This document shows positions 1 to 64,000 of a stretch of DNA of 64,000 nt, piece after piece. The notes under the pieces are model-generated. The model worked only from the letters and a program-made list of their open reading frames with translations, was not told where the DNA came from and made no database searches. The stretch lies in contig CDRNST010000040.1 in assembly GCA_977016875.1 (NCBI GenBank), positions 930,001-994,000 of the forward strand. Direction: 5' to 3'. The DNA comes from Pavona decussata. Its lineage: Eukaryota. Made by a program: the position numbers and the translations under genes. Positions within the stretch are counted from its first letter, which is position 1. Each line of letters opens with the position of its first letter.

Positions 1-561
1 TCATAGCGACCACTTTTCATAAGCGACCACCTCCCGTAAGCGACCACTTCGTAAACAACCATTTTGTCTCTCAATTAAATACTGTTTCAAGAGCTTTCTC
101 TTAAGCAACCATCACTCAAATTTCTTAAGGCACCGCGATCACTTTTTAGGCCAGAAATTACACATATTCTTTTGTTTTCTGTTTCCAGTAAGCGACGACC
201 CAACATAATCATGTATGATCATTAGTAAATCATTACTCAGATTTTTAATGACGCTACCCCGGACTGCTGACAGATGATAACAGTTTACAGTAGAGAAGAT
301 AGGTAAATGGGAATTGTTACAGTGATCTGTTCCAAAATATTATAGAAAGTTTCATCGGAAGAATGAATACTGAGATGTGAGCAAATCAAATAAATCAGTT
401 TCTATTTGCCTAATTTTAGCTACTAAGGTAATATTATTATGTAATTAATTAATCAATCCAGTATTAGGCTTATTTTGTTGATCTTTCCCGTAAGTGACCA
501 CCCCCTGTAAGCAACCACTTTGTCACGCCCCAAGGGTGTTCGCTTTCAAGAGAGTTGACTG
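1..561. mobile_element. Tc1/pogo-type MITE, left end outside the window
   Basis: Repeated TAAGCGACCAC subterminal motifs, right end GAGAGTTGACTG|TA. Confidence 0.65.
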
Positions 562-727
562 TATTTCAAATTTCTGAGACAAGAAGAGAGCTGTCACTAT
601 AAAGCTTTGGTGACAGTGGTGCCTTGTATGCGCCAGCTTACAAAGCAAAATTTTTCGAAACTTACATTGTAGAGCGGCGAGACAAACACTATAAAAAGTT
701 ATGTTTGTAAAAACTAGTCATAGTTTG

Positions 728-1239
728 AGAATGATTATTATTCAGTAAGTGACACAGGCATACACTTGGAAAAAAATCGGGGCGGAGTGCTTCCGATTAG
801 TTATAGTTTCTATTTTTTGCTGTTATTAAATTTAATTTAGTAGTAGATTAGTATTTTAATAATATAATTTATGCAATTTTAGTATTTACATTAAGTCCTG
901 ATGTTTTTTACCCGTGTATAAATAAAGTTAAATAAATAAATCAATCAATCAATAAATAAATAAATTACTAGTTCAGATGCTCTACCACTGAGCTACAGGA
1001 GACTCGTGGGAGATAAGGCCATTAAACTAGGTTCATGGGACAAACATCCTGCATACTGCTAGGACTGGAGTCATGTGTAGAATAAATGAGAATGATGTAT
1101 TATTCAGTGACAGAGGCATACTCAGAAAAAAATCTCAGCGCTGCTATTGGGAGTCGAACCTAAGACCTTCTGATTACTAGTTCGGATGCTCTGTCGCTGA
1201 GATACAGGAGTCTCGTGGGAGCTAAGGCCATTAAACTAG
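728..1239 (-). mobile_element. Two tandem tRNA-derived SINE copies; the first is split by an AT-rich insert
   Basis: Minus-strand box A TAGCTCAGTGGTAGAGC and box B GGTTCGACTCC, with a shared leader TTTAATGGCCTTA.CTCCCACGAG. Confidence 0.75.
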
Positions 1240-1867
1240 TCATAGTCTTTTGAAATGCTAAGTTCAAACCAATGCAAGAAACCACTTTCATAAAAGGACA
1301 GAACTGTTACATGTAACTAATACAATTATTTTATATTTTTGGAAAGCTGTGCCAATGTCCATGTAAAGCGACACGCTTGTTTCAGGTCATTTTCATTGAC
1401 CAATCAAGGCTATTGATGGCCTGAGAAATACATTAATCCAACACAACCTGGAGGCTGTTGATTTGAGGGAGGTGTTTAGTCAAGTGTATAATAAGGAGCC
1501 CAGTTTTCATTTTAACTGTGTTTCTTCTTGTATTTCAGATTATCTGTTTCTGCTGTAGTAATGTCATATCTACAAAGTCCACAACCAATGGCTGCATCGT
1601 GGTAGCAGTAACTTGACCATTCAGCAGTGATCTGTGATACGAGCGAGCGGAGATGTTATTAATGTAAAGCGAACGGTGTCCGCAGAGTACTACAAAAAAA
1701 CATTTGTACTGCAATCGTGATATACTCTTTGGTAGGATATACAACTTTGAACATTGCCTAAAGACAGCTTCTGTAATGTATACGTATACATGTACATTAA
1801 AAATTTTTGGTTGGATAGGACCAGCTATTGTCTTTTAATCTGAAAACACTTCACAGTTCTTTCTTGC

Positions 1868-1868
<1 letters not shown>

Positions 1869-1949
<81 letters not shown>
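1869..1949. repeat. (TTA)n microsatellite
   Basis: About 27 TTA units with one interruption. Confidence 0.95.
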
Positions 1950-2102
1950 GCTACTTTGGTTTAAACAGAAAAACCATTAAAACAAAAAAAAAATAAACAT
2001 TTCTTAAATGAAGCAAAGTTTAAGAGTTTATTGTTTTTTGCACATCTTGCACAGAAAGTACAACAGGTACACGCGCAGGCAGGTAAAACAATTTACAACT
2101 AA

Positions 2103-2894
2103 GGGACTGGTCATAAAGTACAGGGGGGGGTGGGCTGGAAAAAAAGGGGGGGTGGGTCACTGTTTTCATGCATGTAAAAAGGGGTGGGCTAGCAAAAACC
2201 ATGCATCATTAAAGGGGTGGGGCACATAATATTTTTGCACATGTTTTGCATCAAATGGTGCCTTTTGCCAGTAAAAGTGTGAAATGTATTAACAGTAAAA
2301 GCACAAATTATAATTGTGTAGTTTCAGAAAATATCCATCCCCCATCACAGAGGGAATTTATAAAAGGACGCCCTACCGCCAGGAACTTCCAAGTTTCTTT
2401 CATACAATCTCTGTAATTTTGTTCTTTCTCTTACCACCATCCCCTCCAGAATCTTGAATTCCCTCCATGGGTGGGGTAAGGATATTTTCTGGAACTACAC
2501 ATTCTATCAAGAAAAGGGCAAGTTCACTCGCATCCATTAAAATGAACAACTATGATTCCATGTGGTTATTAATGATACATATTAGATGCACATTATCTTC
2601 TCAAAATCATTTCAGGTATTTCAACAAAAATAGATCTCATGCAATGATAAACTTCAAAAACAAGACTTTGTGCATGTGTGCTCCTTCCTCTATCATACTT
2701 GTCCTCTAATTTGTCTAGTTTTATGTATAGTCTTACCTTTATTTACTAGGGGTGGGTCATTTCATTTTTTACCTGAAAAATATGGGTGGGCCATGCATTA
2801 TTCTGCAAAAATATGAGGGTGGGTCACACAAAACTAGCCTTCGTAAAAATGAATTTTTCCAGCCCACCCCCCCCGGTACTTTATGACCAGTCCC
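2103..2894. mobile_element. PIF/Harbinger-type MITE with a nested small TIR element (about 2314-2502)
   Basis: TAA|GGGACTGGTCATAAAGTAC...GTACTTTATGACCAGTCCC|TAA. Nested TGTGTAGTTTCAGAAAATATCC...GGATATTTTCTGGAACTACACA. Confidence 0.85.
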
Positions 2895-3849
2895 TAAGCT
2901 TGCATTTATGGCCAATTTTGCCAATCTGTTTGTAGCTGTGCTACAGACCAGAACTAGTTTCATTATTAAAAGGTCCAATATAGTCTCGAGGGAAACAGTT
3001 TTATCTCCTGAGAATCTGTTTTTACCTAAACAAAGTTTAGAGAAACATTGAAATTCGAGAGAAAAGTTAAGTGCTTTACGAGCGACAAGTCCCAAAGTGT
3101 TTTGTTATGTACATGTATAACAAAGCCATTTAATAGATCAAGCGTGAAAATCTAATCATCAGTATATTTATTGAACTACGGGCTGACTCCGACGACGTCA
3201 TACCACCTTCGGTCACCCTCTGTTCACGTGAAACAGGAGTCAGCATTCACTGATAACGAATCTTTGTTACCCTCTGACGTCATAGTTTTCGCAATGTTGA
3301 TCGCTCATGCATGTCCATACATTCCCTTATCCTACTGAATTCCGAAAACTATAGCAACGGTCACACATCAGACTCATACTTTGTGTAGACTCCCTGTGGT
3401 GAAAAATGCAACTATCTGTTAGGACTCAACTTAGCAACTAAGAGCACGTTTTGAGTCCGGCTCTGACTTTCAACTCGTAAGCATACCGTATCATATAAAG
3501 AGGGGAGAGGAACGGGCAGTTAAATTTCTTTTCTCCATATTTTTTTCCCTATTTTCTTCCTCCTCCCTAATTTTTTTTGGCCGTTTCTCCCTCCTCCCTG
3601 ATTTTTCACCTTTCTCCCTGATAAGTCTTTTAAGAGGCTTATTTTATTTGCTACTCACCACAGTGCCTCGTTTCCGTGGCATGTCTTAAAAGAAGGAAAA
3701 ACGTACGAAACACGTTTGTCACGTTGTTATATCTCGTTCTTTCCGTACTACCTTTCGGTTTTGTCACGTAAGTTTGAAGCTTTGATGTTTACAAAATTTA
3801 TTTTAACTACCGTGTAAAGATGGTAAAATAATGATTACAGGCCAAACAC

Positions 3850-4320
3850 GGCTCCTATTGGTCGAGATAGGAAGAATATGACCTTCAAAGCTAATTTGCT
3901 ACCACGAGTACGTCTTTCAAAATCTCCTTTTTCTGTACGAAAGTAGGGAAGGGTCTCTCTAAGCAGAGGCTGATTTTCTATCAAGTGCCACTTACTCATC
4001 TGAATGGTTTTTAGATTAGGCGCAGAAGGGCCCCTTCTGCGCCTATATTCGATATAGCGATATTCTGTAACAAACGGCAAAATGTTTTTGCGCCTCTTTT
4101 GTTTGTTTTGTAGGGCCGACATCCTTTCTGAGAGAGTTTTATCTGTAAGGTTATCGGGGAAACCTCTGTAGGTCCTGTAGAGTAATAATCTCTGTTTGAA
4201 TAGAGTAATATTTTCTTCAAATGTTCTTTTTGAAGTGTTTTTTCTGAAAAGTCTTAAGGCTTCCCCTTTGACAAGGCCTGAACTGGAAAGTTTCTGTCAA
4301 TTTAAAGTGCGTCCGCACGT
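3850..4320 (-). mobile_element. Degraded 3' fragment of a Penelope-like RT element
   Basis: Frameshifted pieces GEALRL...TFEENIT..., KNILPFVTEY..PSAPNLK..MSKWHLIENQPLLRE, LKDVLV. Confidence 0.7.
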
Positions 4321-4841
4321 AAAAAATAAATTCTTTCTTTAATCTTTCGCCTTAAGGTGCACATGTGTAAAGGAAAGTGATTTGGATGTTTGAAATTCTT
4401 TCCACATGTTTGTTTAGTTTCGGTTCATGGAACGCAGAGAGTGCCTTACGCGTAGTTTGTTTTACATCAGTGCTTTTTCGCGTTTCAAGTCGTTGAATTC
4501 TGCGAAGTTTGATTGCGGTAATGTCTTTTGGAAGCACTAATGTTGATGCAGTGAGTAGTCCTTCTTCATTCATAATATTATTTTTCCCCATATTATCTAT
4601 CAAGCAAGACTGCAGTTTCGATTCTGTCAGTGAATCTCATCAGTTGCTACTGAGTTAAGGTTTTGAGGAATGATTGTGAAGGATAGCCTCATTCCGTAGA
4701 AAGTGAGGCGTGCAGCCATTTAAGTACTCGTTCGGCGGATCGAGAATCAAGGATTTCTATTCGCTTAAGAGGTGGTTGTATATTCGATCCTGAGTGAAGT
4801 TGTGTGTCTTGAGAAGGTGTTAGAACATTTTATCCAGCAAG

Positions 4842-5621
4842 CAGGCCCGTAGCAGGGGGAGGGGCAGAGGGGGCTTAAGCCCCCCCAGAATTTTTGGAAG
4901 TTACAAAACAATTTGCCAAAAAAAAAAATAATTAAACCAAATTAATGCGCAGCAATTAGTCTTTAACTCTGACGCTGCAAATGCCTTTTCACAACCCTTC
5001 AAAAATGTGTTTACTACCTGTCAGTTTCCTTCGCTAACAGTTTGTTTTTATATACAAGGTATATAAGGTACTCCTACCTTGTGAATCGGAAATAAGAATC
5101 AAAATGGATCGAAATCAACAAATCTTAAGCCCCAAAAGCTGTTGAGATAAACTACTTGTTTTCTAAGACATCCCCTCATTTATAGCATACAAACGTCCTT
5201 AGACCTCCTTAGTGTATAACAATTTAGTGTTCGCGCGTTGTCGAAAGAAACACAAATATTTCCTCTCAAGAGCCAGAGAAAAAATTCTCCCACAGTCGGA
5301 TTCTCACTTCCCGGTTCAAGCCAAATTTTAAAAGAGAAAGAAAAAATTGTCGTCGTTTGTTTACGTCCTCCTTCAAACGTAAAACTGGTAGTGCACGTAA
5401 AAGAAACGGCAAAATAATGTACCAAAAAGTGTGATGCAGGTGCAAAGTTATTGTTTTACTTACTAAATCTACTGTTTTTTTTTTTTTTTTTTTTGATAAT
5501 CTCGTTGCATCTTAAACTCCCTAATCAGTCTGTTTTTTGGGGGTGACGCGGGGGGTGGGGGTAGTTTTGTTTAACCATTTTGCTAAGCCCCCTCAGTTGT
5601 TTTAGCCTTGCTACGGGCCTG
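4842..5621. mobile_element. hAT-like MITE (CAGG termini) containing a nested repeat
   Basis: TIR CAGGCCCGTAGCA...TGCTACGGGCCTG. No clean 8-bp TSD. Confidence 0.65.
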
Positions 5622-6626
5622 GCCAAGTGAGATTTTTAGTTCTGCAGCATGGGCCGCTAGTTCGTTAGCAACAGAGTATCCTTCAATCTGTAAAACACCA
5701 TGGCCTTGGCTTTGATCGTGACCTCGACAATAGCGATTCAGTTAATTTGAACTGAAAGTTGAAATGATCTAAAATCAATCTATGCATCGGGTGTAATTCA
5801 CTGAACTTGTAGAGTTTATTTCATATTACTGAGTGTTAATTCTTCTGATGTTTCGGCGTTAGGTCAATAAGGTCATAAACCTTGCAGCGTTAATTTAGCC
5901 TTATACAAATAATAAAAAAAAAGCAAGGAAGGAGACTTTCGTGATTCAATTTCAAAACAATCTTGAGTTCAGTAACACCGTGAACGGCTTTCACATAAAA
6001 GTAACATTTACGCACCTTGATACTCAAAAAACTCCGAAAACTTCAGATTCGTTAAAACCGACACCACACAAAAGAAGTCACAAAAGCCCAGCCGGAAATC
6101 AGACAGATCAGTGCGAAACCGCTCGGCCAAGACTGGGTACGGTGTACAAATGATGACCTCACAAGACTCACAAGGGGAGGGCAAGAAAGTGTTGAGATTA
6201 CATGCAAGGACTCTTACATACACGTGACTTGCAGTTGAGTAACTGAGTCAGTAGGTCCTTGGAATTAAGAGCTACTAAGGCCTTAAACATTCATGCCACA
6301 TTTTTTTTAAAGAACATTTTCCGTCCTCCCTTTTTATGCTGGTTCTCCCGTCTCCCTAATTTTTTGCTTCCTTTCTCCCTCCTCCCTATCTTTTTTGGCC
6401 GTCTTTCCCTCCTCCCTAAACCGTTCCTCTTCCCTCTATAAAACAAAACAAACCCACCACAATCAAATCATAATGATGACATATGCGGAGAGAGCAGGAC
6501 ACGAAACTTTTGAATGCTAGGGACCGCTCGACGCAAAAATAAACTGTTCTGAATACTTTAATTTTCGTTGCCGGATCTATTCACTTGCCAGGCGTTCCTA
6601 AACTGATTGAAGGTCTGACATTACGG

Positions 6627-6754
6627 CAAAGGGCAATTTTTTGGGGCCAGTATTTCAACTAGTACCATCGTGGATCGTCTTTTTATGATCCATGGTACCA
6701 CTAGTCTACTGAGTGGTACTAGTTGAAATATAGGCCACAAAAAATTGCCCTTTG
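6627..6754. repeat. Foldback/hairpin (short MITE-like)
   Basis: CAAAGGGCAATTTTTT.GGCC..TATTTCAACTAGTACCA ... TGGTACTAGTTGAAATA..GGCC.CAAAAAATTGCCCTTTG. Confidence 0.75.
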
Positions 6755-6925
6755 GTTTATTAGAGCAAGAGACATTATGCTTGTACGGCTATTTCTCTTC
6801 TTGCATCTCAACAGGTTTTTGGAAGATAGGTTAGTGGCTCCCATAGTGGAGGAACTTTTCCAGTGTGCATCGCTAAGAAGATTGGTTTGTTTTCGTTTCC
6901 AAATTTTGTCTACGAAATTTTTCTT

Positions 6926-7172
6926 CAGGCCCCAGTTGTTCAAATGGCTTATAATTTTATCCACTGGATAGCTCGCTATCCGGCAGATAGAATGTGTGTA
7001 AGATTTTCCCGATAGTCCTATAATTTGTGAATAGAGTAGAAGCAAATGTCAAATTTAAGAATGGGATTGTGTGGAATACTTGCCAAAAGCATTGATTCGA
7101 GTACATTTGCTCCTCTGGATAGTGACTTATCCAGTGGATAAAGTTATCCACTCTTTGATCAACTGGGGCCAG
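6926..7172. mobile_element. MITE with GGCCCCAGTTG TIRs and TATCCA-TGGATA internal palindromes
   Basis: CAGGCCCCAGTTG...CAACTGGGGCCAG. Confidence 0.7.
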
Positions 7173-9574
7173 ATGTCCAAATTCTTTCCTAAACTCCGAT
7201 ATGAAGGAGCGATGGTGCTGAAGGTCAACTGTTCCCGTCACCAAGAAATGTTCCTCCACACTGCAACATATAGGGTGGACCACTACTGATACCAAATACT
7301 CGATATCGTCGAAAAATATCGATACTGGCGAGAAAAATTGGCTGTTTCGATCCCTTTCGATACTGTTCACGTGACCACCCACTTGAAGGCTGTTTTAGAG
7401 CCAAACAATAATATATTTTTCCGTTTGTGTATGTGTTGTTGCACTGACCCTGAAGGACTATCACAAAATCAAAGTGGAAACACTGTAGCTAGGGCTGTGT
7501 TTGTTGTTGTTGTGTTGTTGTTTAAGCCTGGTTTACACTGCGACATAAGTAGTATAACGAAACGATGAATTAGGACCCTTACCAGCCAAATAGAAAATTG
7601 AGGACGATAACCATGCATTTTTCAGAGACATAAGAGCAACAAGAACAATAAAAGCCTCAAAATACATTGAAATACCCGCAAAAAAATACTTCGTTTTTTG
7701 AAGCCTACTGAGGGTGTCTCTCTGTAAATATGCGTGGCTACTCCCAGTTTTCTCTTTCAGATTCCAAAAAAACGTTACTACGATCCTCTTTTTCCACATA
7801 GTTGCAAACCGGGCGTAAATACTTTTGTATTTAGGGGAACTGTCCAGAATCCAGAATCCACTTTTCACTGTTTCTAGACAGAACACTAATCAGCTTAAAA
7901 ACGCTTTCGTAGCTGAAGTGTTTTCCATTTAATGTTTCAAGAGGAAATTGGAAATGTTTGAACTCTGATGGCCCCTAGCTAGACCGCTACGTTTACCACG
8001 AATTTGCATAGCTTGATTTTTCTTTACCAATAATGTTCAGTTCATTTTGTGGGGAATTTATAATTATCAGTGCAACTTCCCTGCTATTGAATAAGGCTCC
8101 TAATGAAATGAAATGATAAACAGCTGAGATTCCATGTACACAGAAGAAATCCCTGAACATATCATTCACCACTGCATGAGTAGAAGTCCTCGATGATTCT
8201 GGCCTCCACACGATCACCTGACAGTCACGTGATTTGTGTAATAAAAGCCGTCAGACAAGAACCTTGTTTAATGGCATAGCTCTCACGAGTCTCCTGTAAT
8301 TCAGTGTTAGAGGAGTGTACGTCGAATCCTCTATACTCCTGTTGGGAAATCTCGGATTTTCTTTTACCGAGTATGTCGGTGTCAATCAGTGAATTATAAA
8401 TCATTCTCGAGGTTTATTTTTCTAATAAAAGCTAATAACTCTATACCTTTTGTTCTAATTGATATATGACCTTTTGTAGTTAACCGAAAATAATTTTCTG
8501 AGTAATCCCTGTGTGAGCTTTTATGAAATGTAATGAAAAATTGTTAAGCGATCAGAAAGATTTCTAGGATACGTAACTGATATTTGAACTTCTGCAATAA
8601 AGCACTTATAATAGAGCAAAAACAAAATACTGAAACGTTAAAACAAGGAGTGAAAGATCACTACTATACAATTCATTCACTTTTCCTTACGAAATGGTCT
8701 TTCAATGTGCTGAATATATCAATGTTACTTAACCCCGAGCCGTATCTCATTATAATGCACTTTATTACTATTTAAATCTTTTGTTCCTCCCTGTTTGCTC
8801 GAGTTTAATAGACAATAACAATAAGAGTTTGTTTCACGGTTTAGGTGAAATTAATATAATGAAGAATATCAGAAACATTGCACAAGTATACAGAGGTTCC
8901 AACGCAAAACAAGTTAAAAGTCTTAAATTTTTTCTTTACAATCTTGATAGAGCAGAGCAGGACAAAAAACAAAACAAAAAACGTAGTTAAAATATAATAA
9001 ATCTGTGCATTTTGGGTTCCTCGTGCTCAGCACCATTGATATAAAAAACTGGAAAAAGAATCGAAAACCTTGTTATTAAACTGGCTCCGTGTATCTTGCT
9101 GAATTAAGTTAAAACGGAGCTGGCCATCTTAATTCGCAACGCAGAGCAAGTCACACGAAAGGCTTACAAACTGGTTTTGTTGTAAGACAAAAGGCTTGTT
9201 TGCTATAATTCAATAGTGGAATTTATCCAGTTGTCTTGACCATTATTTGAATTAAATGCTATTCCAGTGCAATGGATCATTTATACAAACATGGCGCGTT
9301 AGACATTGCGAAAAGCTAACATAAGCAAATTATTCCCGGAGTCAATTTCAACATTAGGTGAATAGAATTGCGAGCGCTTTTGTTACCAAGCAAACTAAGC
9401 AAACAATGCGTTTTAGCTGATTTAAATCCCTTTCAGATGTAATTGGTTTGCTATTTGTGTGTAAGTAACCTTTCCACGTATAACTGGATTGCTCCGGACA
9501 CACCGTCTTGCATACCTCTCTTCTGACCACTCACCTCTCAGATATTGGATTTATTTCACTCTAATGCAGTCAAT

Positions 9575-9624
9575 ATGGCAATAATACCGCTAATTGTGTT
9601 CTTTGTTGCTGCTTGGAACTATCG
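9575..9624 (+). CDS. Exon 1: signal peptide MAIIPLIVFFVAAWNY(R)
   Basis: Hydrophobic N-terminus, donor CG|GTAAGT (phase 2), matches the phase of exon 2. Confidence 0.75.
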
Positions 9625-12600
9625 GTAAGTACGAAAATCATCCATAAGCCATATAATCTCTTCTTAAATTTCTTTCAGTTATTGAAGCTACAGAAGCAAA
9701 ATAAGTTGCGACAAATTGTGTTATCTGAATACAGACAGATCAGATCAGTTTTAGGCTATCTTTTTTGTAGCCAACCAGCTATTTCAAATACAACGAAAAT
9801 GCGTATCATTGTTTTGAAAGGAATAATTATGCGATAGCTTTTGTAAAACTTAGAATTTTTGCCTCGCGTAGCAATTGTGTGAAAAACAAGTGTTTGAGTC
9901 TATTAAAGTAAATTGGGTTAGCTTTTGAAGAGAGATAGATACAAATCAGACGATCACTGATTTCGGGCTTAAAAAGGAACGAAATACATGTTTAACTTCT
10001 TGTGATATCTTCTTAATCCTATTCAATGTCACCTCCCCTGATTTATGGCAACTTTGGCAAGTAGTTTTATTCACCATTTAGACTGAGTTACCGCCTTCAA
10101 TCTGATTCAGTTTTTATTAGGACACCTAAAGCTTTCATATACAGAGGGTCTTGTAAAGTAGCCAAAAGAAAAGGTTTTCCGAGTAGTAACATAATGAACA
10201 GCGCACGTGTCTTTTCATTTCCATGTATGGTAACCGTGTAATTTCACGTATACATTCTAAAAATTTAAAGAGAATCTATATTTGTTATTGCGGTTTATTA
10301 AACTCCTCATCACGTTTTGGGTTCAAGATCAAAGGGTTATCTCTCTCCTACTATATTGTACTCTTATTTCGTACTCACAGCTTTATCCTTTCCAACATTG
10401 ATTAATGAACCCTAAAAACTGACTTATCTTATTCAATCCAAAGTTTTTCATTTCATCACCTCACCAGAGAAAAGCCTATCTGAGATAAAGGGAGACACCT
10501 TTGGGACTCATATACAGAGGGTCTAGTAAAGTAGCCAAAGAAAGGCTTTCTGACCAGTGCCTTTATGTATAGCACAACTCGAATCCTATTAATTTCCATG
10601 CTTGGTACTCGTATAATTTCACGTGTATCATATGAAGATTTAACCAAATCTATTTGTTCTTGGGTATGTTAGACTTTAGATCGTTTTTTCTCGTTTATGT
10701 TTTCGTATTGTCAGCTACTTCTCCGCGGTGTTTAAACTAACAATAACTCCTATCTTTTTCTTTCATTTAAACAGTTTAACCGAAGCTGGCGACGGAGGTA
10801 GGTTGTTGATTGTCTTTTCAGTGACTTGTCTTTTTTATTTGTTTGTTTTTTCTGTTTGTTTTGGAAGTAAATCAGTTTTTAATCAGTTCATGTGGACAGA
10901 GCAAATAAGACGCCGTGCGGCAATTAACGAATCCAACCTTGATTTTAAAACGAATGTTTTGTTTTATCAACTGAGCTGATTAAGCCGCTTTAAAAAGATT
11001 CAAAACCTGATGCCTCGAGCGTTACTCCCTTCGTCAGAGCTTAATTTTGAAAGGAAAAACGTTAAAAAATTTAGCCGAGTAGATGAAGAAACGCGTATGG
11101 CTAGTTTGCACGAAAAACGCGTGGCAACCAATTGATTGAAAACGGATTTAAATACTAAACTTTCGAATGTTTTACGAGACGGATCCTAGGTATGAAAACA
11201 GGAATAAATGCAAATCTAAGATCTTACTCTGTTGAATTCGCTTGTATCATTCATTCCCTGAGAATGGCGTCATGACGTCGCCGAAACGTCGGAACATTAT
11301 ATCGTTAGTTTTTACTTGCCTGTGAAAAAAGAAAGAAAGAAAGAAAAACTATTTTGGTCAGGGAAAGGATCGGAGTTTGGGAAACCCGGCTTCCGTCGAC
11401 TTGTGGAGACTTGATATTTGACAGAGAAATGTTTACCGATTCATGTTTTGGTGCACGGATTTAGAGATCATTTCTGTCTGTTGTTAACCTAAACTTTTCA
11501 TTTATTCAATAGCCATGTGCAAGATGAAGACTGTGGACAACAAATGCTGCGTCTTTCCTTTCGTCTACAGAGGAACAACTTATAATGCATGCGCCTCGGT
11601 CAGGGCTAGTAAACTCTGGTGCAGTCTCTCGCCAAGCTATGACGAGGATAAACAATATGGATACTGTAGAGGTACCTATACAGTAAAGTAAGGGGTAGTT
11701 GACTCTAGGGAAACCTTCAAAGGTTTGTTGTTTAAGGATGAGCAAATCCAGTAAATACTTATCGTGGAGTTTTCTGCACTAAAAAGCCTATTTCCGTATT
11801 TTGGACGCGCGCGAAATGGGGCGAGTTTCTTTCGCGCTCTCGTCCCAATTACCGCGAGGTCAAACAGCGAAGAAAAACACAAACGGAAATGCTTGCTTTG
11901 CAGGCTAGTCGATACTAAAGTAATCGATGCCTCAATTGTGGGTAAATAGTCGATACTTCCAAATGAGTATCGTTTTTTTTTTTTTTTGCGTAGCTTGTGT
12001 ACTTGAAGCATAGTTCGTGGTTAGAGGTAATTCGTATTCCTTTATCCTTCCAGACGAACTATATCACGGTAGCTCGCCTTGACAGACGAATTGCCGTAAA
12101 TAATTCGTATGGACGGATAATCCGTCTGAAAGCCCGTATTTAAACACAGACAAATTATCAGACGAAGTACCGTTCTTTGTCCAAGTTCGTCGCAGACGGA
12201 TGATCCGTCTCTAGTATTTATACTAGACAGATGATTCGTCTTGACGAATGATCCATCCCTAGTATAAATCGAGCCAAGGATTAAACCAATCAGGTAAAAG
12301 TTGAAGGAATCAAACAAACAAACAAACAAACAAACAAACACTGAAAGGTGATCATCATCAACAATATTGAGTCAGCCCTACAACGATGACTGTTTTATCT
12401 TGACAAACGTTAAAATCACGAACATATCATTGACCAGCAAAATCGATTAAACTTTTAGACGATGACTTGCAATTGGATGAAAGAGAGGAGTCTGCTCTGA
12501 AGTTTCAGAATGGTGTATGCACCTTCACTGTTGTATATGGGATTTTGCACGGAGATATAGAGGATATGACACGGCGGTGCGAAGATATGAAGTTTACTTT

Positions 12601-15600
12601 CGAGTTGTAAAAATAATGTTTTAGTGCGTAGCCAGTGGGGAAAATACTGTTTTTAAAAAAAATGAAGTTCATATCTTTAAGCCACCGTGGTATTTTCTTT
12701 TTATTATTTAAGTAAATCTAGCTCTCGCCATTCTTCACTGACTGTTTGCATAAACAACCGTGGAACAGCGGGAAATGACGTCATCGATATCCTCACCAGT
12801 GAGGATATGGAAAATACGCCACTCGAGTCGCGGATGTAGTTTAATTCGTATGCGAGAAGTGTATTTTCCAGTAAAACACTCCTGTCTTAATTAATTAATT
12901 GTTTTGCGGGAACTGGCTTAGAAATGATATCTTTGTCCTACAGGAAACGATCCCCGTTAAATATACCAGTAACTTTCTCAGGAAATACAGTATGCTTTGA
13001 GCTCTAGGCGACTGTAACAGCCGCTTGTTTGTTCCCTGGTAGGAATGGAAGGTAAGCTTAGTGGGGATGATCAGACTTGGGTCTACGCTAACGGACGTTA
13101 CCTTGGAAACGATAATGGCAGATGGAATGTCCCTAACAGGTANNNNNNNNNNNNNNNNNNNNNNNNNNNNNNNNNNNNNNNNNNNNNNNNNNNNNNNNNN
13201 NNNNNNNNNNNNNNNNNNNNNNNNNNNNNNNNNNNNNNNNNNNNNNNNNNNNNNNNNNNNNNNNNNNNNNNNNNNNNNNNNNNNNNNNNNNNNNNNNNNN
13301 NNNNNNNNNNNNNAGTAAATTCATTTGTACGGTCGAAATAGGAGAGATTACTGGTATAGAATCAGGGTTTGCCATCATAATGTTTTGGAGAGAGAGGAAA
13401 AGGAACAAGCCCACATCCAGGAGAAACCGAGATCATTTTCCATGTGTTCTGTCAGAAAGTCGCCAAGTTCCATTAGCCTGGGGAACTTAAGAAATGACAA
13501 CGCCACAAAACAAAAGGCTTAATGAGCAACAACTATTGCTCCACACATGCGTTTTAAATTTTGGGACATTTCTTTGCCATACTCTGCAAAACAACAACTT
13601 GAAATGACCATATTCAAAGTATTGTGGAGAACGTGAACACATGAAGCCGAATTTCTCATTCTCTTTCTTTACTTGAACGCCACTCCTACCAATTTGGTTC
13701 CTGGGTAGTTCGCCGTTCCTGTAGAAGATGAATCGTTGAAATAACCGCGAAGTAGCACAAGTGAAATAAAGTTATATTTTCAAGAGACGTTTTCGTTAAC
13801 CTTGCCGTCGCCGCTGCTTACGTTTCCTATTTTGTGCACACTAAGTCTTACAAGTCGTATAACAAGGCAAATTGAATAAAGTGTTTGGGAATATTTGGAT
13901 ACAAGCATGATGCAAGCATGACTTTCAAAATTGCTTAATTCAAAATTACTTCTCCTAGAAGATGTATCGGCCTTGTCTTTTCCACAACGTATAATAATAT
14001 ATTAATAATACATCATCATAAAGAAGACAACACGCACGATTTTCAACAATTTAGAGCGACACGGCTGCAAGAAACCTCCATTCGTTGCCAATCATTTTTG
14101 AAATATTTTGTCTTCTTAAAAAAACAAACAAACAAACAAACAAACAAGGAAAAAGACAAACAAAACATACAAACTGACTAAGGAGAACCCAAGCAAACCC
14201 AGGCAGAGGATATTATCTGACAGAGATATTTCCATTCAATTTAATTTATTATATAGGGCCTCTATGGATAGCAGTTTTTATCTTGTACAAAAACTGAAGG
14301 AGTTACCCTATTGAAATACAGGTTTCTTATAGATGCGGTAAAAATGCATGCAGGCTGCCACTAAGAGGAGATGGGAGGGTCATTATAAATTGATGTGAGT
14401 TATATGTTGGCGAAAAGATAAAGAAAATCAACACGAACAGGGAAAGGCTGACTTGAATATCAGACAACCGACTCTTTTGGTTGAGCGACTCGATTGCGCA
14501 AGGTTTAGTTTCATGGATATTTTGAGGACAGTAAAATAACTTGCAGTAGTTGCAATATCAAATTTTGAAAACTGCACACGCAAAGCGTGTGCAGATCAAG
14601 ATTCTCTATGCTTTCAGCGGAATAAATAATTGAAGAGTATAACAGATCTGTCTATCATATTTTTCATATTTATTTTAACAGCTTCTACTTCCCAGCCGAT
14701 CTTCAAAGTGTTGCAGTGTACGTGAAAAACAAAGGCGGACTAGCAGGTTTTATCGCGTCGTTCGGGAATGGCATAGTTACGGATGGCACATGGAAATGTA
14801 CAACTCACGGCGTGCGGAACTGGCAAACAGCCGGCTTTGACGATAGCAACTGGCCAGCGGCTGTAGTGCACAGCGAAAACAGTGGCAACGTTAGAGTCAA
14901 CGGAATTGCATCCAATGCAAAGTGGATTGGGCCAAGTCAGAGGAACGCTAATGCAATTTTTTGTAGACGGCGAATGACTCTTTTTGGAGAAACGCCGACC
15001 GTCGGCGGAAGTGAGTGATGTTTTTGCTAACAAGTCGAGTTAAGTTATATAGGGGAGATGGTAATTTTGCGGGTTCGTGTAATACCAGTGGCGTGTGACA
15101 CAAAATAAAGGCGAGTTTTCACTAGGACGTAAGCATAAGCAGAAGCAGAAGCTCAAACGTCGCTTAAGCAAGTGAGAACACCTGCGGCATAAGCATAAGC
15201 ACAAGAAGAACGAACGTGTTCATTCTTCTTGTGCGTATGCTTATGGTTATGTCATGTTATATGCAAGTCGCCGTTTTCACCAGCGAGAGAACAGAATGGA
15301 GGGACGACATAAGCACAAGCAGAAGCACAAGGCAGTCAACCGTTTCGTCCGCCATATTGCTTAACACTGAGGGGAGCTGGTGTCGAGAATTCCGTGAAGA
15401 AATGCTTTTATGCGCGTGCATCTGTCGTTATGCTTATATACAGCTGTAGCTAGTGTTCTCACTTGCTTATGCTTAAGCTTATACTTATGTCCTAGTGAAA
15501 ACCAGCGTTAAACGTGAATGGATAAATGATCATCATGTTACCTTTTGGTGAAACACTATTTTTTTATGAGAGTTTTCTCCCGTACACAACACAGGTTGTG

Positions 15601-18600
15601 ACAGACCTCTTGGTCTACAAAGCGGTTGGGTGGAAAACAATCAGATGACAGCATCCTCTGTGTGGGATGGAAAACACGCCGCCTGGAGGGGAAGGCTTCA
15701 TATGCCAAAACAGGGCAGCTATCGAGGGGCATGGTCAGCAAAGTACAATAACCCTAACCAGTGGATTCAGGTCTGAAAACGCGACATGTTAAGAAAATGT
15801 TATCATTTCAACTATTTTTATAATTCTGGATGACGTTAGATAATAAACTAAGAGAAGTCCAGTTTTCTTTTCATGGAATACCGAACGAAAAGCCCTCCCG
15901 CTAAAAAGTCACTGCCTACACAAACCAGCCACTCTTTCATCTCCCTTGGTTATATCGCTTTCCTATTCGGCTATGCTCTCTTAAGACCCATAGTTTCAAA
16001 GTTTGCTTTGATGAGCCAGCAAGCGAAACACCTAGTTTCTATTTTCCGCTGAACAAGTTTTACTTTACAACTAATTCGGAAAATGACAGGCAATGCGAGC
16101 GAGCAAGTCATAAATCAAGTTCTTGATTTCTTCTGTAAATTGTTTATAGACTAGCTACGTACATTTTTGTAACACCCCAGCATAGAAACTGCAGTGCTAG
16201 CAGTTGAACAGAGTGGTTGATAAATATTATTGAGTACCAGAAGTAAAGAGTCTCTCATTAGATTTGGTAAATCACTTTGCATTGTATATCATATGCATAC
16301 TGTGGAATCCTACAAATGAATTAAAAAACAGCGCTAGCAGCAACTCGCTCGTTATTTACTGACTTCCCAGATCTCATTTTACTCTTTAGATCTCATTTCA
16401 CCGTCCGATGAAAATTAACGCCCTTGCTACTCAAGGACGAGCTGACTTCAACCAGTGGGTCACTAGCTATACCTTGAGCTACAGTGAAGATGGCACAAAA
16501 TACTCTGTGTACAGTGTTGGCGGACATCAAAAGGTCGGTGAAGGGACATACTGAATGTAAGATGATTAAGTTAGGTCTTGTTTAAGTCTTCGTCAATGGT
16601 AGGCCGCCTCATAAGCTTACTCAATAGGCTGACAGACTACAGATTCGAGGGAAGGAATAATACTACGGAGATTTTAGTAACTGTATTTAAAAGTAACCCA
16701 TTGCTTCTAGAAAAGAGGCATGAGATATAGTATTTGGTCAACAAGGGTCAAAGTTTGAACTTCAAAAGAATTGCAATAGCCAAACAACAGTCTATGAAGA
16801 GTACTTGGATTCTCGTCAAATCTTGGTCACCCTCGCTCTAATTTTCCAAAAGAAAAGTGTCTCAGCAGATTCTTGAAGCCAAATGGTTGTTTTTGTTCCT
16901 ACAAACCTAGCCTTGTAGCAGACAGCCAATCAGAGTAGTTGGTTTATTTATAAATTGTTGTGTTTCTTGTATGTTACTGGCTAGCTGACTGGCTAGAATG
17001 GTAAACGAATTAACTTCCCTAATTAACCTACTAGGTGTTCAGTGCAAACAGCGACAGGAACACAGTCGTTAAACACAGCATTGTACCCAACATAGAGGCT
17101 CGCTTTGTTCGGCTTCACCCAAAGACCTGGCGAGCAGGTATTTCTATGAGGATGGAACTTTATGGATGTTTGAAGGGTAAGTAAGCTCATTTTTTAGTTA
17201 ATTGTAATAACGTAAAGTACAATTTCAAAAAAGTGGGGAAGGAAGTCGTCGATGCTTTAGCTCTGGTCCCCTAACAGCGGTGCCATGTTGCAGCAGGAAA
17301 GCTTAGCTGAGGTATATTACACTTGCACCTCAATTAACCCCTTAAGACCAGCATAAAGCAACTAGGAGTATTAATAACTCCCTTTAAATGGGATGGTTAT
17401 CCATAGTAGGGTTATAACTACGGAGAACATTTGTTTCGCTGATATCCATAATGCATGTAGGTGGAAAGATACATATTGGCAGGAAACGATGCAGGGACCA
17501 GCCACCCTGGAATTCTTCTCTATTTCGACCAAAGGAAGAGGGCGTCAACTTATCCTCACGTGATTACTGTAACGGCTAATGGTGAAATATAAAAACTGCC
17601 ATAATTGCAGCATTAACAATAATACAATTGATCTATAAAAGGTCTAAAGCCCTGTTTGTGCAGATTTGATTCAATTTCAATTTGTGCTTCTCAAGTTTCC
17701 CTATCTCCTCAATCGAGACATTAGAATTAATTCATTCACACGTAAATCTGTTCCAGTTTGCAAGGTGGATGTTGGTATTCTAATGGATGAGTCTGGCAGT
17801 GTAAGCAAAGATGACTTTGAGCGACAAAAGAGCTTTGTGAAGGCCCTTGCTGGTCATTTCCAATTTGGTCCCGATGGTGCTCAATTTGGAGTGATCACGT
17901 TTAGTTCAGGCGCTCAGCTAGATATCACCCTCAATAGATATGGAGACACTGCCTCCTTTGGAGAAGGCGTGAATCGCATTAGACATGCAGGTATTGCTTA
18001 TTTTTGTCACCATTCCAGACAATTTTGACATAACCAGACGCCTATCCTGGTAATATACAGGAACTGAGCATTTCGAAGAGCAAGAAAATCTGGAAAAAGC
18101 AGGAACAGGAACCAAGACAGAATACTTTGATCGAGACAATAAAAAACGAATGACATATTGAAATATTAAACTGAATAAAAGCGTGCAATGCAATGTCATC
18201 AGCATCAAAAACGAGAGGGACGAGAGCTTCTATGAATATCTTAAGCCCCAATGTCAATGTCCATATTCTCCATATACTTCTTATGGTACTAGTTGAAAGA
18301 ATTTGTTTGAACATCTACACATCATTTGCTTTATTTGTATGGCCTGGCGAGTGTATGCTTGAAGAAGTAGTGAAATTATAGGCGAAATTCAGTAGACGCT
18401 AAGACGTTTTCCATTCAGCCAAAATGTTGGTTCAACCCGTTGAATGCAAATGCTACGATCTTTGGAGGTACTCCACTTTTTCCGTTCCAAGCGTTTGATG
18501 CTGAAATTACTGTTTCATTTACACAAAATTTCCATTTCTATGTTGCTATCCTCTTGCGCCCGACGTGCGTTTTTTGCTGTACCAATGAAGTTGAAAGTTT

Positions 18601-21600
18601 CCGGATTTCCAACCAAAAGTTTAAATAAACGGAAAGCGCCCCTGGTCAGCACTGGACTTAAAGAGTCAAAGGAAAAAGGCAGGAGTAAACTGTAGGGAAT
18701 CAGAATGTGCGGATTCCCCCTGTCCCTATCTTGCACCATCCATGAACCAATGCTCCAATGTGTCGTCATCCCCCTTACCTTACTTAGACGAACCCTCTGT
18801 CTCACAAATAAACGTTGAAACAGCCGCGTTATTTTGGGCTTGTAGGTGGATGGACTTACACCAGCAAAGCTCTGAACTTGGCTTACAACCAGCTGTTCAC
18901 CGCCGCTAAAGGTGCACGTGCGAATGTAGCAAAGGTAATCCAAACATTATTTCTGTTATAGTATATAATTCTTTAGGTCGTCGAGTGTAAGCAACGCGAA
19001 ACGTTAGACTGAGCGAAATGATCGAGCGATGGCTCCTTGGATGTCCATTTTATCTTTATTCAGTAGCTTGTTTAAGAAGACAAGTCAAACATTCAAGGTA
19101 ATGTGTCAAGTCTGATCAGAAAATAAATTCAAGAGAGAAAGTCTCGTCAAGAAAATCGTTTCCACTTCTCCTTTTTCACCGTTTTACCCTTCGCTTGAAA
19201 TATTATTGTACACTTTTCAAAACGTCGGAAAAACAGTTCGGGACCGTAACAATTGTTTCAAGGGTTAACAATTTACATAAATCATAACCGATGTTTATTT
19301 GATTTTGAAGTTAAATGTTAAAACGTCTGTCTTTTTGTAGTGCAATGATGAAGCCAGATTTAAAAAAAACATACCAAGGACATTTAGTTACGAGAACGCT
19401 GACGTCGTTGACATTCCCGTCAAAAATAGGAAAGCCAGATTTTCTCTCTTATGGTGCAACGTTTAATAATATTTTGAAACTTAAATACAAGACAGCTTTC
19501 ACCTGCAAATATGAAACGCCTAATAGAGGCGGATCAGGTGGAAAAGACAAAAAAATATATATATGAGCTTACTAGTTACAATATCAATTGATAAGTAAAG
19601 TAATAAATTCAAAAGTGAGGTTTTTCCTCCTCCTCCTTGGAAAGCGCCCACTGTTTGTCTGTAGCTTGACGTGATGTCATCAAAATAATTGCAAATAAAA
19701 ACACCGCAGGACATCTGGTAGCCTGCTTAATGTCCTTAGTACCTTCTCCGGTTCGAAATATCCCTACTAGGCAATTTCGTCCTCCAATTTAATCGCAAAA
19801 GAAAAGGCTCTTGAAGAGCGTGATTAATTTCCTTCTCCAGCAGGAGAAAGCTCAAAGGAAGGCTACCTTTTTTGTTTTGACCATACAACACTGCGGAGAT
19901 GTTTGCACTTTTTCATGCTCTATCAATGGGTAGAGTTCTTAGATGGGTAATGGTCTTTATTTCTCCGTCAATTCCAGCATTCCCATATTTCGATTCGATC
20001 TTATTGTGGAACTGGTCCAAACCATCTGCAATAGATGTGACTTTCCTCCCTAGAAAATGTAATAACTTTGATAGCAAAAGAGTTTGTAAAACAGTGTTTT
20101 CTCAATCTAGGTGCTGATAGTCATCACTGACGGCAAGGCTACAGGGGGAATGCAAACCTTGAAAGCGCCAATCAAGCTTCTGAAGGATTCCTCTGTGAAT
20201 ATCATCTCCGTTGGAGTTGGGAAAAACATTAACCCCAGTGAACTGCGATTCATGGCTTCGTTGCCTAGCAGCAGGCACGTGTTCTCAGTCCAGAATATGA
20301 ATCAGCTAAGGAATCTGATTGGCTCGATTACAGCGTCGTCATGTACAAGTAAGTGTAACTGGTTGAGAGGATCAGTATGACGATACAACGCAAGCACGAG
20401 GGTGTACTTCTACATATAAGTAAGGTTGGTTTGTGCACCCTGTTCGGAACTTGAATACGATTTTTGACCTTCTGATCTGAAAAGAGCGCATTAAAGGCTT
20501 CATTTTAAAGAAAAAAGAGAAAGAGAAAGTCCTAAAGATATCACTTGGCATGATTAAATACCATTTTTGCCTCCTGAAGATCCACAAGTTGAAATAAAAG
20601 TTTAGCTATAGAAGTTTCTTTTTGTGGTGTTTTTTTGCCTTGGAAATCAGACTTGCAGGTTTTGCTGCAAACTGTAGTCCTGAAAGATTTTCCTTTGTCA
20701 TTCTTGAGAAATACGAGGTCAAGTGAAAATGTTGTTTTTTTTTTGCAGCATACAACTGTCGTTACGTCGTCTGTGACTATAACACGTGGGGTGCATGGTC
20801 TGCCACTTGTGGCACCGGAATGAGACGCACGCGGAGCCTGGCCAAGGTCAACGAACATTATATCAAAAGGCAGGGCGGCTGTGCAGGACTCAAAGTCACG
20901 TGCGACAGGCAGGAGACAGAAACGAAGACGACAAACTGTGAGTTCAGTATGAATTTTTTCCGAATTGAATAAAGTGATTAACAATGTGTAATATTATTAT
21001 ATGATCGCGAGGTCGAAGTCGTGGTCTTATTGTGAGACTTGACTCAAGGTCCCCAAAATCAGCAGTTACGCGAAGGCCGGCACTTTGTAAATCCAGGACT
21101 GATTTAGAAAATAGCGCATCATGAATTAGTTGTGAGCGATGCTTACTGATTGTTCAGTTTAGGTGTCAGAGTTGGTTGTTGATATTTGCTTTGAGGGAAG
21201 GTCTATTGCTAGCCTTTCCAGTTTTCGTCATCCTGTAACCACATCAATTTTTAATTTCAAGAGTTAATCGTCTATTAATTATTAAAAAAAATATTGTGTA
21301 ATTCAGATTTGTAAGTAGCTTCATCTTTCCGAATCTGAAGAAAATTTGAGGTTTCTTAGAGACCTGATTAAACACAGGGAGATCTGAAAAAAAATTGCAC
21401 AACTGCGATAATTTTGGAAACATTAACATGGCTTGCAGGCATGCACTGCCTGTACGCTATACTTTCTTTGTAAAAATATCAAGTTCCAAACTGTAGTACT
21501 CTGTTGAACTGGGTCAGGTCTCTACGAACCATCAGACTAACGCCAAACTCTATTATGACAATCCAGTCTTGTTAATTAAATTATATTATGAAAAACATTA

Positions 21601-24600
21601 CACGCTTACCGTGAGTTGCTCCCTGCAGATACAATAAAAATCTTCCTGCGAGTACCTAGTGGAGTAAGAACCTGTAGGTTAAAATTTTTCGTTTACATCT
21701 CTAACTTACAAACCTAAAATAAGTTTTGATTTCGGGAAAATCTTTTTTTGTTGGAAATGTCATAATGGTTGAGGTTGGTTCCTGAGAGTTTAAATAACTG
21801 AGAAGAAATAAAGCAGGGTATACTTACAATGGAGTATCATTAATCATACTGTACATTTATAACCAAATACACACTGAATTAGTTTTCTGACCAGCAACAA
21901 GATTATATAAGCACATAAAGAGACTAATTCCTCAATATTAACCAAATATAGACACTTTTTTAACCTTTAAACTTACTGTTTTTATACGAGGTACTGAAAT
22001 GTTAATATACCTTATTACAATATTGTTCTTTTCGTAAAATCTTGATTTCTCTCATTCCTCAAGAACAGCAAGCTGATACAATTCTTTATTTTTTAAAATC
22101 AATTTTTGTGGCAAAAAAGGTCCCTGCATTAGCGTGGCTTGTTCCTGGAATCTATGGGGCAGTTGGTCCTCTACATGTGGCCGGATGACACGCCAGCGCA
22201 CCACTAAAGTCACGCAATCCATTATCCATCGTCCCAATTGTAACGGTTTGCAGAGCTCTTGCCCCAAGCCGGAAGTGCAATCGTTCTACATATCCTGTGA
22301 GTAACACATTAAGTCATTTCGATAAATAACTTTAGGGACAATACCTCAATTTTTCAACCGGCTACTGGGTAGCCGTCTCTTATCCCAATCCTTATGTAAT
22401 TTACATTAGCTATTGAGTTTGGATTGAATTTTGTTAGGATTGATATCTTGGTATGATCAATATTGGCAAAGCATTGAAGGTGGGTGCAATAAAATCAAAG
22501 TTGAGCTATCATTATCATCGTTATTACTGTTATTTATTACTTGCTTGACCGACCCTAAAATGAACAGTGTGATAAGGCAACAAGACAAAATCGCTATAAA
22601 CTAGTTATAATTTTAGTGGTTAAAAATTTAAGAAAATCGACAACAATTTTGATTTTTGAAAACACGTTTCGACAGCTCTTTTGTTATCTTTAGTTTAAAT
22701 TGTAAAGTACAAAGATGACAGAAGAGCTGCCGAAACTTGTTTTCAAAAGTCAAAACTGTTGTCGTTTTTCTTAAACTTTTTACCTGCCTACTGCTATCCA
22801 GACCTTTTTAAATTTTAGTGGTAATTTTCGTTATTAAGCATCTTTACGAAAGTCAGCCATGACAGACAAGAAACATTTTCTTTATAGGTTGCAAAGGTGA
22901 ATTGGGAATCTTAATGGACGAATCAGGGAGTATAGGAGATAGTGATTTCGTCAGAGAGAAAAACTTCGTGACTTCTCTTGCAAATGGCTTCACCAACTTT
23001 GGCCCCAATGGAGTGCAGATGGGAGTAATAACATACAGCACGGATGCAAGGCTTGATATCAGACTTAATCAGTATTCCAACAAGATGGATTTTATTAACG
23101 CCGTTAAACGTATCAAATATGCAGGTAGGGACTACTTTTTGTGTGTGCATGGTAACTCATTTTTATCAATTCAGAAGATTGCAATGGCGATCTAAGAGAC
23201 ATTGAGGGTTGAAGGCATTTTTGCGTTGAAAGTAGAATGTAGCGCTTTCACAATGCGCTAACTCTTTTTTGGACAACTCAAAAGAGTGCACATCAAATTT
23301 TAATCAGACATTTCTGGTCATGTTAACTTCACAAAAATTGCAGTAACTTACGTTTTCGTTTGATATTGTGCAAATTACTAACGCTTTCGTAATTATCTTT
23401 TGCGCATTGATAAAACTATAGAGAGCCACCTGTATTTTGGTCAAAAATGATCACATATTTGAAGATAAACCTTTTTGCTAACATGAAATTGCTCTTACAA
23501 CAAAGAAATTATTAAGGGATTTCTCCAAGGAAGAACGAACTATAGTCTGTTTTTAGCGACGTCTCTAAAGTACCTAAGAAGAACTTGAAAAAATTGGCCA
23601 ATTTTTTCAAGTTGCAATCCATTTTCATCGGCTTAGCCATCTGCTGCCAAATTTAATTAATACTAGTTTCTGTGCATTGGTAAGGTTATTGTTAACAAAA
23701 CTAACCATTTCAACGATTCCATCGATTCAAATACGTTTTTGGGCCACTTAAATTGCCATTAACATAGGTATCACCTCCCCTTTAAAAGACAATTTCATAT
23801 ATGTTATTATTTAAATTATATATTATTGTTTAATGACTCAGTGGAAATCATGTTCAACGTCAAATAAGTAGTCCATTGACAGTCAATCAATAATAAAAAT
23901 GTAGCTGTTTGGCCATTTACAAATTGTTTTGCTGATAATGATCATAGCTGATTTTTTTGATTGTTGACCATGAAAATGTCCCTAGTTTTCGTGTAACGGT
24001 TATATGATGAGCTGTGTCATGATGACCATTGATTGTTTACCACATTGAAATTTCAGTTGGTTGTGTAAGACACTCGCTTGACTCAGCAGAGAGACACCAG
24101 AAATCTTTGGTGTAGCTCTTCTTCATTCTTAAAGGAACTGGTTCTTCACTTTATCAATTCTACAACTATTCAGTTCCATTTTACGTCTACTCTACAAGCC
24201 ATCTAAGACTATTCTACTCCATTGTACATCTTTTCCACAAGTATCACTCAAATCATTCCTTACTTTATAGTGTGCTGTAAACATGTTTACGACTGTTATT
24301 CAACCAACGCCAAATGGTCCCAACCAGAGATAAGAATTGGTTTTGCCAAAATATACTAACAGGAAAGAACAACAAAACTGTTCTAAGGAAATAGATAGAA
24401 AGGGAAACCAATCAGGCTGATAAACTCCTTAAGTGTTTTGCCTTGATTTCAACCTTCGAGGAGCCCCAAGCCAAGGTTAAAGGAAGTAGGCAAACCTGTC
24501 AACAGTACAGCTTTTATCTCTAATTTTTGAACAACAGGAAAATGTCAAATAATCCTGAAAATATCCATCAAAACTATCGGAAGGAAATAACAACTGTATT

Positions 24601-27600
24601 CTAAAATTAAAGTCGAAAACACACCCTTTCATCAGCTTCACACCAGTTGATGTAACAAAGAATCAAAACAGTTTATTTACTCGTCATCGGGTATAACGCC
24701 ATACGACATAATCATCCAATTTATGAATTTGTACAGAAGCATTATTTTTTTTTCAACAGGGGGCTGGACATACACTTCTAAAGCCCTAAACATCGCGAAG
24801 AATCAGCTATTTCACTCTTCATACGGCGCACGCTCAGGGGTGTCAAAGGTTTGTCAGGATTCGTGAGTATGTAGGGAGTATGTTTTACGTAGTCAGGAGT
24901 CAGGAGCAAGTCACACTTCAGCAGCGTCGCTTATAATTCAAGTCAGGCCATCTTCTTTTGTTTCCTCCATTTACAGTCGTCCGGCTGACTCACATTTTTG
25001 CAATGTTTCAAAAAACAAAGTGATACAATTACAATTTTCGCTCAGTACACAGAAAGATATATAAAAAAATAACTGTAACTAAGATATCAATTAAGAACCA
25101 ATACAATATCATGTTGTCAAACGTTACAGTCTAGAGGCTAAAGAAACCAATCTGCGTTATACGACCATGACAATTGTTCAAAGAGAGTTTCTTTACAGAT
25201 TGCAATACCCTATCGTATGCCGGGTTTTGGCCCAGAGTCAGGTTAACTTTTTGAAATATTGTGAGTTTTCTCATATTAGCGCATTCATTATCCCAATGTG
25301 AGCAGAATTTCGAATAAAATGTAGAATCTGTTTTTAACTCATTGTCTGATCCTTCATTCGAATTCTTGGAATTTCCTTCCTCACAAAAAAATAGACTAGC
25401 ATAGAGTATTTCGCCCTTTTCCTAACCATTACAACCATATGCAAACCATCAATTCTGAGACTAGTTTGGTTGTCATTTTAGAATCATGATATCCATTCAA
25501 CTTAGCGTGCGGAATGAACAGATCGGAGAAGCGTACTTTTTGCTTATACAGGGGAAAAATGGAAAGTTTTGCTTTCCTTTTTAGATTCTTATTGTTTTAA
25601 CGGATGGAGCAACTACTGGTGGGATTCAATCTCTCCGAGTTCCGCTCGAAAACCTTAAAAAGAGCTACGTCAATATATTCGCTATCGGAATTGGCAATGG
25701 AATCAACAGGCAGGAGCTTGAGTTGATGGCCACAGAGCCCGTCAGGGATCACGTGTTCTTTGTGGCTAACATGCAGCAACTACAAACTTTATTGCAGCGA
25801 ATTGGTGAATCGTCCTGCAAGAGTAAGTTAATTATTAAAGGGGAAGAGGGTGCCTGTGTTGTGTCAGTCTTCTATGTTACGAATACAACTATGCCACAGC
25901 CAGGTCTAAAAGAGCCTATAGTGTAATCGCTTTAAAATCGTTGCAAATGTTTTGTTGAATTGGATTTAAAAAAAATCCAACAACAATAAATAACACAAAC
26001 GAAACTAGACTGAACAGGTAAGCGCTAAGCTAAGGAGATTGTATTTGACTTGTTACGAGCAAGAAACAACGAAGGATTTGAGCCAACATCCTTTCCGATA
26101 CTGATAGGAAGACGTTGTTTCCATGATTGCTGCAATCACTGCTACAGCCCATTTATCGCCGGGAGTATATATTTAGCAAAGAAACGGGACCTAAGGTCTT
26201 TTAGTGATGAGGAACTGCCTCGCTCGCGAATGGACGCTGAACGCTACTGAAAGAAGAAATCAATGTACTTAATTACCTTATATATTAAAAATAACTAATA
26301 AACTAAATTACTAATTAATTAAGAACTAGTTTTTAGCTAACAATTAACAAGACATAATTTAAAGATCAGATTATCCCTATCTAGACCGGGGGGAGGCCAA
26401 TCGGCCCACGGCGACTTTGAACCTAATTAACTTTTTTTAATATTTGAGCAAACACCCTGAAACTTTATGACGTTTTCAGAAATTTATCTGGAAAAAATTT
26501 TTGTGGTCGGTTAGTGTTGATTGATAATAATAATAAAATAAATAAAATAAAATAAAATTAGCCCGGTATAGATAGGGTTAATAAATTAATTTAGATGTTT
26601 TAGCATGCCCCCCTTTCCAAATTCTATAAGACCAAAACAAGATATCTTGGTATAGTGAAATTATATTTGAACAAGTTGAGCTTTTTTCCTCAAGTCAGGA
26701 TTTTGATATTGTGTGCACTTGCACAGCCTTAATTTTTTTCAACGTATATTAACAATCTTCTTTCTCGATTTAATTTGATTTTTATGAACAGAATACAAGT
26801 GCAAGTATGTAACGTGTGAATATAGTGTGTGGTCCTCTTGGTCCAGCTCTTGTGGTAGCGGAATGAACAGGAAGAGAACACTGACCAAACAGACCGAACT
26901 CATCAAAGACCAACAAGGTGGCTGCTCAGGTCTCACAACAACATGTGATAAGGAAAAACTGGAAACCAAAAGTGCCACCTGTAAGTGACTCTGTTTGTCA
27001 TACTCCCAAAAAGTGCTACACTACAAATCTGATAACCCCTTTTCGTCATTAACTTTTCATCGGAATGGTAACATCATAGGTTGATATATAATTTATTTAC
27101 AAACTTAAAATCAAGAAGAACATTGAAAGGCATACTGAATACTTCAGCATTTACAATTCAATATCTTTCTTCTTTTATTTATTATTTTTCTGTTGCTGAC
27201 TGATCACTTTTCGCTGTTTTCGTTTCAAATCATCTACGCCATAAGAAAATGTGTTGTAAGGTGAATTAACTCGCACCTGCCATCTAGACCAAACAATCTC
27301 TATTACATTATGTTCTATTTAATGTCTTCTTTACTTAGTTCGGCATTCCTAAAATAACATGATCACAAATCTTGAAATGATTTTAACTATTGTTTCTTTC
27401 CCCAATTTTTTATAGTCAAATGTATCTCGAAGTCACATGTTGTTTGATTATAAATGAAAATTAAGGACATATCCCACGTCACTTTTATACACTCGATTGA
27501 AAAACCATTGTCCTGTGCAGAGTGAAAATCGCGAACGATGCAACCTGATGGAATTATGGGTTGATATAGCTAACTTGCGATTAGATCGTTTTTTAATTTT

Positions 27601-30600
27601 TTTTCTGCTTCCTCAAGAAATAGGTAAGTTTTAAGCTTTCACTGAACCGCAGGTCAAATCCTTCCCAGAAAGCTGTTGGGTCTTATTGCTCATGGATGAT
27701 AACTTTTAAAAAGGGAAAGGTAAAATATAGTTCTCGAAGACGAGTGTTCAGTGCCAATATGTAGAAATTATTCCAGATGTTTCGGGCTTAGCCCTTCATC
27801 AGTGGAAAAAGATTTACGTTAAAAAGCTGGCTTGCGCTATCAAGTCAGATTTAAAGTTGTAACGTGCGCGCACGATGTGCGCGTGACGACCTAAAGATAT
27901 CGGAAGTCGGAGTTCATTCCGCGCGGCTGACTGGTGCCTATTCTGAAAATAAGGCGCATCCCCTGACGCTTTCGTTGCTTGTTTCCGTCGCAGAGCATAA
28001 TTCCACGGACTTTTGCGTCCTGGATAGTGTGGCCATTTGTATTAAAATGCTCTGCAACGGGAAAGCCCGGCAGGTTCTTCTCAATGCTGCGTAGGTGTTC
28101 ACCGAAGCGTTGCCCTAGCGTGCGGCCAGTTTCGCCGATGTAAATAGCAGGGCAACGGGTGCAAGAGATACCATACACTAAGCCGGTTGTTCGACAGTTG
28201 AAAGCTTCTTTGATGACAAACGAGCTTTTGGGACCCTGCAGCGTGGTGTCAGGAGAAATATGGTCACAGGTACGGCAGCGTGCGTGCGTGCATGGAGAAG
28301 TTCCCACATGAGGATCAGGTTGGCTGTTAGCGGTTGTATGCACTAAAATGTCGCGAATGTTACGATAACGGCGATAGGCAACCAGCGGCGGCTGAGGAAA
28401 TATTTCACTAGGGTCACCAGATAAAATGCTGAAATTGCGCAGCAGGATTCTCTTGATTCTTTCGTTTAAAGGGTGGTAGGTAAGAACCAAGGGAATTCTG
28501 CTTGGCTCTCTACTTGCGGAGTCTTGATGGTGGATGACCTCAGTACGGTTGACCCGCTGGATCGTGTCAAGATCACGCTGTAGAGAGGCGGCACAATACC
28601 CTCTTTGAACGAAAAAAGTGATCATCTCCTTGCCCCTCTCCAGAAAATCAGAGTCGTCAGAACACAGACGCCGAAGTCGTAAAAGTTGACTGCGGGGGAG
28701 ACCTTCTTTGCAGTGCCGAGGATGTGAAGATTGATGATGAAGGTAGCTGTGTGTGTCAGTGACCTTGTAGTGTACGGAAGTGCTGATGTGATCACTGGTA
28801 ATGCGTAAAGTCAGGAAAGAGAGTTCAGTGTCAGAAATTGTGTGCGTAAATTGAAGAGCTGGATGAAAGTTTGATACGAAGCTGATGTAATTCTCAAGTT
28901 CCAAGCGACTACAGCATGCAACCCCGAGGACGTCATCGATGTACCGCTTGTGGAGTTGAGGTACAAAACCAGTGTATTGGCTAGCGATTTGTTCCTCAAT
29001 ATATCCCACGAAGAGGCACGCATAGTTAGGGCCCATCTTGCTGCCCATGGCGACTCCTCCTATTTGCTTGTAAAAATCGCCATTGAAAGTGAAGGCATTG
29101 AGGGTCAGCACAAGTTCTGCAAGACGGGTTAGGGTAGAAGTAGGTGGCTCAAGAACGGAACGCTTGTCAAGGAAGTAGGCTAAAGCTTCAAGCCCGCTGT
29201 TGTTCGGGATTACAGTATACAGAGATTTGATGTCCATGCTGTATAGGAAGCGTTCGCCGGTGATGTTGTCATCAAAGCGAAAATCATTAAAGATATTGAG
29301 CGCGTGGTTGGTATCCTTTATGTAGGTGTTGAGGTTGCGGACGATGGGACACATGATCCGATCTAAGTACGCGGCAATGTTCTCAGTTGGACAGCTGCAC
29401 GCAGAAACAATTGGTCTCCCAGGGTTGCCTGTTTTATGAATCTTTGGAAGCAGATAGAATTTTGAGGTTTTTGGTGAAGGCATAATTAAATTCTTAGCCG
29501 ATGGTGGAAGTTCGTTAGCAGCGATCATAGCGTTGACCGCCGATTTAACCGTGAGCTGATTCTCTTTGATGGGATCGTGATCAATACGTTCATAAAATCT
29601 CTCATCGGACAGTTGACGGTTGGCCTCAGCGATGTACAAAGGGCGCGACCAGACGACAACAGCACCACCTTTATCAGCTGGTTTGATGACAATGTCACTG
29701 CGTGCTGATAGTTGAAGTAATTCTGCTCTCTCAGTGGGTGATAAGTTATTTTGCTGTGATCTTGCCTTAAAATTAACAGCATTTACGGCACGGCGGCAAC
29801 GATCAATGTAATGATCCACAGCTGAAAATTTGCCATCTGGAGGAGTCCAAGTAGAATCCTTGGGGTTAAACTTAGCGAAAGGGTCGTCGATGTCAGAAGT
29901 TGGCTGAGAGTCGCTGTCATCGTTCCTGTGAAAATGGGCCTTCAAACGAATGCGGCGATAGAGATTTTCGCAGTCGGCCTTGGCCTGATATTCGTCAATG
30001 CATTTCTTAACAGGGACGAAACTCAGTCCTTTACTGAGAACCGATTTCTCAGCATCAGTCAGCGGCATGTCAGGTGGTATAGTAACGACGAGTTTGCTGG
30101 GGCGACCATCGGCGTCGGAAGGATTGTTGCCACTACCGCCAGCACGACTGTTAGTGTCGGTAGGATTATTATCACGTTCTTCTTGGCGCTTTGCGTCCCT
30201 TAAAGAAGCCATTTAACTATCCTTGACAGTTTTGAGGCGCATATAATATCTAGAATTGAGGTCATGGATGTAGCGTCGAATGCGATGAAAATAATCCTCA
30301 GAGCAAGCCCTTTGTAACTGTTCGTAGTTTTGGGTAATACCGCTGGAAGCTGAATCACGTTTAATCGTCATGCAGTGGATGGTAGACTGCATGATTTGTC
30401 TAGAGCACGCACCAGTTATAGACTTAACGTTTCGTACGTACCGGTTGGAAAGAGAAGATGGATGGAATTTAACCAGGAATCCAACAGGAACCAATCTGCG
30501 GCGTAAACAACGGCCAATGAAGTTGATGTGGCTAGTAAATCTGGTCTTGGTGAATGTACACATGGCCAGGGAATCGGCATAGTTGCAAATGTCTGCAGGT

Positions 30601-33600
30601 GAGTTGTGGAGAAACTCGTGAAGATCACGGCGCAATACAGCAACGAAATCTTTTGTACTTGACATGAAAGAGTTCTTTAGTCGCAGCAGTAAAGTAAATG
30701 ATAAAAGTTTAACTTTTACCTGTCGACGTGTTTTCAATCGACTATATGCACATATTGTAATTTCATTTTCATTGATTTCCTTTAACTTTGTTTTATAACC
30801 AGGCCCATGCAAGTATGTGACATGTGCTTGGAATCCCTGGGGAGGCTGGTCCGCTACATGTGGTCGGATGACCCGACAGCGAACAAGCAAAGTCACACAG
30901 CACGTTGTTAACAAACTAAACTGCAACAGCCTACAGACTACATGCCCTGCACCAGAGACAGAATCGATGTTCGTATCATGTGAGTTAAGCATTTCTTGCT
31001 GAAATGTAGGCTAAAACACGCACGACAGAACTTAAATTCACTTGATTAAGCCCTCTAAAATTCACATATCCACCAGAAAACGTGATTTTGCCTCCACTGC
31101 TCAACCAGGCACACAAAGAGATGTAATATGGGCGCGTTGGCCAGCCAAGCCACCGTACCATCTGTTTAGTCTTAATATACTCACAAAAGTCGATTACAAT
31201 AAAGGAAAACTAAGTGCACCAAAGCCGGACACGAAATCCTCTAAAATCCAGCAAGAGGAAAAAACGGGGAATGTGCACCCTCGACCAAGGCAGTGGTGCC
31301 ACCCTCGGGGTTTCAGGATAGCCTATGTAAAACATGGTATGCACACTGATAAGTAACAGTTGCTTAAAAAAAGGATATGGCTACATACAAAAGTAAAAGC
31401 TGGCTTCCGCATGACAACATTCAAAAATTAAACGAAAACGAAATCTTAGAACTAAACGCGGCAAAGGCTGGCCGTAGAATGTTTCACCCTACTAACGGCC
31501 GCAAATTACAAACTACAATCCCATAACTCTCTTCGCGCCTAGCACCCCTCCCAGCCCTCCGATACGTGCCAGCAAAATATTAATTTATGCTAGTATAGGA
31601 TTATCACAAATTACCTTTCTTTTGACACAGCAGCAAATGATGCGATTCACTGGTAGACAAACTTGAACCCCGCCATATCAAAGTTCATTTTCATCGTAAC
31701 AATTCCCGTTATCGGGTTCTCTAACGGCAAAATACCTAGCCGAAAAAAGTTATCTAAGGGGCAAGAATTGGAAAAAGTTACTCTGCAAGGCAAGGATAAG
31801 GTTGTTTGTTTTAGTGCATAAATGGCCCGAGTATTGGCCAATTGAATGTGGGAACTTCGTCTGGTGTCGACAAGTCATTCACCAAAAACAGCCGGGCACG
31901 CGCACTCATCAAATTTTACGGCTGTGTTTGTTGCTTATTTGTAAATTGCAGACGTCTAATCTTGCGGTCGATTGTGCCCTCTTGAACTAACGGCCCAGTG
32001 TACAAAAGTTCAGACAATATGCCTTTGAAAACAATGCTCTTGACATTCATTTCCATTATTCTAGACTAAAGGCTGGTTTCCATATGATCGCAAACGATCG
32101 CAGACGATCGTAGATCGCAGATCGCAAATAATCGCAGACGATCGCAAAAAAGGCTGTTTCCATATAATCGCAACGATCGCAGAGCCGACCGCAGGCATAC
32201 GTCAAATATACACGCACGTGTAGGCTGAAAAGCAAACAACATCGCGAATGTGGAAGAGCGGAAATTTTGCTGCAAGCAAATTTACTTCTTCTGTTTGTCA
32301 TGATTAAGCGAGTCGTCGCCAGCTCCATCACCGTCGAAAACATCGGTTTTGGATTTGATAACGACCGTACGCAGTTCTTATGTTGGAGAAATTTGGCCTC
32401 CGCTTCCTCGGCCGATAAATGAATCTTCTGCCCGATTTTGTCCCAATAGCTGGCCTTTTTGTTCTTGTCGTTAAAATCTCTGCGACTGCGATAATAAACA
32501 CATTCATAACGTAGACCGTTCCTACAATCGAACACACGAGCGTTGAATCGTGGGAGAGAACTCGAAATATTATGGGATGCGTTTCGATCGCGGATCGCAA
32601 AACTTTGGTTTCCATATGATCGCACAATCGCAAATGATCGCAGATGATCGCAGACGATCGCAGACCTTATTGCGGTCTGCGATCTGCGATCTGCGATCCG
32701 CGATCATATGGAAACCAGCCTTAAATAATTCCCACGCATTAATTTCTGGTGTAGCTTTCTGTAGTGAAGAGTACACTCTCTATTTTAGGTTGTAAAGTGG
32801 AACTCGGAGTTATAATGGATGAATCTGGCAGTATTATTGCCGCAGACTTTACACGACAAAAAGATTTCGTAGCTGCTTTGGCAAACGGCTTCAACAACTT
32901 TGGTCCCAACGGAGTGCAGATGGGAGTTATAACTTTCAGCACCTACGCTAACGTGGATATTAAACTGCATCAATATCCCAACAAGGCTGCCTTCATGAAC
33001 GCTGTGAGAAAAATTAGACAAAGAGGTGAGACTTTACTCAAAAAAAAAAAAACTAGTTCATATTTTTTTATTACGATTGTCATCGGCAATTTCGAATTCG
33101 TAAATGCAGTATAGTGTTCCGAGAGATTTCGCGTTTCACTTTAATACGTTTGGCAAGCGCATTTCATTAGCTTTGTATTTGGAATAGAATACTTAATCAG
33201 GTAATTGCAATAGATTTGACATTTTGAAAGGAATATTTAACCAACTCAGCATGTGGACACGAGAAGTGGACATTCTCGGTTGCATTAACAACCGATTTGA
33301 TGCTCGATATTTTACTTGTTTTCGCTTTTGCTGCTCATGTTTAGCTGTTTAATTTTCGCTAATAATCGTACGCTTTCATTACAAACCAGCATAGGGTTTT
33401 CAAACAAATAGCTCTTATTTTATTTCATTCTAGTTGGACTTTGGCTTGTACATGTTACTTTGATAATGTACTTTGCTCAGTCACGCGAGTAACTAAGAGT
33501 TGTGACGAGCTCTGTTTTGCAAGTGAGCAAGTACTTTCAAGCTAATTCTCCCCGATGAATTGTAAAGTCGCTGTTGAAGTCTAAATTGTCTCTCCTGTAC

Positions 33601-36600
33601 GCTCGAGCAGGAAAAACCCATCGTCACAACAGTGTCGAACATCACTGAACGCCCTTCTTTTGGGTTTGAATTTAGAGAAGCTAAGCTGATTGTGCTTCTG
33701 ATTATGCAATAGACCATTGATTTTACAGCTGTGCTCTCTGTGGCGTGGCCTTTGAGTGGAAATGAAGCTGGAGTTGACTTTGGTTTGATACAAACTCACA
33801 TAGTAAACCGTGTTTTTCTCCCAATGAGGTTTGTATCAAACAAAGTCATCCCCCACCAAACCTTACTCAAATGCTGGGCCGTAAAGTACACAACTGTGAT
33901 GTTGCATATTATCTACGTCAGCAAATACAATTGTACTACATGATGTGCAGTTTGGAAACAAAATCGATATGAAACTTTCCTACATACTACGTAATCATGA
34001 GGTTCCAATGTTAGAGCCAGAGGAGCATTGTGGAATCCCCTGCTAACTCGCACTTCGCCTGTTTTCGCAAAGTCTGCCCAAAGTAGTTATTAACCTTATT
34101 CTCAATCACTTATCCTGGAACACCAGAATTGTCCTTAGAAAATTCTTGTAATCGATCGTCGTAATTAAGGGAGGAAACCTATTTTCATACCCTTGTAGCA
34201 ATTGTGGTTCATTGTCGATAAACGTTACATTATTTTTAAAAATGTGCATATCTCGTTATAAAATTCAATAAATGATGCTCGCTAACTAGTTAATTTTGTG
34301 GTAAAACATAGGTGGATGGACTTTCACTGATAGGGCTCTGCAGCTTGCCAAGACACAGCTCTTTACATCGTCGAACGGAGCAAGACCTGGTGTTACCAAG
34401 GTTAGCTGACGATGAAAGGCATTTGACAATTTGATAATTTTCTTTATTTCATAAGATAAACACACATATCCTATGCTACAAACATTATGACTGTAAAAAG
34501 CAAGCTACAGCACATGTACATGAAAAAAAAAAACAATAATTCTAATAAAATCAAACTATTAAAGTCAAGCTTTTTAAAGTCTAAGATCTAAATCCAGAAT
34601 TGAAGACCAAAATGTCCTGTTTTGCATTCTATTTGAAGAAAGCCAATCACATATTGCAATTACTAGCCAAGTAGATAAGTGTAGTGCATCTTTCAATAGC
34701 CTTTGGTTCATGATGTTGTCTAAGTCAGATTGTCATTTCGAACGACCGGTTCCATTTTAATCGTATCGTCCATTGCGTACAAATTCCTTTAGAATGTACG
34801 TGTACATCGATGATGTTCTTGCTCCCGAACAAACCAATATTTGACTCATTTTCATCCGTCAATTTATTACTATTTTTGCAGATATTACTGATAGTAACAG
34901 ACGGAGCGAGTAACAGTGGAATTAATAAACTTCGAGTTCCAGTTTTCATAAGATAAACACACATATCCTATGCTACAAACATTATGACTGTAAAAAGCAA
35001 GCTACAGCACATGTACATGAAAAAAAAAAAAACAATAATTCTAATAAAATCAAACTATTAAAGTCAAGCTTTTTAAAGTCTAAGATCTAAATCCAGAATT
35101 GAAGACCAAAATGTCCTGTTTTGCATTCTATTTGAAGAAAGCCAATCACATATTGCAATTACTAGCCAAGTAGATAAGTGTAGTGCATCTTTCAATAGCC
35201 TTTGGTTCATGATGTTGTCTAAGTCAGATTGTCATTTCGAACGACCGGTTCCATTTTAATCGTATCGTCCATTGCGTACAAATTCCTTTAGAATGTACGT
35301 GTACATCGATGATGTTCTTGCTCCCGAACAAACCAATATTTGACTCATTTTCATCCGTCAATTTATTACTATTTTTGCAGATATTACTGATAGTAACAGA
35401 CGGAGCGAGTAACAGTGGAATTAATAAACTTCGAGTTCCAGTTGAGGAGTTAAGATCCATGAAAGTGAATATATTTTCTGTAGGAGTTGGGCAAAACCTC
35501 AATCGTGCAGAATTGGAGTTTATGGCCTCAGACCCTAAAGCTTCTCATTTGTTTTACGTCCGTAACATGGCCGAGTTACCCCAACTGCTACACACTCTGG
35601 CAAGTTCTTCATGTCAAGGTAAGGGCTATCATCGTTGTATGTTTTGTACGGCAAATAACGTTAGAAGTGATGTGTCACGGTTAGCTAGACAACTTGCTAC
35701 TTAAAATACTGATAACGTGTTTTGTACTTTAGAGGATTTGTCTATTTCCAATTATTCGCTAATTAAGGGGTTTTATCAAATTTACAAAGGAACACTAAAC
35801 GAGATTAATTGCAGTGTATATATTGAATAATAATGATAATATCAATTATTTTATCAATCATAATCACATTCTATCGTATAAATTCCATACAGATGTCATC
35901 AAATGTGCGTTACGACAAATAATAACTTACAAATACGTGTATGTGATGAGAACTAAAGGATTGAAATTCTCTTCAGATTTCTCGAAAAAATACTGATTTT
36001 TTCTGGCGTCAATAGGCCATTTTCGAGTTGCTCTTAACGTCCTTACGAGGCTAGGTGCAAAGTTTTTATTATAAAAATTAACTTTCATTCAAATGCAAAC
36101 AAAGCTCATTTTCATATGAAAAGTTTTGCACTTAGCCTCGCTTTCATAATGAGTTTCACAACAACGCGGAAATGACTTATTAAGTCAAAGCTGGTGAGCA
36201 GTGCGAAATAAGATGGTTTCCACAAGTAATTTAAGGTGGTTCAAGCTACATGATATTACATGACAGCTTGTTCCATAATTATGAAGATACTGAGAGAAAT
36301 CTCGCTCCGTTCAGCACAGAGCAAGATGATTCTGTGGTTACGTTCATTACTGACAGTATTTCTGTGTTTTGTGGTTTTAGTTTTCAAATGTAAGTACGTG
36401 ACATGTGACTACAGTTTATGGTCCTCCTGGTCCATCTCATGCGGGAAAGGCATGAAGAGGAAAAGAACGTTGACCAAACAGAATGAGCATATCAAAGACC
36501 AACAAGGAGGATGCTCTGGTTTGCCAACCACATGCGATAAAGAGGAACTGCAAACCGAGGATATGGATTGTAAGNNNNNNNNNNNNNNNNNNNNNNNNNN

Positions 36601-39600
36601 NNNNNNNNNNNNNNNNNNNNNNNNNNNNNNNNNNNNNNNNNNNNNNNNNNNNNNNNNNNNNNNNNNNNNNNNNNNNNNNNNNNNNNNNNNNNNNNNNNNN
36701 NNNNNNNNNNNNNNNNNNNNNNNCGACAAACTTTCAACACCATTGTCGTCAATTACAAAATATTCAGATTATGCTAAATCTCCTGGGACATAAGCATTCT
36801 AATAATCCAAAAACAGCATAATTTTAAGTTCTTAAGACGAAAGTAAGGTTTCCTTAAGAGACGTAGACAAAGACCTGGGAATATTTCATATACAGCCTAA
36901 AGACGTAACTTACTGAAAAAAAAAAAGAATGATTTCCTTAACTGTGGGATTAGTATACACCTGCAATACACGACCATACGCATGCAGGATAATTGTTAAA
37001 CGAACGTTCACGTATGAAATTACCTTTGCTCAAGGATATTGTTCACAAACTCAGTAGCCATAACCACGATATTATTATGAACAGTATTAGATTTGACATC
37101 ATTTGTAAAAAGGATTAATAAACCCAAGCAAGCTGAGTGAAGTTTTCTGTTCACAGGTCAGTGTAACTACGTCACCTGTTCGTGGAATGAGTGGAGCTCG
37201 TGGTCTGCCACATGCGGGGTGAGCACCAGGCAAAAAACCAGCAAAACTACAAATCACGTGGTTAACAGGCCGTCATGCAGTGGACTGCAGACGTCATGCC
37301 CGCAGCCTCAAACAGAAAGAAGAACAACCAACTGTAGGTTTAATGCTAGAAATTGCTGTATATATTAATCCTTTAAAAAGATATACCTTCCTTCGTAAAA
37401 CCTGTTTGGTGGAGGTGTAGCATCACAGTTTCTGAGTCCTCAAAAGGTAGTCTAAAATTGCAACTTTGTTGTTGTGATTGAACAATTCAATGCTGATCGC
37501 GTCATAATAATAATAAAAAGTAACAATAACCTTTTTTTACCCTCGGCAGTGTTAATACCAGAAGTACTATGAGTGGGCCCGAACATTAAATTTCACAAAA
37601 AAATTATTTGCCAACGAATGAACCCATTAACTAATTACCAGGAAGAGTGGAGATGACTAGTTAGTATATTAGGACCACAGGAGAGCTGAGTTGTTCAGTC
37701 TACCATAAAAACGGTTGTTCTCTTTCGCAAAGAAAATAATGATTCAGCCTAACTTATAGAGCGTTGTCTAAGTGGAGTAATATTTTGCTGTTTTCGTTTA
37801 CATATATGAAGAATATTCGATACATAAGAGACGAAAATACAATATTCCATGAACGAGAAAATCCTGAGAGTAATTGACGCTGCGACAGTAATAACTGGAC
37901 ATTTTTGTAATCAGTGTTCTGTTCTTTGTCAACACTATTCTAATCAAGGGCATCACAAACTCTAACGAAATTCTTCCTCAACTTCTAAAACTGTTGTCAT
38001 AGGTCCTTGCAGGAGTGTCAGATGTACTTGGAAGCCATGGACGGGCTGGTCAGCGACATGTGGTGTGGCTGAGAGAATCCGGTCTATCCAGACAACAAAT
38101 ATTGTGGTACAACAGCCAGACTGCTCTGGTCTACCGCAGACCTGCACCCAGCCACCTGAGAAGGAAACCAAGAAGACAATGTGTACTTGTCTGACAGTGC
38201 AGTGTGCATGGAGTCAATGGAGCGATTGGTCTGCTTCTTGTGGGAGAGCCTCGCGAACCAGAACAATGCAGTGAGTTTTGGAAACTATTTATACTACTAA
38301 AATTGTCTTCTTTATCCAACTAAATTTTTTACCACACAAAAACAACATTTAAGCAACAAAATCCTATTAATTTGAATGTCGATGAGTGGTATTTGTAAAA
38401 GAAACGTGATGTTTTAAACCTACTGAATAAATGATATCGATGTTTTTTTTTTTTCAGTCTGTGACAAAGGCATACTGGCATACAAAGTATGCCTATGTCG
38501 CTAACTGAAAAAATATATCGATTTTATTTATTCGGAAGGCGTTAAACATAACATGACGTTTCTTTCACATATCTCAAATTATCTACCACATGGTCCAATG
38601 TTCAGCATGTTTAACAGAGAATAGGGTTTTTCAAGTTTGAAAATGGTTTGATGAAAACAAACAAGCTGGCTCTTATCTTAGACGCGATCTATGATCTTTT
38701 GTAATTCGTCAGTTCTAGAGATGGTCCTAATCAACTATATTTCTCAACCAATCAGAATGCAGTTCTATTGATAACAAGTATGAATCGACACATCATTAGA
38801 TCATGACCTAATGCGAACACCGACGAAAAGATATACATTCCACCTGGGCAAACTAGCCGATAAGAAGGGGAAGGTTTTGATTTTTATAGGCACTGACTTT
38901 ATATTTAGCTACGTACTCATATGAGCCATCCATAGCTCAGTGGTTAGAGCATCTAGAATAGTAACTGGAAGGCCGTGGGTTCGATTCCTGCTGGGGGCTC
39001 GGAAAATTTTTTTTTTTCCGAGAATTTTCATCGTGTACTTATCATCTATTTCATGGAATTTGTATTTTTCCAATGAATTATTTCCCAAAGAGACACACAG
39101 GTTACTGTTCAAAAAGAGAGTTGCGATGGTCTGCCGCAATCCTGCCCTCAGCCGCCAGAAACGGAACATAAAACAACCGACTGCGCATGCCGTACTGTTA
39201 GCTGCACCTGGGAAGAATGGTCATCATGGTCCACCACTTGCGGGGTAGGGATCCGCACGCGCGATATTACAGGTGATGTTTGTTACTTTCAAATTGTGAC
39301 GTCCTTGGAACAATCTTTTTTTAATTTGATTTGATGAAGTTGAAAAACTGGTGACGAGGTATACCAATGAAACGAACGATTGCAGTTCTGTAGACACAGG
39401 ATGGAATGTATGAATGTCGAGATTACATTATTACAATAAACGTAGAGAACAATGTTTTATCTATCTTCGCGTAATAGAGCAAGTTGCTGCAAGCGGAAGG
39501 TGAAGGAAACAAACAGCAGATTGAACAAAGCTCTAGTGTAAAAAAAAGAAAAAGGTTCAAATCGAATAGGTTAACAACAACGAAGATAACAAGATAGATT

Positions 39601-42600
39601 CAATTTTTTGTTAGCATAACGGAAAAATAACGCTTTCTTTCTTTTTAACAGAAACTCTTATCACAGTAAACAAGCCCAGTTGCGCCGGTCTACCGCAAAA
39701 ATGTACTGAGCAACCCCAGTCAGAATCACGTGAAGTAAAGTGCACATGCCCTACAGTGGAATGCCGCTGGAACGAATGGACGGATTGGTCAGCTACTTGC
39801 GGTCTTGCCACGAGGACAAGGACAATCAAAACGATTAAGGTGTGACTGACGTCATCAGTTTTAGAGTAGCTAAATCGTTGCTATGGAAACAACACGAATT
39901 CAGTATTTAACCCATGTGATCCTCGCCGAGGCATTTTAAAAATTCAAGGACATATTAATCTGTTTTAGCATTATGCCTTCGACTCTGTAGATCCGATCGG
40001 GACTAATGAAAATTGATTTCTTGTTGGTCTCGCGTATATATGTTGAGGGTCTCAAAACCGATCTCACTTATAAAGTATCAGTGCTATGTCATAAAATATT
40101 TTCTTTGCTGTATGCTCGCAAATGCAGCAGGAATGGCGCAGTAGTGAGAGCACTCGCCTCCGATCCCACCAATGTAGTACGTGTTCGGTTCCCAGACTCG
40201 GAGTCATATGTGAGTTGAGTTTGTTGTGAATACTCCCTTCCTTAACCGGATGTTTTTCTCCAAGTGCTCCGTTTTTCCCTCTTCTCATGCAGAAACCAAA
40301 ATATTTAATCTTGAATCCAGTTACACAGGTTTGTTAGTCTAAAGAGTCTCAACGAAAAAAAAAAAAAAAAAAGAAAAGAAAAAAAAAGAAAGAAAAGGCG
40401 ATCTTTACGGATTAGAGCGTACTGTTACATTTCAAAATAGAACAGCAAATCGGAAACTTAAAATGTAGGCATTAGAGATGAGTTTAAATATTGCATTCAC
40501 CAATTGATTACTTGCAACTAACACTCCATATAAATCGAATATACTATAAAGGAAGTTAAATATCTTTGGTTTCCTAGACAACAGTTCAGAAACTGAAATG
40601 CGAGGGCCTGCCTCAGTCGTGTACTCAGCCTCCAGAAACAGAACAACGAACTACAAACTGTAAATGCAAAACAGTGAATTGTGAGTGGGCGATGTGGTCA
40701 TCCTGGTCAACAACTTGTGGAGTGGGAACTAGAACAAGAAATATTGAAGGTAAACCTTAACATGAGGTTAAAGTGGAGTTAAAGTTGAGTTTGTCTGAAA
40801 CTGAGAAGACCGGCGAGGATTTTTACTTTTATTTTAAATCCTTTATAAAACATTGTATGTCAGTTTCGAGATACTGACAATTAGAAGCCAGAGGTGAGGC
40901 TTGTATTGTCATGCTCTTTCATTTGTTAAACATTTAAGATAGGTCAATGCAATGTTTTGAGAGAATGTTAGAGTATCCCTTGACAAAGAGTCCATATAGT
41001 GCAGCAATTTTTGCCTTGTCTCATCAGTCATGATATTTGTTTTCGCATTATCCTTTTCTTTGTCTGCGGCACATACCATTTCGAGTAAAAAATCAGTGGT
41101 TTTCGAAGTTTTGTTTTGTCCAAATCGGGTAAAATCAAGGATGCTTCCACTGAACTCAAACTTCCTTATTTAAAAAAAAACGAGAGCCGAAAATGCCGAC
41201 TCTGATTATTTCTTGCAGTACCTCTCATCTTATATCTGTGCCCATAATTTGAGATTTTAAAATAGCAATTTTATAGCTTTTTTTCTATACAATACTGCCG
41301 CTTGTCTGTATAGCCTGGATCGCCAAAAACAGTGTCTAGTACGTTATCGCGGGGATGCCTAACCGGCTACCTTCCTAACTCAAATTGTCATCGGTAAATG
41401 AAATTTCCCCATGAGGTCGCCACAAAGTCTTGTATATATAAATTAAAGAAGTGATACCTATGGACAGTTGTTGATCCAAAAATAACTTCAAATTAGATTT
41501 CATTGAAGTAGTACATGAAAGATGCACCCTTCTGCATTAATCTTCTCTTGTATTCGTATGCCATATTTTGCTATAAACCAGAAACCGTGGTGGAGATCTT
41601 CAAACCAGACTGTAGCGGCCTCCCTCAAAGTTGTTCTCAGCCACCGGAAAATGACGCTCGTGAAATAAAATGCAGCTGCCCAACTGTCAACTGTAATTGG
41701 AAAGAGTGGAGCGCTTGGTCAGCAACTTGTGGTGCGGCCACGAGGACAAGGAGCATCGAGACTATCAAGGTTCTTACAATTTTGTGAATTGTCGAAAGTT
41801 AAAATAACCTGTAAAAAACAATTTGAAAACCTTCATGGCCGTATGGAGGTACTACTTTGGTACATCAAATTTGAAATCACACGCCTCACGATTTCATCTA
41901 AATACTCAAAAGGAAGAAAGTAAGCAAGTGAGGTGAAAGGCGGATGAAGTAATAAGCGTGAAAAAATCGCATCGCGGTGGAATTTAAATTAATAAATTAC
42001 GATGAAATTCTTACAGTTACTGAAAAGCAAATTACAATCGAACCAGGTCAAGCGTACCCCCCTAGATTCTATTAATGAATCTATTACTTGAAAATTGAAC
42101 CCGTTAGTCGTTTCAAGTATTCAAACCAAAATTAGATTTCTGATTGGATTATACGAACCAGGGTACAAATAATGCATGAAACCAGAAAACCAGAAAGCCC
42201 GCGGGAAAACCTCCTCTCAATATATTCAGAGCGGCAATTCTTGATTTATATAACAGTGGATTTTCCAAAAAGCAGATTTCTCTTGATTTACAGCAGTCAA
42301 CGCGTACTGTCAGAAAGAAGATTCGCCATTTTTAACCAGGCACGGTGGGTCCTGTCGCGTAAATTTAAACTCACTAATGATCACTAAATGAACATTTTAC
42401 GTTTGTACACTTGCGTTTTTTCCGTTAGTTATTCAAAAACAAAAATGAAAAAGGACTGGAAGCCGGCGTTTTATCATAATAAACGGTTCTCTTTTTGAGG
42501 TATATGCAAATTAATTTAGCGAAAAGTATGCGAACTCACAATGGCAGATGTTCATTTCAATTCGTCGACGTATAATGGACAGTCTGGTGAAATAATAATA

Positions 42601-45600
42601 TGTACCAAACTTTTTCATGCTACAAGGTAGGTAATGCTATACATGAAAGATAAATTGGAATTTTTCAGCCCGACTCATTTGCAAGCGCTTGACTTTGTGC
42701 TCTTGCCATGACCAAATTTGCATAACGAATTATATGAATGTGTGAACAACATGCAGGAACAGTTTGAGCGAACGAGCTGTTTCAAATGTACTGTAGTTTG
42801 AATTTTACAGGCTATTGCTTTTACTGTAAGCGCGGATCTATGTTCTGCAAATTTTAATTTGATCATTAATCCGCGTTAACAATGAATAAATGAATGCATT
42901 CTTTGAAACGACTAATAGGTTCAATTTTCAAATAATCGATCCATTAATAGGGTCTAGGGGGGTACGCTTGACCTGGTTCGACTGTAAAACTGATGGATTT
43001 TTTCATTGCTGGGCTATTAAATGGTTTTAGAGAGGACAATGTCCCGTGCTGGTGTTCTGTCTGTAATTTCTTACCGCCACGCTAAGATTTTACGATCAGT
43101 GCACTTCACACGGAACGTTTTCATTTTGTTAAAGAAAAAAAACAAAACAACAACAACAAAAACTGACTGCTCAAAATAAACTCGAGAAAACGGTTAAGAT
43201 ACATGCAATGGCATGAATTCCACTAGCCTGCTTAATTTCTTTTAAAATCAGCTCGAGCTCAACCATACAGAAACTAAACCAAACTGAAAATCTTCAGGGA
43301 TTACAGGGGAAGTATCATGGGGTTTTTGACCCCTTTTCTTAAACATGGTGAAATAAGACCTTGACTTAGCTACAAAATAATTCTTGAACAAGGAGAGGAA
43401 AGAAATCAACTCACTTCTTGAAAGGAACATCTCTTGATCTGTTCTAGTGCATTTTGGAAACAAAAATGCGAGAAATTGAAAAAAATTAGCCTAACATTTT
43501 TCAAGTTTCAATCCATTCCGACCTACTCTGTCTCTGACTAGAGGAACTGATCGACAGTTTTGTTTCACTTGGTGATAATTTATAACAAAATTAGACAATT
43601 ATTTTCTTGTTTCTGTTGACAGACAAACGTTCTCGGGTTTTCAAATGACATCAAATTATCGTGATACTTCCCCTTTAAGACACCAAGGGTGCTTTCCATT
43701 TGTAAGAACTGGCCTGCTAGACCAGTGTGTTCTTGAACGGAATGTGCCGATGTTTAGGATAAGTTTTATCCTAGTCCTTCAAATTTCTTCAAAATAGCGC
43801 GTACTATTTTCGGAGTGATTATTTTTCTCCGGATTTTGTAACACCACACCTTCAAGTGACGCATTCGATTTACAGACTTGCCAGTGCTATCGGCCAGTTC
43901 TGGAAAATGGAAAGTACTCACGTGTCTTGAAAAAAATATCTCTTGTTTGAAACGTTTGTAAAATTACCAACAATGGACAAGTGCTATTAGTCCCTTGAGC
44001 TCCAAACTTTTAATTCTTATAAATGTCATGTTATAAATAAGAAGACTCGCATCCAGTACTTTCACTGTTTTGGTACAACAAGTCTCAAGCCATCGTGCCG
44101 TTGATTCAGTTTTTTTTCTGTGACGTATTTACGAGCCAAACCAGATAGTGTGAGCTGATTATCCCTTTTGTTTCGTACTCTACTTATCTTAGTCTAAGTT
44201 AATTACGTCAAGCTTTCATGGTTAAAAATAGATTGATACGACAACACTTACCTCATGCCTTATCAAAGCAAATAATTAACTAGATGTCTTTATTTCCAAA
44301 AATCTGACTATGCTTTGAAGTAATTTTATTGAACTCATTCAGCACATCGCAAGGGTCTGGCCCCCTTCTCATATAAAGAATATTATGATTGACTTACTTG
44401 TTTTCTTTTTTTTCTGCATCGTTTTTTTTTCTTTGTCATTAATTATTGGTTGGTTATTTGTAGGAACGCTCTAAATAAAACAATCATTTTTCTTTTGTCT
44501 TGTTGAATTAGCCAACTCGGCGCTACACCTCACGTTTTAGTAAGTTATCATTCAACATCCAGCGAGCCCTCGTGGGGTAATTGCTAATTCCCTCCTCAAA
44601 TTATACAGTCTGGTCCTGCTGTAAAAATCCCAACTTTGGTCGATTTAGCTTAAACTATTCAGGCGTGGAGATAAAGAAAGAGGAAAAAACCCTTTCCTCT
44701 GGAAAGCTTGTTGAGAAAAATAATGAGACAGATGATCCTCAGTTTTCAGGAAAACTACCAAACACGTGCACCACGAATTGCTACAGAAGTTGAAACCCAA
44801 ACATTTTAAAAGATGTGACATCTGACATTACAGGCCATAAAATCACATCACCTAACTGCATATTACATTACGCATGCTTGACATTTTCAACTAGTGTATG
44901 TCACTATGATCCTGCAAATAGCAGCTAAAAATGAGGTTTACTTGTATTTGTGTACAGACAACAGTTCAGCAAGTGAAATGTGAAGGTTTGCCTCAGTCGT
45001 GTCCTCACCCCTCAACAACTATTATGTTATTTTGTTCCATTTAGAAGGAAGAATAACTGTACCTGTTTTTACTACTTCAACAGACCACAGTTCAAAAGGT
45101 GAGATGTGAAGGTTTACCTCAGTCGTGTTCTCAGCGTCCACAAACAGAACAACAAACTACAAACTGTAAATGTAAAACAGTGAATTGTGAGTGGGCGATG
45201 TGGTCATCCTGGTCAACAACTTGTGGAGTGGGAACTAGAACAAGAAATATTGAAGGTAAGCATTCGTACGAAATTTAAGTTCCTATGACATGATGGGTTG
45301 ATGTTGGACATGGAAATAATTAGAACTGTCACTTTATTTTGCTTCTTCCATTTGTTGTCTTTTTTTTAAGTTGGGTAGCTCATAGATTTTGTTGGAAGAG
45401 GACAAAATGTAATTTACACAAAACTATTTTGTTCCGTGACGTTTTGCGCCGCCTCGGTGAAAATGGTACCCATGAAAAGCCGTTTTACTTTATCAAATAC
45501 TTCTTTGTGAGATAAATCCACTCAAATACACGTAATCAAAGAAAGGTTGGAAAGAAAAAAAACACAAAAAATGAAATAAACAAGGAGTTAAGGGCGCCTG

Positions 45601-48600
45601 AAACACGGATTTCGGGTCGTGCAAGAGTCTGTCAGCTGCGGCTTACAGATGAGGCCTTACAAGTCCGAAACAGCTGCCCTGCCACTGCCCTGATATGGCT
45701 GTACGCATGCATAAAGTATTGCCCATACCACCGAGCTGTGTTCTGTGACCATTGCATTTGAAAGGCTAATCTCACCCCCATGCATCTTGTATTCTTAACT
45801 TCGTACCTCATATTTTGCTGTAAACCAGAAACTGCTGTGGAGGTCTTCAAACCAGACTGTAGCGGCCTTCCTCAGAGCTGTCCTCAGCCACCGGAGAATG
45901 ACGCTCGTGAAATAAAATGTAGCTGCCCAACTGTCAACTGTAATTGGAAAGAGTGGAGCGCTTGGTCAGCAACTTGTGGTGCGGCCACGAGGACAAGGAG
46001 CATCGAGGCTATCAAGGTTATCTAGTCTTCTCTTGAACTGTGCACCATTTCTCTTAGTACAGTTAGCTCTCGCCTTGCGGACACCTCGCTATCACGGACA
46101 CCCTGTTAATACTGACAGCAACTAAATCCCCGGAAAAAAAAAGAAATTACAAACGTTTGACTGAAATATATTCCTGCTATTACGTACTGTCACTATTAAG
46201 GATACGAACTCGCCCTCCCAATGGTACTGCAACAAAGGGGGTTGATTGTAGTGAAACGCCATCTTATCTAAAGATTGATTATAATAGAAAGCCATCTTAT
46301 CTAAAGTTTTCGTCTAAATGGTGAAAATAAATATGCTGTTGTTCTAGTCCCTGATCATAGAGATTTCGTTTAAATGCAGTAAAATCCACTTTGCACATCA
46401 AAAACAAAGACAACAGCACTAATAATTAACGAAAAGCATTGCAGAAAATGGGAGTTCGAAAAACTTTATAAAGCATACCAAACACGATGACACAAATATA
46501 AATGCATTAGTTATTAGCTTTTAGTTATTTGAATGGTCCAGATAGTGGATAGCATTAGTATACCCTTGCTATCTTGGTATATGAAACAGTGCCAGTAATT
46601 CTTTCCACCAGTATTCAATTAACTCATATGCAAACGTTTGCATGTTGTCTGTTATTAGGTTATTTTGTTCCGGATTTAGAAGGAAAATAACTGTACTTGT
46701 TTTTACTACATTAACAGACCACAATTCAAAAGGTGAAATGTGAAGGTTTACCTCAGTCGTGTTCTCAGCGTCCACAAACAGAACAACAAACTACAAACTG
46801 TAAATGTAAAACAGTGAATTGTGAGTGGGCGATGTGGTCATCCTGGTCAGCAACTTGTGGAGTGGGAACTAGATCAAGAAATATTGAAGGTAAGCATTCG
46901 TATGAAATTTAAGCTTCCGTGACATGATGGGTTGATGTTGGACATGGAAATAATTAGCACGGTCATATTAGTGTGTTTCTTCTCTTTATTTTGTTATTCA
47001 AGTTGGCCCTGAAAAGAAGACGGAATATCACTTAAAGGGGAAATATCACGAAAATTTGCTGTCATTTCAAAACCCAAAAATGTTTGACTGTTAGCGGAAA
47101 CAACAAAATGTTTGTCAAGTTTGTCAAAAATTATCACCCCAGTACAATAAAACTGTCGATTAGTGCCTCTGGCCAGAGACAGGGTAGGCCGGTTTCGATT
47201 GAAACTTGAAAAATATTAGGCTAATGTTTTTCAAGTTCTCGCATTTTTTGTTTCCAAAATGCGCTAGAAAAGATGACAACTCGTTTCTTTCAGGAATTGA
47301 GTTGATTTCTTTCTTCTTGTCATTCTAGAATTATTTTGCAGCTGATTAAAGGTCTTATTTCATCATTTTTAACAAAAGCTATCAAAAACCCTATGATACT
47401 TCCGCTTTAAACGTTTAATAAAAAATCATGTGAAGAAGGGTCACACTACCTGGCTCCTCGGTATGGCCACTACCTTGCGTATGCACACAGCAATATCATC
47501 CGGGGATAACAAGGCCAAAACAGCGGTCCACGGCTACCATTAGCTGCTCGTAAGGTACTGGTCATAACCTGAAACCGGTGTTTTCAATTCAGATGGTGTA
47601 TTCTGACATGTTTGTCGTGGAATGCGTATTCCCATTAATTTCGGTGATCTATATTCCCGTTCTCATTTAATGAGACTGTTCTACAGTCCCAAGCACAGCT
47701 ACTACATGCATCACGTTCCTCAGACATAAGGGCGCCTGTAGCACGGCTTTCCAATCGTTCAGGAGCCTGTCAGCTGTGTCTTACGGATGAGGCCTAACAA
47801 GTCCGAAAAAGCAGCTCTGCTACTCCCCAGATATGACTGTAGGTATGCCTAAGGTACTGCCCATACTGTCGAGCTATGTTCTGTGACCATTGCATTCAGA
47901 TATTCAACTAATTATGCCTATTGCCAATGGTTTCTGTGAGCTAACGTTCAGCAAAACTCCATTGAAAAATTACATTATGGAAGATGAATGATCTCACCCC
48001 CATGCATCTCCTCTTGTATTCTGAACTTCGTACCTCGTATTTCTCTGCAAACCAGAAACTGCTGTGGAGGTCTTCAAACCAGACTGTAGCGGCCTTCCTC
48101 AAAGTTGCCAACAGCCACCGGAAAATGACGCTCGTGAAATAAAATGCAGCTGTCCAACTGTCAACTGTAATTGGAAAGAGTGGAGCGCTTGGTCAGCAAC
48201 TTGTGGCGCGGCTACGAGGACAAGGAGCATCGAGACTATCAAGGTTATCTGGTGCACCATTTTTCTTATCACAGTCAACTCTCGCGTAGCGGACACCTCG
48301 CTATTAAGGACACTCTGTTAATACTGACAGCAACTAAATACCAGGGGAAAAGAAATTACAGATTTTTGACTGAAATAAACTCCTGCTATTAGGGAATGTC
48401 ACTAGTAAGGACACGAACTCGCGGTCCCGAAGGTGTCCGCAATAAAGGTGGTTGATTGTAGCAGAAAGCCACCTTATCTTAAGATTCCATTTAGATGGTG
48501 AAAATGAAATTGCTATTGTGCTCGGCCCTGGGATGTTAGAGACTAAAGAAAAAAATTACGCCTAGTGGCTTTTGTTTAAATGCTGTAAAGGTCACCTTGC

Positions 48601-51600
48601 ACAACAACAACAACAAAGACAACAACACTTATCACGGCCATCACTGGGAAAAATGATCTTAAAAAAACAGATCACATACAAGTTAGAAAAACTTTGTAAA
48701 GCATACCAAACACGATCACAGAAATATAAAAGCATCACCTAATAAGCTTTTTGTTATTTGAATGGTCCAGCTTTGAAAAGCGTTAATATACCCTTGCTAT
48801 CTTGGTATATGAAACAGTGCCAGTACTTCTTTCCACCAGTATTCAATTGACTCAGACGCAAACGTTTATATTTTGTCATGTTATTATGTTATTTTGTTCC
48901 GGATTTAGAAGGAAAAATAACTTTTCTGTTTTACTACATTAACAGACCACAATTCAAAAGGTGAAATGTGAAGGTTTACCTCAGTCGTGTTCTCAGCGTC
49001 CACAAACAGAACAACAAACTACAAACTGTAAATGTAAAACAGTGAATTGTGAGTGGGCGATGTGGTCATCCTGGTCAACAACTTGTGGAGTGGGAACTAG
49101 AACAAGAAATATTGAAGGTAAGCATTCGTACAAAATTTAAGCTTTCATTACATGATGGATTGATGTTGGACATGAAAATAATTAGAACTGTCACATTATT
49201 CTGTTTCTTCCATTTGTTATGTTATTCAAGTTGGCTCACAAGTGTTGTTGAAAGAGGACGGAGTATCACTTAAATAATGCCCTTTTGTTCCATGAATACT
49301 TTGTGCAAGTCATTTGCTTTTCTTTGCTCAGCCTTCTCTCTTTCTTTATTTCTTTCTTTTTAATACGCCTAAAAGAACTCTTCATCGTTAGGAGAATGCA
49401 TCCTAATCTGTTGAATATCATGTTGGTTAGTGCGTGTCTTGTATAACTTTTTTTTATCATGGCTGTGTCATTTTTAATCAAAATTTTTAATTAGATTTAA
49501 ATTTTTAGTTTTTTTACTTTATATGACATTTATAGATATTTTTATTTGTACTTAATTATCATGATTATTTTCACTCAATTAAGTTTATTATATAGGGCCT
49601 CTATAGATAGCAGTTTTTAATCTTGTAGCGGAGCTCCGCGCGCGCCAAAAAAGGCGCGCGCAGAGCCTCGTAGATAAGAAAATTTGGAAAACTCATGAAT
49701 GCGAAAAATGTTGGTTTGGTTTTGACGTCACTTTTGTCCGTCCGTACACCGTACGTACGCCCGTAAGCAAACCCACAATGCTAACGTGCCCGTGTTTGTT
49801 TGGCGAAAAGTTGCATGGCGAGATGAGTTTACAACAGAAATGCTAAAGAACACAAAATGCAAAGTCAGTTTATATGTATTCATTGGATATGTTGACAAAC
49901 GTGAAAAGAAGAGAAAGAGAGTCAAAGAAAACAGAAAAGCGGAGACGAATAAGCAAAGTTAAACGTGAAAGAGAGCGGCAGATAGTAAGTTAGAGCAGGC
50001 CGACCGGAAAAGAGTAAATTTAAAGAAGCCTCACATTTGCCTATATCACCTGTTCGTGATCAGTTATGCCAACTTTTAGAACTCTAAAATAGCTTTACAT
50101 AGACAATATTGGAGGAGGAGTCAATTTTCGAAAAAAATTGTTTCGTGGCCGTTTTTCTTTTTCATTTGCATTGCACAGCTCTCATGTGTTTGTAAACACA
50201 CACAAGTTCCAAAGCTCTGAAATAATTCTACCAAACACCAAAGAGTATTTTTCTGTAGTCTCCTTTTCCTAACGTTTATTTAGGGACTAGAATTATTACT
50301 GAAGGAGCAGAATTAACATAGTTTTAAATCTCCAAACATTTTCCCCCGGGAGCTAGCTTGCTCTCGCAGAAAATTTAATGTTTACGCGATTCGACGGCCG
50401 TTTACACATCATTTGTAAACGAAAATGCTTTCCTCCAGGCAACAATCAAAAATTTTTCTTCATGTTAGGTGTTTCAAGCTTTACATAGACACTTTAAACG
50501 TTTCGATACCACCAATATTCGCAGACAAATTATTTTTTGAGCATTTTGTTTTGGAGCCGTGTACATGCAATGCATTTGCGGCGGCGCTATGCTTCCAAGC
50601 GCTTGCACTCTATAAACACGCGCAAGCTTTTAACGCTCTAATATTTCGGGCCACAACCAAGCGTTAAAGTCTTAAAAATTTTGTAAGGGCCAGAATTATT
50701 TTAGTAGGAGCAATATTGACTGAGTTGTGATTTTTCAAACATTTTTATCCGAGCGCCAAATATGTCTGTGAACCCTGTGAAGCAACAACGACGGCAACAA
50801 CAACATTTGACCAAAAACAATCGCTCCGCACGTGCATTTTAAATTTTGGTACATTTCTTTACCGTCCTCCACAAAACAACAACGTGGAATGACCTTATTT
50901 AAGGTTTTGTAAAGAACATAAGCAAACGACGGTGAATTTTTCTTTCTCTGTTAACGTGAACGAGACTCCTACCAATTTAGGCAACTTGCTATACAGAAAT
51001 GTAATATTAAAACACACCATCTACAATATTATGAGCTAACTTCAACAATATCTAGCATACTTAAATTGAAATCTGCTCAGCAAAGTACTCCACAATTTAG
51101 CAACTTTCTTTCTGATACCTCATATATTGTTGCAAAATAGAAACCGTGGTGGAGGTCTTCAAACCAGACTGTAGCAGCCTCCCTCAAAGTTGTTCTCAGC
51201 CACCAGAATCTGACGCTCGTGAAATAAAATGCAGCTGTCCAACGGTCAACTGTAAGTGGAGCGAATGGAGTGACTGGTCTGCAACTTGTGGACCCGCCAC
51301 ACGACAGAAAACAGTAACAACTGAAAGGGTAAGTGAAAAAAACATCAGCAGCAACTTAAACCCGCAATTGAATAGAATATGTAAGAACTCTAGAATTATT
51401 TCTGACATGGTATTGTGTCACAACCAACAGCCATCAGCTGCAAGAGGAATGAACAACACAAACTTCGTTGTAGTTAATCTGTTGTCTGTTTGGCCAAGGC
51501 ACAATAAACATGTAACTATCCGATCAAAGTGTCTACGCATTTTGGATTCGCACGATAAAGCCATTGGGCGATTGGACCTTGTCGTTCTCATATGCTGTCG

Positions 51601-54600
51601 ACATATCAGGGATATTAAAGTTTTTTAATTTCTTTGGGAAATAAGGCTTTGAATGGCCGACATCAAATCCAGGTCTTGTGATTACGCCGTCGTGTCTCGA
51701 AGTTAGCACGAGCTCAATTGGGGGTGGTTCGTCCGACATGCCAACATGATTTAATGGCAACATATTCCGCCGTAAACCAGTGGTAGATCTATATCCTAGA
51801 AATCATTGCATTCCAAGAAGGCGAACAGTATGAAGTATTCTAGGTGACCGGTAATCTAACCCGTTCATTGGCATACGTCGTAGAAACTTCTGAGGCTTCA
51901 CTGGGATATCACTAGGAATGACAGTCATTTCTTAGTGATAACTAGTTCATAGGCAGTTCAACAGGCTAAGAAAACATTCCGATTACGTTTTAAGGACTCT
52001 ATTAAGAGAAAGAACAACTGGCTTTTGATAGCACAGACTGTAAAATTTCAGGTTAAAAAGGGCAACAGAAAAAATATAAAAGAAAATTAACGAAGAAGAA
52101 AAACTGAGAGTGCATTTCTTTACAGACGAAATTTTTCTTTTCATCTATAAAATTAATCAGTTTATTGTTGGATTATGACACTTTGTGAAACTTATAGGCG
52201 TGTGGTGTCATGCAATTTTTGTGATAAATAATTCTGGATGGTAAACGTTTCAAATCGCCATGCACAAATACAGCCAAGTACTAGCATACGTTTTTAAAAT
52301 ACTGACTTAGGCAACCAATATTGTATTAAGGAAACATCTTTATTACATCACACTACTTGCTTCACTAGTAGATCGTGCGAGTGACGTAATTCCAGCTTAC
52401 TGTGGTACAGTCGAACGTGTATGAAGTGTCACCCTCGGGAAAATGGCTAAGTTACGTGGAACGCTTCATACAGGTTGACGCTTAATACAGGTTGCACAGA
52501 ATACGCGTCGAACACACTTACTTTGTTAAGAAACGTCAGCGATGAAATGGTATGACAAAAGAAAACATGATATAGAAACGGACTAACAAAACATTAATGG
52601 GAAAGAAACAAATCGTTGGAACTTAGTGAAGGATGACCACGACCGCTTAAGAGAAGTGACTGTGTTTAATGGTCTCTGTCTGTTGATGTGTTTAGATTAC
52701 CGTGCAACAGAACAGTTGTGACGGCTTACCTCAGTCTTGCCCGGCGGGGCCTGTAACCGAGACTCGTACCTCTATGTGCACGTGTCAATCCGTGTCTTGC
52801 TCGTGGGGAGCGTGGGGAAATTGGTCTGGTAAATGTGGCACGGTCAACAGAACACGCCACATTGTGGAGAACCAGACAACGGTTCAAGCTGAAAACTGTG
52901 ATGCAGTTCCAAAGAAATGCATGCAACAGCCGGAAACTGAGAACAACAAACTTCCAGATTGTAAGTGTTTCCGGAAATGCTTGTTAGGGATTCCATTATG
53001 CGTGCTGCATCGACCTTTATTGCTTTTTTCCATTGTTTGATTTTAAAGGGGCACTGTCTCGTCGATTTTGCTGGATTTTGGTCGAAACGGCTCAAATATA
53101 AATATATATAATCACTTTTAGTGGTTTTCGACAATACACATAGACAACTTGCTATTAAAAAAAATTGGCAAGCCGAAGATAATTAATACTAGTTTCTGTG
53201 CATTAGTAGGGTTATTGCTAAATCAACTGAATCATTATTTTGACCATTTCATCAATTCAAATATGTTTTTTGGCCAATCAAAGTGAGACAAAAAATAGGC
53301 CCCTTTAATGTTTGGCAACTTTTCGACCTCCTTTGATAGGTTTGTAATGGCTTTGATCTCAACGGGCCGATCAACGTGCAAATCATTTGCAAGGCGAAGT
53401 CGATTTCTAATAGCCTGTTCCAGGCTCCTAGAGAGAAGCGCGAAGGAGAGGGCGAGGGGACGAAAACGAGGGGGGCTGGGGAGAGAAAAAGAGGGAAAGA
53501 AGAGGAGCCTGTAATCATTCTCTTAAATACCTCATGCCGGTATACCAGCTCCCGGTATACCCTCTGATTGGTCAGTTTTGACAGTTCAGACATCACTCAA
53601 AAGATATCGCGAAAGAATCTGAAAGAGTCAAAATGGCGAGTGTGTCACACGCGCGTGGTTTTGATGAGACTGAGTTTAATACAGTTTTAGAGAATTGTCT
53701 TCGAGATTTTCCGCAAGTTAAAGTACTCAGGAAGGAGCAAAAAGCTTGCCTTCTCAATCTAGCTCGTGGGAAAGACGTTTTCGCCATTCTACCCACCGGT
53801 TTCGGGAAGAGCTTGATATTTCAACTGTTTCCTCGAGTCTCGAGTGCTTTGTGCTCAAGTGAAGTCAAGCCGTTGTCAACCATTATAGTGGTTTTCTCCG
53901 TTGGTTTCAGTGATAAGAGATCAGGTCGAGCAGTTAAAACAACTAGGGTTCTCGGCCGCAGCAATAGGAATTGGCGACGAATGTATAACAAATGCTATAG
54001 CTCTCGAAAGCAAGAGACAACAATGATAAGCTTTGAAAGACGAGGATCTGTTAGACACTCATATCCGTGATAAACAAACATCCTGCGGCAGTTTCAATCT
54101 TCCCGAAGTGATATGCAATAGCATAAGCATGAATTCACAAGTAAAGAACTCCACGGATCCTGTATCTTCACAGATAAAATTTATTTAGCGCTACCTGAAA
54201 TCTTGCAGTTAATCCTAGCCGCTAAACTTTAACAAATGCCACAGAGCTAGCATACACAATGGCATATCAAAATCTAATCCTAACGGCTCAGAATGATCAG
54301 TAAGAAACTCTCCATTCAGTTTATATGAGAATTCCCCCTCACGATTAAGATGAATAACATTAAGCAGAGCCGTCGCATCACGTTTTGATCAAAAGGGAAG
54401 AAGCTCTTATACAAAAGGAAAATCGCTTAAAGACATGCTTGCATTGTAAAAGCTTTTATCAAAACAACGCACACACAGTGGGAGTCGTGCAGGTCTGTCA
54501 ACCGCATTTTAACATATTTAAACGTGCCATAAATTCTGGCCAGGATCCTCGCACAAATGAGGCAGCTGACGCTGGAAAGCTCTTCGTTTCTCAATAGCTT

Positions 54601-56987
54601 GCGAAGATACAACCAAGCGAAGACACAACATCTGCCAACACTAGAGTCTCGTCGCTCGATAACGTCGCGTTAATAAGTTCCTTATTTCGAACAGCGTTGA
54701 ACAAGTACACCCGGGGAACTTTCGTTCCAAGACACGTCAAATTTTTTTGGCAAAATCTACAGGATTTTGAGGGTTGAAATCTCAAACCCGGAGAACCTTT
54801 CGGTGTCCGCGACATCGAAGCGATGTAAGGACAACCGCGCGAACTCGAGAACTCGCGTGAGTAATCGAAACCCGGACAATGAAAAGTTTGACATTTTGAC
54901 ATGTTGACACATTTTGGAAAAAGTGGGCGGCATGAGGTGTTTAAGAGAATGATTACAGGCTCCTCTTCTTTCCCTCTTTTCCTCTCCCCCACCCCCGTCG
55001 TTTTCGTCCCCTCGCCCTCTCCTCCGCGCGTCTCTCTAGGAGCCTGGAACAGGCTAATTTTAATTTCTAACAGCGACTTTGCCTCACGAATACGTGCGCT
55101 CTATTCGCACAGCTGTGGTAGTAACCAATAAAAATTTATCATGAAGATCCCAAAAGTTCTCAAAGCTAATGTTATAAGTTCAGTCTCTACACCTAAAAAA
55201 GAAAGGAGCTTGTCTCTTTATTACTACAAATAATCATTTTCCTTTTTTTCAAAGACCATTCATGTTTTGAAATAGACAGCATTTGCTATTATAGCCACTA
55301 TTATTGTTTGAGTTACTGTAACGCTGCATGATAAAGATTGAGTTAAATCTTCAGTTAAATCGTTTCTGTTATATTGCCAATGGTACCCGCTAAAAGAAAT
55401 AAAGAGTTGGAACGAAACCTTTCTTGCGAGGTGCTTTAAGTTGCTTCCAAAATTCAAGAAAATATAGATATCTTTCGCGTTTGGAATCGTGGAAATTTTT
55501 AAACAAGAAAGGAGTTTGTCTCTTTGTTATTAGAAATACCCATTTCCATTTTTTTTTTCATGCAAAGACCGTTAATTTTTGTAATAGACAGAATTTGCCA
55601 CTATTATTATTTACTGTAACTCTGCGTGATAAAGACTGAGCCATAAATTCTGTTAAATCGTTTCTGTTATATTGCCATTATATGTTAACCGATAAAAGAA
55701 ATAAAAAGTTTGAGCGAAACATTTTTCGCGTTTGGAAATCGTGGAAATTATTAAACTTCATTAACACCCCATCTCCCTATTTGTCAGGTAATTATATTTT
55801 AACAAGTCATCTCTGTTCTTCCACTTACATTCCGTGGCACTCGGCTTCAAGACAAAACTCTTGTGCCACAGTAGAAAGTACGATTTTCAAGTATTCTATC
55901 TGTTTTACTCCTTTAAACTGTTGTTATAAGGTGAGGAATGCTTTACGGTGGAATGCAGTTACAATCCTTGGGGCGCCTGGTCTGCAACCTGTGGCAATGC
56001 GATTAGGCAACGTACACAGGTAATCAAGGAAATCCTGATGATGCTACCGAGTTGTGTTGGGCTTCCCTTGGAATGCTTCGGAGATCAAGTTCAGGAAGAA
56101 AGGAGAAACACCCCAATATGTAAGGATAAAATTATATACGAAAATTGAAGGTCCGTAAACAGGATTCATATATAGTAGTACTCACAAAATGTTCTCTGGT
56201 TATTAGTTATAGTAGTTAATAGTTATAATGGATAAAACGTTCTCTGGTTAACAGTTTAATATTCTAATATTTTGGCTTCCCCGGGCTTTCTTGCCTCGTT
56301 AATGTTTCCTTAATATCATATCTGTGAGTGTGTAAATGTGAGGAAAATCAATAAACTGAACTGAACTTTGAGCTTTCGAAAAGTTGTCAAAAGTTCATAG
56401 ATTTTTAAACTTTTAACCAGGGAAAGTTTTATCATTACTACGACAAAATAATAATTGAGGAATCTTGAGAAGACATAGCTAGGGCGTTGAACTTGAAATA
56501 TGGCAGCTCTCGGTCCTAGGCCTGTTTTTTTGTTTTTTGGTCAGTTCCGTTTGCCAGTACAGACGACTCCTGATAACTCGAACCTTCAAGGGAATTCATA
56601 AAGGTTCGAGTTATCGGGAGTTCGACAACAACNNNNNNNNNNNNNNNNNNNNNNNNNNNNNNNNNNNNNNNNNNNNNNNNNNNNNNNNNNNNNNNNNNNN
56701 NNNNNNNNNNNNNNNNNNNNNNNNNNNNNNNNNNNNNNNNNNNNNNNNNNNNNNNNNNNNNAAGAAAGAAATTATAATCAATTTTGATTTGAACAAGAAA
56801 GTCGGTTGTTGTTGATCCAACAAATGTTGTACAATAATGTTAGATCGTTTAGCCGGGGCTTAAGACCCCTTTCACCTTAACAGGTATGTAAAGTAAAATA
56901 GTGCATTAAGACAATTTATTGAAGTGTCTGCACAACTCTTGTCTTCCAGGTCCGACCACAAAACCCACTTCAAATCCAACCAACTGA
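9575..56987 (+). CDS. Multi-exon gene (37 coding exons, about 2158 aa): secreted FN2 / CBM67-like / F5-8C / 3x vWA / 20x TSR mosaic protein (coadhesin- or TRAP-like extracellular adhesion/lectin protein)
   Basis: Exons joined by hand through GT-AG sites. Phases match at every junction and the total of 6477 nt is open from ATG 9575 to TGA 56985-56987. No transmembrane segment or obvious GPI signal at the C-terminus (...CPTTKPTSNPTN*). Confidence 0.88.
10121..10690 (+). repeat. Diverged direct repeat (about 10121-10330 vs 10494-10690) in intron 1
   Basis: Shared GACACCT..CATATACAGAGGGTCT.GTAAAGTAGCCAAAG..TTTCCATG..GGTA..CGT.TAATTTCACGT. Confidence 0.75.
10775..10797 (+). CDS. Exon 2: 23-nt microexon (R)LTEAGDG, end of signal peptide
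   Basis: tttcatttaaacag|TTTAACC...GGAG|gtaggt. Phase 2 in, phase 1 out. Provides a plausible TEA|GD cleavage site. Confidence 0.7.
11254..11294 (+). ncRNA. Hammerhead-like motif (variant core) in intron 2
   Basis: TTCC-CTGAGAAT-GGCG TCATGACGT CGCC-GAAACGTC-GGAA. Confidence 0.5.
11513..11671 (+). CDS. Exon 3: fibronectin type II (FN2) domain
   Basis: Translates to MCKMKTVDNKCCVFPFVYRGTTYNACASVRASKLWCSLSPSYDEDKQYGYCR, matching the FN2 pattern C-x-FPF-x-Y...WC...YD-x-D-xx-[WY]GYC. Phase 1-1. Confidence 0.9.
13043..13139 (+). CDS. Exon 4: N-half of CBM67-like lectin domain
   Basis: GMEGKLSGDDQTWVYANGRYLGNDNGRWNVPN. AG and GT boundaries, phase 1 to 2. Confidence 0.8.
14682..15010 (+). CDS. Exon 5: C-half of CBM67-like lectin domain
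   Basis: FYFPADLQSVAVYVKNKGGLAGFIASFGNGIVTDGTWKC...WQTAGFDDSNWPAA...AKWIG...IFCRR. Donor A|GTGAGT. Confidence 0.85.
15109..15508. mobile_element. PIF/Harbinger-type MITE
   Basis: TAA|AGGCGAGTTTTCACTAGGAC...GTCCTAGTGAAAACCAGCGT|TAA, with subterminal AGCATA repeats. Confidence 0.8.
15595..15770 (+). CDS. Exon 6: F5/8 type C (discoidin) domain, part 1
   Basis: CDRPLGLQSGWVENNQMTASSVWDGKHAAWRGRL...GAWSAKYNNPNQWIQ. Confidence 0.92.
16390..16533 (+). CDS. Exon 7: F5/8 type C domain, part 2
   Basis: ISFHRPMKINALATQGRADFNQWVTSYTLSYSEDG... Phase 0-0. Confidence 0.92.
17035..17176 (+). CDS. Exon 8: F5/8 type C domain, part 3
   Basis: VFSANSDRNTVVKH...IEARFVRLHPKTWRAGISMRMELYGC. Donor G|GTAAGT. Confidence 0.92.
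17757..17990 (+). CDS. Exon 9: vWA domain 1, part 1 (MIDAS DESGS)
   Basis: CKVDVGILMDESGSV...QFGVITFS. Confidence 0.92.
18846..18934 (+). CDS. Exon 10: vWA domain 1, part 2
   Basis: GGWTYTSKALNLAYNQLFTAAKGARANVAK, 89 nt. Confidence 0.9.
20111..20348 (+). CDS. Exon 11: vWA domain 1, part 3
   Basis: VLIVITDGKATGG...IISVGVG...ELRFMAS. Confidence 0.92.
20749..20937 (+). CDS. Exon 12: TSR-like repeat 1
   Basis: CRYVVCDYNTWGAWSATCGTGMRRTR...C..C. Phase 1-1. Confidence 0.9.
22120..22296 (+). CDS. Exon 13: TSR-like repeat 2
   Basis: CPCISVACSWNLWGSWSSTCGRMTRQR. Confidence 0.9.
22625..22780. repeat. Imperfect palindrome made of two inverted, degenerate hammerhead-bearing segments
   Basis: TTTTGAAAACACGTTTCGACAGCTCTTTTGTTATCTTT ... 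AAAGATGACAGAAGAGCTGCCGAAACTTGTTTTCAAAA. Confidence 0.75.
22888..23124 (+). CDS. Exon 14: vWA domain 2, part 1
   Basis: CKGELGILMDESGSI...QMGVITYS. Confidence 0.92.
24760..24848 (+). CDS. Exon 15: vWA domain 2, part 2
   Basis: GGWTYTSKALNIAKNQLFHSSYGARSGVSK, 89 nt. Confidence 0.9.
25585..25822 (+). CDS. Exon 16: vWA domain 2, part 3
   Basis: ILIVLTDGATTGG...IFAIGIG...ELELMAT. Confidence 0.92.
26375..26577. mobile_element. piggyBac-like MITE
   Basis: TTAT|CCCTATCTAGACCGGG...CCCGGTATAGATAGGG|TTAA. Confidence 0.65.
26792..26980 (+). CDS. Exon 17: TSR-like repeat 3
   Basis: CKYVTCEYSVWSSWSSSCGSGMNRKR. Confidence 0.9.
27771..27807 (-). ncRNA. Minimal type I hammerhead ribozyme motif of the Penelope element
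   Basis: Minus strand reads TTCCA-CTGATGA-AGGGC TAA GCCC-GAAA-CATC-TGGAA: stem I TTCCA/TGGAA, canonical core, stem II. Confidence 0.8.
27891..30665 (-). pseudogene. Penelope polyprotein of about 924 codons, interrupted by one TAA (30215-30213)
   Basis: 150 aa (MSSTKDF...KTVKDS), then TAA, then an immediately in-frame ATG opening the 773-aa RT/GIY-YIG ORF. Confidence 0.8.
30803..30979 (+). CDS. Exon 18: TSR-like repeat 4
   Basis: CPCKYVTCAWNPWGGWSATCGRMTRQR. Confidence 0.9.
32070..32721. mobile_element. PIF/Harbinger non-autonomous element with a MADF (Myb/SANT-like) remnant
   Basis: TAA TSD, TIR AGGCTGGTTTCCATATGATCGC, subterminal GATCGCA repeats. Minus strand reads YECVY..SRRDFNDKNKKASYWDKIG...SAEEAEAKF / NIRTAYGRY. 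Confidence 0.85.
32789..33025 (+). CDS. Exon 19: vWA domain 3, part 1
   Basis: CKVELGVIMDESGSI...QMGVITFS. Confidence 0.92.
34312..34400 (+). CDS. Exon 20: vWA domain 3, part 2
   Basis: GGWTFTDRALQLAKTQLFTSSNGARPGVTK, 89 nt. Confidence 0.9.
34447..35443 (+). repeat. Near-perfect tandem duplication (about 497-bp unit) including the acceptor and first 63 nt of exon 21
   Basis: 34447-34944 matches 34944-35443, differing visibly only in A-run length. Confidence 0.95.
35381..35618 (+). CDS. Exon 21: vWA domain 3, part 3
   Basis: ILLIVTDGASNSG...IFSVGVG...ELEFMAS. Confidence 0.92.
36381..36569 (+). CDS. Exon 22: TSR-like repeat 5
   Basis: CKYVTCDYSLWSSWSISCGKGMKRKR. Confidence 0.9.
37157..37333 (+). 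CDS. Exon 23: TSR-like repeat 6
   Basis: CQCNYVTCSWNEWSSWSATCGVSTRQK. Confidence 0.9.
38003..38270 (+). CDS. Exon 24: 1.5 TSR-like repeats
   Basis: CPCRSVRCTWKPWTGWSATCG...CTCLTVQCAWSQWSDWSASCG. Donor CA|GTGAGT, phase 2. Confidence 0.9.
38905..39050 (+). mobile_element. tRNA-derived SINE, with a related degenerate copy at about 8268-8410
   Basis: TAGCTCAGTGGTTAGAGC...GGTTCGATTCC followed by a T-rich tail. No acceptor-stem pairing. Confidence 0.75.
39091..39272 (+). CDS. Exon 25: TSR-like half+half
   Basis: DTQVTVQKESCDGLPQSC...CACRTVSCTWEEWSSWSTTCG. Confidence 0.88.
39652..39839 (+). CDS. Exon 26: TSR-like, B-type (188 nt)
   Basis: ETLITVNKPSCAGLPQKC...CTCPTVECRWNEWTDWSATCG. Confidence 0.9.
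40126..40300 (+). mobile_element. tRNA-head SINE (second family)
   Basis: TGGCGCAGTAGTGAGAGCACTCGCCTCC...GTTCGGTTCCC box A/B-like head. Confidence 0.6.
40578..40749 (+). CDS. Exon 27: TSR-like, A-type (172 nt)
   Basis: TTVQKLKCEGLPQSC...CKCKTVNCEWAMWSSWSTTCG. Confidence 0.9.
41582..41769 (+). CDS. Exon 28: TSR-like, B-type
   Basis: ETVVEIFKPDCSGLPQSC...CSCPTVNCNWKEWSAWSATCG. Confidence 0.9.
42035..42984. mobile_element. Tc1/pogo-type MITE (TA TSD)
   Basis: TA|CAATCGAACCAGGTCAAGCGTACCCCCCTAGA...TCTAGGGGGGTACGCTTGACCTGGTTCGACTG|TA. Confidence 0.85.
44958..45018 (+). pseudogene. Truncated A-type TSR exon fragment
   Basis: tgtacag|ACAACAGTTCAGCAAGTGAAATGTGAAGGTTTGCCTCAGTCGTGT (TTVQQVKCEGLPQSC), then runs into intron sequence and a stop. 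Confidence 0.85.
45084..45255 (+). CDS. Exon 29: TSR-like, A-type
   Basis: 172 nt, near-identical to exons 27, 31 and 33. Confidence 0.88.
45829..46016 (+). CDS. Exon 30: TSR-like, B-type
   Basis: 188 nt, near-identical to exons 28 and 32. Confidence 0.88.
46058..46250. mobile_element. TA-flanked MITE, with a paralogous copy at about 48270-48460
   Basis: TACAGTTAGCTCTCG..CGGACACC...GGTTGATTGTA. Same position relative to a B-type exon in both copies. Confidence 0.7.
46718..46889 (+). CDS. Exon 31: TSR-like, A-type
   Basis: 172 nt, cag|ACC...G|gtaagc. Confidence 0.88.
47036..47406. mobile_element. TTAA-flanked (Kolobok-like) MITE, with an inverted copy at about 43305-43674 and a related element at about 53047-53324
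   Basis: TTAA|AGGGGAAATATCA...TGATACTTCCGCT|TTAA. Internal sequence is reverse-complementary to 43305-43674. Confidence 0.65.
48056..48243 (+). CDS. Exon 32: TSR-like, B-type
   Basis: 188 nt, ccag|AA...AAG|gttatc. Confidence 0.88.
48946..49117 (+). CDS. Exon 33: TSR-like, A-type
   Basis: 172 nt, cag|ACC...G|gtaagc. Confidence 0.88.
51141..51328 (+). CDS. Exon 34: TSR-like, B-type with a divergent 3' half
   Basis: ETVVEVFKPDCSSLPQSC...CKWSEWSDWSATCGPATRQK. Donor GTAAGT. Confidence 0.9.
52696..52960 (+). CDS. Exon 35: 1.5 TSR-like repeats
   Basis: ITVQQNSCDGLPQSC...CSWGAWGNWSGKCG...KLPDC. Confidence 0.9.
53411..55056. mobile_element. Non-autonomous Academ(H)-like DNA transposon with long TIRs and a RecQ helicase fragment
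   Basis: Termini TAGCCTGTTCCAGGCTCC...GGAGCCTGGAACAGGCTA with about 130-bp imperfect TIRs. Left arm has a RecQ-type fragment (DVFAILPTGFGKSLIFQ). Right arm has a convergent CxxC...CxxC ORF remnant. Confidence 0.75.
53633..53981 (+). pseudogene. Truncated, frameshifted RecQ-like SF2 helicase N-terminus
   Basis: Motif 0 LRKEQ and motif I LPTGFGKS. Removing one extra T at about 53893 restores motif Ia VVSPLVSVIRDQVEQL. Confidence 0.85.
55238..55755 (+). repeat. Diverged tandem duplication (about 55238-55505 vs 55541-55755)
   Basis: Shared AAAGACC..AATAGACAG..GTTAAATCGTTTCTGTTATATTGCCA..TAAAAGAAATAAA..TTTCGCGTTTGGAA. Confidence 0.75.
55931..56119 (+). CDS. Exon 36: last TSR-like repeat
   Basis: CEECFTVECSYNPWGAWSATCGNAIRQR. 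Confidence 0.9.
56950..56987 (+). CDS. Exon 37: final coding segment CPTTKPTSNPTN*
   Basis: ttgtcttccag|GT CCG...TGA. Phase 1 completes the final Cys. Donor GAG|GTAGGT 9 nt after the stop. The gap at 56633-56761 could hide more sequence. Confidence 0.7.
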
Positions 56988-57408
56988 TAAAATGAGGTAG
57001 GTCTTTTATAAGTTAAATCAAACAGAAGAGACTTTAATTGCCATACGCTTTGCATCCACTGTTCTTAAATCTGCACGCGGGGAAATTTCCGATTGGTGAG
57101 TGGGTTTGTAAAGCAATTTCTTCGTAAACCCTTAAACGTCTATTACCAGCGGGAAATTAATTCAGTGCCACTGGAACTAACGCAAGGAAAATTAACGTAG
57201 TAGACCATACTTTTGTCTGTTAACGAGAGGTATCGACGAAAAAAAGAACAAACTGGTCATTCCCTGGTCAATAACCCTCAAGGCTGTAAAAAATCACCGC
57301 TGCCACTTGGTTCGTATGTTCCCTTGTGGAGTCTTGTAAATTAGAAAGTATCTTCGTAAAAATTAAGAGTTATTTGATTTGTGTCATTGTCCCCCCCCTC
57401 CCCCTTTA

Positions 57409-57774
57409 TTAGGGAGCTTAAGCAACAACGACGGGAACAGCAACGAAAATGTCACCTGAAAAATATTCTTTATTTCATTTGCGCCACTTCGCGATTATTT
57501 CAACTCGCTCAGCTTTTACAAAATTGCGAACTATTCAGGAACCTAATTGGTAGGAGTGGCATACAAGTTAGGAAAGAAAATGAAAAAATCACCGCCGTGC
57601 GTTTACGTTCTCCACAAAGCCTTAAATGTGGTAATTTCAAGTCGTTGTATTGCAGAGGACGGCAAAGAAAGGTACCAAAATGTAAAACGCACATGCAGAG
57701 CGATCGTTTTTGCTCATTAAACCTATTGTTTTGTGGTGTTGTCGTTGTCGTTGCCGTTGCTTAAGCTCCATAAT
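57409..57774. mobile_element. MITE family AGGGAGCTTAAGCAAC..., with other copies at about 5180-5524, 13480-13829 and 50770-50980
   Basis: TIR TAGGGAGCTTAAGCAAC...GTTGCTTAAGCTCC and a shared internal motif AAATGTACCAAAA..TGCACGTGC. Confidence 0.7.
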
Positions 57775-57981
57775 AACTTTGTATCACCGTTATATATATT
57801 TTTGTAGTTGGTTTTTAATGCGTTATCTGTTTCTTCTCGTAGATTGACCGTTATTCTATAGAACTCACGTGGCACAGCTGGGGGAAATCATAAAGCACCG
57901 GGTGATTTTGTTGGCATATCAACTTTATTATTTTTGGATCGCTTTATCTAGAAACACTGTAACAGTTAAAAACAGGCCATA

Positions 57982-57987
57982 AATAAA
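57982..57987 (+). promoter_or_regulatory. Candidate polyadenylation signal in a non-coding terminal exon starting about 57843
   Basis: Acceptor tctgtttcttctcgtag at 57842 followed by AATAAA. Confidence 0.45.
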
Positions 57988-60633
57988 AATCTAAGAGGAG
58001 AAATCGTAAGTCTTGCAGTTTCAATCTCAGTTTTAATTACATGTACTGAAAATGAACAAACTAACAAACAAACAAACCAGCAGAGACTGAGAATGCAAAT
58101 TAGGATACCCATATTTTATTACTTTGTCAATAGGACAAATAAACGAGAGTGCCTTAGTAAACGATTCAAATCACCGAAATAAATTTATAATCCGTAAACT
58201 TTGCATTTTCGACATGCCCGAGTAATGAATTGTGGACATCACTTACCAGGAGGAACTGGCGGAATTGTTTCAACTACTAGATACAGTGTTTGTTCTTCCA
58301 ACTATGTTTTAAAGTTGGATGACTCTTTCGAGAGCACTTTCGACAATTCTGATTATTTATTGTTTATGTGAATAACTCCTTTCCGAAGCGCCAGCCGTCA
58401 TATTTAAGTCACCTCGTTTCGAGGTAGTACTTGGTGTAAGACTTCCCAAAACGTCTCGGTATATATGAGCGTAACACCTTAAAAAGTGCATACTTTTGAC
58501 AGCCTTATCATTTACCGTCCGAGAAAATTCTAAAATGGATACAAATACGAGTATATTTCGTTAACAAAAGACTTTTAACACTATATCCATTGTAACTGAC
58601 TTCATCGTTCTTAGATTTTACAACGTGAAGACGATCCAGTCTTGAACCTTTTAAGCCTTAACAGTGATCAACACCAAATTTCTCCTTGTAATATTTAACA
58701 ATTATTAGTCGACGGCGAAGTAAATATCAGTGAATTTTCTCAGAGACGAAGTCGAGGGGATTATTCACCAATGTTTACTGAGCCTGAGGAGAAATTGTTT
58801 TAGTATGATTACTCAGGTGATTATCCGAGAAAAACCAGTACCGTTCGAAAATTGTCAATTTTGTTTGTTTGTTTGTTTGTTTGTTTCAAATTGCCACACG
58901 TCAATTTAGAGAGGCACGCAATCTGCCGATCACAAGCAGTATGTCCGGTCAATATTCTTAGCTTCTCTGTCGTTTCAATAAGAAAAAGCATTCATTTGAC
59001 TTCTTCAGTGAATGAATGGGTTTCTCCTCTCCGTTTACCAAATAGATGGAGGTGAACCAAGCTGTTTAGTGTAAAACTTGACGATGACGCGTATTAGCAC
59101 TTTGTCGTACAATTTCTTGTTGATGACTTCACCGGTTAACGGACTTTTATAAATTTCCCTCGAAGATAAGCTGCTTTAGGTAGGAATTAAGTCCTTTATT
59201 GGCTTCACCAAACAGGTCCACAGTTGTCCCAGATCAAAATTTTTTGTTGTCTGCGGTGAGTTCAGATGGTGGTTGAGAGCCGCTCGAACCGACATCAAAC
59301 TAGTTTTCTTATAAAAAACTGCTGTCTTTTCTCCTCAATCAGAAACGTAAATCGTAGAGACCTTTTTTCATCTCCTGTACTTCCATTCTTTCAAATTGTC
59401 TTAAATTCGTTTTGTTGATGAAACCGTTCTGTTAAAGACTGAAAATTATGTGCAAATTTAATTTGCTGTTTTCATGTTAGACTGGTATCGACATCGACAA
59501 CATTTCCAATACAATTTACATTTTTTTTTTATTACAATTAGCAAAACGTTCATATCTTGCCTTCGAAAAGTGTCACTCCGAACTAAAAAGCATTTTAAGT
59601 GCCTTTCGGAATTGCATTTTCTTTCATCGCATTTACCTCAGAAACATCAACAACTCGCTAAGCGGTCATTTTAAAAATCACTGGTCCGCTATAATCACCT
59701 CGCGCGAGGTGATTATAAAAGGATATGATGCAATTTTCGACCAATCAGATCAACAGAATCTCTATAATCACCTGATTATTATACTAACAATGCTTATTCA
59801 ACCCCTGATGTCACAAGGATTAAGGATATGACCACCAAATGTGAATTTTCTTGATATTTTAATAACTCTCCACAGTAATTTTATAAGAAAAGTATGGGAA
59901 AAAGACAGGAGAATTTGTTCTTTGACATTAGGGGTTAAAGCGTTAACCAAAATATGTTTCCTGACAAATTGTGTATTTGATGCTTGCATGCCGATTAAAT
60001 TGGGGCCAAAAAGTCGCTTATTTTAATCAAGACTTTTTTTAGCATGTCGGCTAATGGATTTTCGAAATGGTTTCAATTCTATTTTGGGCCTGTTTCCATT
60101 CGGTAGCTAATTGCGTATTACCTTTTTGTGCTTTTAGTTTGCTTTTTGTTTTTGAGTTTTATTGTTGTTGTGGTCCGGACATGAATATTGGTAATTGAGA
60201 TCTGTTTCGCATAATTTGAGTTAAGATTGAAAAGCGAAACCGATCAAAGTAGAAAAACAGACGCATGGTTAAAAAGTAATTCAATTAGACAAATGATCTT
60301 TCATTATGGAAAAACCAGTAAGAAGAAACACTGCCGATTAATGAACACTGAACATAGCGGACTACTTTTGTTGTTACAGATGTGTACATCGATTTGTTTA
60401 CGTAAAGCTGTCCATAGGCAGTTTTCCGCTCTTTAATATGTTTTCTGACCTTTTATCACACAATTCGTCTTTCTAATTGCTTTTCGCAATTAGGTTTTGT
60501 TTCCCTGACGGAACCAATTACTCGCCCTCTTTAAAAGAGTGCATGAAAAGCATTTAAAGTGAAGTTCAAAATACACAAGGAGCCAGTTGACAAGTACTGT
60601 AGTTGAAAAGAACGTAAAACAGGCCCTAGGAAG

Positions 60634-61677
60634 ATGAATTCTAGCGAGACTCACCAGAGCCAAAGTCCACAATCGTTGACCGAATGTGACTTGTTTCTTT
60701 TTCTGGGCGGAAGGCTTGATCCTACTAACACCAGAGCTTACGCGGCGCTCGTGTGCATAGCGATCTTCAGCCTTGTCACCTTTCCGATTGTCACTGTTTT
60801 GAACGCACTTGTCATAGCGGCTATCAGCACAAAACCGCCGCTGAAAACCATGTCTAACATTGCACTCGGCTGTTTGGCAACCACCGATGGGTTAACGGGA
60901 ATGATTGGTCAACCTCTGTTTGCTGTGTGGATATTAACAACTCTACAAGGAGAGGGGTATGCTTATTGCTCGTTGCAAAATTTATCTAGAAACTCACTCA
61001 GGGTATTGATTGGCGCATCTTTTTTCCATCTGGTCTTGTTGAATCTGGAGCGGTACATAGCAATAAAACACTCTTTAGAATACAACACTATGGTGACCAA
61101 ATTTCGCATACTTATTTCTTCCTCTATCGCCTGGATAACAATGTCACTCCTTACTATATCTTTAACCATCGTAGACAATACCGTTTACGTAACGGTATCT
61201 AATATTATCTTGTGTGTATGTATGGCCGTCACTGTCTTCTGTCAAGTCGTTCTTGGTTGCGAGACTCGCCGCCACGAAAGAGAAATCGCTGCTCATTATG
61301 CCTCTGTGGGAGCAAGACAAAAATTCTTAAAAGAGAAAAAGGCTTTAAAAGTAACAACTACTGTACTATTAATGTTGGTCTTGACATATTCGCCTATATT
61401 GATCGTTCGATTACTAATAATAAAATCAGTTATCGTCTCAGTAAGCACAGCTTACATTGCTTTCTTCATCGCAACGTTTGTGTTAATTCTCAATTCGTTT
61501 ATTAACCCGGTAATTTACTGTGTCAGAATGAGACAATTTCGTGTAGCGTTTATGGAAATTGCTGTCAGGAAGCGTAGCACAGAAACTGAGAAAATTAAAT
61601 CTGTGACAGCAATTGAAGAAGGACGGAAAACAGGAGAACAACAACACAACACAAAACCGGGAACCTGTTTCGCTTGA
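60634..61677 (+). CDS. Intronless class A (rhodopsin-family) GPCR, 347 aa
   Basis: Seven hydrophobic segments, TM1 N, TM2 LA..D, TM3 LERY, TM4 W, TM6 TYSP, TM7 NSFINPVIY, helix 8 FR.AF. Confidence 0.93.
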   Translation: MNSSETHQSQSPQSLTECDLFLFLGGRLDPTNTRAYAALVCIAIFSLVTFPIVTVLNALVIAAISTKPPLKTMSNIALGCLATTDGLTGMIGQPLFAVWILTTLQGEGYAYCSLQNLSRNSLRVLIGASFFHLVLLNLERYIAIKHSLEYNTMVTKFRILISSSIAWITMSLLTISLTIVDNTVYVTVSNIILCVCMAVTVFCQVVLGCETRRHEREIAAHYASVGARQKFLKEKKALKVTTTVLLMLVLTYSPILIVRLLIIKSVIVSVSTAYIAFFIATFVLILNSFINPVIYCVRMRQFRVAFMEIAVRKRSTETEKIKSVTAIEEGRKTGEQQHNTKPGTCFA

Positions 61678-61689
61678 TGTTGCTATGAA

Positions 61690-62330
61690 CAAAAAACAAT
61701 CAGCAACGACAACAATGTGAAGGATAACAACAGCAACAACAACAGCCGCAGAAAAAAAAGCGGTTAGAGTTAACGATAGAGTTGTTTTCAATAGAGTATC
61801 GTAGAACCAATCACAACCGGACGTAAAGAGCGTAATGAACCATGCAAAATTCAAAGCAAATATTTGTAACCGGTGTCAAGCGAGGGAAAGCGCATGTGAG
61901 CAAGACACCATTGGTTTGGGTTTGGTTTCTGGTTGGTTAAGAATATGGCGCGAGTTTCGCTAGCTAATGACAGAGCGTATTAAACCAAAACCAGAGCAAA
62001 CGTGCAATGCGTTCGACACAACTGAAAAGCGTTCTAACTGCTTTGAAATCTTTTACAATGACGACGGCCATAACAACAACTTTAATAACAAAATTAGCAA
62101 CAATAAAGTAATTAAAACAACGACAATTATAACACGAACAACAGGAGAGAAAACAACAACGACTGCAACAACATCTGCAACAACACTGTTGACCAAAGCG
62201 GTGGAGTACCTTAACCCTGGCAGTCACAGTACTCAGAAAAGTAACAGAAGGATATTCAACAACAAACATCTTCCAAAGCAGTAAACAAGACCTACAACTG
62301 AAAACTACCACAAATTATCATCACTATTTA
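61690..62330. repeat. Degenerate AAC/ACA-rich low-complexity tract interrupted by an interspersed repeat (about 61780-62040)
   Basis: Runs of CAACAA/ACAACA. Confidence 0.6.
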
Positions 62331-63373
62331 CAACCAAGTAAAACTGTGACATGTACCATAATGCCTTTTTGCAAGTTGCAATCAAAATTTTGACTCGCTA
62401 ATGGGAAAAGGAATCAGGGAAAGCCTTTTTGTTTGCCTAGGATGCTCTCCTATGTCTTGATATGATATGATTTCTTCAGTTAAACATATAAGTGGTTCAT
62501 TTCGAATAAGGGTTTGGGGAGCTAAGTAACAATGGAAGCTTAGTATCAATTGGCCAAAAAGGAACTCATATGTTATTAATGCATCATGTAAGCTTCTTTT
62601 AGTAACTGTATACACTACGTTTTAAAATTTGTTGCACAACTTCCACGCAAACTATCACGTACTGATAGAGCTACGAGAGAAAATAAAGTATAGAATTGTT
62701 CTTGTAGGTATAGTGGTTGTTCATGACTGCAGGAACACGGACAACTGTGCAAATGTTCAGACACTTTTATTGCGGGAAAAATCTTTTGGTTTTTAATTTT
62801 TAACGTATACGTTGCTAAATTTCTGAAAAAGACAAAAGAAAACAAAGAAAAAAACACTACTCTCCCACCCGGAAAAGAAAAACTGCTTCACATTTTTTGT
62901 AACTCCGCTTCAAGCCGTGGTACGAGTGTTGAATTTCCCTTCTTATTCGAGTCCAATTAAGACATTCATGTCAAGTTATAATCTCTAGACTTATCCGTTT
63001 CTTCGTAGCATACGTATTTTAAAAGACTGAAAGGTCTCTCAGTCAACTGGTGCCGATACCTTGGTTCTTTTTACATTGTCTTCAACCAAGTTGAACAGCT
63101 GGATTGGAGATCACTCATTGAAAGAAACATTCAATACGGTATAAACAAAAGCCTCCATGTGATACTTCTTTTTTCAGAAACAAAACCCTGTTTCCGGTGA
63201 ACAAATTAACTTTCAAACTTATATCAACCATGAGTGCTATTTTTAATTGATTTTTCGCTAAAACTGTCGGAAGAACCCCGGGAGACAGATTAGTAATAGT
63301 ATTTGCAAAATTTCATCCATGCACAGTCAATTCGCGTGTGTGCAAAAGTGCTTTTGTCTTCTCCGCTTCCACC

Positions 63374-64000
63374 ATGACGTCGTGTTCACTGCACTACCTT
63401 TCGTCGAGTTTCAACATGACTTTGATTACAATATGTTGCATTTCTGGAGTTTTGGCCTTTGTAGAAAATACAGTCGTTCTTTTATCCGTGCGGAAAATCC
63501 ACTCACTGCGACCAACTGCAAGATACTTCATGACTTCGCTAGCTGCGGCCGAACTTCTCTCAGGGGTAACAGGGAACGCTTTCTTTTCTTCATGATTAAT
63601 TTTGAATCATCTCAGGCACGATACAAGTTATTTCCCTTGGAAAACCGAGACTGTTGTTTGGATGTTTACCACCGTATCTGTAATATACAATTTAGTTAAT
63701 GTCGCGTTGGATAGATACATCGCGATAACTTTGCCGCTACAGTATCACACGAGAATGGATTTAACAAGATGCGTTATGTTAATAGCTTTCGCGTGGATTT
63801 TGGCTTTTTCCAGTTCATTTCCACTGTATTTAGTCCCTGAGAAGCACTTGCCATATGTTTGGATTTGTGAAAGTATTTTTGCTGTACTAATCCCGTTTTG
63901 TGTAATAGCCGTTTGCTATTTTAAAATCTACCGAGCGACGAAAAGTACCTTTCGCCTTCGCCAGAATATCACGGATGCTCAACAGATTGCAGAGAATAAG
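63374..64000 (+). pseudogene. Second intronless class A GPCR with an in-frame TGA (63593-63595), truncated by the window end
   Basis: ccaccATG, then TM1 ENTVV, TM2 SLAAAE, TGA, and in the same frame LDRYIAI..PLQY, TM4 AWIL, TM5 LIPF..CYFKIY, open to the window end. Confidence 0.8.

What the first reader, a model, noticed from the sequence alone, without database searches (positions are those of the whole stretch)
9575..56987. Giant secreted multi-lectin/adhesion mosaic: FN2 + CBM67-like + discoidin + 3 vWA + 20 TSR
Seen: 37 phase-compatible exons give about 2158 aa with a signal peptide and no TM segment. All three vWA domains keep a complete MIDAS (DESGS, the T in GWTYT/GWTFT, the D in TDG). 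Known: vWA+TSR pairing defines apicomplexan TRAP/MIC2/CTRP adhesins and cnidarian TRAP-like proteins, F5/8C+TSR+vWA occurs in coral coadhesin, and rhamnose-lectin+TSR occurs in hydroid rhamnospondin. Inference: this protein puts three ligand-binding heads (collagen-type FN2, sugar-binding CBM67-like, discoidin) on a long TSR stalk. I do not recognise this combination from any characterised protein. It is a candidate for microbe/symbiont recognition, mucus, or skeletal-matrix function.
Basis: partly seen in the sequence, partly recalled or inferred. Interest (0 to 1): 0.8.

Follow-up and report, generated by a model that had tools for sequence, protein, structure and literature searches.

The report
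Secreted coral lectin–vWA–TSR adhesion protein gene
This is one real, expressed stony-coral gene for a 2158-residue secreted "sticky rod" protein (three binding heads, three metal-dependent vWA domains, 20 thrombospondin-type repeats); the same gene is already predicted in other corals and sea anemones, but nobody has studied it.

Summary
I rebuilt the gene independently. It has 37 GT-AG exons (9575-56987, + strand), a 6477-nt ORF and 2158 aa, with an N-terminal signal-like segment and no other hydrophobic segment. All three N gaps lie inside introns. The residues on either side of each gap are colinear with the orthologues, so no exon is missing.

Spliced RNA-derived contigs from four studies join exons 5-11 exactly as modelled.

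Domain calls:
- FN2, F5/8C and 3 vWA domains (each with a full MIDAS) pass Pfam.
- The "CBM67-like" domain is real. Its profile matches the Pleurotus lectin POL (E 2.5e-28) and the CBM67 of SaRha78A (E 6.5e-15). A pLDDT-93 model finds the same folds, and the Ca/sugar Asp-Asp motif is kept.
- The 20 "TSRs" fail Pfam, even in full-length orthologues. However, every PDB sequence hit and all of the top 50 fold hits are TSRs, so they are divergent TSRs that lack the CSVTCG motif.

The architecture is not unique. Full-length orthologues exist in Pocillopora, Stylophora, Oculina, Montipora and Nematostella, with a shorter model in Actinia. All are "uncharacterized", and one is mis-named collagen XII. 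I found no paper that mentions them.

Presence in non-calcifying, non-symbiotic anemones argues against a role specific to the skeleton or to symbiosis. The most likely role is a secreted, divalent-cation-dependent glycan/collagen bridging matrix protein.

Other first-stage notes of this scan (s1-480705, s1-480780) had already flagged the CBM67-like domain and the A/B exon stalk on this same stretch of DNA.

The parts
9575..9624 (+). Exon 1: start codon and hydrophobic signal-like segment (MAIIPLIVFFVAAWNY)
   Evidence: ATG at 9575 and donor GT at 9625. It resembles the orthologue N-termini. It holds the top Kyte-Doolittle window of the protein.
10775..10797 (+). Exon 2: 23-nt mini-exon (R-LTEAGDG-A) that restores the reading frame between exon 1 and the FN2 exon
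   Evidence: It is the best AG..GT candidate that is stop-free and in phase. The peptide is identical to Oculina LTEAGDGA.
11513..11671 (+). Exon 3: FN2 (fibronectin type II) domain
   Evidence: Pfam fn2 E 3.2e-16, full-length match. 72% identical to P. verrucosa.
13043..13139 (+). Exon 4: first part of the CBM67-like lectin domain, with the Asp86-Asp87 Ca/sugar motif (13066-13071)
   Evidence: Colinear with the orthologues. The DD aligns with the POL DD. DD is kept in all orthologues.
14682..15010 (+). Exon 5: rest of the CBM67-like beta-jelly-roll domain
   Evidence: RNA contigs cover this exon. 763 relatives were found. Profile A1 matches POL at E 2.5e-28 and 3W5M residues 175-303 at E 6.5e-15. 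The fold search agrees.
15595..15770 (+). Exon 6: F5/8C discoidin domain, part 1
   Evidence: Pfam F5_F8_type_C. Splice joint 15010>15595 is seen in RNA contigs.
16390..16533 (+). Exon 7: F5/8C discoidin domain, part 2
   Evidence: Pfam E 6.5e-9. Splice joints are seen in 4 runs.
17035..17176 (+). Exon 8: F5/8C discoidin domain, part 3
   Evidence: Pfam E 1.8e-7. Splice joints are seen in 4 runs.
17757..17990 (+). Exon 9: vWA1 part 1 with MIDAS DESGS
   Evidence: Pfam VWA E 1.2e-14. Splice joints confirmed.
18846..18934 (+). Exon 10: vWA1 part 2 (GGWTYT)
   Evidence: Pfam VWA. Splice joints confirmed.
20111..20348 (+). Exon 11: vWA1 part 3 (ITDG)
   Evidence: Pfam VWA E 5.9e-12. RNA contigs end at the donor 20348 and run on 0.5-3 kb beyond the laid stretch.
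20749..20937 (+). Exon 12: TSR-like unit 1
   Evidence: Colinear with the orthologue at 76%. Member of alignment A2.
22120..22296 (+). Exon 13: TSR-like unit 2
22888..23124 (+). Exon 14: vWA2 part 1 (DESGS)
   Evidence: Pfam VWA E 9.7e-18.
24760..24848 (+). Exon 15: vWA2 part 2 (GGWTYT)
   Evidence: Pfam VWA. Junction confirmed.
25585..25822 (+). Exon 16: vWA2 part 3 (LTDG)
   Evidence: Pfam VWA E 9.3e-13.
26792..26980 (+). Exon 17: TSR-like unit 3
30803..30979 (+). Exon 18: TSR-like unit 4
32789..33025 (+). Exon 19: vWA3 part 1 (DESGS)
   Evidence: Pfam VWA E 4.6e-14.
34312..34400 (+). Exon 20: vWA3 part 2 (GGWTFT)
   Evidence: tblastn with the orthologue, 75% identity. Junction confirmed.
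35381..35618 (+). Exon 21: vWA3 part 3 (VTDG)
   Evidence: Pfam VWA E 1e-11.
36381..36569 (+). Exon 22: TSR-like unit 5; its donor GTAAG abuts the N gap at 36575
   Evidence: The junction peptide DMDC-QC matches the orthologue.
37157..37333 (+). Exon 23: TSR-like unit 6
38003..38270 (+). Exon 24: TSR-like unit 7 and the start of unit 8
   Evidence: Unit 7 was folded (pLDDT 89). All of the top 50 fold hits are TSRs.
39091..39272 (+). Exon 25: end of unit 8 and start of unit 9
   Evidence: Weak Pfam TSP_1 hit, E 9e-4.
39652..39839 (+). Exon 26: B-like stalk exon (188 nt)
40578..40749 (+). Exon 27: A-type stalk exon (172 nt), pair 1
41582..41769 (+). Exon 28: B-type stalk exon (188 nt), pair 1
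45084..45255 (+). Exon 29: A-type stalk exon, pair 2
45829..46016 (+). Exon 30: B-type stalk exon, pair 2
46718..46889 (+). Exon 31: A-type stalk exon, pair 3
48056..48243 (+). Exon 32: B-type stalk exon, pair 3
48946..49117 (+). Exon 33: A-type stalk exon, pair 4
51141..51328 (+). Exon 34: B-like stalk exon, pair 4 (more diverged)
52696..52960 (+). Exon 35: end of unit 18, unit 19, start of unit 20
   Evidence: 78% identical to the orthologue.
55931..56119 (+). Exon 36: last TSR-like unit (20)
   Evidence: Weak TSP_1 hit, E 0.016.
56950..56987 (+). Exon 37: Pro/Thr-rich tail (C-PTTKPTSNPTN) and TGA stop
   Evidence: It matches the orthologue tails CPTTKPPPTPTT. It has no hydrophobic end.

Best explanation
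The region holds a single expressed stony-coral gene. It is the orthologue of a Hexacorallia-wide but unstudied gene family (for example N. vectensis LOC5506315 and S. pistillata LOC111323994).

Shown here:
- The product starts with a signal-like N-terminus.
- It carries a three-domain head: FN2, a CBM67-type beta-jelly-roll lectin that keeps the Asp-Asp calcium/sugar motif, and an F5/8C discoidin domain.
- Three cassettes of one vWA domain plus two TSR-like units follow. Each vWA has a complete MIDAS site. The closest solved relatives are collagen VI, mussel PTMP1 and the collagen-binding integrin I domains.
- A rod of 14 more divergent TSRs comes next, then a short Pro/Thr tail.
- There is no membrane anchor.

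Inferred:
- The protein is secreted into matrix or mucus.
- It works as a long multivalent bridge that depends on Ca2+/Mg2+. The head would bind glycans (rhamnose/galactose-type sugars through CBM67, galactose-type sugars or lipid through discoidin) and collagen-like partners (through FN2).
- The three MIDAS vWA domains would bind collagen or other acidic protein ligands.
- The TSR rod would act as spacer and further adhesive surface.
- Rod length is tuned by duplicating or losing A/B exon pairs (172 + 188 nt = exactly two TSRs). There are four pairs here, against three in P. verrucosa and two in Stylophora and Oculina.
For: Gene structure: the 37-exon GT-AG model has an intact 2158-aa ORF.

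Expression and splicing: contigs of 4 runs from 4 studies skip 7 introns at exactly the modelled GT..AG sites. They continue up to about 3 kb past exon 11.

Orthology: identity is 74-79% over the full length to Pocillopora and Oculina, and 56% to Nematostella, with the same order of domains.

Domains:
- Pfam detects fn2, F5_F8_type_C and VWA.
- The CBM67 profile hits POL and SaRha78A. The AF2 model has pLDDT 93 and Foldseek finds POL, 3W5M and 3W5N.
- The DD motif aligns to the POL DD, which PMC11512411 describes as the Ca2+/sugar site.
- TSR: all 13 PDB profile hits and all of the top 50 fold hits are TSRs.
- The nearest solved relatives of the vWA domain are collagen VI alpha3, PTMP1 and integrin alpha1/alphaM/alphaX I domains. 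Those of the discoidin domain are factor VIII/V C domains, neuropilin and lactadherin.

No TM segment. The orthologues end in the same tail.

A/B pair arithmetic and copy numbers.
Against: - No ligand, location or phenotype is known for any family member, so the bridging mechanism is inferred from domain families alone.
Only one reads call was allowed, so continuity rests on contig lengths and on the orthologue models.
- Signal-peptide cleavage was not predicted with a dedicated tool.
- The Pro that contributes to sugar binding in POL is Leu here (KGGLAG), so sugar specificity, or binding itself, may differ.
- The TSR units lack the CSVTCG motif, which PMC5446238 describes (with GVQTRXR) as an SRB1/CD36-binding motif. 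Canonical TSR ligands may therefore not apply.
Confidence: 0.6

Rival explanations
1. The protein is a soluble pattern-recognition or agglutinating molecule for microbes or algal symbionts. The CBM67 lectin would capture rhamnose- or galactose-rich microbial surfaces in mucus or in the gastric cavity. The vWA/TSR rod would tether or aggregate them. This would be a functional analogue of hydrozoan rhamnospondin, built with a different lectin fold.
For: - The CBM67 family binds L-rhamnose, GalNAc and melibiose in solved complexes (6KC2, 6LI7, 6T1D, 3W5N).
- The Ca/sugar DD motif is conserved in all orthologues.
- Rhamnospondin (a rhamnose lectin plus 8 TSRs) was proposed to bind microbes, and TSR proteins promote symbiont colonisation (PMC5446238).
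- The coral genome holds at least 20 further CBM67-like exons. In Oculina the domain is fused to a tyrosine kinase, and a weak partial kinase hit is also seen in Desmophyllum. This looks like a recognition-receptor repertoire.
Against: - The gene is equally conserved in non-symbiotic Nematostella.
- Its TSRs lack the CSVTCG motif that PMC5446238 links to SRB1/CD36 binding.
- No expression or binding data exist.
- FN2 and collagen-type vWA domains point at host matrix rather than at microbes.
Confidence: 0.2
2. The protein is a skeletal organic-matrix or calicoblast-to-skeleton adhesion protein, like coadhesin.
For: vWA/TSR adhesion proteins (coadhesin, hemicentin-like) recur in coral skeletal proteomes (PMC3748352; the bioRxiv 2026 D. 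pertusum skeletome).
Against: - Orthologues exist in the skeleton-less anemones Nematostella and Actinia.
- The Stylophora orthologue XP_022783192 does not appear in the main-text tables or the held supplements of Peled et al. 2020. A different gene, coadhesin-like XP_022783415, is listed there.
- Coadhesin-like proteins carry canonical TSP_1 repeats that Pfam detects. This family does not.
Confidence: 0.07
3. The long model is an artefact. It would be two or more neighbouring genes (a lectin head gene and a vWA/TSR gene), or a mis-assembled repeat region, merged by reading exons in phase.
For: - Three assembly gaps lie in the region.
- The stalk consists of 85-94% identical tandem units.
- A 99.6% identical 497-bp tandem duplicate lies at 34447-35443.
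- Exons 12-37 were not checked with reads here.
Against: - RNA contigs join the head (CBM67, discoidin) to vWA1 in four studies and run on for up to about 3 kb.
- Independent RefSeq and GenBank models in at least 6 species show the same single protein from signal peptide to PT tail.
- Every junction is in phase with GT-AG, and no orthologue residues are missing at any gap.
Confidence: 0.04

Closest known systems
Predicted hexacoral orthologues (P. verrucosa XP_058973551, S. pistillata XP_022783192 / PFX30136, O. patagonica LOC144638092, N. vectensis LOC5506315)
   Same: They share the same domain order from signal peptide to Pro/Thr tail. Identity is 74-79% for the scleractinians and 56% for Nematostella. 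All keep 3 MIDAS sites and the DD motif.
   Different: The window protein has four A/B TSR exon pairs, against 3 in P. verrucosa and 2 in Stylophora and Oculina. It is therefore 120-240 aa longer. None of the orthologues has been studied experimentally. One carries the misleading automatic name 'Collagen alpha-1(XII)'.
Pleurotus ostreatus lectin POL and the CBM67 module of Streptomyces avermitilis rhamnosidase SaRha78A
   Same: They share the beta-jelly-roll fold and the sequence family: profile E 2.5e-28 for POL and 6.5e-15 for SaRha78A, and Foldseek probability 1.00. The Asp-Asp motif of the Ca2+/sugar site is conserved.
   Different: Here there is a single copy embedded in an animal multidomain protein, not a tandem fungal lectin or an enzyme module. 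The Pro of the POL site is Leu here. The bound sugar is unknown.
Coadhesin (A. millepora B3EWZ3) and coadhesin-like proteins
   Same: They are secreted cnidarian mosaics that combine vWA and many TSRs (PMC3748352). The discoidin domain is seen in coadhesin-type hits such as Actinia LOC116298543.
   Different: It is a different gene: in Stylophora, coadhesin-like is XP_022783415 and this orthologue is XP_022783192. Coadhesin-type proteins have canonical Pfam TSP_1 repeats and no FN2 or CBM67 head. Only local similarity is seen, for example 39% over 15% of the query to the Actinia F5/8C+TSP_1+VWA protein.
Hydractinia rhamnospondin
   Same: The logic is the same: a sugar lectin (rhamnose-type) fused to a run of TSRs in a secreted cnidarian protein.
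   Different: By my own knowledge of that family, rhamnospondin uses a SUEL/RBL-type lectin domain. Here the lectin is CBM67-type, and no Gal_Lectin hit was seen in Pfam scans. This protein also has FN2, discoidin and 3 vWA domains.
Apicomplexan TRAP/MIC2 adhesins
   Same: A MIDAS-bearing vWA domain is followed directly by a TSR. TRAP and MIC2 TSRs are among the PDB hits.
   Different: TRAP/MIC2 are type I membrane proteins with a cytoplasmic motor-linking tail. This protein has no TM segment.
Collagen VI alpha3 N-domains / mussel byssus PTMP1 / integrin alpha I domains
   Same: They are the closest solved vWA relatives: E 2e-81, 7e-36 and about 1e-19 to 6e-21 respectively.
   Different: This protein has no collagen triple helix, no FN3 domains and no integrin context.

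Membership tests
von Willebrand factor A domain (PF00092) with MIDAS | Pfam VWA match above the gathering score | tested here: met
   The first and last exons of each of the three domains score 45.8-65.4 bits against a cutoff of 23.8. The short middle exons of vWA1 and vWA2 score 21.8 and 20.7 bits; the vWA3 middle exon was placed by tblastn only. The orthologues score 420-427 bits with 3 stretches.
von Willebrand factor A domain (PF00092) with MIDAS | Complete MIDAS: DxSxS, a Thr in the GxTxT loop, and an Asp in the TDG strand | tested here: met
   DESGS is at aa 384, 693 and 1003. GGWTYT/GGWTFT is at 452, 762 and 1072. I/L/VTDG is at 486, 796 and 1106. Metal binding itself cannot be tested here.
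F5/8 type C (discoidin) domain | Pfam F5_F8_type_C match covering the whole profile | tested here: met
   Three exons match profile positions 1-39, 40-82 and 86-127. The orthologues score 87-98 bits. PDB relatives are factor VIII/V C domains at E 1e-45.
Fibronectin type II domain | Pfam fn2 match over the full 42-residue profile, with four Cys | tested here: met
   E 3.2e-16, 59.5 bits, profile positions 1-42 of 42.
CBM67 (Ca2+-dependent L-rhamnose-type carbohydrate-binding module; SaRha78A domain D, POL lectin) | Sequence homology to solved CBM67 modules | tested here: met
   Profile A1 matches POL 6T0Q/6T1D/6KBJ at E 2.5e-28 and 3W5M residues 175-303 at E 6.5e-15. The single P. verrucosa orthologue domain (P0156:76-222) matches POL at E 3e-8. 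The Pfam Bac_rhamnosid_N hit is only weak.
CBM67 (Ca2+-dependent L-rhamnose-type carbohydrate-binding module; SaRha78A domain D, POL lectin) | Beta-jelly-roll fold | tested here: met
   The AF2 model of the P. verrucosa orthologue domain has pLDDT 93.3. That domain is 69-81% identical to the window exons. The top Foldseek hits are POL and 3W5M/3W5N, with probability 1.00 and TMq 0.44-0.59.
CBM67 (Ca2+-dependent L-rhamnose-type carbohydrate-binding module; SaRha78A domain D, POL lectin) | Conserved acidic pair of the Ca2+/sugar site | tested here: met
   GDD (aa 85-87) aligns to SDD/ADD of POL. PMC11512411 names the two Asp as the Ca/sugar ligands. The pair is conserved in all orthologues and in most of the family.
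CBM67 (Ca2+-dependent L-rhamnose-type carbohydrate-binding module; SaRha78A domain D, POL lectin) | Ca2+-dependent sugar binding | not testable with these tools
   This needs recombinant protein and glycan binding assays with and without EDTA.
Thrombospondin type 1 repeat (TSR) | Pfam TSP_1 / TSP1_spondin / TSP1_ADAMTS match above the gathering score | tested here: not met
   The best exon hit is TSP_1 at 19.8 bits against a cutoff of 21.6. Full-length orthologues with 15-18 units give no TSP_1 hit at E<=0.1.
Thrombospondin type 1 repeat (TSR) | TSR fold (three-stranded, Trp/Arg ladder) and homology to solved TSRs | tested here: met
   Profile A2 gives 13 PDB hits at E<=10, and all are TSRs. 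They include F-spondin at 1.2e-3, TSP-1, TRAP, BAI1, isthmin and MIC2. The model of window unit 7 has pLDDT 89. All of the top 50 Foldseek hits are TSRs, with probability up to 0.99 but E>=0.05.
Thrombospondin type 1 repeat (TSR) | WxxW ladder, RxR motif, six Cys | tested here: met
   The invariant columns are C, C, W, W, S, C, G, R, C, C, and the second Arg of RxR is nearly invariant (90% or more). The consensus is CxxVxCxWNxWSxWSATCGxxxRxRT...CxGLPxxC...C.
Thrombospondin type 1 repeat (TSR) | CSVTCG motif (described with GVQTRXR as an SRB1/CD36-binding motif in PMC5446238; also the CxxS/TCxxG O-fucose site, from my own knowledge) | tested here: not met
   The units read W-S-A-T-C-G. The first Cys of the motif is replaced by the third Trp. 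PMC5446238 reports CSVTCG in the cnidarian TSRs it catalogued.
TRAP/MIC2 adhesins | Type I transmembrane anchor and cytoplasmic tail | tested here: not met
   There is no hydrophobic segment after the N-terminus. The protein ends in an 11-residue Pro/Thr tail, as do all orthologues.
Coadhesin family (coral skeletal matrix protein) | Orthology to coadhesin and presence in skeletal proteomes | tested here: not met
   The Stylophora orthologue XP_022783192 differs from coadhesin-like XP_022783415. It is absent from the main-text tables and held supplements of PMC7115838. The B3EWZ3 sequence itself was not compared.
Collagen XII (automatic name of PFX30136) | Collagen triple-helix repeats and FN3 domains | tested here: not met
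   There are no Collagen or fn3 Pfam hits in the orthologues. True collagen XII hits share only the vWA part, at 28-29% over 25% of the query.
Rhamnospondin | SUEL/RBL-type rhamnose-binding lectin domain (PF02140) | tested here: not met
   There is no Gal_Lectin hit in the window exons or the orthologues. The lectin domain is CBM67-type instead.

The most novel reading that the evidence does not exclude
Hexacorals use a microbial/fungal-type CBM67 calcium lectin, mounted on a rod of cryptic TSRs that standard domain scans miss, as a secreted capture molecule for rhamnose- or galactose-bearing microbes or algal symbionts. This would be a convergent counterpart of hydrozoan rhamnospondin. It would belong to a wider and so far unnoticed CBM67-based recognition repertoire in corals: at least 20 further CBM67-like exons in this genome, including receptor-tyrosine-kinase fusions in other corals. 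The reach of the rod would be tuned between species by gain and loss of A/B exon pairs.
Probability: 0.15. Interest if true: 0.7.

Novelty: new variant of a known kind. Interest (0 to 1): 0.42.

Why it matters
The result gives a base-accurate, transcript-supported model of a very large cnidarian extracellular protein. It also corrects how the family should be read.

- The family is not collagen XII and not coadhesin.
- It carries a CBM67-type lectin that animal annotations do not report.
- About two thirds of its length is TSRs that Pfam-based surveys of cnidarian TSR proteins would have missed.

The gene is single-copy and conserved from Nematostella to reef corals. It is therefore a tractable candidate (knock-out, in situ hybridisation and a glycan array in Nematostella) for asking how anthozoan matrix or mucus binds glycans and collagen. 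The variation in A/B exon-pair copy number is a clean example of rod-length evolution by in-frame exon-pair duplication.

The gene is not a new kind of system. All of its domains and the general "lectin + vWA + TSR" logic are known.

Tried and rejected
- Pfam scans of the TSR-like exons and of full-length orthologues gave no hit above threshold. I therefore moved to PDB profile and fold searches.
- A Pfam scan of 48 CBM67-like domain sequences gave no family at E<=0.01. Pfam does not cover this animal/fungal branch.
- Full-text searches for 12 accession or locus identifiers of the orthologues found no papers.
- The Nematostella matrisome paper (PMC12549020) does not mention FN2, discoidin or rhamnose. 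Its 10 held supplements hold none of the accessions. NV2-type gene ids could not be mapped, so absence from that matrisome is not shown.
- The Stylophora skeletal proteome (PMC7115838) does not list the orthologue.
- One literature search (CBM67 plus cnidarian terms) was badly targeted and says nothing.
- Fujimoto et al. 2013 (PMC3636921) is not held. The CBM67 ligand residues other than the acidic pair therefore come from PMC11512411 only.
- Exon 1 spliced directly to the FN2 exon was rejected as out of phase. The 23-nt mini-exon solves this.
- An alternative last exon by read-through after 56119 (…PICKDKIIYEN*) was rejected. The orthologue tails match the spliced exon 37.

- The joined 2158-aa model was built only inside scripts, for phase, length and motif checks. 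It was not sent to any search, fold or family tool. Searches used single exons by reference, or public orthologues as proxies.
- The N gaps were not filled or looked up.
- SignalP and DeepTMHMM are not available. Only a hydropathy scan was done.
Full report
**Setting.** The window is eukaryotic DNA (35-48% GC). It lies on contig C40 of a 602-Mb assembly. The finding covers a long multi-exon gene on the + strand.

**Checking the observation.** I listed all stop-free stretches on the + strand and scanned them exon by exon against Pfam.
- FN2: E 3.2e-16 at 11488-11688.
- F5/8C discoidin: split over three exons that match profile positions 1-39, 40-82 and 86-127.
- Three vWA domains: each split over three exons. 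The large exons score 45.8-65.4 bits against a cutoff of 23.8.
The best was TSP_1 at 19.8 bits against a cutoff of 21.6.
- The "CBM67-like" exon gave only a faint Bac_rhamnosid_N hit (E 0.12).

**Relatives.** A full HMMER search with the second CBM-like exon (window:14683-15009) found 763 relatives. One was a 1832-aa Nematostella protein. Its Pfam profile is FN2, then an unassigned stretch where my exon hits, then F5/8C, then 3 vWA.

Cluster look-up and a word search then gave full-length proteins of the same build:
- Pocillopora verrucosa XP_058973551, 2038 aa
- P. meandrina CAH3116256
- Stylophora pistillata XP_022783192, and PFX30136 with the automatic name "Collagen alpha-1(XII) chain"
- Oculina patagonica LOC144638092
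- a Montipora foliosa protein
- Nematostella vectensis LOC5506315
- Actinia tenebrosa LOC116308348, a shorter 1302-aa model of the same family

All are labelled uncharacterized.

**Gene model.** tblastn of the P. verrucosa protein on the window is colinear from residue 24 to 2027, at 57-93% identity per exon. For every intron I enumerated GT donors and AG acceptors that keep both flanking frames open. In each case the candidate that reproduces the orthologue's junction peptide is at or near the top of the splice-score ranking.

Exon 1 (ATG at 9575) is out of phase with the FN2 exon. A scan for an intervening exon found a 23-nt mini-exon at 10775-10797. Its peptide, R-LTEAGDG-A, is identical to the Oculina N-terminus.

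The last exon (56950-56987) encodes C-PTTKPTSNPTN-stop. This matches the CPTTKPPPTPTT tails of the orthologues.

The assembled model has 37 exons, all GT-AG, 6477 nt and 2158 aa, with one terminal stop. I built the joined model only inside scripts.

**The gaps.**
- Gap 13143-13313 follows the donor GT at 13140, which is the start of intron 4.
- Gap 36575-36723 follows the donor GTAAG at 36570, which is the start of intron 22.
- Gap 56633-56761 lies in the last intron.

Across each gap the exons are in phase. The junction peptides (…NVPN-SFYF…, …DMDC-QCNY…, …TPIC-PTTK…) align to the orthologues without any missing residue. A hidden coding exon, including a TM exon in the last gap, is therefore not needed and is unlikely. 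An optional alternative exon cannot be excluded. I did not fill or look up any N.

**Expression and splicing.** Fifteen runs guessed to be RNA hold 8-13% of the sampled words of 14600-20400, which fits exon-only coverage. I laid contigs of four of them, from four studies. Each gave one long contig that skips 7 introns with GT..AG ends at exactly the modelled boundaries:
- 15010>15595
- 15770>16390
- 16533>17035
- 17176>17757
- 17990>18846
- 18934>20111
- the contig piece then ends at the donor at 20348

The contigs join the CBM67 exon, the discoidin exons and vWA1 in one molecule. They also carry 0.5-3.0 kb of further sequence beyond exon 11 and up to 435 nt before exon 5. This fits a long transcript, but it was not mapped because only one reads call is allowed. 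At the 5' side the contigs leave the genome at 14676. The six shared bases equal the last six bases of exon 4, as expected for the 13139>14682 junction.

**The CBM67-like domain.** An alignment of 48 family members (A1) used as a profile hits the Pleurotus ostreatus lectin POL (6T0Q/6T1D/6KBJ, both of its tandem domains) at E 2.5e-28. It hits residues 175-303 of the Streptomyces avermitilis rhamnosidase 3W5M at E 6.5e-15.

An AlphaFold model of the P. verrucosa orthologue domain has pLDDT 93.3. That domain is 69-81% identical to the window's two exons. Its best Foldseek matches are POL (the apo form and complexes with melibiose, rhamnose and GalNAc) and 3W5M/3W5N, at probability 1.00.

PMC11512411 describes this family as calcium-dependent, with two conserved Asp as the Ca2+/sugar ligands. 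These align to Asp86-Asp87 of the window protein. They are conserved in all orthologues and in most family members. A Pro that contributes to the POL site is Leu here.

The domain is not unique to this gene. The same genome has at least 20 further CBM67-like exons in clusters. In Oculina the domain sits on a protein with a full tyrosine-kinase domain; a Desmophyllum protein with the domain gives only a weak partial kinase hit. It also occurs in an annelid protein with PAN domains.

**The TSR-like units.** Twenty units of about 60 aa share the consensus CxxVxCxWNxWSxWSATCGxxxRxRT…CxGLPxxC…C. Even full-length orthologues with 15-18 units give no Pfam TSP_1 hit.

A profile of 33 units (8 taken directly from window exons) finds 13 PDB sequences at E<=10. 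Every one is a TSR: F-spondin (E 1.2e-3), TSP-1, TRAP, BAI1, isthmin and MIC2. A model of window unit 7 (pLDDT 89) finds only TSRs among its top 50 fold matches, including properdin, BAI1, semaphorin-5A, TSP-1, UNC5, ADAMTS13, TRAP and CSP. Probabilities reach 0.99, but E-values are weak (>=0.05), as expected for a 60-residue domain.

I accept them as divergent TSRs. They differ from canonical ones in that the first Cys of CSVTCG is replaced by the third Trp. The motif that PMC5446238 describes, together with GVQTRXR, as SRB1/CD36-binding is therefore absent. From my own knowledge, the CxxS/TC O-fucosylation consensus is absent too, while the WxxW C-mannosylation motifs remain.

**The other domains.** The nearest solved relatives of the vWA domain are collagen VI alpha3, mussel byssal PTMP1 and the I domains of integrins alpha1, alphaM and alphaX. 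Those of the discoidin domain are factor VIII/V C domains, neuropilin and lactadherin. Each vWA keeps DESGS, the GGWT(Y/F)T loop and TDG.

**Stalk architecture.** From exon 26 on, the rod is built of alternating 188-nt and 172-nt exons with phases 1>0 and 0>1. Only an A+B pair (360 nt, two TSRs) can be gained or lost in frame, and exon borders are out of register with domain borders.

Four A/B pairs are present here. They share 85-94% DNA identity, which extends into the intron flanks. P. verrucosa has three A-type units, and Stylophora and Oculina have two. Protein lengths step by 120 aa: 1918, 2038 and 2158. A truncated A-type pseudo-exon lies at 44964-45041.

**What it most likely does.** The following is shown: one gene, expressed and spliced; no TM segment; the domain set above.

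The following is inferred from the families:
- The protein is secreted.
- It is a long, multivalent bridge that depends on divalent cations.
- It links glycans (through CBM67 and discoidin) with collagen-type or other matrix ligands (through FN2 and three MIDAS vWA domains).
- The TSR rod acts as a spacer and adhesive surface.

The gene is conserved in Nematostella and Actinia, which have neither skeleton nor algal symbionts. That argues against a function specific to calcification or symbiosis. The Stylophora orthologue does not appear in the skeletal-protein table or held supplements of PMC7115838, where a different gene, coadhesin-like XP_022783415, is listed. A microbe- or symbiont-recognition role, a rhamnospondin-like logic with another lectin fold, remains a live rival.

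**Novelty.** No held paper cites any orthologue accession. The Nematostella matrisome paper and its supplements do not mention them. So the family is known only as unannotated predictions.

The window gene is a new orthologue, and the longest seen here, of that family. The family itself is a new variant of the known lectin/vWA/TSR secreted adhesion proteins, not a new kind of system.

Two earlier first-stage notes on this same DNA (s1-480705, s1-480780) pointed to the CBM67-like domain and to the A/B exon stalk. Both hold up under test.

Noticed in passing
window 27891-30212 (- strand), inside intron 17: An intact 773-aa ORF with a weak reverse-transcriptase match (RVT_1, E 9e-5). By eye it has a GIY-YIG-like motif near the C-terminus. 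It is a candidate Penelope-like retroelement inserted antisense in the gene. The local GC content rises to 48%.
   Followed up: partly
window 34447-34944 and 34944-35443: A direct tandem duplicate of about 497 bp at 99.6% identity. It copies the acceptor and the first 63 nt of exon 21 (vWA3). The upstream copy would give a decoy exon that runs into a stop. It may be a very recent duplication or an assembly artefact.
   Followed up: partly
window 44964-45041: A truncated remnant of an A-type TSR exon (…KCEGLPQSCP… then stops) lies just upstream of exon 29. It looks like a decayed copy left by the A/B pair duplications.
   Followed up: partly
window 53582-54067 (+), inside intron 35: A 162-codon open stretch with a weak DEAD/DEAH helicase N-terminal match (E 6.4e-5; motif ILPTGFGKS). 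It is probably a fragment of a mobile element or a pseudogene.
   Followed up: partly
window 60634-61677 (+): An intronless 347-aa ORF with several hydrophobic segments lies 3.6 kb downstream of the gene. By eye it looks like a rhodopsin-type GPCR. It was not scanned.
   Followed up: no
G000 contigs C64 (449-513 kb), C124 (0.96-1.08 Mb), C213, C120, C44, C164; loci L002-L006: At least 20 further CBM67-like exons (31-40% identical), mostly in clusters, lie elsewhere in the same genome. In Oculina the domain sits on a tyrosine-kinase protein (P0009); a Desmophyllum protein (P0007) shows a weak partial kinase hit. This is an expanded and undescribed animal CBM67 family.
   Followed up: partly
window 15134-15506 and 18264-18503 (introns 5 and 9): Many short RNA-run contigs, 90-95% alike and at high depth, lie here with loose ends and strand-switch joints. 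These are intronic repeat or transposon fragments that are expressed from other copies.
   Followed up: no
window 13140-13142 and 36570-36574: Two of the three N gaps begin 3-5 bases after a splice donor, right at the exon-intron border.
   Followed up: no

Follow-up and report, generated by a model that had tools for sequence, protein, structure and literature searches.

A CBM67/POL-like module with a putative Ca2+/sugar site in a mosaic protein gene of the coral Pavona decussata

The window is the 64,000 nt stretch of Pavona decussata DNA that was analyzed (contig CDRNST010000040.1, positions 930,001–994,000). It contains exons of a gene for a secreted mosaic protein, all on the forward strand (Table 1). 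The ..LTEAGDG end of the upstream exon matches the signal-peptide end of the Oculina patagonica ortholog P0274. Exon 3 is 72–75% identical to the fn2 region of P0274 and of the Montipora foliosa ortholog P0275, and the Pfam fn2 model matches the orthologs. The open reading frame of exon 6 matches Pfam PF00754 (F5/8 type C) with an E value of 6e-4. Exons 4 and 5, which are the subject of this analysis, lie between the fibronectin type II (FN2) exon and the discoidin exons. The upstream exon, the FN2 exon, the exon 4–5 pair and the discoidin exon at 15595–15770 are all joined at phase-1 boundaries, a pattern typical of extracellular modules that have been shuffled.

Table 1. Features of the mosaic protein gene around the CBM67-like module (positions in the window)
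Feature	Position	Strand	Remarks
Upstream exon	10715..10800	+	hydrophobic signal-peptide-like stretch ending ..LTEAGDG; phase-1 donor; start inferred from AG only; initiator Met outside exon
Exon 3, fibronectin type II domain	11513..11671	+	phase 1-1; splice sites read
Exon 4	13043..13139	+	acceptor AG 13041-42, donor GT 13140-41; encodes domain residues 1-32 (strands 1-3)
Exon 4, Asp-Asp dyad	13066..13071	+	
Exon 4, Y-x-N-G turn		+	
Intron within CBM67-like domain	13140..14681	+	phase 2; donor GT 13140-41, acceptor AG 14680-81; contains assembly gap 13143-13313
Exon 5	14682..15010	+	acceptor AG 14680-81, donor GT 15011-12; encodes remaining 110 residues; ends in phase 1
Exon 5, GGxAG loop	14734..14748	+	
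Exon 5, other features		+	VTDGTWKC strand, FDDSNWPAA motif, closing KWI strand, FCRRR strand
Exon 6, start of F5/8 type C (discoidin) domain	15595..15770	+	splice sites read; conserved in orthologs
Discoidin exon	16390..16536	+	bounds are those of a conserved coding block, unrefined
Last discoidin exon	17035..17181	+	bounds are those of a conserved coding block, unrefined

Exons 4 and 5 together are 426 nt in length and form 142 codons in frame, which encode a single domain of approximately that length. The junction between the two exons is in phase 2 and is read as AG|C, a Ser codon. Since exon 4 starts in phase 1 and exon 5 ends in phase 1, the exon pair is a phase 1-1 module. The run of N begins 3 nt past the exon 4 donor and is wholly intronic. 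A comparison of exon 4 with a single-exon paralog from the same genome (L003) shows an ungapped match to residues 1–30 of the paralog with an E value of 1e-7, and exon 5 resumes at its residue 33. The spliced Nematostella protein P0125 (XP_048582331.1) is matched by exon 4 at residues 53–81 and by exon 5 at residues 85–191; the three residues between the two matches correspond to P-N-S in the window. The domain is likewise contiguous, with no indel at the junction, in P0274 (O. patagonica), P0275 (M. foliosa), P0273 (Actinia tenebrosa) and P0276 (from a Logan assembly). Contigs of two related species have an exon-4 match approximately 280–440 nt upstream of exon 5. The assembly gap hides no coding sequence: the junction is collinear with L003 and with the annotated spliced orthologs. 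The original prediction had placed the two exons at 13043–15010 as an intron-split phase 1-1 module. Its exon positions hold, with canonical AG/GT sites at both bounds of each exon, and every motif that it quoted is located in exons 4 and 5. The phases read at the splice sites confirm the split module, and the flanking exons are also phase 1.

The orthologs P0125, P0274 and P0275 have the order signal peptide, fn2, 140 residues without a Pfam match, F5/8 type C, and three vWA domains. Stony corals and sea anemones share the order FN2, CBM67-like domain, discoidin and vWA. NCBI names the orthologs from Nematostella, Actinia, Oculina and Montipora "uncharacterized", and Pfam has no match in their 140-residue stretch. 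The mosaic protein is approximately 1,700–1,900 residues in size and has one copy of the CBM67-like domain, positioned between FN2 and discoidin. This secreted mosaic is conserved across Hexacorallia, includes a further C-terminal region, and carries the module as a shuffled phase 1-1 exon cassette. An identity of the gene with the coral skeletal protein coadhesin finds no support: the orthologs are all named "uncharacterized", and the coadhesin paper has no matching architecture.

The family of the domain was assigned by sequence comparison. Exon 5 alone, when compared with the PDB, matches the Pleurotus ostreatus lectin POL (6T0Q, 6T1D and 6KBJ) with an E value of 1.3e-4 and the rhamnosidase SaRha78A of Streptomyces avermitilis (3W5M) with an E value of 1.7e-4; there is no other match of note. 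Exon 4 alone gives no match to the PDB with phmmer, its 31 residues being too short. In Pfam nothing is found for exon 4, and exon 5 matches only PF08531 (Bac_rhamnosid_N), over 28 residues at 13.4 bits and an E value of 0.069, which is below the gathering threshold of 25 bits. The PF08531 model is matched by 7 of 26 family members, with a best E value of 0.018. A word search with exon 5 finds only orthologous exon fragments without names, 68–96% identical, in other assemblies. An ESM Atlas search by features gives unnamed clusters, and a lectin/PF08531 cluster appears only at a score of 0.84.

Two profiles were built, profile A2 from the window copy with its orthologs and paralogs, and profile A5 from the spliced orthologs only. 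Profile A2 matches both domains of POL at 1.8e-14 over profile positions 8–122. It also matches SaRha78A residues 245–305 at 4.7e-9 and the Dictyoglomus rhamnosidase DtRha (6i60) at 7e-4. Profile A5 matches POL at 3e-14, with an alignment that spans both the exon-4 and the exon-5 parts, and the CBM67 of SaRha78A at 8.7e-5. The coral domain has significant sequence similarity to domain D of SaRha78A, the founding module of CAZy CBM67.

Structure models were made for the paralog L003, which is 33–37% identical to the window copy, and for residues 52–192 of the Nematostella ortholog P0125, which is 46% identical. The L003 model has a pLDDT of 93.9. Foldseek places 3W5M/3W5N and the POL entries at the top with a probability of 1.0, followed by a sharp drop; C2 domains reach a probability of 0.23 at most. 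With VIA-align the L003 model superimposes on SaRha78A residues 172–297 (3w5m) over 108 residues with a Z of 12.7 and an rmsd of 1.7 A, and on the POL C-domain with a Z of 12.6. The GH78 enzymes 2okx and 6i60 have Z values of 10.8 and 8.9, CBM60/36 about 7.5, and the next match 4.7. The Nematostella model (pLDDT 91.9) gives a Z of 11.3–12.3 to POL, at 26–28% identity, and 11.4 to SaRha78A, and the nearest unrelated fold has a Z of about 5 as compared with 11–12 for these two. A beta-jelly-roll that superimposes on approximately residues 172–297 of SaRha78A, as is characteristic of CBM67, is thus present in both the paralog and the ortholog model. If the domain map of the enzyme L026 is taken as a guide, residues 172–297 of SaRha78A would be situated between an N-terminal Ig domain and the Bac_rhamnosid_N domain. 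The galactose-binding-like folds of GH2/GH35, discoidin and C2 were rejected as best structural match, with Z values of 4.7 or less compared to 11–13 for CBM67 and POL. An ESM Atlas search by structure gives full-length matches with TM scores of 0.80–0.84; among these are one cnidarian cluster named "lectin family", one giant-virus cluster and matches in several bacterial phyla.

The profile matches and the predicted structures support homology of the domain to the CAZy CBM67 of SaRha78A (domain D) and to both domains of POL. This agrees with the original assignment to the CBM67 and mushroom-lectin type, which now has the sequence profiles and the predicted fold of a paralog and an ortholog behind it. 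A structure comparison had been proposed there as a check; for the paralog and ortholog models the best profile and structure matches are CBM67 and POL and not an unrelated animal family.

The order of the strands is a further property of the domain. The coral domain has the dyad strand at its start and the K-W-I strand and the Cys-bearing strand at its end. In POL a W-I-W strand precedes each dyad strand (27–40 and 199–206), and the chain ends at residue 353, a short distance past the W-x-x-A segment in domain two. Sequential structural aligners leave residues 109–132 of the model unmatched. These are the last 24 residues and they are well modeled, which points to a permutation or to a different register. 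The domain is probably a circular permutation relative to POL and SaRha78A, or else is cut in a different register from a tandem array. When the profile in permuted order was compared with that in native order on the GH78 enzyme of Actinopolymorpha, only the core motif was aligned in either order. The apparent strand permutation relative to POL was not noted in the original prediction.

Besides the domain copy in the window, at least 21 more are present in the P. decussata genome. Many of these paralogs have the complete domain in one exon, and some have it directly after a signal peptide. An exhaustive profile search gives 2,859 cluster representatives at E ≤ 1e-3. The named cnidarian matches are from Nematostella, Desmophyllum, Oculina, Porites and Stylophora. 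Outside of the cnidarians, the annelid Owenia has three copies on a chromosome-scale contig that adjoin PAN domains, as in corals, and a euglenid transcriptome has eight copies together with a C-type lectin. Bacterial matches, many of them tandem arrays, come from metagenome-assembled genomes of Chlamydiota and Clostridia and from an RTX protein. The giant-virus relatives are detected by fold alone. A search for related loci that started from the RTX copy finds no more than four, all distant and bacterial, one of which is the Actinopolymorpha GH78 enzyme. A quick tree was made from 92 domains and 140 columns; rows with less than 30 bits or fewer than 95 profile positions were left out, and every third unnamed short protein was sampled. 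The tree is unrooted and weakly resolved and most of its rows are without a taxon. All cnidarian rows are on one side of a branch with an SH-aLRT of 94, and the orthogroup of the window copy is nested among small secreted coral paralogs. This nesting inside a large cnidarian family makes it likely that the module was shuffled in from a resident coral gene. On the evidence of the tree, the module of the mosaic gene was probably recruited from within the cnidarian family.

The question of an earlier origin is separate. The patchy distribution and the many bacterial copies leave room for a transfer at the base of the cnidarian family. In this explanation the module came from bacteria by horizontal transfer, no later than the base of Cnidaria. 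A 2024 review of lectins assigns the CBM67-like type to Archaea, Bacteria, Oomycota and Fungi alone, not to animals, and notes that InterPro lacks an entry for it (PMC11186620), and many of the best library matches are bacterial tandem arrays. The position of the cnidarian rows on one side of the tree would also fit, but this is the tree of an unrooted quick search on 140 columns described above, and the Owenia domain beside PAN fits an old animal ancestry equally well. The explanation is held to be doubtful. A recent transfer, or contamination, is excluded by the introns, the ordinary GC content of the region, the orthologs and the anthozoan-wide domain order. For the gene in the window itself, there is no sign of the horizontal acquisition that had been suggested for the module: the GC content is ordinary, the same domain order is present in sea anemones, and the module is nested in the cnidarian family.

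In POL-type domains two adjacent Asp residues bind the Ca2+ that holds the sugar, and a loop Pro or Val also contributes (PMC11512411). The D-D of exon 4 is aligned to its counterpart in each of the two POL domains, and the stretch is nearly a residue-for-residue match to the POL dyad strand. The acidic dyad associated with CBM67 is thus present in the window copy, its role being taken from the same source (PMC11512411). It is invariant in the 8 other orthologous sequences (of 9) that are readable at this stretch; two of these readings are from related-species loci read for exon 4. Four elements do not vary anywhere in the orthogroup, corals and sea anemones included: the dyad, the loop GG, the T-D-x-x-W-K strand and F-D-D. 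The N-x-G-G-x-A-G loop is kept, but the residue that is Pro in POL is Leu in the window and P, A, T, S or N among the orthologs. The dN/dS values are 0.14–0.15 for exon 4 and 0.12 for exon 5, which demonstrates purifying selection on the domain at the level of the coding sequence.

The paralogs differ at this position. The stand-alone paralogs carry D-N in place of the dyad, which would be the equivalent of D179-N180 in SaRha78A provided that the superposition has no gap from residue 172 onward. The PAN-fused paralogs have C-N-G or C-K-G. Some paralogs are thus without the dyad, so binding would not be universal in the family. Alternatively, the window copy could have a CBM67-like fold that no longer binds sugar and that acts between FN2 and discoidin in protein-protein contacts or as a spacer. 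FN2 and vWA domains typically bind proteins, the PAN/Apple-fused paralogs show that the fold survives without the site, and the loop Pro of POL is not retained. However, the motifs that are invariant in the orthogroup from corals to sea anemones are the ones that align to the POL sugar site, and the low dN/dS values also argue against a non-binding module, which is considered unlikely. Least credible of all is an artefact, i.e., a chance open reading frame, a pseudo-exon or bacterial contamination around the gap, for which there are the assembly gap between the exons and the lack of a significant Pfam match, but which is refuted by the canonical splice sites, a junction that is exact in comparison with five annotated proteins, the 68–96% identity of orthologous exons in other assemblies, the dN/dS values, and flanking exons that encode animal-type domains of the same gene.

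The best explanation, and in our judgment a likely one, is that exons 4 and 5 encode a complete, permuted-looking CBM67/POL-like jelly-roll module in a phase 1-1 cassette, with binding of Ca2+ and sugar predicted by analogy. The Asp-Asp dyad of exon 4 would hold the Ca2+, as in CBM67 and POL, and the GGxAG loop of exon 5 may contribute to the site. Two neighboring hydroxyls of the sugar would complete the Ca2+ coordination. By the same analogy, the module may tether the matrix protein to a glycan, be it in coral matrix or mucus or on microbes or algae. The ligands of POL are Gal, GalNAc, GlcNAc and L-Rha (PMC11186620). The role as a non-self glycan sensor in the original prediction, and a specificity for rhamnose, are hypotheses.

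A full-text literature search for CBM67 together with coral, or for the rhamnosidase N-terminal domain together with lectin and cnidarian, gave no animal report. The conserved and selected module of this anthozoan matrix protein is a kind of domain that the 2024 review does not give for animals. Once the domain is named, a stretch that had no annotation becomes a candidate Ca2+-dependent glycan site that can be tested, both in the model animal Nematostella (LOC5506315) and in reef corals, and the name adds one more candidate lectin family to studies of coral-microbe and coral-symbiont recognition. A broader and speculative proposal is that the permuted CBM67-like domain represents an old, unrecognised animal lectin family of which this coral has 22 copies or more, and that the mosaic copy binds microbial or algal sugars (e.g., L-rhamnose) in a Ca2+-dependent manner and arms the anthozoan matrix or mucus to catch or sort bacteria or dinoflagellate symbionts. 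The proposal as a whole is regarded as improbable.

A comparison with known systems begins with the CBM67 of SaRha78A, which has been described as Ca2+-dependent and non-catalytic (PMC4690510). The shared properties are the jelly-roll, with a Z of 11.4–12.7 to residues 171/172–297, the W-K strand, and the block G-W-x-x-P-D-F-D-D-S-x-W-P-A-A. Unlike the SaRha78A domain, the coral module has no GH78 enzyme joined to it, is situated in an animal matrix mosaic and has two Cys residues. Its last two strands (about 24 residues) are not sequentially alignable with SaRha78A, and their order is probably permuted. POL (PDB 6T0Q, 6T1D, 6KBJ, 6KC2 and 6LI7) and the shiitake lectin Shictin are the best match by sequence (E value 3e-14), with 26–28% identity in structural alignment. 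The D-D dyad, the Y-x-N-G turn, the N-x-G-G-x-A-G loop and the V-T-D-x-x-W-K strand are shared with the coral domain. POL is a small non-enzymatic fungal protein with two domains in tandem, whereas the coral copy is single and in a large mosaic. The coral protein is thus not of the POL type as that is described, i.e., a small non-enzymatic lectin of two tandem domains (PMC11186620).

CBM36 and CBM60 (PDB 2XFD and 2XHH) are the next-best folds, with Z values of 7.4–7.7, but have no sequence similarity to the coral domain. They are Ca2+-dependent, and the titles of the PDB entries describe them as circular permutants of one another; they are a precedent only for permutation in such folds. The rhamnospondins of Hydractinia have thrombospondin repeats and a rhamnose-binding lectin domain. 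The concept is the same, in that matrix repeats are joined to a lectin, but the rhamnospondin lectin is of the SUEL/Gal_Lectin type and is unrelated to the CBM67-like domain, and no homology is implied. The paralogs with PAN/Apple and CBM67-like domains on contig C124 of the same genome belong to the same family and have the same strand order as the window copy, and this domain family also occurs in the cnidarian proteins P0038, P0221 and P0232, which are named "Apple domain-containing". The PAN-fused paralogs are small secreted proteins that are 22–33% identical and are without the Asp dyad, whereas the window copy keeps the dyad and is part of a large mosaic.

At least 21 additional copies of the CBM67-like domain are present in the Pavona decussata genome, most of them in tandem arrays (see table). 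On contigs C64 and C213 the domain is found in single-exon ORFs, and in some of these a signal peptide is followed immediately by the CBM67-like domain. Three of the further copies in this genome have in-frame stops.

Locations of further CBM67-like copies in the P. decussata genome
Contig and position	Loci
C64:449-513 kb	among L002-L012, L017-L025
C213:1.36-1.44 Mb	among L002-L012, L017-L025
C124:0.96-1.08 Mb	array L018-L023
C120:2.10-2.11 Mb	among L002-L012, L017-L025
C44 and C164	among L002-L012, L017-L025

The residues at the position of the Asp-Asp dyad (D-D) of the window's domain are D-N in the stand-alone copies (L003-L010) and C-N-G or C-K-G in the C124 array. The C124 copies group with named PAN/Apple proteins on an unrooted quick tree. 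Ca2+/sugar binding may have been lost in the C124 copies.

A 773-residue ORF is situated among the vWA exons of the window gene (27891-30212, minus strand). Inspected by eye in the ORF list, it has the appearance of a retroelement polyprotein, with reverse-transcriptase-like motifs and a GIY-YIG-like C-terminus, and because of these two features it is suggestive of a Penelope-like element. In one related species, RVT_1 and Exo_endo_phos genes mark a retroelement inside the intron 5' of exon 4 (L016:2167-5052, minus strand). Elsewhere in the window, a one-exon ORF of 347 residues resembles a seven-helix receptor (60634-61677, plus strand), and a fragmentary ORF, possibly left over from a RecQ/DEAD-type gene, contains ..PTGFGKS.., which is similar to helicase motif I (53633-54070, plus strand). 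Runs of X in the ORF list mark two additional assembly gaps at ~36.57-36.73 kb, adjoining a thrombospondin-repeat-like exon, and at ~56.63-56.76 kb.

The profile built from spliced orthologs only matched residues 307-360 of a sialic-acid 9-O-acetylesterase (PDB 7KMM) at E 3.7e-4, a match confined to the dyad-strand half of the domain. Structure comparison gave Z ~5 for ancillary domains of CE20 acetylesterases. The first-listed ESM Atlas match, a Nucleocytoviricota (giant-virus) cluster of ~555-residue proteins, has the same fold across the full 132 residues (TM 0.82).

In the annelid Owenia fusiformis, protein model P0017 (CAH1799242.1) has three CBM67-like copies plus PAN domains at residues 686-1382. 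A folliculin domain is also fused in this model, probably through a gene-model merger. The pairing of CBM67-like and PAN domains is common to the Owenia protein and the coral array.
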